Positions 1-64,000 of a DNA stretch of 64,000 bases are shown in pieces. The position numbers and the translations under genes were made by a program. The notes beneath the pieces were generated by a model. The model made no database searches. It was not told the origin of the DNA and worked only from the letters and a program-made list of their open reading frames with translations. Positions within the stretch are counted from its first letter, which is position 1, and each line of letters begins with the position of its first letter. This DNA is from Dicyema japonicum. Taxonomy: Eukaryota; Animalia; Dicyemida. The stretch covers positions 81,984 to 145,983 of the forward strand of contig RDEW01000065.1 in the NCBI GenBank assembly GCA_011109175.1, in the 5' to 3' direction.

Positions 1-133
1 AACTACTCTTTCCACTGGGAGCAAATTCGTTAACTGGAGACAAGTTCTAGAATCGCTGGAACGCGTCAGTACTAATGAGTTAGTTAGTTTGGTTTAACCC
101 TTAGTCTTTGGAATAATTTTACTTATTTTTTTA

Positions 134-2210
134 TTAGAATTTATTTCCCAAAATGTTCATGAAAACTAAAAATGGGGAGTCATTTTTAAACTCATAAAGA
201 AATAAGAAATCTAGATGGGATTGTAATAATTCTATTGCCACATCTTCAATTTTACTAACAGTCTTGCTTTACTCTCCACACTCTCTATTACTATACTTTC
301 ATTACTGTCTTTATTATATTATTTAAGCACTTTATGAGAGCCATACTACTTATAGCTTCGCATGTGCAGCAAAAGATACAATGTTAGATGTCATCCTTTT
401 TCATGCTCCCTTGTTCCTAGCAAAGGCTCTTAAGGTCGTCGGCAGTTTTTAAATTTCTTTTAATATTAACCAGGTCTTTTTGTAAAACTATTGGCAGTGT
501 TATTCTAGGTCTTTTACGATAGCGGCTTTCTTGACTAACATACTATATTTCCATATACATGTTCGGTGGGGATATTAATTCCATCCTCAGCACGTGTCCG
601 AAGAGCTTCCATCGGGATTCCAGTACTTCTAAACTGATAGGTCTAGTGCTGCACCTCTTATATAAAGATTTTTCGATATTCTCGTAGGCCAAGTAGTTCC
701 TGTTATTTTTCTCAACTGACCTATGTCGAACGAGTCTAGTCTTTCCATATCCGCTGATGAGGTCGCTTAAGTTTCAGCGTTATTATAAAAGTACGGGTTT
801 TATAAATGAGTCGTATAATAGGATTCTCATTTTCGTGTTGATACCTCTGATTGAGCCATAGGTTCTTCAGCATTGGCTAAAGTTTTCCTACGTAAAATAT
901 CTTCGCTATCTCCCATAAGTGAACCGAGTTTCTTTACTGGTTGCCACTTCTCTTCTAGAGCGTTACTCATCCTTCTTATCTCTGTGAGTTCTGTTTTCTC
1001 TCTGTTCAAAGTAAGAAACCATTTCCCTAGTACACCTGGTGCTTTTTCTAATAGGTTTTTCAGGACCTCTTTGTCTTCAGAAATCGTCCGCGTAGATCAC
1101 CTCTTCCGTCTTTCCTTGGTATGACGGTCTAAGTTCCCTCATAGCGGCTTTCAAATAAATTGCGAATAGTAGAGGAGAAAGGGAGTCTCCTTGTGGAGTG
1201 CCCGTGTTTGTTTCAAATTTTCTTGAATTGGTCTTTCCGACTGTCACAAGGAGCTCAGTGTTGGAAAGTAGAATTCGGATCATCCTTAGATTCGACTCAT
1301 CAAGGAATCCGCTTCAGTACCCCCCATTAACTTGTTCCTGCTAACCATATCAAAAGCTCTTGATAGGTCAATTCCCAGAATATTAGTGGCGTTATGGTAT
1401 CTTTGATGTGATGCACACCTCCATTTGTGACTCCATTACTGTCATTGGGGTCGATAAATTTTTCAACTATTGTTCACCCAACTATGACTTGCAAATGCTC
1501 GTTTATAATAGCATAACAGTCCATTGATCGCTACAAATAGTTCAATTTCATCATCATATTACCAAAGCAAGTAGTTAGATAACCAAGTTGAAAAATCTGC
1601 TCTCATTTCATAAGTAGATTAGTTAATATAATTAAAATACATCATAAAACACAATGTCAAGTCAAAAATTGGTTGAGTTTTTGTTGGGAACATTTTATTT
1701 GTGATTAAAAAACTCACTTGCTTAAAAATATGATTTTTGATGAAATTTATTTCAAATTATGAACATTGACATAAATATTTTGTTAACAAAAATACTTTGA
1801 AATCGGTAAGGAGATACTTTTCTTATAGATTTATTATTTTTTATGATTGGAGAGAAGATATTATTAAAAAGCAGACGGAGTATAAATAGTCGTTTTAGTA
1901 TACACATATTCTTTTAGGATAGGTGGTAAAGTTTCCCTCTTTCTATTTAAAACATAACAGACTTTGATGGATCATACAGAAGACCCATGGGCCGTCAATC
2001 CTCGCTCCAAAGTTATTTCTTCAGAGTTTTCATCCGGGTCGCCATTAAGATCACCAAACAGCATCCTTTCGCGCTGACTTTTCATTTTCCCTCTCATTAG
2101 GCTCTCATCAATTTTTTCAAGCGATACAATATGGTTCATCAGGGTCAGTGATCTGCTTCCTAAGAGTCCTGATATTTCCACGAAGACTGATTCAAAAATT
2201 AACATTCGTT
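134..2210 (-). mobile_element. Merlin/ISXO2 (IS1595-like) DNA transposase remnant, split by an RTE insertion
   Basis: Frameshifted minus-strand pieces read IDESLMRGK..GARIDGPWVF..PIIKNN..VNNS..FIDPND. Beyond the RTE they continue IESVESKA..ELLQSHLDFLFLYEFKNDSPFLVFMNIL*. These match the ISXO2 motifs IDES, GxWVFG, VNHSxxFVDP and IESxW. Confidence 0.7.
310..1433 (-). mobile_element. 5'-truncated, decayed RTE-clade non-LTR retrotransposon
   Basis: RT motifs GTPQGDSLSPLLF and YADD, plus LGSLMGDSEDILRRK. Conserved RTE 3' end with an AT-rich tail. 10-bp TSD CATTACTGTC at 300-309 and 1434-1443. Confidence 0.85.
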
Positions 2211-2399
2211 AAACTTTAATAAAGCTCTTCTACTTTAATCTTGATTTTCACAAGAAAACAGTTTATTTTAGACTGATGGTAGGGGAAGCTCACGCAATCT
2301 TGCTTAGTTAAAGGATTTTAGTTGTTTTATTGATTTTGATTGTTAAGAAAATTAAAGCCTTTATTGTGCTGATTAAAATTAAAAAATTGTGCACAGTTG

Positions 2400-3350
2400 A
2401 CATGTTATGTTATCCAAATTAAGTCGTGTCCGACCCTTGGATCTCATGAGCCAATTTTCTCTTCCCGATCCGTCGCAATTTGGAGTAGCCTTGATATAGG
2501 CATGGCACGGCGATGTTGGCTAGATGACACTAGCAAATCTTTGAAAGAATTCCAGCATTTAGCATCGTCGAGGCCCCGCTGAGAGAACGAGAAAAGCAGA
2601 GAAAGCTGATAAGTGCGGCTCCAGGTCTTACGAGCATGGCCAGCGTCCTTATCATAAATTGAAACCAAATATGCAATTCTCTGTAAACAAAGATTGTTTT
2701 CCAAAAATTTCGTTTCTTGAAATACACAACAAGCTCGTTTCGTAATTCGAACAGACGTTCCAATATCCTTTACGTGACAACCATCTTCTTCTCTATGGAA
2801 ATCTTTTTTGAACATGGATTTATAAGATTTTTGCAATAAGATGTGCTCTCCGCAACGTGCTACAAGATAACTCACCTGTTTAATTAAAATAATTATAAAC
2901 TTCATAAGATGCTCTGGTCTATTTTAAGTTGCCGTCTTTCGCAAAATTGGACATTTCCAACTTGCATCTTTTAGATTCATTCAATATTTTTTAAATCTTT
3001 TATTCACTTATTGTTTCTCATTAAAAATCTTATAAAATTGACAAAAATAAGAATTTTTATATCGACGTAAAATAGGAGCTATAGACTTGCTTTTGGTAAC
3101 ACATGGAGTGCATTTAACTAACTAAAAGTTGTCATATTAATAATAATTCTTTAATCACAATTTTGATGTTAATTTCATGTGACTCAGGTTCGCTATAGAA
3201 ATTTAATTCTGATTCATTCAATCAGTAAGATCTGATCAATATTTTAGCTACAAGACTCTAAAAACTAACGGGCCATCAGGCGTTTTGCCCAACATTCGAT
3301 ACACTGCGCCGCACGTCCATCGGTTGTAAAATGATTAAGGAAGGTTTAAT
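2400..3350 (-). mobile_element. hAT (Charlie/Buster, FAM200/ZBED-like) transposase fragment
   Basis: Fragments TTDG, ERLFELRNELVVYF and LQRIAYLVSIY; many stops and frameshifts. Confidence 0.65.
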
Positions 3351-3448
3351 CTGCCAAGAAGATAGCAGTTTGTGAAAAAGAGAACTCTGCTGTTAGCATA
3401 CAATAAATTAAACGACTTCGATACGGGAAATCACTTAATTATCGGGTT

Positions 3449-6400
3449 TTAACTTAAAAATCCAATTTTGGGCACAGAAATTGGAGATGGATGGGATTTT
3501 CCTGGAGAAAGATTCAAGGGATTTGTGTTAAAGCCTTCAAGGATAAATTGGTTGAGGGAAGTGAGGTAAATAAAGGTTGAATGACCTCTTCTGAATCCAT
3601 GTTGTGAGGATAAAAAATGAAGAGATGGGGTTATAAGATTAAGAATCAATTTTTTCAATAATTTTGACTCCATAGTAAAGAGATTGGTAGAGATTATGAA
3701 TAATTGTCCTTAGGCTTTAGGATTGGGCGTATATATGACAGTTACTAGGAATGTTTATTGAATAGTTGAAAATCAGTGTGATTGCATTAGGCATGAAGAT
3801 GTAAGGAGCTCCAAATACGCTTGTAATGGGAATCCCAGATATTTCCGTAGTCCCATCATTTATTATTAATTGTAGTTTTCGGAGATGACAGTAAATCGAA
3901 TATCATTCGTCATAATAATAAGGAGACCTCCACCTCAACGGTTCTGGCGGTCCAGGAAGATGCAGTGGTATACTGGAAAATGTGGGTTAGACAAAGATGG
4001 ACTAAGTCGATGTTCTGTTTGTTTATAAAAATCCCCAGTTAAAGAAGTTTGCTTTTGATTCTGTTGATGTTTATTTACAAAATTGAGAGTTGCGGCAGGA
4101 TTAAGTTTCATGTCGCCAACGATAATTATTAGAATCCTATCCTGTCGAGTGGATTGAGAAGGGGAAGAAGATGTAGTCCGAAAGTCCTTCTTCGGATGGG
4201 AGTGAGCTAATGGTTCTTTTTTAAAGTGCATAAAGTTCCGCGCCTCCAGAATTTTCTCAATGGTAAGCCAGAAGACACCATGACTATAACCCCAGTTTCG
4301 CTCACTTGTAGGAAACTGGCAACAGTCTAAAATGCGCCACTAAGATAGGACGTTCCCAAAAATCCATTACTTTGACGTCGCGCCCAGGAGGTCCAGTTCA
4401 TTTCAAGGTTATCACCCAGAGGCAGGATTTTCGAGTCCTAATGAAGAGCCAACGAGAGATGATTTCAAACACCGTATTACAGCTATCAATGCTGAGTTTT
4501 GGACATGTTGCGACTTTTGTTGGAGGGAGAGCGCTATGTAAGGGACTCAGCTTGTGGAGTCGGTGTCCTAACGTGTTGCTTGTACAATAAAGTAAGGAAC
4601 TCCTTTTCTAGCCATTCGAGTGGCCAGCTATTACTCGGATGATGTTTAATTTTCATTTTGATTTGATGCAAAGTACTTCAACGTGTTTGTTATAACTTGA
4701 GCCACGTGACAAACATGACTCCAAGGATTTTGGGAGAAGTTCTGGGAGAAATTCTTTGTTGATGTATATGTGGTTAAATTGTGTTTACTCAGTTGTAAAA
4801 ATTGTTACTGAGGATTTCGACGTGGATGGAGACTTCCAGTTTGTCACAATCCAGTCAGAAAAAAAGTCAAGTGTATTTGGACATTACAAGAGGCCAATTG
4901 AATGTTGTTATCCCTGGAAGCAATAATAATGCAATCGGCATATGATAGGAGGATCGTTTTCTGGGTCGTTGAGATGTCGCTGAGGTATAGGTTAAAAAGT
5001 GATGGTGAGAAAACTGATCCCTGAGGAACACCAATTGGGAGGTAGCGGAATCGGGACATAAAGGAATGAAAAGATGTTCAATCCGGAAAGGAAGTTTTTT
5101 TAGCCAGGACTGCCAAACTTGATAGATATTGATGAACTGATCTTGTTGAGAGAACCACACAAGAAATGCTGTAAATGCTTTTTTCAGGTGATTGAGATCA
5201 GAACAGTTCTTTCGGGGGTTCGAATTGTTAAAACCGTCGGCAATAAAGTCTGTTATAGTAGATAAATGAGAGGACGTTAAGTGAAGGGGACGAAAGCCAT
5301 GTGTGAAAGGTAGAGGTAGCTCAAAATCTCGTTCAAGGTAATTCTTTCCAAAATCTTCGTTACAAATGAGATAAATAGGTCTGTAGAGGAAGGAGAGGAA
5401 GAATCCTTGTTTTTGGTACAGGGATAATTATCATCATAATCGAATTCTTCCTTAACAGAAGAATAAAACGCGAGTTGATTGGGAATTCATAAATGGCCTT
5501 GAGACCATTAAGTCTGTTAACTCCGAGATGTTTCAAGTGGAGGATACATGGCCATCAGAGTCTTTGGCATGAGAGTTTCGTGCATTTTGGATCAATTCAT
5601 TGATTAGTGATACGGGAACTTTGATATAACCCATTGTACCTCGTGGTGGTTGAACTCTCGTAGGTCGAGTATCCTTGAACATTGGAATATGACTGCTCTT
5701 GCAATGATGGGTCATGAAAACGTTTGGCTGACGGCGAAAGTCTTTAGGTCGGTTTTTATGAGTGGAGGGGAATCGATGATCAGGTTGTGATCAGAGGGTA
5801 GGTCATATCTGACATTCCAGGTAATCAACTATGCGATTGAGGGTGAGCATGTCGAAAGATCAGGGGATGTGTTTGGATCCCCAGGACGAGTTCCACATCT
5901 TGTGTGTTGGTTGTGGTTGTTCAGTATGACATGGTGTTCGGGAATGTACATATTAAAGAGAATGTAAGGAGTTGATATGACGTTAATGCTAATGGAGTTA
6001 CTACGGCTTCTGAATAGTGTCGGTGAAATTAATGGGCCTTTTGGAAATTGCTCTTCCACATGTTTCTAAAAAGTTAGTAGTTGGTAGAAAATGATTCCAG
6101 GTATTTTGGAATGTCTCGTGAATTCTTAAAATTGGTTGAAAAATTAGTTGGTTGCAGTTGAACGTGAATAAGTGACGGTGGATTTCGACGGAGAGGAGGA
6201 TTGATGATTTGCTCCTAGCCACTCTTCAAAAGTGTTCAACTGGTTCTGAACATTCTTCATTGCTTCGTTAACGTCTTTGTCTTTAGAGACAATAATCAGG
6301 TCATCCGCATAAGATATGATAAGTGTCTTGGAATTGGATAGAATATCGCTTAGGTGCAAGTTGAATAAGGTAGGAGACAAAAAGGAGCTTTTGGGAACTC

Positions 6401-6600
6401 TGTTTGAAAGGAATCGGCAGTAAGATAAACAGGACATAATTTCAACCCGACCAATTCTTTCAGTGAGGAAATTTGTTAGCCAATTCTGAAAACGTGGAGG
6501 AATTCGAGATGCAAGAATTTGTTACCTTGAACCCGCCTTTATGTTAAATCAAACGCTTTGGTTAGGTAAATCGATGCAAAGATACTCTGTCTGGGAGAAA
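3449..6600 (-). mobile_element. Cluster of decayed L2/Jockey-like non-LTR retrotransposon fragments (APE and RT)
   Basis: QHGFRRGHST, GVPQGSVFSPSLFNLYL, YADDLII and APE-type IIVGDM/SPDLS fragments, from at least two copies. Confidence 0.8.
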
Positions 6601-6899
6601 ATAAAACGGATTTTTTAATTAAAGTCAAATTTTAACAAATTTATATTAATTCAATATTTGTTTATTTTTAAAAATTGTTTTAGAATATGGCGAACCTTTA
6701 ATACGTTTGCATATTATTTGACATGTATTTGCCATGTTCTAGTGGTTGGTAGTTTGTTTTCTATTTTGTTGTATTTTCATACAATTTATTCAATATTATA
6801 CATATTATGGATTCATCAAATAGTGTTGAAGGCTGTTATCAAAATGTAATATATGTGTATATTTTGGTGACCTATAAATATGGATTATTCTCCACTATT

Positions 6900-7150
6900 T
6901 GACTGTGATCAGTTCTTCAAAACTTACATTTTTGATATTTTCATCACTATTTTAAAAATTTTATTGGAATGTTGAATCTCATCAATGTTGGGGATCATGT
7001 TGCACACAACTGTTAAACTGAACTATACAGAGATGAGTCCTTTATTGAGGTCGAGAAGTATATCACGTCGACATTTTCACAGACATTAGAAACAAGTTTT
7101 TTCCAGTACTCAAAGAGTTATTATTTTCATCGGGGTGAGATCGATCTTGT
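6900..7150 (-). mobile_element. hAT transposase C-terminal remnant
   Basis: EYWKKL..THLC..VCNMIPNIDEI resembles the end of the hAT dimerisation domain; heavily decayed. Confidence 0.4.
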
Positions 7151-8624
7151 TGATCATGCAGAAATTGTCAGCACGTGGAGGTTGAAAAAGAGCAGAGTAT
7201 ATCATATGCTGGTAGATATGAGTGGTGCCCACATTGTAGACGAGCCAGGTTTACTCGCATGTCCCTTGAAATAGAGGATTCTGATTGGTCTATTGGAGGA
7301 GGGTGTGTTGTAATATTTTATTGTCTTCGGATCGTAGAAACGAAATCGTGTATTTGTTTCAGACGACTTCTGTCATTGGGGATGGATGGATGATAACATT
7401 CGTTGTCATAATAATTTTCATTTGTTTTGCGCCTTTCATAAGGAGTGGCAGGGATATTCTATACCTTTTCAGGTTCAAATTGGGAATAAACAAAATCAAA
7501 TTGGGAATACACCATATATTCAAATTATTGACAAAAATTTATTTAAATTTTTTAACAAGAAAATTTTTATTTGACCGTTAGAAATAAACATTGTTAAGAT
7601 TAATTACACTGGGTAAAACCCATTGTTTCCGTTCAATCAACTTACTGCATTGTCCCGCACTTATGTTTTTCATTGATTCTTCTATAATTTTTTCCTGTAC
7701 ACGCAAACGATACTCAGTTTTTGTGAGCGTAACGTTGTCTCGAGATAAAATTTCCGACATTTTTGTAGATAATTCTCGTTTAACTTGGATTTTAATATTG
7801 CCCATACACCTTCTATCGGATTTAACATTGGACTATTGGTGCTAATCGCAAAAATAGATTTCTGTTTATTTCTCGATATTGTAAAATATAATTTTCTAGA
7901 CCATTGTGGCAGGAGCATTGTCAATTACCAAAACCACTGGTCTTTGGGACATTAGATTTGCTTTCTAAATGTATTTTTTGACCCATTCGCATGCAGTATT
8001 CATTCTGAATGATCCACGTTTTATTTCATAAAATCCACCCCATTTATTCCAATGCATCCAATCAAATGTATGTTTGCCCCTTTTGAACAAGCTATAGGCG
8101 TAGTACAACGTTTACTTCTTATTGATCTTCCCGTTCTTCGGCTAATATAATCTTAAAATTAGTTTCATCCATAAAAACAATAGGAACGTCATTTGGTTGG
8201 TACTCGAGAAGCTTCTCTGCAAATCGTTTCCTTTTCTCTTTATTTTCGTCAGAGTTTGCTGTATTTGGCTCGAAACGATTATTTTTCAAAGTATAGAGAG
8301 AATAATCAAGATGTACTCGGATTGACTTTGTTGAAATATTCAGAGCGAATGTTGATAATAATTCATCTTTTATTTGTTGAAGCGTCAAGATACATTTAAT
8401 GATACGATTAATATGCTCTTCAAAGATTTTCTGACGTCTTTTACCTCCTCTTTTGTCTTGAGTGAATTCTTCCAAGTGAATCCATCTATACAGAGTTGAA
8501 GTTTTGATCCTCAAATTCTTAGCAAGTTCAATATATTTTCCATTAGCTTGATAAGCAGCAATTATTTGTTTTATTTCATCGGCTTATTATTATTAACCCA
8601 AGAACACCAATAGTTAATTTAATT

Positions 8625-10250
8625 ACTAAATTAATTAAGTGATCTCGAAGGCCTCAATCAGAATTCTCATTTTCTTTTCGTGCGCCTTCTGGGATCCGAC
8701 ACAACTTCTCTGTGGGCGGGGTAGTTTCGGGAATTGGAAAGGGGTGATGTATACCTTTCTCATAAGACACGTCGTGGCTGTGTATTGTTGAGAGTTGCAC
8801 TGCTTGCACAGAGGTAGCAAATCCTTTTCCATTTTGTCGGATCTGGTCTTCAAGTGATGAGGGTATTAGTTTTTCTAGTTTCCCGAGATTACTAATACTA
8901 GTGGCTGTTAAGGCCTGAATGTCCCGGATTCTTTGTTTGTTAGTCCAGGACAGATTGATTCCCCATGACGTACAGGCATAGCTGACAGAAGGCTCAATGA
9001 ATTGTTTGTACAACAGTTTCAAAGCTGGGAAAGAGGTTTTAATGCCACCGAAAATAGTTTTGATTATCCCTAGCTTTCTTGAGCAGCTTCAAGAGACAGC
9101 GTCGACGTGAGATGAAAAGGACATGTGTGTGTCGAAGGTGATCCCCAAGATTTTCAGTTTCTTCGTGAAAGGTATTTTAGTCTGGTTGATAAATATATCC
9201 ACTGTCATTTGTCCAAGTCGTTTGTCTGAGGTAAATAAAGACGAAAAAGATTTTTCAGTTATATATCAAGCCGGTTGTAATTTAGCCATATTTGAATCTT
9301 GTGAAGGTATTCTTGTAGTCTTTCTTATGCATTTGGGATTATGATAGGAGAAAATCGTCTTTATTATCGGGTTGTGGTAAATCGGACATGTATAAGTTAA
9401 ATAAGGCTGGTGATAAAAGGGAACCTTGTGGGACTCCATTGGGTAGTAATCTTAAACTGATTTAGTACCATCCATGTATACCCGGGCCCTTCTTCCATTT
9501 ATGAAGTTAGCAAGCCAAAGTTTTATATTGGGGTTGACGGGGAGAAAAACAGTTTTCGGGTTAGGATTTTACTTGAGACAGTCGAAGGATTTTTGTAAAT
9601 CGATCGAGCAAACGACTGTTTTGAGGTGACGGGGATTTGTGTTAAAGCCTTCAATGATAAATTGGTTGAGGGAAGTTAGGTGGGTAGAAGTTGAATGACC
9701 CCTTCTGAATCCATGTTGTGAGGACGAAAAAGGAAGGGACGGGGTTATAAGGTTAATAATCAATTTTTCCAATAACTTTGATAAGGTGCATAGTAAAGAG
9801 ATTGGTCGAAATGATGCAGGATTGTTTTTAGGCTTCCCAGGCTTAAGGATTGGGCGTATATAGGACAGTTTCCAGATAGTTGGAATTGTATTCATGTTTA
9901 TTGAATAGTTGAAAATCACTGTGATTGCATCAATCGCAATAGGTCCAAGGTGTTTTAGTAAAATACCAGGGATAGAATCTGGCCCACATGAGAGGGAAGA
10001 ATTCACCCTCTTCAAACTCTCACTGACATCTGAATGAGAGATGAAGTTAATCGGCTGTGTTCTCTTCGGTCTTATTGAGGATAAAGAAGCCCCATCCATT
10101 TTTCTGAAAGGTTTGTGGCTTATATTGGTGTAATATTTCATGAGCTTGTTAAGACTGTGCTGATCCGTCTGTTGTCTTTTAAAAAATCCTTTTGGACCAA
10201 GTTGTTTATTTCTCTCCATATCTTCTGAGCAGATTTCTGATTTCATTGGC
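8625..10250 (-). mobile_element. 5'-truncated L2/Jockey-like element nested in the Tc1 element
   Basis: RT (GPDSIP..WKLSYIRPILKPGK..FRPISLL..QHGFRRGHST..IDLQKSFD) and a 3' end reading ..EIT* followed by a TAAT-rich tail. Confidence 0.85.
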
Positions 10251-10319
10251 TTCTTTTTTTAATATAACAAGAGCGAGGCATGTCTGAATTTGAATAAGAA
10301 GTAACTTTTTAATAATTAA

Positions 10320-12470
10320 TTGACGGTCTCAAACCTGGCCATCTGTCAGACTTGGTGTCCCATTCTGTCGGTAGGCCTGGATCGCTACTCTTGGAGCGAA
10401 CCCGGGATCTCGTAGCTCGCATGCTTTCCGGAAACGTTTCCGATTTTGGTCGGAATCTCCTCTTTTCGGCGAATCTAACGGGCCTTGGAAAGAAAGATGG
10501 TGGTATTCGCCCATTGCAATTGGAAACGTGTTTCGACGTTTATCCGCAAAAATGGCTTGTCGTTTTGTTATCTCCCGAATTTCAGCCGAATTTTGTCCTT
10601 CGCAGCTTGGTGTCGGAATCAATGGCGGCTGTGAAGCTGGGATCCACGCAGTGAGAGAATTTGTGTCACAATCAGCTGAATTGAATGTTAAGGACAGAGT
10701 TTTATTCAAATTGGACCTCCGGAATGCCTTCAATTCAGTCAGAAGGGACACCGTCCTTGATACCTGTAGGAGGAGGATTCCTCAGATTTATCCCTTTGTA
10801 TATCTCGCGTATTCGGATCCATCCCCTCTTGTTTTTGGCAGTGCAATTATTTCGTCCGGATCCGGAGTTCAACAGGGGGACCCACTCGGTCCTCTTCTAT
10901 TTTCCTTGTCTATCGACCATATTGGCCAGGACCGTTGCACTCCACTGAACGTCTGGTATCTGGACGATTGTATTCTAGGTGGAAGTCCCGATGATATTCT
11001 CTCCAAAGTTGCGTCGATCAGAAGTTTGTGTGGAAAAATCGGTCTGGAATTTAACAATGAAAAGTGCGAAGCAATTAATCTGAATTTGAGTTCCGATTCA
11101 TTCTACCTTTTTCATAGAAAACTCTGCGAAATCATCCCAGGGGTTAGGGAGACTCATATTGATTCTCTCGACTTCCTTGGGTGTGGGATTTTGGTAAACA
11201 GGGTGAGGGAGTTATTGGAAGGCAAGAGGACTAATTTACGTCAATATGCCGACAGGATAAGTTTTTTGGATTGTCATGTCGCCTTTTTTATGCTGAAGAA
11301 TTGTCTCCTTCTCCCAAAACTCCTTTTTATTCTACGGGGATCCCCATGCTACGCCGAAAAAGACCTTCTATCGTTAATTGATATGGATATCCGGTCAACG
11401 ATGGGGTCCATTCTTAATGTTTGTTTTGATGATTTCGGATGGTTACAGGCCTCTCTCCTGTAGCCTGCGGTGGTTTGGGTCTTTCTCTTCCTTCGGACGT
11501 TGCTTTGGGCGCCTATTTATCTTCGTTCAGCTCGTCAAGGCGTTTGTGGATACGGTCCTTCACTCTACTTCCGGACTAAACGTACCGCTGACGCCGTCGG
11601 GAGCCTGGGATGAATGGATGAATTTGTACCTAAATGCTCCGGTCAATTGTGATAAGCAAAAGTCCTATTTGTTTTGTGTCTTCGAAAAGAAGAAAGAATC
11701 CCTTGAAAAGACGGAAGATATAAGAAGGCTTGCTTGCCTCAAAACAGCCAGTTGTCACTCGACGGGGGCCTGGATGAACGCTTTTCCATCTGCCGAAATT
11801 GGAAACCTGTTGGATGATGAGGCTGTGAGAATAGCTACCTCGCTTCGTCTTAATCTTAAATTGTGTGCCGAAAGAAAATGCCGCTGTGGACGTTGGATCG
11901 ATCCTTTTGGTTATCATCCCTTGTCATGCAAGATGAGTGCGGGTCGTTTCCCCAGGCACTACTGCCTTAACATGACATTAAAGAATTCCCTTGCCTCTGC
12001 TGGACACCATTGCCTGTTAGAACCTGTGGTCTTTCTCGAAACGATGGAAAACGCCCTGATGGGATGACGACTTTTCCATTCGCCAACGGACGAAACCTGA
12101 TCTGGGACGCGACGTGTGTTGATACTTATTCCCCGTCTAATTTGGTTGCTTCTGCTTCAGACCCAGGACATGCTTCGATGCAGGCCGAGGAACGAAAGAG
12201 GAGGAAGTACCAGAGAATTTCGGAGGAGTATATATTTGTTCCATTCGCGGTGGAAACGTCAGGAATCCTTGGCCCCAAGCAGATGAGTTGGTTCGTAAGA
12301 TCGGCTCCATGATTCAAGCTGTGACCAAGGATCCGCGAGAGACTGGTTGGTTCCGAGAACGTATCTCGTTGGCTATTGTTAGGGGAAATAGCATGGCCAT
12401 TCAGATGCCTTAATTTTGAACTCTTTTTCATTAATAAATTTTCCTATTTGAAAAAAAAATTAAGATTATA
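10320..12470 (+). mobile_element. CRE-clade (RLE-type) non-LTR retrotransposon, 5'-truncated and frameshifted
   Basis: KKDGGIRP, LGVGINGGCEA, KLDLRNAFNSVRR, GVQQGDPLGP, WYLDD; CRCG zinc-knuckle region; RLE motifs KRPDG..WDATC..EERKRRKY..PFAVETSG; A-rich 3' end. Confidence 0.9.
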
Positions 12471-12489
12471 AAAAAATATTATTTAAATT

Positions 12490-12630
12490 CCCATTTTGAA
12501 TTTGCTTATTCCCAATTTGAATTTGCTAATTCCCATTCTGAATTTGTTTATTCCAAATTCCATTTGCATTTTCCCAATTTGATTTTGCCAATTCCCAATT
12601 TGATTTTGTTTATTCCCAATTTGAACCTGA
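12490..12630. repeat. Subterminal tandem repeat, about 7 degenerate units of about 21 bp, in the right Tc1 end
   Basis: Repeated unit close to CAAATTGGGAATAAACAAAAT on the minus strand; only about 2 units at the left end. Confidence 0.8.
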
Positions 12631-15439
12631 AAAGGTATAGACTGTAGGCTAGGGAGAGGAACTTCAGGGCTCTCAATTCCAGATGGTCTCTAATTGGATG
12701 GATCTTTGACTCCCAATGTAGATGATCGACAGGAGTTGATCTGAGATATCCAGTAATAATTCTGAGCACGATGTTTTGCACTTTTTGTAGTTTGTAAATA
12801 GAAGTAAGAGAGGTAGAGGTTGACCAGCAAGGGCTTGCATAATTAATAGTTGTTCGAATGAATTGTTTATGATGGTTAAATCTTCTTTGCTTTGGCCAAA
12901 GGAATAGCCTGACACAGCTTTAAGTATGTTGATATTGTGGCCTTTGTACATTGTTCCTCCACATGTTTAGAGAAAGTTAGTAGTTGGTCATAAATAACTC
13001 CAAGTATTTTGGGATGTTTCGTAACGGTGAGTGGTTGTCCATGAATTGTTAAAATTGGTTGAAAATTTAGTTGGCGTCGGTTGGACCTAAATACAATGAC
13101 GGTGGATTTCGATGGAGAGGGGGATAGGTGGTTTGCTCCAAGCCACTCTTCAAGAGTGTTCAAGTGGATCTGAACATTTTTCGTTACTTCGTTAACGTCT
13201 ATGTCTTTAGAGGCAACAATCATGTCATCCGCATACAATAGAAGTGTTTGGAATTGATTGGAATGTCGATAGGTGTAAGTTGAATAAGGTGGGTTATAAA
13301 ACGGAGCCTTGGGGAACTCCACTTGGAAGAAGTCTGTAGTGAGATAGACATGACATAATTTCAGATCGACCAATTCTTCCAGAGAGGAAATTTGTTAACC
13401 AATTCTGTAGACGTGAGGAATTCCAGATACAAGAATTTTGTTACTTAGCACGCGCCTTGATGTTTGATCGAACACCTTGGGTAGGTCAATCGATGCGAGG
13501 ATAGTCCGTTTGGAAGGATTATACTTGTTAAAACCATTAGCGATATATTGAGTTATGGTAGAGAGATGTGTTAATGTTGAGTATTGTGGACGAAAGCCAT
13601 GTTGAAAATTAGGGAAAAGAAGATACTTCGATATTAGTTTCAGTACAACATGTTCAACAATTTTCGATACTACAGATGGTAGTGAAATTGGTCTGAAAGA
13701 TCCCGTATCCGAAGGATCTTTCTTGGGCTTTAGGATTGGGATTATTTTGGATTTTTTCATAGTGAGAAATTCTGCAGGTGTTGATGAACACAAAAATTAT
13801 GTCTGCTATTGCTTTGAGTCCTTGCGTTCCCAAATGCTTTAAGTGCAGATTCCATCAAGCCCTTTGGTACGAGAGTTTTTGGCGTTTTTGATGAGTTTTT
13901 CGACATCCGACGTACTGATTTCAATCCGTTTTCCTTGAGGAGTTTGAACGTTTTTCAGGTTGCATGGACTAGAGCATTTGTTCATATCTATGTGACTCAC
14001 TTTTGCGTAGTGTTTTACTATAATATTTGCCTGATGAGTGAAATCACATGGTGTTTGATTCTTGTCAATACTGGTGGCGTGGGTTGTCTCCATTCTATTT
14101 TGTTTCGACTGAATTCCACGTAAGTGTCCCAAAAATCCTTTAGTTTTGTTAGGTGGTTAATTTTTGTGATGAAATTGTTCCAATGGTCCAATTTCATCTT
14201 GTTGATTAATTCTATCAACCTTAATAGTTGCCCGTATAAATTCTTGATTTTCTGAGTCGACGTCTTGTATGAATCTTTTCGATAATTTCCTTAGTAAAAT
14301 TGGGATTATAGTCTGCAATGAGTCCTTTGGAATGTATTTCTTGTCGGCACTGAGGATGACCTCATTACAAAATTTCATTGCGGCTTCAAGCGATTTGAAA
14401 TTCTCAACGGAAAAGTCGGATAGAAATTTTTCTGTTTCTTCTCTGAATGAATCCCATTTTGCACGTTTGTAATTCGTTATAGTTTTCCAGTGCCTAACAA
14501 TAGGCGAGAGTAGTTCGATTGACAGTGAATTGGATTATGGTCCGAGTGTAGGTCATATACAATTCTCCAAGATGTCGCCGAAGATAGTGATGGAGAACAT
14601 AGTGTGAGAAGTGATGTATTAGAGTCTCCAGGTCTGGTATCTGTTCGAGTGTGTGATTTCCTGTCATTGAGGATAACTAATTGTTCTAGTTGAGAGAGGA
14701 CCTGAAACCCCCTCTCATTACTCTTTGGCCGATTAGCCAGAGAGGATCTTTTGCATTTAGGTCTCGCAGATTATCACATTTTCAATCTTTTGCAATTCGG
14801 TTAGTTTTGGAGTAATGTTTCATACTGGGACTTGGTGGCGGATGTAAATATTTACAAATATATACCTTGTGTGGTTTATTTTCACCAAGACGGAAGTATG
14901 TTCGATGTGATCGTCATCTTCAAACAGAGCTTGTGTTGAGCGGAAATAACGGAGAATAGAATAGATTTGTGTATGAGAACACCGCCTCCTCTGTTTGAAT
15001 TCGGTCGGTCATGGCGGACAATTGAGTAGTCTTTGTAGTGTGGAAGCGCTGACTTTCTTGATAGTTTCGTTTCTGTAGCATGGCAATATCAATTTTGTGG
15101 GAAGTTAGAAATGCAAAAAGTTCATTTGATTTGTGTGTGAGGCCGTTCATGTTGAATTGCATGATATTAAGGAATTTCCCGTTTTTATGGGGCCCGGGGT
15201 TTTGTCGATGTCCCCAGCTAGGATTAGGAGTAGCCAATCCGATCATTGGGATCTAAAGCTACGCGCCCGCTCAATAGCCGCCATCATCCAGTCCGACTTC
15301 CCAGAGGTCGTTGACAAGGTTGACAGGGGAATAATAGTGGTTCTTTTAGTTGCCAGTTTGATACAGGCATCCAATTTTCTCCACGTGAAGGTAAAACTAT
15401 ATTATCTTTAAATAATTAGATACGGGCAGTCTTTTGTGG

Positions 15440-16340
15440 GTTTTTATTATTAGCTCTTATCGCTATGTCATGGGACTTGACAAAGCATGTGCAACGCCAT
15501 GTGCTGCGTGGTTAATTGATTGAAGTCTCTGCTTGCTTGTCTGTTCCTCCTCTCTCTTCCCATTAGAGTGGCGTTATGTGATCCACCTGTCTAGGTGACG
15601 CCCAGTGCCAGGCCAGCACGAAAAAGGATCATTTGCTCTTCCCCACTCCACTGGAGGGTTTCCACAACTGCATGTAATGGACGTCTTACCTTCTATGCTG
15701 ATTCCGGATAGACTCTGTTTCTGTAGAAGTGGAAACTGGATGCAATTAATTAGTTGTTTACTTTAACTTCTTTCTCGGTGTATCCGGGATTAATAATAAA
15801 TAAATAAAGCATGTGCAACACGAGTTAGCAAATCACTGGTTAGTCTCATCCACTTCCTCCTATTCAAAGCCGCAGTGCGCAACCAGTCAAGATCCTCTCC
15901 ACTTCCAAGATGCCGTCCCATTTCTTTGAGGTCCTCGTCGAGAACGACTGCCAGTGTCGTTCTTGGGCAACCACGGTAACGGGGGACCTCCAACATTAAG
16001 TAATCATCCATGGCTACGTTCGCGGAGGCATCTAGGTCAAGTCGCAAAATATGGCCGAAAAGCCTCCATCGTGTGTCCAGAATTTCATTTGAAATTTCAG
16101 AGGTCCTCGTCCTATTATAGAGAGGATTAGACGACATCCTCGTATCACTTCTTTCGAACATCATATGCCGTAGTTGGTCTCTATGAAACACATTAAGCCC
16201 CTTCAGTTCATTTCTCCAGCGTTATACAGTAGTATGGGTTTCACTAGCGAGTTGTATAATCGAATTTTTGTTATAATGTCAAAACCCTTTTAGTACAATA
16301 TCTCCCAGACTGGATTGATATTTTCCCAGAGTTCCATCAG
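15440..16340 (-). mobile_element. Two RTE 3'-end remnants
   Basis: RWRLFGHILRLD..RGCPRTTL..AHAL*; GCACATGC 3' motif and (TAA)n tails near 15450 and 15795. Confidence 0.8.
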
Positions 16341-16760
16341 TAGAAGAAACGGATGATAACCATTTTTAAGAGATTATTTAACCTATACATTATCATATAA
16401 ATGATCAAGATATCCATTTTCTAGATATTCGATTATCTGACGCAACTCATCCATGTACAACTTGAAGCTTAAAACCATGTGCAGAAATAAATTAATTTTA
16501 TTTTATTTTTAAATATTAATAACGTTTTTTGTTAATTAAGAATAATAAATTATCATTAAAATGACTCTCTATTCATATTGACTGATTTTTTTGCTACTTT
16601 ATGTTTTTAAATATTAACGATTTTAACTAAAAATTACACCATTCAACTCAGAAATTTCTGAATTACCCAGATTTCTAATTTTTGTTTTGATTGGTTCTTG
16701 TGGAGTTCCACGTACGGACGGTGACAATTAATATAATAAAAACTTATAATATTTTTAATA

Positions 16761-17000
16761 TTGAATCATTCACCGACACGTGCTTGTGTGGGGTCGAGGG
16801 AGGAGCATCGAGCCAAGATGAGGTCTCTGCTAGAGCGTGTTGGGATCACGGAATTAGTTGGCTTGTGTAACCGTGGTCTCTGGTGTTTATTATTATATCT
16901 AAAAAGAATCATTAGTCAACAACCATCCAGACGAGTTTCCTTGGACACATCTTCAAATCCGAGCTTGCGAAGACTGGTGAGGGAAACCGGGATCACCTGA
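16761..17000 (+). mobile_element. L2-like 3' ends (..GIT* family)
   Basis: Ends in CCGGGATCACCTGA. The same GIT-stop terminus occurs at about 26745, 46806, 48738 and 48947. Confidence 0.6.
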
Positions 17001-17929
17001 TTTTTTTCCATTATGGCAATGACTGTTTCTTTTGGTTAAATAATCTATATCACTTTTTTAAGAGAATATATTCAAAAAATAAAGACCTATCGGATGAATA
17101 ATACCATTTCTGAGACGCCTGATAGAAAGGAGACATACAGGATGCGATCCCTCTTAAAGAATATCACGTTTAGGAGTCTTAACTTTACATGTGTTGGGAA
17201 ATCAAAAATTACGGTTTTTCCCCATTGAAGAGTTTGAATTGAAGGTAACAAAATTTTTTATTAATAATTTTATTTAATTTTGAATAAATAAAAAAAGCAA
17301 TCTATAAAGAAATAGGCTTTTCTTTGTTTAGAGTTCCGAGTCTCCTGGGTCAGCTACCTTATCTATTCTCATAAAAGAAGGAAGGCAAGGGTTTCTATAA
17401 AACAGGGGACCTCACCATCGTAACTTTCCGACCAATAAACACTTTGTAAACTGGTATTCATTATTGTCGATCAATATTAGATTCAAGTAGTTCATCGGTA
17501 ACTCTCCCAGGGGCTAATAAGATTCTTCTCCAACGAGTAGTTTGAAGGCCTCTTTATTTTTGTTCTCTTGCCGATACCAATTAATTATGAGTCATATGTC
17601 ACCAGTATTGTCGACTACTAAAATCACTCAGCTTTATCTATCCCTTGGAGTGTGATTCCGGAATATGCTACTTTCTATACGTTACATACAGATGGATCTC
17701 TGATCCGGTGGTAGATGTGAGACAAAATTACTGATTGAACATACAGTATTGTAATCAGAAGTCTCCTAAAAGTATGAAATTACATATTATTTCCATCTGG
17801 TGGATTGTGGGTGACTGCTATCAAATTGAGAGGATCGGTTGATCACACTGGGGTGAATCCTTGAAATATTTTCACGCTCATATTCTCATAGATCAGTATG
17901 ACCCCCAAACCAAAGTTTTACCAAAATAT

Positions 17930-19079
17930 TTAGAAAATAAAAAATAGTTCCTCAAATATTTCCTGTTCATAGTCGATCTCTTCAGAGACTTTGGTGGACT
18001 CACCTCCCTCAATCGTCAAAAATAGGTCGTTGGAGTAGTAGGTTTCACTTAAATTACTTAATAACAACGACTCAGTGGGACAACTCTGAATTTCTATCTT
18101 ATCCTCAGATCTGACACTGTTCGCGGTATTTCGATCTACATTAATGATAACTCAACCTGTAGCATCGACGGAAGAGTTCTGAAGAGGTTGAATTGAGAAA
18201 GTCGAAGAATTTCCATGATTTTTGTCCCATATTTCCACATTTTCCTCGACTTTCTAAGATGTGGTAAATTTTCAACTTTCTTCATCTCCGAATATTGGAG
18301 AAGTAATTTGAAGTAAGTTTCTTTCAACTTCGACGCTTCATCGTCGTTTTTGAGCCTTGATATGAAATCATCCACTGTGGTATTGTCACGTGGTTGGAGA
18401 CTTTGAGGTGAAACTGATTCACTTAAAAAAAATCTACTCTGAATTCAAAACTTACGATTTGACAGAACTCGTGGCTTGAGGTTCCCCCAAAATGTTGATA
18501 AATTCTTCATCCTCAGAATCGACGACGTCATCGGTCAGTTTCGGGGGACTGTTCGTTTCAAAACTCTCCCATTAAACAACAAAATACTAAAATTTCTTCA
18601 TTTTCGAGGAAAGTAGTTTGTAACAATTTGTCAGACTTTATTTGAGCTTTCTTGGTTTTGTTGAGCTTTTTTAATAAACCAAGGATCACTTTGCTGACGA
18701 TTTTCTCGAATTTTGTCGCTTTTTTGTTCAATTTTTTCAGCGTTTTCGAATAATCGTTCAGAAGTAATTTGCATTTGTTAATTTTTTGGGTTAATTTGAG
18801 GTTTTCTTTCGACAATATTTCATTTCTGTCTACTTCCTTTAGCAGCTTTTCATTTTCATTCCCCAATCTACGATTTACACAAGCAAGTGAGCCGCAAACA
18901 TCTGTTTTCTAGGATCTTATTGAGTTTAAGCTTAAGTTGATTAATGGGGACAGACATAACCAACACATTGTGGGGGATTGTAAGCTGTGGGCAAATCACC
19001 TGGTCATTTCCTGAATTAAATTTAATATTTTTTGCTTTTCATTTTCTTCTAAGTTTGTTAAAATATGTTTTTCCTTCAT
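17930..19079 (-). CDS. Coiled-coil protein, KIAA1328/hinderin-like, about 309 aa, 6 exons
   Basis: GT-AG introns at 18868-18999 (132 nt), 18566-18587 (22), 18434-18455 (22), 18254-18276 (23) and 18136-18156 (21) give an uninterrupted 930-nt CDS. N-terminus LEENEKQKILNLIQEMTR..INKCKLLLNDYSKTL and C-terminus EQEIFEELFFIF* resemble remembered hinderin motifs. Confidence 0.7.
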
Positions 19080-19379
19080 TACTGCCAAATTGTGTTGCTA
19101 AGAGACAATATTTATTAATAGTCTTAGGATAATTAACGATAATACAAAATAACCACTATTCACGTGTTATTGTCTTTTTCAAATTGCAGAAGCATTCCAA
19201 TGTAGTTCCTGAAGAAGAACACTTCACTAGAGTTTATACTAAAACACTTCCAAAAGATGGTGGGATCGTTGGGGAAGTTATTGGAGACTGGGGTCACTTA
19301 ATTGGTAGGCTAACAGCTTCTTTGTAATCTTAAAGCTTCTTAAAATATCAAAGAAAAGAAGCACAATCTATAAAGTGGT

Positions 19380-19620
19380 TCTCAAAATTTTGGAAACTAT
19401 TCTTTAATCTTCGAATTCTGCCAAAACTTGAGGTATTCTAAAAGTTAATTCCATGTATTATTTTTGAGGTCAATTGATTCATATCTTAATTCGGAATTAG
19501 AATTTAGCGAATTTTGAAAATGAAAAAGAAGTTCAGTTTGAGTGATGATAAGTGTGATTTATAGACTTCCAATTTCATACTCTGCAACTCTTTCAAATTC
19601 ATTTTTTTGGAACTAATAAT
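19380..19620 (-). mobile_element. hAT C-terminal remnant, paralogous to 32930-33300
   Basis: Clear nucleotide similarity to 33000-33200; FW...FP dimerisation-like residues. Confidence 0.5.
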
Positions 19621-20030
19621 ATAGGTCAAAAACACATATGAACACAATCGCAGGATTCCTTGCTTTCAAGTACAAGATGGACCTCATCCAAATAAGACTT
19701 AGCGTTAGCAAGGACTCTCAAATCCCAGATTGATAGTATCAGGAAAAAGTCGCTTCATTCTATACTTTATATGGATGAAATCGTAATTACTTCTCAAAGA
19801 TCATTGAAGCACACGGAAGTAGAAAATTGCATAAGATTTATTAATTGGAGAGCTCAAACTACATTATGGTGCTCCAGTCAAAGTTCTAACGTGGGAAGAT
19901 GTCGTTTCAAAGGATTATAAATGTCACTTGGGAGCCATCGTAACTGATGCATCAACTAGAAAATACATTCAATCCGTTGTTTTCAAAACGTTGGAAAGAA
20001 TGTTGGTGGAGTTTAAATATGGGGTTTGCA
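19620..20030 (+). mobile_element. R4/Dong-like RLE retrotransposon 3' remnant
   Basis: KTHMNTIAGFLAFKY, LHSILY and YIQSVVFKTLE are homologous to 61370-62135. Confidence 0.6.
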
Positions 20031-20099
20031 CTATCAAGGATAAGTATATCGAGTTTTATATGGGGTGGGCACTATGGCGAGTTTTCCACGCCCGATTAA

Positions 20100-20700
20100 T
20101 ATTAATATTAGTCTTCTTATTTATGTGGATGACGTAATCGTGGTGGACACATCTCTAAAATCTTCTATATCTGAATGAAGAATCCGGGAGTATGTTGACC
20201 AGATTGAGCAATGGTGCAACTTGAGAGGGTTAAAGCTCTCTGCTGAAAAATCATGCGCACTCCGAATAACCAATGTGAAAAAACACCTGAAACAAGAGTA
20301 CACACTGGGAGTAAACAATTCACACAGCCTGCCTTACCTGGGGATCTACTATGGACACACAGGAGATTACATGGAGGACATGAATGGAGGAGAAAGAGAG
20401 CTGTTCAGTAGCCCTTGTGTACACGAAAGTTACACGTTAGTCGTGACACCTACCTGTTCATCTTCAAGGGAGTTATCCTTCCTAGTCTACTTTATGGGTG
20501 CGAGGGGTGGTTCTTCTCTCCGAAGAGGGAGAAGATCTTATCCTTCCTAGAGAAGACTAGGAGAGCTATAATTAAGCTCCTTTTAAACAAGAAACTGAAA
20601 GACTGTCTAAGTGAGGACGAAAACAAGCTGTTAGAACTAATACCCTCCAGAAAACTCCTTAACTCTTTTGTTAATAGATCGTTATTGTTGTTGTTCAAGG
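20100..20700 (+). mobile_element. Decayed non-LTR RT C-terminal fragment
   Basis: YVDD-like motif, YLG, VILPSLLYGCEGW. The 3' segment at 20641-20685 is nearly identical to 38251-38295, where a (TTA)n tail follows. Confidence 0.55.
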
Positions 20701-22616
20701 AAGAGTAAGGAAGATTCGGTTACAGCAACCGATCACTAGTGGAGTTACCAAATCAGTTCGATGATGTTAAAAGCAACCCGAGTGAGGACGAAACGGATGG
20801 GTTTCAGGTCAACGACTCATCTTCTAAGGGGAGAAAAGTCTAGAATCGATTAGTAATTTTGATTTAATTGTGTTTCCGTAAAATCGATTTTTGAATTTTT
20901 ATTTAAATCTATTCGTTCGCAATCCACGCACCCGGCTTCCTCAACTAACATTTGTTTTTTTGTTAAAAAATTATTTTATTAAATCTATTTATATTTTCAT
21001 CAATACTTTCGTTGTTTCTATAAAATTTTTTTTAATTCCACCGCTCAAAAGTAAAAATTCCACCGCGATATCGTCCAGGTTGAGAACCTCTGATCTAAGG
21101 AATGGTTTATCCAGATATAGGTCTAAATGATGGGGGACTACTTTGAGTTACTGCAGGTCCTTGTTGTTTAACAATACATTATACAAGTTCTACTGATTAT
21201 GAGTTATAACAGTGTTACTAATGTTTCCCACGTGGTTAATTGGACGGAAGATTGAGATGGTGATGTACCCCTATTGCAGAAAAAGTCTACAAAACTTAAT
21301 AACCTCTCTTGGAGTTAACTGCTAACTGATCCTTATTGTATGACTCCTAAAATATCTCACCCTTTCAGTGGCATGCCCATAGCTCTTATTCACGTGTGAT
21401 GGAACCATTGCTGAAATTTTTTTAAGGATATAACGGATTTAAAATTTTTACAATACGAATACTATCAATGCCCACTAACTGCAACATTATGGTTCACGGC
21501 GACTATGTGTGATATGAGGTTGTCAGGTCTAAAGTTTTGTGCTAAAAGTATTGAAGACCACATCTTAGAAACCAGCGGACTCGTGAAGTTCCTTTATGAA
21601 AAGTTATAAGGAGACTTTTGCAAACAGCTGAGTAAGGAAAAAGTAAAATTACTTCTCACAAACGAATTGAGGATAATGCTGTGCGAAGTACGTGTTATTC
21701 CTTGTGATGACATGGGATTGCATCATCACTAAATACAAAAGGGGTACTTGAGACAGTTGTAAGTAGATAAAAATATCAATGCATACAACCAAATGTGCTC
21801 AAGAGAACCCTTGAGAGCGTGTCCCTTGCTACATGCCGTGCGAATCTTCTCAGCATACAGTCTATTCAATAATAGTAAAAAAATATATTTTCTAGGTGAA
21901 ACGAATACACGTGAGAGGGATCAGTTAATAGTACGGATAATTTTTTTGTGAATAAAAATCAAGAAATGAATTCTGGTTCATAGAAAAATGCAATCTAATC
22001 ATATTATTTTTCATATCTTGAAAACACGATGCAACAGTACATTGATCGACAAATTTTTTAGGCATGCGTTTGATAGGGTCATCCATGAGGAGATCTCGGC
22101 TAGGAAAAGGGGTACAAAGCGACGAAATTGTAGATCAATAGATCGAAATATCTGTCACCAACTCCTTTGGAAGTTTAAATAATATTAGTTATAACCCCCT
22201 TTCGATACTCTTATCTCAAGAAAGTCGACATGAAACAAATTACAGATTCGTCGATTCTGGACCGATGGGTTTCGCGGGTCAATCAGAATCAAATAATTGG
22301 ACAAAATATTCCACTTGATGTGCAAACAGGTGGAGGACTACAATGTAAGGTGCGAAAACATTTGGAGCAGAAATCACTTGATTTGACAAATTCCTTAGCA
22401 ATCATAAAAAATAATAATTCTCCCCAAAGTAGGCTTATCCATGTTCTTTCTAACATGGCTCTCTAATCTCTATCGGGGATCTCGAAACACTTAAATGTGA
22501 GCCAGAGAAAATAAAATTAATAACGAAAAGTGAAAAAGTAAGAGTCGTCTAATTTATGTTTAAAATGAGATGTCTATTTCCGGATGTAAACTGAGTTAAA
22601 TGCGAAAGTTTATTAA

Positions 22617-22943
22617 TCAAACCGAGTTGTTAGATAATTTGTATTTAATAGCAATTTCATTAGCTGCTTTTAAGATTTCCAGTTTTGTAAATGGTTCTTT
22701 TAAAAATCCTAAAGCTTTACATTCATTGGCGAGTAAATCAAATGCAGTCCTTATCTTTTTGACCCTTTCCCTGATTTAAGAGAATATATGAGACCTTTCC
22801 CGTTGGTTGTTCATTTGTCTCTTTATAATATCAGCTCTGTACTGTTCTTCGAGACTATTTTTGAAATACCAAGCCTACTTTTGTTGCTGTCCCTGATCCC
22901 AGTGGTAGAAAGCATGGCTGTACTGACTACCATACAATTGTGA
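22617..22943 (-). CDS. Class I bHLH E-protein (daughterless/TCF3-4-12-like), last three exons; upstream exons probably extend to about 23640
   Basis: Removing 24-nt introns 22855-22878 and 22771-22794 gives ..LEEQYRADIIKRQMNNQRERERVKKIRTAFDLLANECKALGFLKEPFTKLEILKAANEIAIKYKLSNNSV*. This matches the E-protein pattern RRxxNNxRERxRVxxIxxAFxxL..C..PxTKLxILxxA. Confidence 0.85.
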
Positions 22944-24018
22944 CTAATTTATAAAACACAACACCTCCCTCATTTGTTGACTGTGGGTTATTCAAGTACT
23001 CCTGGTAGTCATCGTTGTTGTTGTACTAAACATGTGATATTGAATTAACCATTTAGCTGAGAACTAGTATTCTGTGGTTGTTTAAATTTATATATTTGAG
23101 TGTATTAAGTAGAAATCAATCAGGTCTATATTACGAAATTGTCACATAAGTGTTAATTTTACATTTCTGGTTTTCCTTAATTATGAACAAATAACACCAC
23201 TAATTAACACCAAGCACTGGTTAATTGGTTGGACGGTCGAGGTGGTACCTCTACTTTACATAATATCTATTTAGCTGTTATCTTCCTTCTCTCAGGCATT
23301 GATGAGGTGGTGACTCAGGGAACATTGGAGGTCTAAATTATAAGAAAATGGCATAGGATCCGGTTTTTAATCTCTTTCATTTGATCTTTTGTCAGAAGTT
23401 GATGATAGTTAATATGACTTCTAATAGTTATAAGTAACTTAAATCTACGGGCATAAATCGCCAATAAACAGTGGACACTCACGTTGACCATTTCAAAACA
23501 TGTCGAAGCCATTGTCACTTCTGAGGGTCTCAACCTTTTAAAAAAACGTTTGAGTTTCCTTGTTTTTCGCAGCAAATTGTGAACTTTACGGAGTTGGAAC
23601 TTAGCATTTGAGGTTCTGGAACTTCATTAAAATTCATTATCTACTGTCTCCCATGTCTATTATTTACACCATGGATACAAAAAGAAGAAGACTACGAGAT
23701 GCATCAGTAATGAAAGGATTAGGATATTGAGTGGATTAGATAAAATTCACTTTAGAGCAGGTTCCCAATATGTGGGAGTCGTGAAATTTTGAAAATCAAA
23801 AACTTTCACATTCAAAAACGTCAGGGAACTCCCGACCCTTCCACGGCGATAAGAACAAACGGCACATCATTGGGGGGAGGGGTGGGGTAAGACAACATAC
23901 TTGCGAAAATTCAATGTTTCGGTCTCCACAGCAACTAGTAGGCATTGAGAGTAAGAGGTAGTTGGTCGAGCATTAATAAATATTCACTAACATGTAAACA
24001 GAAAATCATTAAAATAAG

Positions 24019-24389
24019 TTAGTACACGTGCACAATCCCATACATGAATGTCCACATCAATATATATGTCTGTAAAATAAGCACAAAATAGACCAGAATT
24101 CCCCCAAAAAAGCCGGATGTCAAAATTTCGGTTTTATGGGTGAAATACTTGCTAATATTTCCTACACCAATGGTTGCCGCGAGGTTGATCTATCAATATT
24201 AACATACAAAACCACAAAAAACAGAGAACCGAATAAGTAAAAGACTAAGCCTCGAATTCCTGTAAGACCGAGTCCCCCTGCCACCAAACCGGTTAGAATT
24301 GCAACCACAGTCCATAACTTTTCTATAATAGCTGAGTTTTGCTTAATTGAAGAATCGCTCTTGGCATCCTTGAGACTCACAAAATACAT
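24019..24389 (-). CDS. EMC6: ER membrane protein complex subunit 6, about 107 aa
   Basis: NSAIIEK..AILTGLVAGGLGLTGIRGLVFY, then introns 24190-24212 (23 nt; a 26-nt alternative is possible) and 24070-24093 (24 nt). The spliced end SKYF..GFFGGIL-TYILMWTFMYGIVHVY* is the EMC6 C-terminus. Confidence 0.93.
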
Positions 24390-25307
24390 GTTGGTTAAAT
24401 TAATTTTTTTAATTTTAAATAATATATAATTTAATTTTTGAATAAATGAATAATAAAAATTTTTAAAATCACACTTAATGGTGGAAGACAACATCGTCAC
24501 TGTCTAGAAAGACTCCACTCCATTTATACGAAATAGGCCTTCTAAACTAGTTTTTTGCTGTCTATTGTTCCGTCATCCTGGATAGACTTCACGAGCTGAT
24601 GTCTAAGAAATAGGTGTTTCAATGTACTGTTTGTTGCTAGGATTCGATGGTTTTAATCTTTCATGACCCTTAGAGAATTTTAGTAAAATTTTGGTAACGT
24701 TCGCCTTTATATACAATATGCATCTATCCAGTCATGTCCGTGGTGAAAAGTATGGTGATGTACTTTTCTGAACTAGTAGATAGTCTGTTGTCCATTGCCC
24801 CCACCGCATTGGTTTTGGAAATGATAAAAATTCAATTGATAAGGTGGAGTTGGCATCCCCTCAGATCAGAGCAATGGAAGACTACTATGTTTTTATAGAG
24901 GATTATTTTCGTGGATGGTCTAGGATAACTTTGCTTGTCGTCTTAAAAAAGGACTTGAAAATGAGTTCTCTTTGATCGTTCTACTTGATATGAAAATCTT
25001 CTGGCATCAGTCGGGGAAGATATTCCATATGTTTACATTCCAAGATTATTTTGATAATCATCATTCGATGGTGCTTGCTGAGAGAGTCGACGAGAGTCAC
25101 GCTTTTTCAATGCTGACCCTTCTTGGTATGTTAAAATGTACAATTTGTAGGGAATAAAAATTATGGGCTATCAGCGGTCTCATGTCCATTATTTATCTTG
25201 GAATATTTAAATATTTTCCTTTTTTGGTTGAAATAAAAAATATTTCGTTTGCCGAATTATGAAGAACAAATTTATTAAAGTCGTGAATACAGCCCCAATG
25301 ATGAATG

Positions 25308-25439
25308 TTCAGCAACAAAAACAGACATTAACAAATCAAGCTCCAGTTTCACAACGCCTGAGAATTGCCTTGTCCGTGACAATCTCCATTCTTTTAGAAA
25401 CTGGAACTTGATTTGTTAATGTCTGTTTTTGTTGCTGAA
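25308..25439. repeat. Inverted repeat: 43-bp arms (1 mismatch) around a 46-bp spacer
   Basis: TTCAGCAACAAAAACAGACATTAACAAATCAAGCTCCAGTTTC at 25308-25350 against its reverse complement at 25397-25439. Confidence 0.9.
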
Positions 25440-26365
25440 AAAAACATCATTTTACATATTGTTATCGTGGAAATGTATTAACAATTGGTCGGATGGTGAG
25501 CTGATTATGTAGTTCGGGTACACTATGACATAGTTCTAGTACGCTTAATGTGTTTCCTCATTGTAGAACTAACATCTCATTTCTTTTCCTCGGGAGACGT
25601 CGGATTCACCAATATCTGACTTCGAATTCTGTTTTATAACGAAATACGACCATGGCAGATAATGAACCTACAGTTATCTATTCAGTGTTCAAATTGCAAC
25701 CAAATTAACACACGGAAATAAGGCCTTACCTGTTACTCATGTAGAAATATCCTTCATCTTACCAGCCTTAGTCTCCAAGACCCCCGTACGCACGCTGGAA
25801 ATATGGCATTGCACCCATTTCCTCGCCCTCTGAAAAGAAAAGCACCAAGTTTTTAGACTTTCTCCATCTTTCGTTTATATAACTCCATCCGTTTGACCTC
25901 GACAATCTCTGCCTTCATGATAAACCCACTTGCCTAGGTGACCCGGCGCTACCTTGAGCAGATGCCGGAATACTTACCAGTCGTTCGAGAAATCTGATGT
26001 CAACAACAAAAATCAGCTCCCATGGTCACTGAACGAGAGACCCTCAAGTATCAAATACAAGTTTATTCAGAGCATCCTTTCAATCCTAATTAGTCATACC
26101 TTGGCAATACTTCTGTCTCCAAACGTTAGTTTCACTAAACTTCTTAATAGGAAAATATTGACCCAAGAAATAAAATTTTATCATATTTTTTGACATAAAA
26201 TAATTTTTACTTTATGTATTTTTCCCCTTCACCTGCGAATCTCTGGGAGCGTCCACTCTTGACTGTGACATTCTTGAATTTCGAGAGAGGAGGGATTTGC
26301 TGTCTGGAGCCATCTTCGCAAGCCAAGACAAATGTGTTTTGACAGCCACCAACAAGTTATAACAT

Positions 26366-26760
26366 ATGCTCGACAGACTCAACGTAGAATTCTTACTCAA
26401 TGTCTACGACCATAGAGAAATCCTCGACTTTTCTCTTTGGATCATAATTATTCATCCAACTTATCTTGAAAGGAGAAGAAATTCTATACAAAAACTCAGT
26501 CAAGGTTATAGAGTAACTTTTGACACATTGATGACTTTCAGCAAACATGTATTAATTGTAATCAGTGCGTCATCACGAAAATTGAACTTCAACTCACAGG
26601 GGTTATGACAAAAGCAACACCGTTCGAAATCCTCGTGAATAAGTGGAGTACCGTATTCATCCATCACGGAAAATCACCTAAAAACGGACATACAGAAAAT
26701 GCGTCGGTTCCCGAGAGAAACACCAGGTTCTAAGAAAAGATTCCGGGATCACCTAATGAC
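26366..26760 (+). mobile_element. L2-like 3' remnant
   Basis: LGVTFDxLMTF-like segment and a GGGATCACCTAA terminus. Confidence 0.55.
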
Positions 26761-27883
26761 CTTCCATCATAATTAGTTAATATCATGGTGAATATTACTG
26801 CGCTGGTTATGATTTGTGACAAAATTGTGTCAAATGCTAAGAATTATGATAATAGGCAATTTAAGAGAACAAGTAAACTCTTGATTGTCGAGAAAAGGCA
26901 CGTGATTAGCGTCCTCGATGAAGGTTTCGTTTCAAACCTACTTGGGAAACCGACATGTGTTAATTGTGAGGATATCCCATTGAATGCTGGAAGATTAGAA
27001 ATAGCTGATTCCAATGTGGAGTGAAGGAATAAGGATGGATAAGCTGGTAATAAATTTTTCTGAGTGGAGTGATTGCTAGCGATTATTGCCTCAGGGTCTA
27101 TGAATTAAAAGAGAATGTCCCATCTAACTAAGTGATCCCATGCGGCCATGGAGGAGCTCAAAACCGGTGGGGCAGACACCATGAAACACGGTTGCCAGTG
27201 ATTTAGATAGTTGACTAAAATTAAATTATGTTGTATCGATTAATTCACTGAAAATGTATTATTTGACTTAATGAAAATCAATTTATTACGAATAAAAGTG
27301 ACCAAATGCTCATATAGCGGCTTCCATGACTGCCCGATATCTTTCTCAGGATGGCGAGAAAGATTCGCTCAAATGACTAGCAGCGCTCACAGAGGGTCTC
27401 CTGATCGTGTAGAAATCCGATTTCCTAACTACTCAAGAAATCCAGCGTCACAGGCGCCAGTGGAACGAACAAAAAATCATTGGGTAGGACTGTGTATTTT
27501 GACTAAAAAAGGAATTTTTGACGTTTTGACATTTGCGGTTTAGGAAGATATGGAGATTAAATTACCCATTAAAGTGACGGAATATGCTTCGATTCTCTTT
27601 AAGAAATCATCATGACTTATTGCGGAAACCTCCTAGTCTCTAATAACAAGCAACATCCAAAAGTCTCCGACCTGATTCCTGCTGTCCCATTTAAGATGAA
27701 GTGAATTTCTTAACTGACACAATAAAGGCAGATCCCACCAAGAATCGTAGTTATTTCAGTCAGGACTAGGAAAAGTAGTGGCCTAGATTAGATAACTCAT
27801 ATTTAAACATGCCAGGGCACGTGATAGTAAGAATGCCTAAGATATTAAAAAATCAATAGGGATTAAAACCAAGTGTTATCTAG

Positions 27884-28280
27884 TTAGTCCGTCTTATCTT
27901 TGAGGTAACTGGAAAAATAACAGCTATAAATACTTGTAGTTAATAAACCTCCCCAGCTGAGCAAGTTGGACGACCTCGTTCGTGAAGTGACAGGAGAACA
28001 AAAACATATTCCTTGGTTGAACAGAGATCGCAAATCTCATGAATAGCATTGAGTAAAAACAGAGAGCTGTAGTCATCTTCCCTGAAATATATTCTGGCGA
28101 TCTTCTACAATCAGATATTGCAGCCAAAGGCAGTCCCCAGTTGGCAACTAAGAATAATAAGCTCTTCTACCTGGTCCCCAAAAGTGCTACAAATAATAAT
28201 TAAATGTCAACCGTGCTGGTGATCCAATCGCGAAATTCCTTTGTCTTTGCGTATTTCACGGCCGAAATCAAAAACGACAT
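27884..28280 (-). CDS. MPC1: Mitochondrial pyruvate carrier 1, about 107 aa, 4 exons
   Basis: Introns 28187-28211 (25 nt), 28148-28170 (23) and 27909-27933 (25), with a 16-nt micro-exon. Spliced protein: [107 protein letters not shown]. Confidence 0.95.
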
Positions 28281-29269
28281 AGAATCAAATAATTTTATCG
28301 CGAATTTATTTATTATATTTAAAATTTGGAATTATTTTAATTTAATTATAATATTTATTTTATAGACAAAAATATCAACAAATGGTACACATTTAGTGGA
28401 GACAGAATTTTAAACTGATATGAATATTTGATTTGTTATCATCATGAAATACCGATATAATTGTCGATTGCAAAAAAATTATAAAATTAATCGATCACAT
28501 AGATCACATCGTAAATCGATGATTTAAAGCTATTTTTATTAAGTACGGGGTAACACGCTTCGCTAACAGCTTGAGATATTTTGACGTCTGACATTTCAAT
28601 TGTCGGTTTCTTACTCTTTTTTTACAAAAATGACATTTCATTGTTAAAATTATTAATCATTTTAAAGATCAATTATCTAAAGAGAGTGGTCGGAGGTTGA
28701 GATTGCATTGAATGTCTACTTTGCATCATGGTGGATATGACCCCTTGTTTTTCCTTCTCTCGTGAATATGAACGAGATGACGGACTTAAGAAATATCTGA
28801 AACCCTAAAGTCCTGATTAAAGGAAGTGTCGGATCCAGGAGAGTCACCTTCATAATTTCATGTGTTTTAAAAAGCAACCCGTAAAGGAGTAGTAGTTTCC
28901 ATCATTAAACCTCAGCTTGGGCAGAACTCGCACTTTAAGAAGTAAGAACAGTCATGCTAACTAATCAGAAGCAATTATTTCAAGAAAATGTTCTTGATTT
29001 GTTCTTTTCTTCTTTTTGTGTGTGAGTCCTATAAGACAATCTGGTTTCGCAGTGGTGAACAAATGATCACGGCATCACTCGTCAATTTTGTCCGGAACTT
29101 ATTACACTGCGCATCCTTCTTGCATGTGTAGGGTAACAGTTACTACCATCGTCTGGGAAATTGACTACTTTTTTTTGACAGTTGGAGCTTGATTAGTTGA
29201 TAATGGTTTCTGTTTCCAAACAAATTTGATTTTACAAACAATAGCTGACTCATTGAGCGTAAAGAACAC

Positions 29270-29400
29270 TTAATTAAAGGAGTTCCCTCTGACAATAGCT
29301 ATCAAGATACGCTCTCGAAGCCATCCATTCTCAGGTGGATCCTTGGTGACTTTTTGGATCATCAAGCCGATTAGACGGACTAGATGTCCGTTTGTCGGCC
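29270..29400 (-). mobile_element. CRE-like 3' remnant
   Basis: Homologous to 12320-12400 (TKDP..WLRERI..IVRGN). Confidence 0.6.
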
Positions 29401-29599
29401 AATGATTCCTGACTCAGCAGCAAATAAGACAAACAACACTATTGTTATTTCAAAATTATCAAAATAATAAAAATAACCAAATTTCAAAGTAATTTTAAGG
29501 CATTACGCTTACAAATAGTGTTAATTCGACTTTAATTTTAATCACATGAATAATCTTTCATTGGACACACTCCATAGATTTATTTAAACAAAGAATCAA

Positions 29600-30560
29600 T
29601 GACAAATTTAGAGGGAGTACATGGCCGTCAGTTGATCCCGGCAAGTTCAATCCAGTTACGGATTTCACATCTTGCATGTGGTTATTCAGTTGGATTCTAC
29701 CTGTTTTTACACGGCATAAAGACGGATGATAATCAAGACTTCCTGCAATTATTCTTTGAAGATGACCTTATCATCGCTTTCCTTAAGTTGTTTCCTTCTT
29801 TCTTATTTGGACTAATTAGTTAGGAATGCTTGTGCTGGGTTTACAAAAAATTGTAAATAAGTATGCTCGTCTCCATTGATATCAAAAAGGACAGGACGCT
29901 GTGGAATAATTTGTGCGGATCATCAGATCTAGATGGAGTTTTCTTCCAAACTGAGTGCACCAAGTTCCCACTCTCTCCAGAAACCTCCAACTTACCTGCT
30001 ATTATTCTATGAAAATTACATTATTGTCGCAACTTAACCGCATAATCGTATCTGCCATTACTCAACTAAAGCTGGATTTGTTGTACGACTGATCGACAAC
30101 CAACAGTATCGGCAAAAAAATCAAGAAACACACAATTTACTTCGAATTGGGCATGCAAAGAACACAGAATATCATTGATCCTGTGTGTACACCGGCTACA
30201 AGCTCCCTTACAATTCCCGTAGTAAGAGATTGGTCAACTTCACGGCTGATCATTCATTTTATCAGTGAACTTGTGCTGTGTCATGGCAAACCATTTGTAA
30301 CCGAGAAACTAACAACAACATCATCCTCTACATGATTTTATCTCGAACTATTTCCCGCATTCCACCTAAGTCTTACCTTTTTATGAGACACCTCCCAATC
30401 TTTTGTAGATCTCCATCTAGGATCATCAGTAGGTGGGCATCCATTAAACAAAAATTCTAGACAATTCTTACATGACTCCCAATTGTAATAATATTACTTT
30501 ACGCAGAGCCACATTAGCTATAGCTCCTCAAAGCAGAACACACAGTTATTTAAGTAAAGA
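29600..30560 (+). mobile_element. Highly decayed L2-like RT fragments
   Basis: Scattered ILP..KD, SIDIKK and LSYS-type remnants with many stops. Confidence 0.4.
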
Positions 30561-30999
30561 ACAGTTATCATAACTAATCGATGAGTTCTTTAAGAATTAA
30601 GACCTCATACATATCGCTCCTAATGTCTCGGAAATAATTGCACGGAACGGATACTGATCGAGAAGGCCCGGAAATTCATCCCTTTATCCACCTTCCTTTT
30701 CTCTGCAGTGGATAGTGCCTTTATTCTGGTGCAGTTGATCCGGAGATTATATTTAAAGAAATTGAAGGTCAAGAGAATATTTTTAAATTTAAATTATAAA
30801 CTAAATTATTATAACAGCTTAAATGGATTTTAATTCCAAAAATTTAAACGACTATAAAATGCAAAGAACTTATCTACCTAAAGACCACGTGACCCAATAA
30901 ACGGTCAGCTAGTGTTTGAAAATCGGCAAAACATAATTCAAATGGAAAATAAGTTAAATTTAAATATTGACATCAAAGGATTGCTTCGTCATAGTTTTC

Positions 31000-31706
31000 T
31001 TACGAAAGCGAGTCAATTTCGAGTAAATATAAGGGATCCTTGAATGAGTAAATGAAATACAATTTCAGGAAGACAAATAAGACAATTACGGAACCAATGA
31101 CTCCAAGAGCAATGTAAATATTCCTGATCGTGTGATCTAAAAATAAATAGACGTCAAACTTTCTTTTTCAGCATCTAAATATATAGAAATTTTATACAAT
31201 ATTCGCAGATAAATGTGATAGTCTCACCAGGATTACAATAGCAAGTAGTCCACTTCCAAGATATTTCCCTTTTGAGGCATAAACAACTTCCACGAGAGTA
31301 CGTTGAATCCCCCCAATTTTCGTAACTTAGTAACGGATGATAATCTCCTGTTCTACTCCAAAGCCATTTTGCTAGTTCCGGAATAGGTAAATCCATATAG
31401 TATCCTGCAGTATATACGAGGTCAAAGTCATTGTTCACCTTATCCAATAAGTTGCCAACAAAGTGGTTAATTTTTGCATTTGTAATCGCAATCTAAAAAT
31501 TATTTTCGCTTATACCAGGTTCCCCTTGGTAAATGCACAAAAATCTCTGGCATCAGCCCAAGATTTGTAATCTTTATAAAGTACGTAGCAGAGTTTGTCA
31601 AGCTGGTTGTGAAGGCCAGTGCCATTAAAGTCTCGATTGCATTTAGAGAGAACTTAATAGTATAATTTTTGATACCATTGATAATAAAAATAAAAACCAC
31701 TAACAT
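31000..31706 (-). CDS. Type I membrane C-type lectin-like domain receptor, copy 1 (204 aa, 5 exons)
   Basis: Four 23-nt GT-AG introns (31653-31675, 31493-31515, 31175-31197, 31137-31159) and a 15-nt micro-exon. Signal peptide; CYVLYKDYKSWADARDFC..GNLIAI; WLWS..NWG..CLCL..WKWTTCYC..FICE; TM helix; short tail. Confidence 0.92.
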
Positions 31707-31999
31707 CAGTTTAGATATTGCGATGTAATAAATATAACGATTTTATATTATTTTATTGTAAATGTTTGCCAATAAAAAATATTTTTATTATATATTTTAA
31801 GATTATATAAATTCGATAGTTTTATATATAAATTTGACCATTAATTAACAAAGTAAACCAATAAATTATTTAATTAAGCGGATTTTAAATCTTTACCAAT
31901 AGTTTGAGTTTTTAAGTATCGTCAAAGAAGTTAAATTTCACATACCATTGAAGAACAAAAAAATTCGTTATTGTTGTTGTTACCATTAAACAAGTTAAA

Positions 32000-32200
32000 C
32001 AAATCTTTCAATTAAGTTTGGCTGCTCGCAAAATTGAAAACGCATTTCCCCTCACGATTTGCAAGGAAATGCGCTCAATGAACCAACTCTTCTCTCACTT
32101 CCCCTTTATCTCATAACAATAGTGATCTTTTTTTAATGAATCCTAATGTTTCTATGTAAGATAGTCCAAAAATGAAATTTCAACGGAGACTATTCCTTAC
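32000..32200 (-). mobile_element. CRE-like 3' remnant
   Basis: ETLG..WFIERISLQIVRGNAFSIL*. Confidence 0.55.
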
Positions 32201-32929
32201 CTAAACTAGAGGGGTTCCCACAAATGCGGATATGGACAGAGTTTCTAGATATACCAAATTAGGCGTAATTAACTCTTATTTATTCTAGTATATCCTGGGT
32301 TATTAAATACAAGTAAACTGTCGTCTTTGGGTATTTTAACTAATTTTGATAATTAAAGTTAATTAAAAATTGTTATTTGTATAGATATGAATGAGATTGC
32401 CTCTTGGGATTGAGTAAGTATCCCTTTGAGATTAAAATCTGAGTCATTGTTTCGCTCATATATCCGCACATGATTGTATTTGATTTAATTTATTTTCTCA
32501 ATCATAAGCCACTGTTAAATACTCAGAACTAAGTAGGTTATCCTAACACGTTCCAACAATGTACTCTGCTTGCCATGGTTGCCCTCTTTTGAATCCACAT
32601 AAACGCATAAGAGAAATGACCAATAGAACGACATCTCGCACCATTTTTAAGAATTAATGACTTCAGAAATGTAAATTCTAAGCCGTTCCTCATGGAAATT
32701 CACTGCCCGTTTTTTTAGAATTTTATTAAATTAATAGCTCATATGTGTATTTAGCTCGTAAACGAATAGTTTTACTAAAAAATGCGATAATCATGAACTA
32801 ATGTGATCCTTGAAGCTGATGACTTTTAGCATTTCAATATCAGTTTTGATTAAAGTCGAATATCATCTCACAAACTTTCAATTTTTCGCTCATTTCTCCA
32901 CAAACAATTAAATGAGCTTCATCCGTTAA

Positions 32930-33300
32930 ACAAGATATAAGTTGGAAAGTACAAGATTATCTGAGAGATCGAGGTCCACAATTATGTAAACTGTTCTTTA
33001 ATCTTCTAATTCTGCCAAAACTGAGAAATTGAGGTATACTAAAAGTTAATTTCATAAAATGTATTATTTTTGAAGTCTACTAATTCCTCTCTTAATTCAG
33101 ACTCAAATTTTAGCGAACCTTGAAAACGAAAAAGAAGCTCAGTTTTTGGTGATGATGAGTGTGATGTATAAATTTTCAAATTAAAATCGAATTCAAGAAA
33201 GTGACAAATTTCATTTCCTTGGAAATTGTTTTCCTTGTGACGCATTAAAATTCCATACAAAGAACAAATCTGTCCAATGCATTTCCCTTTGATAATAAGT
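32930..33300 (-). mobile_element. hAT C-terminal remnant
   Basis: Paralog of 19380-19620. Confidence 0.5.
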
Positions 33301-33449
33301 CGATTAATTTGTAAACCTCAGTGAAATAATATACGTTGCACGTTTCTGCATCAATGCAAAATTTCATATAATAATAGGTTTATAGTTTTTAGGGCAATAA
33401 CTCGCTTACTATGAGCTGTGCTTTTTTAACCCATTCACCACACTAAATT

Positions 33450-33640
33450 ATTTTGCCCCCAGTGCTTCCAGCTCTGTCTCTCGCAAGTAACCTTGGCACA
33501 GATCTGCTCCCTCCATTTAATGGGTGGTCTAGCCTTTTACGTCAATACCTCATAGATAATCTGTGCTGCTACAACACTAGGGAGATGTGACCCAGTGACC
33601 CTACTGGCTCAACCATCCTTTGAAGGATCTTGCAGGTAAC
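33450..33640 (-). mobile_element. R4/Dong-like N-terminal remnant
   Basis: Close nucleotide similarity to 41470-41640. Confidence 0.65.
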
Positions 33641-34328
33641 TCTGCGGTCTTCGAGGGAGACATTTTCCATTGCACCGAGAGTCCACGGTTTTTTCAAAGA
33701 TAAACTGCTATTTTTGCAATTTTTCAAAAATTTGTTAATTAATTATTTTTTTGCTACTCAAATTTGAATCAAGGTAGTCTGCGGTTTTCAACTCCTATTA
33801 AGTATTTATATTCGAAATAAACTAATTCGCGTTAAAACTGAGAACCAACAATTCTTTTGAATTTGACAATTTAGCATTAAAACTAATAATTCAAGGTAGT
33901 TATAGATCAATTGAAATGGCACCTAGCCGTTCCAAATCCTTGAGGAATAAAGATTTATCTTGGCAATAATTGCACGGGACATGAACCGATCGACAGTCCA
34001 CTGGAATTTCTCCCCTTTAGCCTTCTCATTTTTTGAAACTGATTGTGGCTTCACCTTGGATAGATGATCTGATCATATAAAGTTAAAAGGAAATTTAAAT
34101 TCCGTTTAAGTAGCAGAAGCCATTGTGATGCAACGTGCATCTATTATTAAAAAATTTTTTTAATTCCAATAATTTGAACGACTATAAAATACAAAAACTC
34201 ATCGACCTAAAGACCACGTGCCTCACTAAAAGGTCAGCTAGTGTTTGAAAATCGCCAAATCATTATTCAAATGGAAAATAAGTGAAATTTAAACATTAAC
34301 ATCAAAAGTTTGCTTCATCATAGTTTTC

Positions 34329-35036
34329 CTACGTAAGCAAGTCATTTTCGAGTAAAAATAAGGGATCCTTGAATGAGTAAATGAAATACAAATTCAGGAG
34401 GATAAATAAGACAATTACGGAACCAATGACTCCAAAAATAATGTAAATATTCCTGATCGTGTGATCTAAAAATAAATAGACGTCATACTTTCTTTTTCGG
34501 CATCTAAAATATATAGAAATTTTATACAATATTCGCAGATAAATGTGATAGTCTCATCAGAATTACAATAGCAAGTAGTCCACTTCCAAGATATTTCCCT
34601 TTTGAGGCATAAACAACCTCCTCGAGAGTACGTTGAATCCCCCCAGTTTTTATAACTTACCCACGGATGATAGCCTTCTGTTCTACTCCAAAGCCATCCC
34701 CCTTGTCCTGGAACAAGTCTTTCCACATAGTATCCAGCAGTATAAACGAGGTCAAAGTCATTGTTCATTTTATCCAATAAGTCACCAATAAAGCTGTTAA
34801 TTTTAGCATTCGTAATCGCAATCTAAAAATTATTTACGCTTACACCAAGCTCCCTTTGTTATTTGCACAAAAATCTCTGGCTTCAGTCCAAGATTTGTAA
34901 TCTTTATAAAGTACATAGCAGCGTTTGTCAAGCTGGTTGTGAAGACCCGTTCCATTGAAGTCTCGATTGCATTTAGAAAGAACTTGATAGTATAATTTTT
35001 GATACCATTGATAATAAGAATTAAAAATAATAGCAT
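34329..35036 (-). CDS. Type I membrane C-type lectin-like domain receptor, copy 2 (204 aa, 5 exons)
   Basis: Introns 34983-35005 (23), 34823-34845 (23), 34504-34527 (24) and 34466-34488 (23). Same architecture as copy 1; upstream and downstream flanks are also duplicated. Confidence 0.92.
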
Positions 35037-36196
35037 CAGTTAAAATATTCTAAAATGAATCTGACTATTTTACATTATTTTATTCTAAACATGTTTGCCG
35101 ACAAAAAATATTTTTATTAAATATATTTTAAGATTAAAAAAACATATTTTTGTGGTGTTTTCATGTACGTTCTACTGGATTAAATGCTTTTGCAAAATCA
35201 AATAACAATAATTGTATAGCGGAGGCAGGAAAGTCGTCTCTCGAGCTTAATGATCCTATTGTCGAAAACCATAATGTTGATGATCATGTCGTCCCAACCA
35301 ATTTATGTTCCCTTCCAGTTATTGTCGAAGATGTTACTTTTGTCTCTGAAGCTGGATGAGTGAGATAGTTTATGCTGCAAAACAAATGCTTGGAAGATTC
35401 CGAGAGATGTATAGAGTCTTATCCTTCATAAATTCAATGCGAAATAGTCTGGACTAACTGTGCGTATTTGGGTTTACTGTAAAAGTTTAGACGCTAAACA
35501 CGTGGTTAGAAAATGTGAAGAAAATTTCAGTTATCAACTCAATTGGAACTTGTCAACTGCTATTCCAGACAAGTTCTCCCTGCTTCGAAGAGGCAAAAAG
35601 TGATGGATGTTCTTTGTTGTTATGGATACAGATAGTCTAAAAACGAGAATTGAGGTTTTATTACAGACCAGATCAGAATTCATAAAAAACTGTCTGCATG
35701 TTCGTATAAAGTTTCGACAACATAGTCATCAAGAATGGTATTTGTTACATTTGCATAAGGAAATTTTAGCTGTAATTCCATTTGTGCCGCGTTTTTATGA
35801 TCCGAGATATTAGTCTCTCCCATCCTCTCCTATTCGATACTAGACTCCGCAGACTGAGGTCTTCCGTCTGATCCCCTTTCCGTGTGGTACAATACAACCT
35901 TCGCATTCTTTATCATTTCAATCGCCCGCAATAAAGAGAAACGAGGAAGACTTCAGGTGAGATACAATCTTGGCAAGTTTTTCGTAAAAGCGTCCAAATT
36001 TTCCAGGTTTTTATAACTATGTGGGGTGCACACATATTAGTTGTCTATATTTCCCTCTGGGTCCAATGAGTATTGAATAACCCTAATACGATCATTTATC
36101 TTTCAAAAGCAATGTAATCCGGAAAATAAATTCTTGTGCACAGGGAAACCCTTTCCATAGATTTTGCAGTCCGATGGGAGTTGGATTACGCTATTG

Positions 36197-37720
36197 CAGG
36201 GGTGTCAAACATGCGGCCCTCATGCGGACCTTATTATACATAAGTTACGGGAACCCCCAAGTGATGGGGAAAAGTTGGTGGCTCTTTTCGTTCCTTTCCG
36301 GAATGGATGACATCTTTTGCGGACTTTGACAAGCATAAGTGCGGACCGATTTAATGACTATAAAAACACAGAATTCATTTTGTTATTTTTTTACATTACA
36401 TTTTTTTTACATGATATGAAATGAGAGTGTTTCAATATAAATGGTAACTTATTTTTGCACAACGGTTGATGGAAAATATATTGTTTGATATGCAACCTGT
36501 TAATCGCTATACCGAAAGACTACAACCTAACAAGACATTACCAATCATATAAGTTGATTATTAACCAAGAAGGTCCAATGGGGAAAAATTAACTACGTTA
36601 CAGACTCAATTCGAAAAACTGCATCAGTTAGTGCAAGCTATGAAATCAGCAGAATGCTTGCAGTGATTGGAAAATCATATTGCGATGGTTATTTCATCTA
36701 ACAATGCCTTGTAAAACAGCAAAAATTATTTGTCCAGACAACGCCCACTCGTTTAGATATTTCATTGACCAGAAACACTTGCCAAACTCATTAATGAAAT
36801 GTCTTTGAAACACCACTAAAGTCTGAATTTTTAAAATTTTACTATTTTTTAATTTCGACCGATGAGACAGTCGACGTTGTTGGAATTGCACAATTAGCAA
36901 TGTTTGTTAGACCCCGTGATTAAGATTTTAATATTTATGAAGAATTTCTCGAACTGGTACCAATGCACGATACAACTAAAGATATTTTTGTGAAACGACT
37001 ACAAATTCTCTTTGACTGTTTGATTGAAGAAGTCTGTATGTTTTTGCCCCGAAGGTGCTCAGAATATGTTGACGATGCTGTTGTTGCTGCCAAATTGCGA
37101 ACTGAAATAGAAAAGTTAAATCCCGGGTCATCATTGTTCACTTTATTATTCATCAGCAAAATTTGTGTTAAAAATTTTAAAAGTGGAAAATACGATTAGT
37201 TTGGTTACAAAACAGTAAACTATATCCGAAATCATTCCCTCAACCACCGACAGTTTAGTAAACAGCTGATAGATATGAATAACCAGTTCATGGACATTTT
37301 TATACTCCAGTTCGCTGGTTATTACTTCACAAAGTAGTTAAAAGATTTTATTTGTTGAGACTGGAAATAATTCTGAAAGCCAAACACAGACGAAATGAAG
37401 AGGAGATGAAAGCTTACAAATGGAACTCTTGGAAATCAAATCAGATTCTATACTTAAAGCTAAATATTTGGAGGTTGAAATACCTGCTTTCTTTTCATAT
37501 TTTCCTGGAAAGTTTAAAAATAATTTTGCGACAGAAATCATTTTTGTTTGGTTCGACATATGTGTGTGAACAGTTTCTCCATTTATGAAATTGACAAAAA
37601 CTGCTCAAATAACAAGACTCGCTGATGAAAATTTATCCGCTTTAATAAAAGTCGGAACTACACGAATAGCTGAACCTGACTGTCAAAAAAGATGTCAAGT
37701 AAATCTCACCAAAAATAAAG
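36197..37720 (+). mobile_element. hAT (SPIN/Buster, GTF2IRD2-like) transposon remnant with left TIR
   Basis: TIR-like CAGGGGTGTCAAAC at 36197-36210; transposase pieces QLAMFVR, RWFITS and FLFGSTYVCEQF. No right TIR found. Confidence 0.7.
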
Positions 37721-37837
37721 GGTGGTGATTGAATAAGTTTCTCTTATCTTTCGGTTTTCATTATAATAAATATATTATATTTTTTACAATTATGAAATAA
37801 AATCAATAATATAATTAAATTAACACAGCCAATCTTT

Positions 37838-38170
37838 ATGCTTAGACAAAGATTACAAAGACTCGAAGATAATAAAATATTACACCGGCCCCCTCCTCCA
37901 ATATACAATCAAACCTCTTTTCCGAGGGACGTCCGAGAATACGATGTGGGCACCACCCCTATCTACCAACATACGATATCCTCTGTCCCTTTCAACCTCT
38001 ACGTGTTGACAACAAAATGCCTATTTGAATGTCATGAATTAGCACAACGTTCGTCTACAATTCCGGGACAGACCGATCTATGGGAGTGACCAACATATGC
38101 TGCGTCCTATTTAATAGCTGCTGGCCTCCTACAAATTAGTGAGGGGGTTACTTAACTAACCTAACTAAAA
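37838..38170 (+). mobile_element. L2-like 3' remnant with TAAC tail
   Basis: Homologous to 7150-7350; ends in CTTAACTAACCTAACT. Confidence 0.6.
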
Positions 38171-39803
38171 ATAACAAACTTGAAAATATAAGAGATGATT
38201 TTATGACTGAGCAAGAAATTTTAAAAAGGAGGAAGGGTCCAGGTGTGGAGTACCCTCCAGAAAACTCCTTAACTCTTTTGTTAATAAATCGTTATTATCA
38301 TTATTATTATCGTTATTACTGAGCTTGTTTATCAACCAGAGTTAACAGAGAGCTACCGAGAAACTCTGACTCATCTACTGGTTGTATCGGCGAATGTCTC
38401 ACTAAGAGTTTCCTGGTACCATACAAAGAGCATTATTATTGAAACAGCTTGAAAATATCTTGGCACAAGAGAGAAGACTAGGATGTGCCTGATGCCGTTT
38501 CACTTAGAGGTTGCAAATTTGAGAGGAACATAAAGAAGTACGTTAGAGAAAATCAATTGGAGTGATGTGTTAGACATGGCAGAGCAAAAATAAATAAACT
38601 GAACTAGAAGCTTTTTCTATTATCAGAGATAAATAAAGTTATCATGCTAAAGGATAATTCACAAATGTACAATCAAACCGAAGAGAATCATTAGTTATCA
38701 AAGATGGGAGTGGAAAATTAATATTGAGAGTAACAAGCCGATCTTTCGAGGAGCTTTTCAATGTTAATACTTCATCTATTTGATGGAATGCCAAGACCTT
38801 TAGAGGTTAATTCTCATTAAGAAATCAAAATGGACTGCCGCAACTAGGAACCCTGGACCAGATAATATTAACCCAGAATTGTTAAACTAGGAGGTTGAGT
38901 GCCTATACGACAAAATGCTAGTAAGTGGTATGTTTCCACCAATCTCGTTTGCATTTAGAATAACTGTTGACTTTTCTTCCGGAAATTCACTTTCCCGTCA
39001 ATCTATTTTTTGTACGGCCGCAATCTTCTTGGAATTGGTTCAAAAGGTGAATGGGCCCCAGGAAGCATACGAATAGGAAATGGATGGTTCAAAGTACCGC
39101 TTGTATACATATAATTCAGGAATGGATGGTTTCCGGGCTTCCATAACCTCTGAGAGGCTTTTCAATAAGATTAGACTTTCTTTCGTTACGACGGTTAGGT
39201 GATATTGTAATCTTGCAAACATTATGTTTAGACCACGTGAGGTAAAGACAACGTCGTCTGCATGAAATATCATTTATTGTCTGAACATTTTGGATAGTAG
39301 CAGGTTTTATCCACCTCCCACGGTCGGAATTTCATCAATATTCGACATCGTAGGGACTCCTCCACTGGATTAGGGATCTTTTTTGGATGCAGACTAGGCA
39401 TTGAGAGTCTCCTGAGTTAGGTGGATCCCATGACGACTCTTAATTAATGAGGAAGTTAAAAAACAGAAAGGAAGCATTCGACTAAATAGTTAGGTACGGG
39501 AATCTTACTCACAACCGACAAACACTAACCACAACGCACATGGTCTACAATAATGAATTGTACAAAGTGGAAATAATGACAGAGAAATGGTCTATGGACA
39601 AAAAGAACATGACGCCAACAAACTTGGAGATCCTATTCAGAAGGAATAATCCAAATTGACCTGGAGACAACCCGACTCCAAGGAGCTTGATTATGATCAG
39701 GGAGAAGTACCGAGCCGAGAGCCTGGATTAAATTAGTCGAGTAAGTGACAAAAATAATATGAAATCAAAATTGTTGTTGAAATAAAATATTAGAAATAAT
39801 TTA

Positions 39804-40259
39804 TTAATGAATGGAAAATTTATGAGGCAGACTAGACAAAACTTCTATATCATGGAATCTGACTGTCCCATCCATTCCACTTGAAGTAAGAACGCCAGGA
39901 GGCCAAAACTGAATTTCAGTAATCCCAATATGACGTTTAAGCATGAAATTACGAAAATGCATTCCATTAAATGAAATCACTAAATTATAGTCTGCCATTC
40001 TATAAATCTACCATTAGTCACAAATAATCACTCGTATATTGACCAGACTGCAGCCAATTGCGAAGTAGTCTTCATTTTGGTGTATGGCAAAACAAGTGAT
40101 GTGTCCTTTATCTATCCTCACCAATGAAAGCTGTTCCCGTGATCTTGAGTCCAAAATATACAATCCATCAGAGTTGTGAGCTGCCAGCAAGTAATTGTGC
40201 TGTGCGGTGTTCTTCACCTGGTTGAATACTCCATAATTATTCTTCAAAACTAAGAACAT
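39804..40259 (-). CDS. WD40-repeat protein fragment (TBL3/UTP13- or PWP2-like N-terminus), possibly a truncated copy
   Basis: GHITCFAIHQNEDYFAIGCSLVNIR, a 24-nt intron, then IYRMADYNLVISF..ITEIQF..TSSGMDGTVRFHDI. Flanked by RT debris and much shorter than a full ortholog. Confidence 0.55.
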
Positions 40260-41038
40260 AACTTATAAGTCAACGTGTTTGTACGGCTTCTGAGGTATCA
40301 ACAGGTCCCACGTGAACAGAACAGTACAATCATTCGAATTGCCGACAAAAATCATAGTGCTGGAATTCAAAAAATAGTCGAAGACATCCTAGACTTTGAA
40401 ATTGAATTTTTCATCCATTCATAATGTCTGTCCATAGTAGTTTGCAAATTCTTCGTAGCTGTCGTAACACATCCTTGCAAGCATATATTATGTCATTGGC
40501 ACAAGCAAGAGTTATCGAATTTTCGTCCGAATCAATTGGAATATCTTGCAATAATAAGTTAAAAGGGATGGTGATAAGGGGGAACCCTGAGGCACGCCGT
40601 TTGGAAAATTTTTTGAGACCAATTGCCAGGATTTATTCGAATTTTCCTCTTCTATTCCAGAGCCAATTTTATCGAAATGAAATTCAATACTTCATTTGCT
40701 TTTTTATATCTCTAATATTTGCATTCTGTAAATTCTTCGATTTCAATCGTGAATATCCGTATTAGATTATATTTCTTATGTTCACATTTACTAAAGGTGT
40801 GCTAGTACCCAATTTTTTTAGAATTTGAAAACAATTTTTGATTGTTTTAGGGGAAATAATTTGTCTATTAAAGTGGACTTTGAATATTTTAATTATTCCC
40901 AAAAAGAAAATGAATCATCTATTTAAGAAATTTGGAGAAACATGCAACGTGCTTTTGATTCGGTGGCGTTAAAACTCTCGAGTTGGCAAAAATGTCGAAA
41001 GGAAAAAAGGAGAAGGGTCACTTGCGTTACCTGATGGT

Positions 41039-41973
41039 ATGAATGTAATTCTTTCCATATCCGAGAGCGTTGTGGCAGATGACCCAAAAGAATGGGCGAG
41101 GCAGGTAGTCCTGCAGGTACGTAGCAGGCTATCTCGAATACCCTTGAATGGTTGGCCATACTTGGCAGAGCTCTGCAGTGGCAGATTCAGTACTGCTATA
41201 TCTGTGAGTGAACTTAAGAAAATGGCTGTAGGCAAAGAGGGTACTGGTCTAAAGGGGCGGGACCAGGTGACCACAACTGTCAAAGAGAGCACGAGCACCA
41301 GAGTTGTGATACGTTGCAGCTCAAGCATGTTTATGAGGTCTTCGCGCGAAATCTCGTTGCAGCGGCAGATGTCCCACTTGAGGACCGTAGATTTACCCGC
41401 AAGATTCCTCATTGTAAGGTTAACGGTGTAGTGTTAACCTGCATCAATAAGGCTGTGACTTATGCGGTGGAGGCTAAGCCAGTATGGTCACTAGGTGACA
41501 TCTCCCTAGTGCTGTATGCAGCACAGATCACCTATGAGGAATTTACGGACAAGCCCAGACCACCCAGTAAATGGAGGGAGCAGATCTGTGCCAAGATTGC
41601 TTGGAGACAGACTGAGCTGGAAGCACTGGAGGGGCACATAAGTAGTGTGGCGAGAGGGTTAGAGGAAAAGCACCGCCTATAGTAAAGGGGCTAATTAGTA
41701 AACCGTGTTCTCAAATGGGACCTCAAAGAGTTGAGGAGGGAAAAGGTGGAGTTAGAGGGGGCAATAATGGTGTATAAGAGGAAACTCTATACACATGAAA
41801 ATCGATGTAAGAGAGAGAAAATAATCTGTCTGAGTTTAATCGCAGATTATTTTACCGTCGCTTACACGAAAATGGCCATAGTGTATGTTCCCAGCAGGAC
41901 GCGGAAATGCTTTCCACATGGGGTAGTATGTTTCACGATGTTTGATGCAGGGAGAACATCGGAGAGCATATAG
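41039..41973 (+). mobile_element. R4/Dong-like element N-terminal part
   Basis: LYAAQITY..PSKWREQI..KI and YTHENR motifs typical of the R4-clade region preceding the RT. Confidence 0.6.
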
Positions 41974-41989
41974 GAGTTTGGGCAAACCG

Positions 41990-43650
41990 ATGCTATTCTT
42001 CAAAAGGAAGAACGCTGTATGACCATCGAGTAATGAGAGATTCTTCGTGACTCATCCTTTTTTGTTAGTAGATGGCTCCGCAGTTCCTTTTCGTCAAGTG
42101 GGCACCCAGGAAAATATGTCCTGGGTACGAAAGTAATTCCAGGTAGTACCGAGTTGAAAGACTCGACCACGTTGATAAAATCAAAATCCGAGTATGTGAT
42201 GTTTACTAGCTTCGATTTCTTTATATTTGTCTCAACTCCGAGGTTTCGTTGTGCCGGCACGGGATGTGACAGCAGTTCATAAACTTTTTTCCACAACCCT
42301 CCAATTGTGACGTCATCACGATACCAGAGGTTCAGTTCCGCGTTGATAGAGCGAACAATTTCATCGATGGCCAGAGCAAAGAGAAGTGGATCAAGTGGGT
42401 CCCCTTTTTGGACTCCAGTTTCCGAATAGATAATCTTGTCCCCGAAAACCAGTGAAGAATTGGTTCCGTAAGCGAGATAGACAAATGGAATAAGTTCCGG
42501 GGCTCGTTTGCTAGTAGTTTCGAGAATTTGATCCCTCCGCAGTGAATTGAAGGCATTGCAGATGTCAAACCTGATTCCCATATTTGGATTTTGTTCGTTT
42601 TTCTGTCCAAAAAACACTTCGCAGCATGCACTGCCGCCTCGCATCTGTTCTTACACCAACCCCCAGTTGGAGGGGGAAATTCTTCAGATATTTTCGGACA
42701 GACGATACTGCATGCGATTTTCGCTGTCAGTCTTCTGAAATAGTTGTCGACCGCAATGGGGCGGTCCCCACCTTCGGGTTTTTTGAAGGCTAGTAGATGT
42801 GCACAAAAAAGAAGTTTCCTTGCGTGGGGAGGAATATCTCCTTTCAAAATACGCATAACCAGTTTTGTAATTGATTTGACAAAGTTGCAGCCAGCTTCTG
42901 CAGTACCCTCCGCCGTAAGATCCTTGATGTGAGCAGGCCGCAAGCCATCGATACCTCCACTGCTACTCGCCGCAAACGACGAAATGCCGCGTCGCACTTC
43001 GCCTTCGGTGACGGTCATCCTTGACAAATTTCCCGGAAGCACGAATGGGCGGTAATCTGCCGGAGGACATGGATGTTTTCGTCTGAGTATTTCCAGCACC
43101 TTAGGTGTCGCAGCCATAACAGTTTCGTCGCTGGCGACGACGCGCAACGCCGCTCGGACGTCGCCTTGGAATAGTTTGCGGTTCACTCTCTCTCCAAGTT
43201 TGTCCGGGCCATTCAAATAAACAAGAATGTCTTGATTTCATGACTTCCGTCTTGGTGAGAGAATGCACATAGAAAAGCTGGATGTTCTTCATTTTTTAGG
43301 AAAGGGAGTTCCCAAGTGTCGTGCTTTCTCCTGTATTCCGTTGATCTCCTTTTGAGACAATAAATGGAATTCCAAGGGCCATCGGGGCAAAACTGAGGAG
43401 TTTTAGCCAGGCCTCCAGGTCGTCGGATGTGAGAGCATCGTAAATTGCAGAGGCCAGGCATGTAGCCGCGGGGATCCGGACGGGTCTTGGGATCGTCCTG
43501 GCTTTTCTTAGATCCGACAAGAAGAACAAGAGGTTGTCCATATCATTGAAGTCTAGAGGCTCATTTAATTCGACGTACTCGTTTGGAATGATCTGGATCA
43601 GATAATTTGGACGCGTCTATGTCTGAGATTCCCCAAGAACTCTGTAACAC
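41990..43650 (-). mobile_element. CRE-clade non-LTR retrotransposon, decayed
   Basis: GDVRAALR, SSGGIDGLRPAH, KPEGGDRPIAV, DICNAFNSLRR, GVQKGDPLDP and WYRDD. Confidence 0.88.
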
Positions 43651-44196
43651 AACGAGATTGGAAAAACTATTTAACAACCTAGGATTACCGGAAAGAGGTT
43701 AAGAGTTAATTAACGTCTCCATATAGTCGGAGTCAAATCCATCCTGTCCAAGGATCACGTCCATCCATATCATTCATTGTGGGAACCTCTTCAGTAAAGT
43801 AGGGAATATTTAGATTCTTTTTAGATGTCTACCAGGCATTGTCCTGAGATAGGTGGATCAACTGATGCCTCTTATGGTTTAATGAAGACACAGAGCAAAT
43901 GGAATCCGTCGACCAGGGAATCGAACCACAGCTAATTGCGACTCACAGACATCCATTTTATTTACCCCCATCCCTTCAAGTAAAAGAAAGCGGTCGGGAG
44001 CAGAAAGTAACTGCCAAAAGCGAACGCTTCCAAAGTATGTGTGGTGTGGCGGAGATATCCAAGGATGAGACAAGAGGTGGTCCTTAGTATGGATTTGAAG
44101 TAAATTGATATTTTATTAAAGTATTCAGCGAATAAATTGACATTTTATTTGTTAAATTAATTATCGAAATATTTGAATAAAGTAGACTACTGTGTG

Positions 44197-44590
44197 ATGG
44201 ATGATTCTTTGGACACAGTCAACTACGGCGAGTATTTTACAAAATTCGCTACAGAATCCACTAACTCTATTAAGGAGCAGTTCAATCTCGTCAGAACGAC
44301 CCAAGAACATCTCGATTCGACGATAGACAGCCTTATCTCCCAAATTTGTGTAGCAGAATCCAAGATTTCATCACTGATCAATGTTGAATCGTACGCCAAG
44401 CGACTTTCGGCTTGTAAACGAAGAATTTTGTCAGTGAATACTACTGTTAGGAATATTAATGTATTTCTGTCCCTTATTTCAGAGTAGATTACGCCGAATG
44501 GAGTCGACTGTGATAGAACTTGTCAATGCTAAGAGGCTTGAGGTGAATGAGATTGATGCTAAACTCACCTCGTTGGAAAATTTAAAATAA
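44197..44590 (+). CDS. SNAPIN: SNAPIN / BLOC-1 subunit 7, 123 aa
   Basis: Exons 44197-44460 and 44483-44590 (22-nt intron). VESYAKRLSACKRRILSVNTTVRNIN-SRLRRME matches the SNAPIN pattern YVKKLxxARRRVxxVNxxLQxxQxRLRRL. Confidence 0.75.
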
Positions 44591-44621
44591 ATTGTTATTT
44601 TTTTATTTTCGATAATTATTT

Positions 44622-47390
44622 TTTCGTTGAGGTGGTGACGTGCCTCTATTACACAAATGTCTGAAACGCACTTAAAGCGCTTGGAGGAGCTTAAAATAAC
44701 ATCTTTCAATCTAAGAGGGATCAGCAAGGAGTGGAAAAGAAACCTGTTATGTTCGGATCTGGAGAGATATGGTGCAGACGTGAGATGCCTACAAGAGACA
44801 AAAGTACATGGAGACTATAGACTCATTTTACTACCATCGTCATCAAGACACTATGCACATGGGATTGCTGTGCACAAGAAACTAGTTCGTGGGATACATC
44901 GGTGTGGGAAGACACGGAAGAGGGATCAGGAACCTGCCGGGGGTTGTTCTGATAAATTTCTCCCGGGCATTTGGTCTATTCCTGTGTAACACTGCGTTTT
45001 CGCATGCTGCACGACAGAAACTAAAAATTCAGGATAACAAAGGGAATATGATTTTTGACGCTACGGAACAACCCGAACTTATTTTTTGAACGAATCTTTG
45101 ACGGGGAAAGGTGGACCTAATCACTGGTAATGCAGGAAATCTTGTAAATGAAATCACGGTGAGCAGTTATGAAAGCAATAGAGAGACTGAAGTGTAATCG
45201 CTCGTCAGGACCGGATGACATAAGTGCTGAGTTACTGATGTATGGCCCCAAAACCCTGGTGAAAATCGTGGTCAAAGTATTATGTCACATGGGCCAAGCG
45301 TTACCTATGGGCAGCCTGTTACATTAACCTTGAACCAAGATTAACTTCAATTAATTATATAAATGATTTATTAACCATAAAAAATTAAATTTAAGTAACT
45401 TTTTTTAGTCTACTCATTAATACAGTCGATATTTCTCCTTTCGAATTTTTTATCTATCAAATTAAACTATTTAAAACTACCTCCACGCGATTATTCGATA
45501 AAATATTAATTATTTCTGCAACTGGATAATACTGAGACTCAAACTTATCCAGTCGCAATAAGGGATTTGTTTCAAAGTCCTTTTTAGCCCGAACCTATTT
45601 ATTAATGTTTTTGATTCATACTTTATCTCCCATGTTAAAAGTATATTTACTATTATGAACATTCATTTTCCTGTTCATAGCTTTGTAATAATTCAAATTT
45701 TCTTCAATCGATTTAATTTCGAAATTCGGACACAAATTATCTGACTGGGAATTATCTAGATATAAATTTTTTAAATCAAACTACGTGAATTTTCAATAGA
45801 TTATGGAGTCGAACAATTAACCAAATCGTCAATTTGTTCTGGAATCGCACACTCATCACTTAAATTATCTAAGTCATAATGTGATATAAGCATAACCATT
45901 AATTATTGAATTTATTCCCTTAATTCCTCGATATCTTTCGAAAGGACTTTCGTTAGAAAATGAATGGACCGATATGTTGTAACTGTAGACAGCACTTTCT
46001 AATTCATCAAGCCACTTTTTTTCACTGTTATCCAGCATTTTTGACAACTTCCTCGTGATCGTCTGATTCTTTCGACAATTCCTTGTGCTCGTGGATTGTT
46101 AGGCCTTCCGTGAATTTGCTTAATGTTAAAATCTCCGCAAAGTTTTGTTATTTCTTGATTTTTAAATTCAGAACCATTGTCCGACTGAAGAAATTTACAT
46201 GGCCCATTCAGGCGGAACAAAGATCTTAAGTTTTCACATACTTTGCAGACTTCACAATTTCGAATGACTTTTCTGATAATCTCATTCTTTACAGTGAAGT
46301 ATCTTTGTCGACATTCATACTCAATTTTATTGACTCCTCCGTGTGAAAACTCGTGCAACGATTTCGCAACATGCTCCATTTCGGTTTCATTATCCAGGGA
46401 TATGACTAACTTGGGATCAGTTGATTTAAGATAGTCTAAAATTATTGAAAATTTACAATACCTGTCATTGATAATAGAAAAATTCTCTATCTTCTTTACA
46501 AGCCTATATTTTCGGTGTCTCGGAAGATTTTCGGGAAATTTATCATGCAAAGCATCTTTTAAAGTTTGATATTCAACGCAATCTTTCACAAAACCCTTGT
46601 AAGAAGCCATTGCAACAAAATAATCTTCCATGCTATAAATCACGCTGGAAATCTAGGTTTACCGCTATAAAAAATAAAATCTTTATAATCATAACATTTA
46701 TGAATAAAAAACTAATTTAACAGAATTAAATCACGATATAAATCGGATATATAAAATTAAATGTCGGATAATCTAATGAGAGACTCATCCTCACCTTTGT
46801 CGGTCTGGGATCACTTAGTTAGATGAGAATTTTTATTTCTTTCTTTTGACCCAGTGATCCTGGGGGTAATAATAATAATAATGTCGGATAATCAAAAGAC
46901 CTTTTCAAGGTCGAAAAAATGTAACAGGCTGCCCATGCGTTACGCGCCGCCCATGTGACATATTAAACGAAATGTTTGCAACTAACGACCTTCTTCCGTT
47001 GGGCAAAGGAATTCTGGTGCCGATTCAAAAACCGAATAAAAGGGTGGGCCTGTGGAAAACCTGCGCCCAGTCATCCTACTCAATACGCTAAGAAAGGTCC
47101 TTGCTCTGGTGGTGCTGGATCGTGTGCAAGAGCCTGTGAATGAATTCCTGTTCTCGAGCCACAGTGGATTCAGGAAAGGCAGATCTACCGCTGATGTGGT
47201 CTGGGGGCATAAGTGGCGTTGTGCCACTTACCAAAGATTTGAGAGTGCGACTACAATTTTGGGGATCGACATGTTGAGAACTTTCGAGACAATTCGCCGA
47301 GGAAAGCTTTATTGCTGTTTTGCGGGATTCCTTAATAGAGATTCTGTCAGGATAATAGAAGTTTTATTGTCGAACACAGAACTAACGAGT
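44622..47390 (+). mobile_element. Decayed RTE element (5' end intact) interrupted by a Ginger-like transposon
   Basis: APE start MSETHLKRLEELKITSFNLRG..CLQETK. RT pieces SGPDDIS..VKVL and NEMFATN..LRPVILLN..SGFRKGRS join across 45283-46960. Confidence 0.85.
45283..46960 (-). mobile_element. Ginger2/TDD-like integrase-type DNA transposon, about 43-bp imperfect TIRs (TGTCACA..), 5-bp TSD TATTA
   Basis: TIRs TGTCACATGGGCCAAGCGTTACCTATGGGCAGCCTGTTACATT and an inverted copy ending at 46960. TSD at 45278-82 and 46961-65. HHCC zinc finger and LQSDNGSEF..QGIVER integrase core. Confidence 0.9.
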
Positions 47391-47452
47391 TATGAGTACG
47401 TCGTCCAGAAATTTTTCGTGTTGCAATCAATTCGATTACGTCAATTTTTAAT

Positions 47453-48770
47453 TTGTCTTTTAACAAGAACGTCATCCCATGCAAATGGAAGAACTCACTT
47501 ATAATACCCGTCCTAAAACCAGGAAAACCGAAAACCTTACCTTCTTCCTACCGTCCAATTTCATTAACGTGCGCATCATCGCGCCTAATGGAGAAACTCG
47601 TACTCTGGAAAATTACCCCCATTTGCCCGACTGTCACTTTTAACATGGTTTCAAATGTGAGCGTTCAACTACGACACACTTGATTTCACTGTCTCAATTT
47701 ATATCAGAAGGGTTCAACGAACCGAAACGCCATTTACGGACAATAGTGATTTCCCTGGACATACAGAAGGCGTCCGATTCTGTTCCGAGAACATTACTAA
47801 CAAAAAGGTTTTTGACACCACCATTCAGCCGACTTTGAAAAGATGGGTAGCCAATTTTATCTCCGGAAGAAGAGGACGTGTCTGTATAGGCCACGCAAGA
47901 TCGAGGTCCCGTCTCCTACCAAATGGCGTCCCTCAAGGTTCGCCCCTCTCTCCGGCGTTATTCAATTTATTCCTAAACGATTTACCCTGCCCTGGAGGAC
48001 CAGATTCAATGCTTCTCACATTTGCTGACGACCTAATTGTCGCTAGCAGGAACAAATTCGTGGGTATAGCAAAATCAGAGCTTCAGTCACATATTAATGA
48101 CCTGGGAGTTTGGTTGAATTTGAATCTTCTCTCCATATCCAGGGATAAATCAACGTATACAATCTTCACCACAGTCAGAAAAGAAAAACATACACTGGAT
48201 CTGAACATTTATGGAGACTCTTTACCATTACAGATTTATCCAACTACTCTGGGAGTGACTTTCGATTCTTTGATGACATTTTCTCGACATGTGAAGAACG
48301 TCATGACAAAGGGTCTCAGGAATCTAAATATAATCAAACCGCTTTTAAAGTCACGGGAATGCGCTGTCGTTTTGTTCAAAACCGACGGTAGAGTATGCTT
48401 GTGCCTCATGGGCCTATGGAGCTTCAATATCCAATTCATACAAGATCAACTCCCTAACAGGCAAACTTGCACGTCTAACATATTTACCTCCCGATCTTTT
48501 CCCCCAATGCTTGACCACTCCGCAATCAAAAATAACGTCTTCGGCTTCATCGGTCTGTGTGATCAAGAAGCAAGTCGTTTCTTCCATTCAAGGCTGGAGG
48601 CTTCAAATACACGAAATTTGGGGAAAAAACACACCCCTCTTCAAACTCTAATGAAAGATGATCGTCGTCTATTCAGGAAAGCCATGGGTACTCTGGAGGA
48701 ACATAGGAAAAACCTCTCGATCCTGTTGAGGCGTACCGGGATCACTTAATTAGTTGGTTTACTCCTTTTT
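47453..48770 (+). mobile_element. L2/Jockey-like RT and 3' end
   Basis: YRPISL, GVPQGSPLSP, FADD, LGVTFD; ends LLRRTGIT* followed by a TAGT tail. Confidence 0.9.
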
Positions 48771-49954
48771 TTGGTGTTCCCTTTTCGAAGTTATTAAATA
48801 AATAATAAGGAATTAGGAAACCCATACGGGGGACTACCAGTCTCTCCTAAAAGACAACTCGATTGAATTACTCGAGAAACATTTTGAAAGGCGGTGAGGT
48901 CGCTGACGGTCCACCTGAGGAGAGTGCCGGAGTCACTAGAAGCTGGGATCACTTAATTAACTCACTTTGGCACTTTCTTTCTTGGTATTCTATCTCCCCT
49001 ATAGCCTAACGGTGGAATCCTCATTCTATTTGCTGGCGACTTATCAGTTCGATCCCATCAGTTAGGGATACAAGTCATCGAGTCCAGTAAATACTGGAAT
49101 AGGTCCTCACCTTCATAGATTTTCTGAATGAGGAACGTCATGGATACCTAGTTAGGCTTAACGACTAGGCTTAGGTCATACAGCGCCCAGAGTTACCAAA
49201 TAATTTTTCGTGGATAAAATTGAACCTTTTAATTTTGACTTTCTTTCAGTCGAATGGGAATAATTAATTCTCCGTGAAATGTAAACTAACAAGTCCTTAA
49301 TAATTGTCTTCCAATTTTGTATTTTCCATAATATCATCATTTCTCCCCCATCTTACGGGTTTAATCAGGACTTTATTACTCATACACAGGAGCACGTCAA
49401 CATAACCTCATGATGGATGAAGTATAGTATGGATGGACGAAGTGGTGGACTCAGGAAACCTCGGAAAGTCGACGTTCTAAAGAAAGGAAATGCCTGTAGG
49501 ATCCGTGTTCGGGCCTCGTTAAGTCTAAAATTGTATTAACTGGAAGGATTAAGTAAATTACATTCTCATGCGACCCCCTAAGTTCATCCAGAACCAAGAA
49601 CACAACTACCTCTTATCCACCCAAAATTATAAATGCCAAGATTAACCCAATTAAGTTAATCCTCAATTATGATTAACTTCCATAACAAGCCTGATCTCTG
49701 TAATCTCGAAATCACCACTTTTGCCAAATAAAAATGCATAGAACTCAACTCCCCAAGAACTGGAGAAATTCCCTATTATCGACTTAATGTAGTGCCTGTC
49801 TCTACACGTGGTCGGAATCAAGGTTTAGACTCAACCTCCCGAAGGGTCGTTATGAGTTTTTCTACTAGCACTGATCGTTTGTGTAAAATTTTGAGAATAA
49901 ATTTATAAAAATTAAAAATGTTCGATCTCTTCAATGAGGATCTCTTCAAAATCA

Positions 49955-50790
49955 CTTAGACGTAAGTGGCTACTCCGGTTGAGTCATGTAAAATTTTTTG
50001 AAGTCGAGAACCATTCATTGGAGCTCGATCATGACAAAGCGATGATTCATAATAATGTCACTTGGGAAATATGACATTCTGGCCTGAATAGTGACTCCCG
50101 TGGCTTCACCACATCCGGTTAACAGAACGAGGATTTCAAATTGGGCGTTTTCATCCCAATTTATGATCAGTGTAAAGGGGACTTTCCTGAGTGATCAGGT
50201 GGGGGACAAGAACTGGGGTACAGAATTCAATATCTTGGGAGACGTTATCTTCCCCAACTTCCATGTTTATAGAATCGAACAAAACCGTCTCATTTTCGTC
50301 AGTCACAGTGGAATACAAATATTTGAGTACAACTTGGCAGTCAACTAGTCCGGTGGACTGCATATTGGCTGCCCTGAAAAGAGTCCCTCTGACATATTAC
50401 AGCATTTTTAGAGAACAAAATGGTTTGTGCCCGATTGTTATTTTTGGAGAATCTGTCATACATCATTCCAACCATCAGAACTTAAATAATGATTCCAATA
50501 CAGGACTGGAAGACCAAGACAACGTATGAACTGAAGCAGCTCTATTTAGTGTGACGATGCCCATTATCCGATGGTCCAGTCTCTTTTGAATAACTGATAC
50601 CAAAAGAACCCGAAAAAGAGCCAGGATATTATAAAGACGATGGAATATATGAGGCATACTTTCCACCAGGACAGATGTGTTGTAAATATCCTTTATTTTC
50701 CTGGTATACCCAGACATCCTCATTTTATATTTGGGTTCCTGTTCATCCATATTATATTTGTGTCCATCAGAAACCGTCAATCAACTTATA
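49955..50790 (-). pseudogene. Decayed second inward-rectifier K+ channel (Kir) paralog
   Basis: Frameshifted pieces: HLSWWKVCLIYSIVFIISWLFFGFFWY (M1), TIG-[frameshift]-GHR, VVLVFQSCIGIII*VLMVGMM..RAQTILFSKNAVIC (M2), TPVLVPHLITQESPLY, FEILVLLTGCGEATGVTIQARMSYF..IIMNHRF. Several stops; turret and pore helix deleted. Confidence 0.88.
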
Positions 50791-50846
50791 AGAATAGCGC
50801 TATGATAAACCGATAAAAATTAATTCTAAATACTCAATTAAATATG

Positions 50847-51961
50847 TCATTTTTGTGGAATCGTCTTGTCGAAGCACTTTACATCTGCCGTCCAGTCGGA
50901 CCCACTTAGTGAAAAAATGTTGGAAAAGCGGTGATTCCACAGCACCTCGTACGACTTGTAGGAAGTACGGGACTTTACAGAATGGCCGATTGACTCGCTG
51001 ATCCCAGTAGCGATGGCGATTATCTCACAACCCTCAAAAATGAATGAAGTTCTGGTATATCGGTAAAGTGGACTTGTTTCGTCGATTAAATGGGTCACTG
51101 TTATAGGCCATCCGGAATCACAACAGCTCGAATCAAAGTTTGTGGACAGTCGTTTGAAGTAAAACGGAATTATCTCCCCCTCTCGAGTCTTCCTTGAATA
51201 TACGAGAAACATCTTGACGCTTGTGGCGATTATCTGAGACTTTTGTAAGTTGAGGATTCGACAGATCAGATATCGACGTCCATTTCTTTTACAGACAACT
51301 GCATTTTTGGAGAAGGTCCACGTCTTTGCCCGCGAAAGAGGGGATGAAATCTTCATGAAGGCCAATCCCAGAGTTATCGACTCGATATAAATTCCAAAAA
51401 TCGTCTGCAACATCAGAATAAGTCCTGAAGTATAGCATTGGTTCCCAATAAACATATCTCCGTACCCCACAGTGCTCTGGGTCACTATTGAGAAGATCAT
51501 GGCTCCTAAAAACCCTTTCAAATTGTAAACACACGTGGTTTTTGAATCGCTGTGGATAACAACGAGATACCAGATAACGGCAAAAATATTCCAGACGATC
51601 ACATAAACGGTCAAAAGAAAGACGAATATGTAAATCCACTTCCACATGAGGAGGGTGGTCACAAAATCATGGAACAAATACTTGGTCTTAGACCCTGATA
51701 TTTGCAGTTTGAATTTCCCCCGTTTGTCCACCAATCTGATGTCTGTTCGGCCAAAATTTATATTTCCGTCAAAAGAAAACGCATTTCTGTTTTTTAGAAT
51801 CGCTTCTGTGACGGTCATATAAGTGGAGGTATCATTGTCTATGGAAGCCTACTAAAAATTCCCCAAATACTAACGTTACTCGGTTTCTCTGTGAGAGGAA
51901 TGTGAGTTAATGCTTCATAATTAATTTCAGACCTTGTTATTATAAATCTGCTTGGCTGCAT
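50847..51961 (-). CDS. Inward-rectifier potassium channel (Kir), about 362 aa
   Basis: M1, TVGYG filter, M2, and cytoplasmic PITVTHLIDETSPLY / RTSY..EVLWNHRF. An upstream 87-nt exon (51875-51961) joins through a 26-nt intron at 51849-51874. Confidence 0.95.
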
Positions 51962-53240
51962 TATTTTATATCCTTTATTAAATTTTAGATTAAATTTAAA
52001 TATTTTTAAATTTATAATTTTATTTAAATAATTATTAATTTTTTATTTCTTCAATCTATATTCCAGTTTTTAATAAATAAATAATAATATTCCAGTTTTT
52101 AACATTCTTGGTTAGCAGTTGTGGAACAAGGAACGATCCACTGGCCAACAAACGACCTTTTTCATGGTATCCTGATATTGGACGGTGGATTCTAATAACT
52201 CCAGAGGACCATTGGTCAAATAATTAGCGAAGAATCGGTAAAATTACAGTATCTCTAATATATGGGATTCGTATCAGTATCGGGGACCAAAGGAACTCAG
52301 AGATCATTGTTTAGTTAACTTTACCCCTTTATTTGATCTCTGTTAATAATTCAAGTCCCTTATCATAATTACTGTCATTTCTCATATATCAGGGATATTA
52401 TCAGCAATTTTAAAGATATCAGACTATATCAATGATTATCACATAAACAGTGATACTAAAGATCCGTTTGAGGAACATCACTGACATTCTTTGGTCGACA
52501 CGGACCAATGGCTTCGGTTTTATGCGTTTCGGCAAGTAACCAGAAAACCCAAGTGGAAACAAAGTCGCTCATTGGGGGAATGTCAGTCGGTCTGACAAAA
52601 GGTAATCCGATCGATTCGCAGAGGCACTTTTTGAAAAAAAATAATTTACTCTGAGATCACATGTTAGTCGCCTTCAACATCTTCTTTCTCGGAGTTTTAA
52701 TAAATGTGCTAATGTTTGCCATAAGAGGGGATAATCTAAGTAACTTTAATGCTTGTTAGCTTTTTTTTTTTTTTGCTTGTTAGCTTAAGTAATTGTTAAA
52801 TGTGTCTGAATGAATAAAAATTGACGAATAATAAATGGAATTTTTGGAATTTTAATATTTTTATTGGAATATACTAAAAAGAACAAAGTCATATTAGTGC
52901 TGCCAATGTCGTGGGGTAGAATCCGAAAGATTTAATTTTCAGCGAATTCTCGTCAAACAAATCCCACCCTTGATGCGACGAGTAATTCTGACACGACAAG
53001 GTATTTAAAAAAATCTTCCCACCCTTACCAAATATTGTAAGTTTGGGGATAAGTGCTGTTACTCAGTAACCGTAAATTCGACTCACATTGTTGCCTACTT
53101 GGTCGAAGGATTTCCTTCTTCCAGGTGATCCTTCGAATCCCCTTTTCGACAAGTTCTTCAACTACCTTTATAAATTATCTTCCACTTCTCACGTTCAATA
53201 TCCAGAAGACTATTTTTAATCTTTAATCACTCTCGATATC

Positions 53241-53552
53241 TTGAAGAACAGAGAAAACATCACATATAGGACCCTCATCCAGAAGACCCCAGCGAATATG
53301 AATAAAGCAATCGAAATCATATACCGTCAGACAATCGCGCCGGCCGTGGAATATGCCTCTGCTGCGTGGAGATTGGCGTTATCAGAGCCACTATCCAAAA
53401 CTAAACTTACTGCAAAGAAAAACAATACGTATACTGGGACCACAATGTGTAACAAAAATACCTCCCCTGCTGACGGAATCTACAACTCGTAAATGTGGTT
53501 CCGAATTTCTCCGCATTTGCGAGGAAGATAGACACCCACTAATCCTCTCACT
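53241..53552 (+). mobile_element. L2-like C-terminal remnant, host of the nested RTE pair (resumes after 59426)
   Basis: IAPAVEYASAAW..RICEEDRHPLILSL continues as FHAKENRL after the TSD. Confidence 0.55.
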
Positions 53553-56500
53553 TATTATTATTGTGGCACTTTCACAAAAGCCATAATGATTATAGCCCCG
53601 CATGTGCAACACTCAAAGAAACAATATTTATAGTTAGTCTTTTCCATCTTCCTCTGTCGAATGCGAGTGATCTCAATTCGTCCAGGTCGTCCCCGTCTTT
53701 AGATTTTTTCTCACACGATTTAGGTTTTCGTTTAGGCAGTCAAAAGTGTCGATTTAGGTCGTCCGCGGAAGGGTTTGTCGCACTGTCAAAGTAATCTTTC
53801 ATCGCTTTGTTAGCGGGTGCGTCCGGGTTCATTCTTAGTACATGCCCAAATAGCCTCCATCGGACATCTATCACATCCTTGATGATGTATGTACACATAC
53901 ACTTGTTGTAGATACCAGTGGTTGATATTCTACGTGGCCACTCCATTCCGAGTAAGCTTCTTAGTTGCCTTCTATGGAACGAATCCAGTTTCAATAGTTC
54001 GTTAAAGGAACTTCCCCATGTCCCAGCGTTATACAGTAGGATCGGTTTCACAAACGCGTTGTAAAGCCTGCATCTGATGTCAATTCCAAGTCCTTTGGCC
54101 CTTAGCCATCCTTTCTTCAGTTTAGCCAGTGTTTTCCTCCTTAGTACATCTTCAGCGTCTCCTAGTAGAGAGCCGAGCTTATTAGTACGTCTCCATCTTT
54201 CATGAGTAATATCGTCTTCTCTTTTGATTTCCGTAATTTCAGTTTTGTCAACATTTACGCTGAGAAACCATTTCTCAAGCTCCGCAGGTGCATTTTCTAG
54301 TAGGTGTTGGAGTGTTGTAACGTCCCGTGAAACGAAATCCACATCATCCGCATAAGATGTCTCTTCTATTTCTCCTATACAGCATTTACGGAGGTCGCGG
54401 AGTGCAGATTCAAGGTATATGGTGAATAGTAAAGGGGAGAGGGAATCACCCTGGGGTGTCCCAATCGTTGTTTTGAAACTGCAGGAAGTTGCTCCTTCTG
54501 TCCTCACTGATAGTCTTGTGTTCACAAGTAGTAGTCTGATTATCCTAACCGACGATTTATCCAATATTTGTACAACCACAGCTATCAGTTTCTGTCTAGT
54601 TATTGAGTCAATAGCTCTGGAGAGATCTATTTCCAAAACGGTGTTGGGCTTTTGAATCTTTGTTTTGTTACACAGCGCCATCTATGGCTCCATACAATGT
54701 CCGCCGAAGACCTCCCTTCTCGGAAACCCACTTTGACTTGCTGGTAGGTATAGATCTGCCACACCTTTTATCCGACTTAGTACAATGTTTGGCAGCACCT
54801 TGCGTATCGAATTCAGAAGTATTATCGGGCGGAGATTTTCTACTGGTCCTTTTGATTTGTTCGGTTTTTGTATGGATATTAATAGTCCATTTCCAAGTCC
54901 TAGATCGGTATTAGTATCAAATGTGTCATTTAGGGTTTTTGCAATTGTGTCGCTAAGTCTTTTTGGCCCATATTTTAGGAGCTCAGGGCTTATGTTGTCC
55001 GGCCCAGCACTCTTGTTGTTCTTCAGTTTATTTATCGCTAATTCCACCTCTTCCACTGTGATTGAGATTTTTAGCGGCTTTGTTTCTCCCTGGAAAGGGG
55101 AAAGTCCTTATTTTCTTTATTCAACAGTGTTTCGAAGTGTCGTGCAATCAAATCTGCTTTTTCTTTCGGGTTACCCACGAATTTTCCATCTTTGTCTTTG
55201 ATGTGAAGGTGTTTTGTCCTTTCTTTGTCCGCAGCAGCCGCAAAGCCGCATACATCCTTGATTTGTCCTTTAGGCATTCCACATTTTTAATATTATTATT
55301 ATTACAGCACTTATCGCCTTGCCATAATAGTTATAGCAAAGCATGTGCAATACAAGAAACAATGTTATTAGTTAGCCTCTTCCATCCTCCACGGTTACAC
55401 GCAGTCGATCTCAGCATGTCCAGATCGTCTCCCGTCTTTAGGCATTTCTTCATCCTTTGGAGGTCTTTGTGCAGCATGATAGGTAGGGTCATCCTTGGTC
55501 TGCCACGGAAGCATTTGCCCTCGAACATGAAATGGTCCTCCATCGCCACATTAGCCGGGGCAGCAAGATCCATGCGTAGTACGTGACCAAACAGTCTCCA
55601 CCGGGCGTCAGTGATTTCCAGGCTTAGAGGCCTACTCTGCATTTTTTTGTAAATACCGGTATTCGAGATTCTGGCTGGCCACTGCATGCCAAATAATACT
55701 CTAAGCTGTTTTCTGTGGAACCCATCGAGAGCCATTGATTCCGCACCTGTACAGGCCCAAGTACCAGCATTGTATGTCAGTATCGGTTTCACAAATGCAT
55801 TGTACATGCGTATCCGCAGATTGACATCTAGTCCTTTCAGCCATTCCTTTTTTTGTCCGGTGCATTTCCAGCAGATGTGTGAGAGCTTCTGTATCCTCGG
55901 ATATAAAATCCACATCATCCGCGTATACGACTTCGTTTATTTTTCCTTCATAGCAAGTTCTTAGATCCTTTAGTGCAGCTTCGAGATATATCACAAATAG
56001 TAAGGGGGAGAGGGAGTCTCCCTGAGGAGTGCCGATTGTAGTTTTGAATGGTCGGGATAGAGTTCTCCCAATTCGGACTGACAGTTCAGTACTTGAGAGA
56101 AGTACTCTGATTATCCGTAGCAATGATTGGTCCACAAATTGATGAAGGACAACCATTAGCTTGTGTCGGCTAATGGTGTCGAAAGCTCTTGACATATCGA
56201 TCCCCAGGATGGTCGTGGCATTTTTGTATCTTTGAGCCGTTGCACACCGCCACCTGTGGCTCCACAGAATGTCCGCTGTCGACCTTCCTTCACGAAATCC
56301 ACTATGGCATGCTGATAGGTAATTTCCTGCAGGATGTTTTAAGCGGTCCAAAGCAACAGATGCAAGAACTTTTCGTAATGTGTTTAACAATATGACTGGG
56401 CGTAGGCTTTCTAGTGGTCCCTTTGGTTTGTTAGGCTTTTGTATAGGTATCAATGTCCCTTTCCCCAGTGGTAGGACAGAGTTGGATGTAAACATTCCAT

Positions 56501-59414
56501 TTAACAATGTCGCAATGGTTTCGAATAGACGCATAGGTCCATATTTCAGCAGTTCGGGAGGGATGTTGTCTGGTCCAGCGCTCCTGTGATTCTTTAGCTT
56601 ACTGCACGCACTCTGAACTTCCTTAGATGTGATAATTGTTTCCAGCATCCGCGGTTCTCCGATGAAAGGGGCCAGTTCTTGGCCGTTCGCATTGAACAGT
56701 TTTTCAAAATGGGCAGCAATCAATTCGATCTGTTCGTCTGGTTTTAAGATAAGTTTCCCCTTCCCATCCATAACATGTACTGTCGCTTTTTTCTTTCCTC
56801 GCATTAGTCGGACTGCAGCGAACATTTGTGCATTGTCCTTTAGTTGCTCCAGCTCTCTAAGATGTGATAGGAAGACATCCTTCGAGTGTTCATTATTAAG
56901 CTTCATGATTCTTCTCTTGATAATATTTCGTTCAGTTCGTAGTTTGTTTTTGATATGTATATCCGTCGTGTTTAGACTCTGTATCCATATTTCTCGTTGT
57001 TGTTTTGCCAGTAATAAGGAGTCTGGATGGCCAAGTGACATATTTCCGGTTGTCTGCCGTCTCACTCCAAGGTGGGTGTTTGCGGCAAGGCAAATAATGC
57101 TTTTGGTCTGATCCCATAGGTCTTGTATAGTCATATTAGCTGGTAATGTATATAGGTGGTTCTCTATATGTTTTTGGTAGTTTGTCACCAGCAGCGGCTG
57201 AGACCAGAGCTTCTCAGTCATATATACATGGGTATGGTAAGGTGGTAGCGTTTTGCTTAGACTCAGGTTCTTCCTGCCAATGTAGTATTTCTTCAAGGAG
57301 AACTTGCCAATAACCATTTTATGGTCACTATTTATCATCGACCCTCCATAAGAACGGGCATCATTCAGTAGGTGTTTGTCCTTGGTCCGACAAATGATGT
57401 AATCAATTTGATTATAAATATTGACACTTTTGTTTTCCGAGTTCGTTCTATGGCCAGTCCATGTGCTCCTGTGGCGAGCTGGGTGCATAAAGGCAGTGTT
57501 TCCTATGAAAAGATCATTCGCTTGACAGAAATTGGCCAGTAGTGTTCCCGGGGTGTTTCTCCACCCCCGTCCATGCCTGCCGATGAACGATTCCTCTCCA
57601 CTGCGTCGCATCCCAACTTTAGCGTTAAAGTCCCCGGCAATAAATATCAACGACGAAGATTCGTATTCCGAGTACGTCCTCAATAGTTGACAGTAGAAGT
57701 CATCCAGTTCCTCAGGATTTTTCAAAAATCTGCCACTATGTGGAGCATACACGTTAATGACTGTCATGTAGCTTTTGGAAGGGCACATGTCATTCATCCT
57801 AATTTGCAGAACACTAATCCTGTCGTTGACTTTCCAAAATTGATGTATCCGTGGTACAAGATGTTCATGGACTGCGAAACCTTGTCCGTAATGTTTAGAC
57901 TCACTAGGGAAGAGAATAAGTTTATAGTTTCCATAGTGTTCACAGCATCCATCAGAGACCTTCGTTTCATGCAGACATCCGATAGAGACGCGGTACTTGT
58001 CTAAATCATCGCACAGTGTTTTCCTCATCCATGTCTTCGAGATCCCCCTGACATTAAACGAGAGTAGGTTGAGGCCATCCCATTGAATCTTGTATTTTTC
58101 AGACTGCATTTAAAGAGCCACGTCACTAACTCAACCAACATTTTTAATAGGGATGTAATAATTTCCTGTGTTTTCTGTTCATCTTTTTGATTTTCCATTT
58201 TAGTTCCCTTTGTTGGATATTAAGCTCTTTTTTTACTCTCGTCTGACGTGTTTGCCGCTTTTAGCCGCAGCTCTCTGCAATTCTTTGCCATATCTGGCAC
58301 GTTCGAGTGGTGATCCAATTTTAAGCGTAATGATTTTTGACTCCAAGGCATATATTGGCCGACTTGGAGATTACCTGCTTTGTTTGATCCCACAGAGTTC
58401 GTACTTATGATTCCGGTGCGGTTTTCTCTATAATATTCTCGATTTGTTCGTGATATTTAGCTCTACAAGTGGACTCTAACCACAATTTTTCTGTCTGTAA
58501 GTATATATTGGGCCTTTGTCTCGCCTTCTTCGCGTTTTCAAAGTATTTTTCCCAGTCAGGTGTTTTTTTACACAAAGTTTTGCAATGACGATCCTGTGGT
58601 CGCTGTCAGTTGTTGTTCCCTGGTAGGAACGTGCATCATTTAGCAGGTGTTTATCAGACTTTCGGCAGATAATGTAGTCGATTTGATTATATATATTCAC
58701 GGTCTCTCCGACAGAGTTTTTTCTTTGTCCGTGCCATGTCGTCTTGTGGCAAGCTGAGTGCGTGAAGGTCGTGTTGCACAGGAAAAGGCTATTTGCCTTG
58801 GAGAAGTTCACCAGAGAGGCTCCAGACGCATTTCTCCTTCCGCGCCCATGTCTTCCAATAGAGGATTCTTCGGGCCCCATTTGTATTCCGGCCTTTGCAT
58901 TTATATCTCCCGCAACAAAGACAAGGGACGAGGAAGCATTATTAGAGTATGTACTTGTTAGTTCTGAGTAGAATTCTTTGAGCTCACTGGGGTTCTTGGT
59001 GCATAGACATTTATGACAGTTAATAGACTCTTGGACGGGCATAGTTCATTTAGTTTGACTTTGTAGGACACATATTCGGTTGTTGACTCTTCAATAGCGA
59101 TGTAATTTTTTGAGGTAATCCACGTGTAGGGGAAATTCCATCCCGTAGTGCTTGCATTCAGTTGGGAAGAGAATCAGTCGGTAGTTGTTCCATGTCTCAT
59201 CGCGTCCATTTTCGATTTTCGTCTTTTGTAGCCAATAGATATTTTGTATTTCTCGAGATCGTCACAAAGTAGTTTCCTTGTCCAATCTTTCGATATTCCA
59301 CGTACGTTGAACGTCATTAGCCTTAGTTCTCGATTGTATAATGAGTGTTTTTCAGACATTTTTCTTAACCGTTGTACAGAGAAGCAACGAAACACATCAC
59401 CGTCTCACCAAAAA
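53553..59414 (-). mobile_element. Full-length but decayed RTE element A (contains nested element B)
   Basis: 12-bp TSD AATCCTCTCACT at 53541-52 and 59415-26. APE at 58476-59395, RT at 53740-55277, (TAA)n tail. Confidence 0.92.
55293..58137 (-). mobile_element. Younger RTE element B: single APE-RT ORF, open for over 730 codons, with an internal deletion near 55860
   Basis: 12-bp TSD ACATTTTTAATA at 55281-92 and 58138-49. ORF 55701-58109 with APE (CLHETK, GDFNAKVG, QIDYII, SDH) and RT (QGDSLSP, YADD). 28-nt 5' UTR and (TAA)n tail. Confidence 0.95.
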
Positions 59415-59459
59415 AATCCTCTCACTGTTCCACGCAAAAGAAAATCGGTTAACTAAGAA

Positions 59460-62140
59460 ATTTCCGTCCCCAATCAGCTTCTTCTGCAAGGATCAAAGAA
59501 GGCATTTCCGTTCGACGGTGGGGGAACAATGGAGACACACAAAAAGAATTGAAAAGATCAAACTTGGGAGAGGAATCTTGCAAGGAGACTCACTCTCTCC
59601 CCAGCTGTTTACTCTGGTAATGAACCCACTAAGCCGAATATTAAATATAAAATTTCCGAAGATATGTATCAAAGTGATCCGTCTATTGTGACATATGCGA
59701 CTAACCATTTTCTTTTTATTGACGACCTGAAAATAATTGCCGAATATGAAGATACTATTCTAAATGATGGAGGATATTGAGTGTTGTTGGCTTTAAAAGA
59801 AACTGTGAAAAGTCTGCGACTAATCTGAAATGTGTCAAAGATACAAGTTATCTGGATGGTTGTGAGGGATATCGCTATCTTGGAGTGTTAGAAGATAAAG
59901 GGAGTACGGTTATGAAAGACAAAGTTATGGAAAAATTGCTGAAAATGTGAAGAAAAGAATAGAGATGCTGGCGAATTCGAAATTAAACGTTGTAAATTTG
60001 TTTAAAGCGATAAATGAATACGCACTCTCGCTGTATAATTATTATATTGGGCTTATCGACATTGAACCACGTGAATTCGAAGCTATTGATTTAGAAATCA
60101 GGCGTATACTCTCTAACTTACGAGTGCATTTAAAACTTGCTAACAAAGAAAGATTATATCCCAGCAGGAATAGTTTTGGAAGAGGATTAACCTCAATTCC
60201 TGATAAGAGTGAATGCATGTTATTTCAATTTCTGACCGACTTTGAGAGGAAATCAGGAATCTTGCGGGTCTTAAAACAAAGAAAAACACATTATTATTAG
60301 CACTTTCACGAGAGCCATAATATTTATAGCATGTGCAGCAAAAAATATAAGAGAATTAGTTAGGTTGCTTCAAGTTCTTCTGTTTTTTGCTAGGTCCCTC
60401 AGTGAGCCCAGATCGTCATTAGATGCCAATGTTTTCTTCACGGCTTTCAGATCGTTTTGTAGAACAACCGGGAGGGTAGTTCTCGGTCTTCCACAAAACA
60501 TTGGAGGAGTAGTAATCTCCCATTGCGATATTCGGAAGGGATATCGGGTCCAATCTCAGGACGTGTCCAAAAAGTCTCCAACGAGAGCTAATGATCTTGT
60601 GGCTTAATGGTATACAGTCACACTTATTGTACAGTCCATTCCGCGAGATCTTGGATGGCCAGGACATTCCAGTTATGATTCTTAGATGATTCCTGTGAAA
60701 TGAGTCTAGCCTCTCCAATTCCTCTTTAGAGGTGGCCCAGGTCCCAGAGTTGTATAGTAGAATTGGTTTGATGAAGGTGTCGTATAACATAATCCTTTGT
60801 TTTATGTTATATCCTTTCCGTTTTAGCAAAGATTTTTCAGCCTTTGTAATGCCGCATTTGCCAATGTTTTTCTCCGTATGATGTCTTCGCTATCTCCTAG
60901 TAGAGAGCCAAGTTTCTTTATGTGTCTCCATTTTTCTTCGAGTGTGTTGTTCATTCGTTTTATCTCTGTCCGTTCTGTTTTTCCCTGTTCACGGTGAGAA
61001 ACCATTTCCCAAGTATATCTGGTGCTTTTTCTAATACATGCTCCAGGAGTTCTTTGTCTTCAGAAATTAGGTCGACATCAGCATAAATCACTTTTTCTAT
61101 AATTCCTTGGTATAATGGTCTCAGTTCCCTCATAGCGGCCTCCAAGTATATTGTGAATAGTAGGGGAGAGAGGGAGTCTCCTCGAGGAGTGCCAGTGTTT
61201 GTTTCAAATTTTCTTGAGTAAGTTTTTCCAACTCTCACAAGAAGCTCTGTGCTAGACAGAAGGATTTGAATCATTCTTAGACTCGATTCGTCAATAAACC
61301 CTTCCAGCACTGTCATCAATTTTTTCCTGTTAACCGAGTCAAAGGCTTTTGATAGATCTATTCCCAAGAAAAACACATATGACCACTATTGCAAGATTTG
61401 TTGCACTCAAATACAATGTGGATGACCTATCTAACTTGAACACTGATGTTATAAAGGAATATCAAAAGAAGAATTATTTGGAAAAGACTAATCAGAAATT
61501 GCTTCATTCAATTAAGTGTTTTGAAAATACGAATGTCGAATGGATCAACAGAATGGCTTACTGGGGGAAACAATAGTCCAAGGTCGGATGCAATGTACTG
61601 CATGATACAGGATCGAAATCTGTTCTTTGAAGAGATGAAAGCAAATTGCAGTCATTGTGGAATGGCCAAAAAGTGTGGATCACCTGGCTAGACGATGTAC
61701 CAGGATGCTTAGCAGTGCGTATATGTGGCGACATAACGAAGTTGTAAGACGCATACAGTCCAATCGATTGTGTCAAAAAGTAAAGTTGAAATACGAGTCG
61801 ATACAACACTACAAACGGATATACAAGTTAAAAATAACAAACCTAATATTTTCGTTATCGATAAATCCAAAAACGAAATAATACTAATAGAAGTAGGGAT
61901 CACTTCCCAAGATTTGCTAAAACATGTTGAAGTGGAAAAACTACACAAATACGATTTTCTGGCAGGAGAACTAGCACAAATTCACAAGGCCAAGGTGACA
62001 ATAATTCCGATTGTTTTGACATGGGATGGAGTAGTAACAAAGTACTACAAGTCCTATATGGAAAGACTTAACGTGGATGTCTCTAGAAGGGCGTACATCC
62101 AATCAATGACGATTAAAAAAACTTTAGAGAGCTGATAATC
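59460..62140 (+). mobile_element. R4/Dong-like RLE non-LTR retrotransposon split by an RTE insertion
   Basis: GILQGDSLSP, FIDDL, YLG, RLYPSR..GRGL, HLARRC..YMWRHNEVV; RLE motifs NKPNIFVID..IEVGIT..EKLHKY..IIPIVLTWDG. Confidence 0.9.
60292..61365 (-). mobile_element. 5'-truncated RTE element D nested in the R4-like element
   Basis: 13-bp TSD AAGAAAAACACAT at 60279-91 and 61366-78; RT and conserved 3' end. Confidence 0.93.
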
Positions 62141-62154
62141 GAGCATAGATCCAT

Positions 62155-62620
62155 TAATGTGCGTTTAAACAATGCATTTATTTTGCCTATTTTGCTGTAC
62201 AACTCAGAAACGTGGGGTTTGAATCAAACTTGTACTGAAAGACTAAATGCTTTTCACAGAAAACAGCTGAAATCCCTACTAGACATACGCTATCCGAAGG
62301 TGATCAGCAACCAGAACCTATACACTATATGTAAATCTGAAAGCTTGGGGACCATTGTAATGAAATCTCGATGGGGATTATTTGGGCATATATTGAGGGT
62401 ATATCCTGCTGCTCCTGCAAAGGATATTATGGAACTGTACTTCCTAAGCACTGGTCCTTTTCGGGGCAGACCATGGACAACACTTCTTCTGACCTCAAAT
62501 AACGACCTAAAAATGCAAAATGCGACTGGAAAATCTTGATGACCTAGACGACCTCCGAGAAATTGCAATCTCAAATGATTAACTCTCTTGTTGTGAATGT
62601 GCATTATTATTTATTATTAA
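62155..62620 (+). mobile_element. RTE 3' remnant
   Basis: ILLYNSETW..RWGLFGHILR..GRPWTT followed by an ATT-rich tail. Confidence 0.8.
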
Positions 62621-62621
62621 A

Positions 62622-64000
62622 TGTGACCGGTTGAATACGAGCCCAGGTTGAATACGAGCCGTTAAAGACGTTATACGTTAAAGCCGTTAGAAATCAATAA
62701 TTTTTTTAATGAAAAATAAATCAATAAATTAATTAATTCCTATCTTTATAATGATTAGTAATTTTAATAATTTAAATTTCTCACAAATTTTCATTTTTTA
62801 ACGGCTAACATCAGATAGAATAGTAATAGATTTTTGCTCACGCTTGTTTTTGTTTTTTGTTATGAAGGTTGTCTACTTTACTTTGCTACAAAAGCAAGAA
62901 ATAATAACCTATCTGAGATATCAAATTTTACCATCCAATTTGCTGAAGGAGAAACGAAATTTCATAAGAACTGCGTCATTATTCAGACTAAAAGACTCAT
63001 TGCCGGCTCAACTATTTTTTTCAAAACAAGTTGAATTTTATTGCACGTGTTCGCTGTGGAAGAAGATGAACAGAAGAGGATATTTATTGAAAATGTTCAC
63101 CTCAAAAATGGACATCCTGGTCGTGATAGACTTCTTTCTCTTCTAAAGAATCTAGTCTATGGATCTTGCAGAGATGAAGTTATGGTTGTTCTCAGGTCTT
63201 GTTCACAATGTCTGGCAAGACGGCTCATGAACACTCGACCAACTATAACACCTATCAGAGCATATACAGTGAGAGAAAGGTACTAGTTAAATATTCTAAT
63301 TTCAGGTATATTTTTGATTTGGTTGATCTACGACACTATTCAAATTTCAATGAAAATTTTTGCTGGCTTTTGGTTGGGATGGATTTTTTTCCAAATTTTG
63401 CTGGACAAGACCTCTAAAGAGTAAATCGGCTACGGAGGTGTCAAGTGCAATAAAGAGCATAATTTTAATGTTTGGAAAACCAACTATTTTGCACACGGAC
63501 AATGGCAAGGAGTTTGTAAATGAAAAAATGTTCGAGTTATGCTCAACATTTGGTATAAAACACGTCAGGGGACGTCCTAGGTGTCCTTGGGTGCAGGGAC
63601 AAGTCGAGCGTCTGAATCAGACATTGAAATTTATGATTTCTTCAACTGCTTTTCAAAGAATTTGAATTTCAAATGGATAAACATAATTGAAGAAATTACA
63701 AGTTCCTATAATTCTTTACAGCATTCAACAACGTTGCACGCTCCTTTTAAATTGATGTTCGGAGCTTCTGCCAATGAAACCATAAATAATCATTACTCAG
63801 AAGAGGAAATGAATGAAATATTCAACCAAATTGATTTATGGAATGAAGAAACACAAACTGAAGCAACTGAATATCTTGGTTTTGGTCATCAAATGAAACT
63901 TTGAGAACAAAAGCAATTTTAAATTCAAACATTGCTGAAAGAAAAATGTTAACTAAAAGAAGGTGGAAGAATGATATTTCTATCTTTAACATCGGTGATC
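62622..64000 (+). mobile_element. Ginger2-like (KRBA2/SCAND3-type integrase) DNA transposon, runs off the window end
   Basis: Starts with TGT. H..HPGRD..CSQC zinc finger; DLVDL..DFFSKF, LHTDNGKEF and QGQVERLNQTLK. 26-nt GT-AG intron at 63280-63305; frameshifts present. Confidence 0.88.

Follow-up and report, generated by a model that had tools for sequence, protein, structure and literature searches.

The analysed stretch of 64,000 nt (the window) most probably belongs to a dicyemid genome, and most likely to that of Dicyema japonicum, in which ordinary inherited U2-type GT-AG introns would have shrunk to about 20-26 nt, and this reading is given a probability of about 0.88. Twenty-one such mini-introns were placed at exact coordinates across nine genes, namely those of MPC1, EMC6, SNAPIN, a bHLH-like protein, a coiled-coil protein, two C-type-lectin-like proteins, an inward-rectifier K+ channel (Kir) and a WD-repeat protein. 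All 21 segments are bounded by a 5' GT and a 3' AG, with lengths of 20 nt (one), 22 nt (three), 23 nt (nine), 24 nt (five), 25 nt (two) and 26 nt (one), i.e., with a median of 23 nt and a range of 20-26 nt. The second lectin-like gene is an approximately 93%-identical tandem copy of the first, introns included, and 17 introns are therefore counted as independent, their mean length being 23.3 nt. The first-pass annotation had described about 24 introns, all of 21-26 nt and AT-rich; the short GT-AG segments and the AT-richness (71% A+T) were borne out, while the length limits were too strict, as the first intron of EMC6 has 20 nt and one junction of the WD-repeat gene can be bridged only by a GT-AG segment of 33 nt. 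The narrow length range may be in part an artefact, since the finding of introns by hand favours short ones.

For the testing of the junctions, any GT..AG segment of 10-90 nt was admitted and the in-frame solutions were counted. A single solution was obtained at 12 of the 17 solvable junctions (eleven of 22-26 nt and one of 33 nt), and two plausible acceptors or donors were found at four, these being EMC6 intron 1, coiled-coil intron 2, the Kir intron (23 or 26 nt) and WD intron 1. No peak at 21-26 nt emerged from an ORF-rescue histogram over 12-79 nt or from a chaining dynamic programme with nine length classes; the decayed retroelements yield an excess of spurious frame-joining pairs that makes both tests non-discriminating.

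Genes carrying the mini-introns

The MPC1 gene (27884-28280, minus strand) has four exons and encodes 107 aa when spliced, with the Pfam MPC match (1.7e-26) on its large exon. Intron 1 (28187-28211; 25 nt, phase 0) lies directly before HFWGP, and intron 2 (28148-28170; 23 nt, phase 1) within the V of GPVANWG, each being the sole GT-AG solution at its junction; intron 3 (27909-27933) has 25 nt and phase 2, and the exon between the first two introns is a micro-exon of 16 nt (28171-28186). No gap interrupts the alignment of the spliced product with nine MPC1 proteins from animals, the conserved STHFWGPVANWGLP stretch included. All three mini-introns match coral or nemertean introns (632-1,430 nt) in position and phase: the nemertean MPC1 exon likewise starts at the H codon of HFWGP, intron 2 shares its codon and phase with a 1,430-nt intron of Pocillopora verrucosa MPC1, and intron 3 coincides in aligned codon and phase with introns of the coral (632 nt) and of the nemertean.

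The Kir gene (50847-51961, minus strand; Pfam IRK 2.3e-26, IRK_C 2.9e-36) is interrupted by an intron of 26 nt and phase 0 (51849-51874), which is the sole in-frame solution; the use of the AG at 23 nt would make a stop the first codon of the next exon. A 68%-identical Kir gene on a 509-kb contig labelled Octopus sinensis (L001) carries an intron at the identical site, likewise of 26 nt and phase 0 but of differing sequence; no further intron could be compared cleanly at another Kir locus (L002). Because position and phase are thus shared with introns of other animals (MPC1) and of a related genome (Kir), the segments are regarded as genuine miniaturised spliceosomal introns, as had been proposed.

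In the EMC6 gene (24019-24389, minus strand), with a Pfam EMC6 match of 1.3e-8 on exon 1, splicing in silico recovers the C-terminal TSGFFGGIL|TYILMWTF...VHVY. Intron 1 (24148-24167) has 20 nt, a 14-nt alternative being also in frame, and the contigs of all four genomic DNA runs contain it. Intron 2 (24070-24093) has 24 nt, is in frame and contains no stop codon; the 24-nt form may be preferable to a 15-nt alternative, as the spacing of human EMC6 suggests. The SNAPIN gene (44197-44590, plus strand) was located with the human sequence, serving only as a locator, and its identity was confirmed by the Pfam Snapin_Pallidin match (1.9e-9, above the cut-off); its intron (44461-44482) has 22 nt and phase 0, with a 16-nt alternative. 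Pieces confined to a single exon already clear the Pfam cut-offs in EMC6, MPC1, SNAPIN and Kir, and only for these four can the family labels, as predicted from sequence, be called firm.

The two C-type-lectin-like genes encode putative membrane proteins, the first of which (31000-31706, minus strand) would comprise a signal peptide, a lectin-like domain and a transmembrane segment. Its introns, all of 23 nt, are intron 1 (31653-31675) and intron 2 (31493-31515; its removal restores GNL|IAITNAK), both sole solutions, intron 3 (31175-31197), upstream of a 15-nt micro-exon (31160-31174), and intron 4 (31137-31159). The second gene (34329-35036, minus strand) is about 93% identical to the first over exons, introns and UTRs, with introns 1 (34983-35005, 23 nt) and 2 (34823-34845, 23 nt), both placed by the junction test, 3 (34504-34527, 24 nt) and 4 (34466-34488, 23 nt). 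The eight lectin introns, seven of which have exactly 23 nt as stated earlier and the remaining one 24 nt, are evidently four introns doubled by a recent tandem duplication. The sole indel within the duplicated gene is the extra T in intron 3 of the second copy, and its confinement to an intron points to non-coding behaviour of the mini-introns. The C-type-lectin label itself is tentative, being suggested by a PDB match of E = 0.47 and by the Lectin_C annotation of 96 of 100 protein-atlas neighbours; the pieces of the gene gave no Lectin_C match in Pfam, and the search for lectin homologues gave no candidate.

The 3' part of the bHLH-like gene (22617-22940, minus strand) contains two introns of 24 nt, each with an in-frame stop: one at 22855-22878, the sole solution, and another within the basic region at 22771-22794, with a 30-nt alternative. 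Their removal restores NQRERERVKKIRTAFDLL, and it is this restored motif that suggests the bHLH label; regular expressions for the canonical basic region gave nothing on the unspliced frames, the pieces had no HLH match in Pfam, and the N-terminus of the gene was not found. The coiled-coil gene (17933-18908, minus strand) has introns at 18566-18587 (22 nt, sole solution), 18434-18455 (22 nt, or 19 nt) and 18117-18139 (23 nt, with alternatives of 29, 35 and 41 nt). The name 'hinderin-like', earlier attached to this gene, was dropped, the atlas recognition score being below the threshold and the neighbours being LRR proteins. The WD-repeat gene fragment (39804-40259, minus strand) covers about three to four blades, with a LINE fragment upstream, and its matches fall below the Pfam cut-offs; its intron (40008-40031) has 24 nt and an in-frame stop, with a 36-nt alternative, and the gene may reach about 40357 via a 33-nt intron (40242-40274). 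The view that each removal restores a recognisable protein is accordingly secure for MPC1, EMC6, SNAPIN and Kir, while for the lectin-like and bHLH-like genes it relies on motifs and for the WD-repeat gene on sub-cut-off matches, and it is unsupported for the hinderin-like identity.

Splice signals and intron length

The 3,308 nt of confirmed exon contain 47 GT..AG pairs of 20-26 nt (exon decoys) vs 17 true introns. The two sets differ in the 5' end GTA (10 of 17 true introns, 59%, vs 19% of the decoys), in the pyrimidine at position -3 (14 of 17, 82%, vs 36%), in the T content of the last ten internal bases (50% vs 28%) and in A+T (71% vs 58%), and the 5', -3 and T-rich signals together separate them partially, with a leave-one-out AUC of 0.83. 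The branch motif YTNAY is not enriched (8 of 18 introns vs 7.0 expected in shuffles), and the Rfam search of the window found no snRNA or other family. The first-pass annotation had seen no evident branch-point or polypyrimidine consensus, which agrees with the unenriched YTNAY but overlooks the weak GTA, -3 pyrimidine and T-rich signals.

It had also suggested that splice sites are paired by distance rather than by long signals. In the extreme form, every GT..AG pair of 20-26 nt would be spliced with no other sequence information, and this is improbable. The very narrow lengths, the use of the first AG at least 20 nt from the donor in 15 of 17 introns and the unenriched YTNAY are all what such a rule would give; however, 45 of the 47 exon decoys are left even when only the first AG at least 20 nt from the GT is counted, and in comparison with codon-shuffled controls no significant depletion of the decoy pairs was found in the exons. 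Pairing by distance as the whole code is thus contradicted by 45-47 decoys of the same length per 3.3 kb of exon. The differences of true introns from decoys noted above stand against it as well, together with the first eligible AG of Kir (23 nt), which would yield a stop codon, and the presence, as found in myxozoans, of U2AF and of a conserved U2 branch-site region (PMC13644364). A weaker version, in which only the 3' splice site is picked mainly by a ruler, as the first AG at least 20 nt from the 5' site, without a sequence-defined branch point, is somewhat easier to entertain, but is still doubtful. If it were true, splicing would have to proceed in a fixed order around the micro-exons of 15-16 nt, which are enclosed between two mini-introns with a total span of 64 nt in MPC1 and 61 nt in the lectin genes, and a means other than sequence motifs would be needed for suppressing the exon decoys, as these are as common as chance predicts.

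The mechanism that we favour is that the mini-introns would be removed from pre-mRNA by a conventional spliceosome. Its cues would be a 5' signal reduced to GTa, the T-richness of the 3' half together with a pyrimidine at -3 and, in most introns, the AG that comes first at a distance of 20 nt or more from the 5' site. The intron length would be held near the steric minimum and might aid the pairing of the sites, although the length alone would carry insufficient information.

Probable dicyemid origin and comparison with other systems

Mini-introns of dicyemids are already known from the publications of 2007, 2010, 2019 and 2026. A genomic/cDNA comparison of 16 introns gave a length of 26.2 +/- 1.9 nt (Aruga et al. 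2007, PMC2222250), and the median dicyemid intron was found to be 27 nt (Zverkov et al. 2019, PMC6543705); such introns are reported also by Lu et al. 2019 (PMC6736024) and, as cited in PMC6543705, by Ogino et al. 2010. In D. japonicum, the splice motifs are reduced to GTa/AG, and the published view is that splicing is canonical and U2-dependent despite the reduction of its motifs (PMC13644364). The window shares with the dicyemids the very short uniform GT-AG introns at evolutionarily conserved positions, as well as a LINE-rich genome of about 37% G+C and the link to an octopus host. Its mean of 23.3 nt (n = 17) is lower than 26.2 +/- 1.9 nt and the median of 27 nt, and the difference may stem from the limited sample size, from the species or from the bias of a search by hand.

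The same phenomenon would be expected in the genome of a myxobolid myxozoan, such as Thelohanellus or Myxobolus, where median introns are of 22-27 nt (Hadjez et al. 2026, PMC13644364; 22 nt in both T. kitauei and M. rasmusseni), and where the reduced GTa...AG motifs, the lack of a clear polypyrimidine tract and the presumed canonical U2-dependent splicing also resemble the window. The 23-nt median of the window is nearer to these 22 nt than to the dicyemid figures, and the best protein matches of MPC1 are cnidarian, with 76-78% identity. However, corals and spiralians differ in MPC1 identity by only a few percent, and the coral matches (78%) are uninformative on lineage. Kir has only two close relatives, both carrying the label Octopus sinensis and 68-69% identical, followed by a match of 35%; they lie on contigs of 509 kb (L001) and 285 kb with G+C of 0.34-0.355, the former of which also has related LINEs besides the same Kir mini-intron. 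The published record gives O. sinensis as the host from which D. japonicum was collected. The DNA runs of the window date from 2019 and come from a single sample, and the D. japonicum genome was also deposited from one sample. In the window, the G+C is about 0.38 and LINEs abound, with many LINE/RT fragments, and the published D. japonicum genome has 36.7% G+C, with repeats making up 49% and LINEs being numerous, whereas myxozoans are cnidarians with few transposable elements and, in H. salminicola, 29% G+C. A myxozoan owner is therefore very improbable, and the earlier suggestion of a reduced animal parasite, either dicyemid or myxozoan, was sound and can be narrowed towards a dicyemid.

That the segments are not introns but errors of assembly, short insertions in pseudogenes undergoing decay or the products of DNA elimination like that of ciliate IESs is hardly credible: although circular contigs are numerous in dicyemid assemblies (Zverkov et al. 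2019, PMC6543705) and the intron status is read from genomic sequence alone, the bHLH-like, EMC6 and MPC1 segments are spanned by contigs of four genomic DNA runs at full flat depth and with no differences, no joined (intron-less) form of them was found in these runs, the GT-AG ends of all 21 segments have a chance of about 1 in 250 per segment (a rough hand estimate with uniform bases), the orthologue introns of MPC1 and Kir share position and phase, and the exons are otherwise intact and conserved. The IESs, besides, are TA-bounded and missing from somatic DNA, in contrast to the GT-AG-bounded segments of the window, those of the bHLH-like, EMC6 and MPC1 genes being fully present. Introns near the steric minimum and within a narrow range are likewise found in Paramecium and other ciliates (20-35 nt) and in the Bigelowiella nucleomorph (18-21 nt), but these are unrelated lineages, whereas the window has animal-type Kir, C-type-lectin-like and bHLH-like genes and standard-code ORFs.

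As a separate observation, at least two large contigs of the public Octopus sinensis assembly GCA_006345805.1 (VCDQ01001009.1 and VCDQ01011117.1), with annotated 'octopus' proteins, look like dicyemid contamination.

Implications for gene annotation

The biology seen in the window repeats what has been in print for dicyemids since 2007, with a generalisation in 2026. It puts numbers on the question of how the spliceosome selects introns of about 23 nt among equally frequent decoys. Most of the cellular genes here are missed by standard ORF finders and gene predictors, and the annotation of this genome must admit introns of 20 nt.

Mini-introns of the cellular genes

The window is eukaryotic sequence with a G+C content of ~0.38, in which LINE, reverse-transcriptase and integrase fragments form the bulk of the stop-free stretches and the cellular genes are present as short ORF pieces between them. 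Single exon pieces scored above Pfam's own cut-offs for MPC (1.7e-26), EMC6 (1.3e-8), Snapin_Pallidin (1.9e-9) and Kir (IRK, 2.3e-26; IRK_C, 2.9e-36). The homology searches with the window's own proteins did not find them in the protein collection, consistent with an assembly for which no protein annotation is public.

The genes were read in three frames, and for each junction all GT..AG segments of 10-90 nt leaving both flanking peptides in frame and stop-free were enumerated. A single solution was obtained at 12 of the 17 solvable junctions (11 of 22-26 nt and the 33-nt intron 1 of the WD-repeat gene, 40242-40274), and the remaining five gave a 20-24 nt solution together with shorter or longer alternatives. 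Thus tabulated, without the 33-nt segment, were 21 introns (one of 20 nt, three of 22, nine of 23, five of 24, two of 25 and one of 26), with a median of 23 nt and 71% A+T, so the observation of the first-pass annotation, about 24 introns of 21-26 nt, is borne out with minor corrections: 21 placed, of 20-26 nt. Its statement on the two C-type-lectin-like genes was exact, their introns measuring 23, 23, 23, 23 and 23, 23, 24, 23 nt.

These lectin genes (31000..31706 and 34329..35036, both on the minus strand) arose by a recent tandem duplication and share ~93% identity over exons, introns and UTRs; because of this their introns were counted once, which leaves 17 independent introns with a mean of 23.3 nt. 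Over the length of the gene the copies show a single indel, a T in intron 3, which befits non-coding sequence, and their differences are concentrated in one loop (MDLPIPELAK at 31370-31400, VERLVPGQGG at 34700-34730).

An integrase-like gene, with an H2C2 zinc finger and rve core, is joined over a 26-nt GT-AG segment (63281-63306, plus strand) that looks like a mini-intron within a transposon-type gene, and to which the end of the range given by the first-pass annotation probably refers; the frame changes within a T8 run ~80 nt past it, at about 63385. The WD-repeat gene (39804-40632, minus strand) holds only ~3-4 blades and adjoins a LINE reverse-transcriptase fragment upstream. It has either been truncated or has its 5' exons on the far side of a long, transposon-filled intron, and the latter would break the mini-intron rule.

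Intron positions and genomic DNA

The spliced MPC1 (27884..28280, minus strand) aligned without gaps across both junctions to nine animal MPC1 proteins, and the MPC1 loci of one coral (Pocillopora verrucosa), one beetle and one nemertean were retrieved and their exons mapped. Intron 1 (25 nt, phase 0, before HFWGP) falls where a nemertean exon begins, intron 2 (23 nt, phase 1, in the V of GPVANWG) at the site of a 1,430-nt coral intron, and intron 3 (25 nt, phase 2) at the site of a 632-nt coral intron and of a nemertean intron; the intron in TT[A]L common to the coral, beetle and nemertean genes is missing from the window MPC1. The restored proteins and the positions matching those of orthologues support the segments being introns, as had rightly been proposed.

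Four DNA runs, dating from 2019 and made from one sample, gave contigs of flat depth over 22450-28449 that run through the bHLH-like, EMC6 and MPC1 introns; neither a difference nor a joined form was seen there. Since contigs of all four runs contain them, these segments are genuine genomic DNA, and an assembly artefact as their source is ruled out. A run search confined to RNA libraries came back empty, and we infer that the mini-introns of the window are removed from mRNA; splicing of dicyemid genes in general has been documented by genomic/cDNA comparison (PMC2222250), and intron removal likewise by RNA-seq-guided annotation (PMC6736024). The parasite sequence stood at 20-390x word depth, surrounded by very short contigs in large number, as low-level carry-over from the host would produce.

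In the same runs, a short interspersed repeat at 27250-27650 reached ~15-40 times the word depth of its flanks in all four, with many loose ends at 27423-27490, and a smaller, twofold rise was seen at 26850-27049. Compared with the window, all four runs have an additional base at 24403 and at 26084; a G is inserted at 23956 in three of them, and in the fourth an A is inserted one base before. All three sites are outside the coding exons examined and probably reflect single-base indel errors in the assembly.

Splice signals and distance

The true introns were set against 47 decoy GT..AG pairs of 20-26 nt from 3,308 nt of confirmed exon. The introns exceeded the decoys in A+T (71% versus 58%), T in the last ten internal bases (50% versus 28%), GTA at the 5' end (59% versus 19%) and pyrimidine at -3 (82% versus 36%), and a leave-one-out weight matrix separated the two sets with an AUC of 0.83 and clear overlap; YTNAY was not commoner in the introns than in shuffled introns. 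The AG used was the first at >=20 nt from the donor in 15 of 17 introns. An exception is the Kir gene (50847..51961, minus strand), whose intron uses the AG at 26 nt and skips an earlier one at 23 nt because a stop codon would then come first in the next exon; its 3' end is a tandem acceptor, TAG TAG (51849-51854).

The suggestion that splice sites are paired by distance goes too far, since 47 decoys of the same length occur in 3,308 nt of exon and are not depleted relative to codon-shuffled controls. The code cannot consist of GT, AG and distance alone, which matches the published GTa ... AG logos, whose authors state that the recognition of such introns is still to be explained (PMC13644364).

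Kir relatives and known mini-introns

With the Kir exon as query, the search gave only two close relatives, of 68-69% identity (the next best, 35%), both labelled Octopus sinensis and annotated 'irk-1-like'. They lie in assembly GCA_006345805.1 on a 509-kb contig (VCDQ01001009.1, 35117-56118) and a 285-kb contig (VCDQ01011117.1, 26330-39004), with G+C of 0.34-0.355. The 509-kb contig, whose Kir gene is the 68%-identical one, has LINEs akin to the window's; in that gene, at the place of the window's Kir intron in the unconserved N-terminal region, lies a 26-nt phase-0 GT-AG intron of diverged sequence that has one AG only and was missed by annotation. For a true octopus gene one would expect relatives among molluscs as well as long introns; dicyemids inhabit the renal sacs of octopuses, and D. 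japonicum was obtained from one individual of O. sinensis. The two large contigs resemble contamination of the host assembly by dicyemid DNA. Immediately downstream of the window's intact Kir gene follows a second, degenerate Kir-like copy (50172-50562, minus strand), 30-38% identical, with in-frame stops and the GYG filter lost; it is a highly diverged copy or else a tandem pseudogene.

The attribution to a reduced animal parasite was right, and the mini-intron finding is a correct rediscovery of what has been known for dicyemids since 2007, when 16 Dicyema introns of 26.2 +/- 1.9 nt were described, with a comparison to Paramecium and the Bigelowiella nucleomorph (PMC2222250). Mini-introns in 40 D. 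japonicum genes followed in 2010 (as cited in PMC6543705), a genome-wide account in 2019 (PMC6736024, PMC6543705) and a joint treatment with myxobolids in 2026 (PMC13644364); the published D. japonicum genome has 36.7% G+C, 48.9% repeats and many LINE ORF2 copies (PMC6736024). With the dicyemids the window shares GT-AG introns that are very short, uniform in length and conserved in position, whereas the median of 23 nt is below the 26-27 nt published for them and nearer the 22 nt of some myxobolids, a gap that may be due to the small, hand-picked sample. On the evidence of the window itself, its source is very probably a dicyemid and probably D. japonicum, and a myxobolid is unlikely. Pairs of mini-introns also enclose micro-exons of 16 nt (28171-28186) and 15 nt (31160-31174 and 34489-34503), the intron-exon-intron units measuring 64 and 61 nt, respectively, and such micro-exons pose the question of splicing order.
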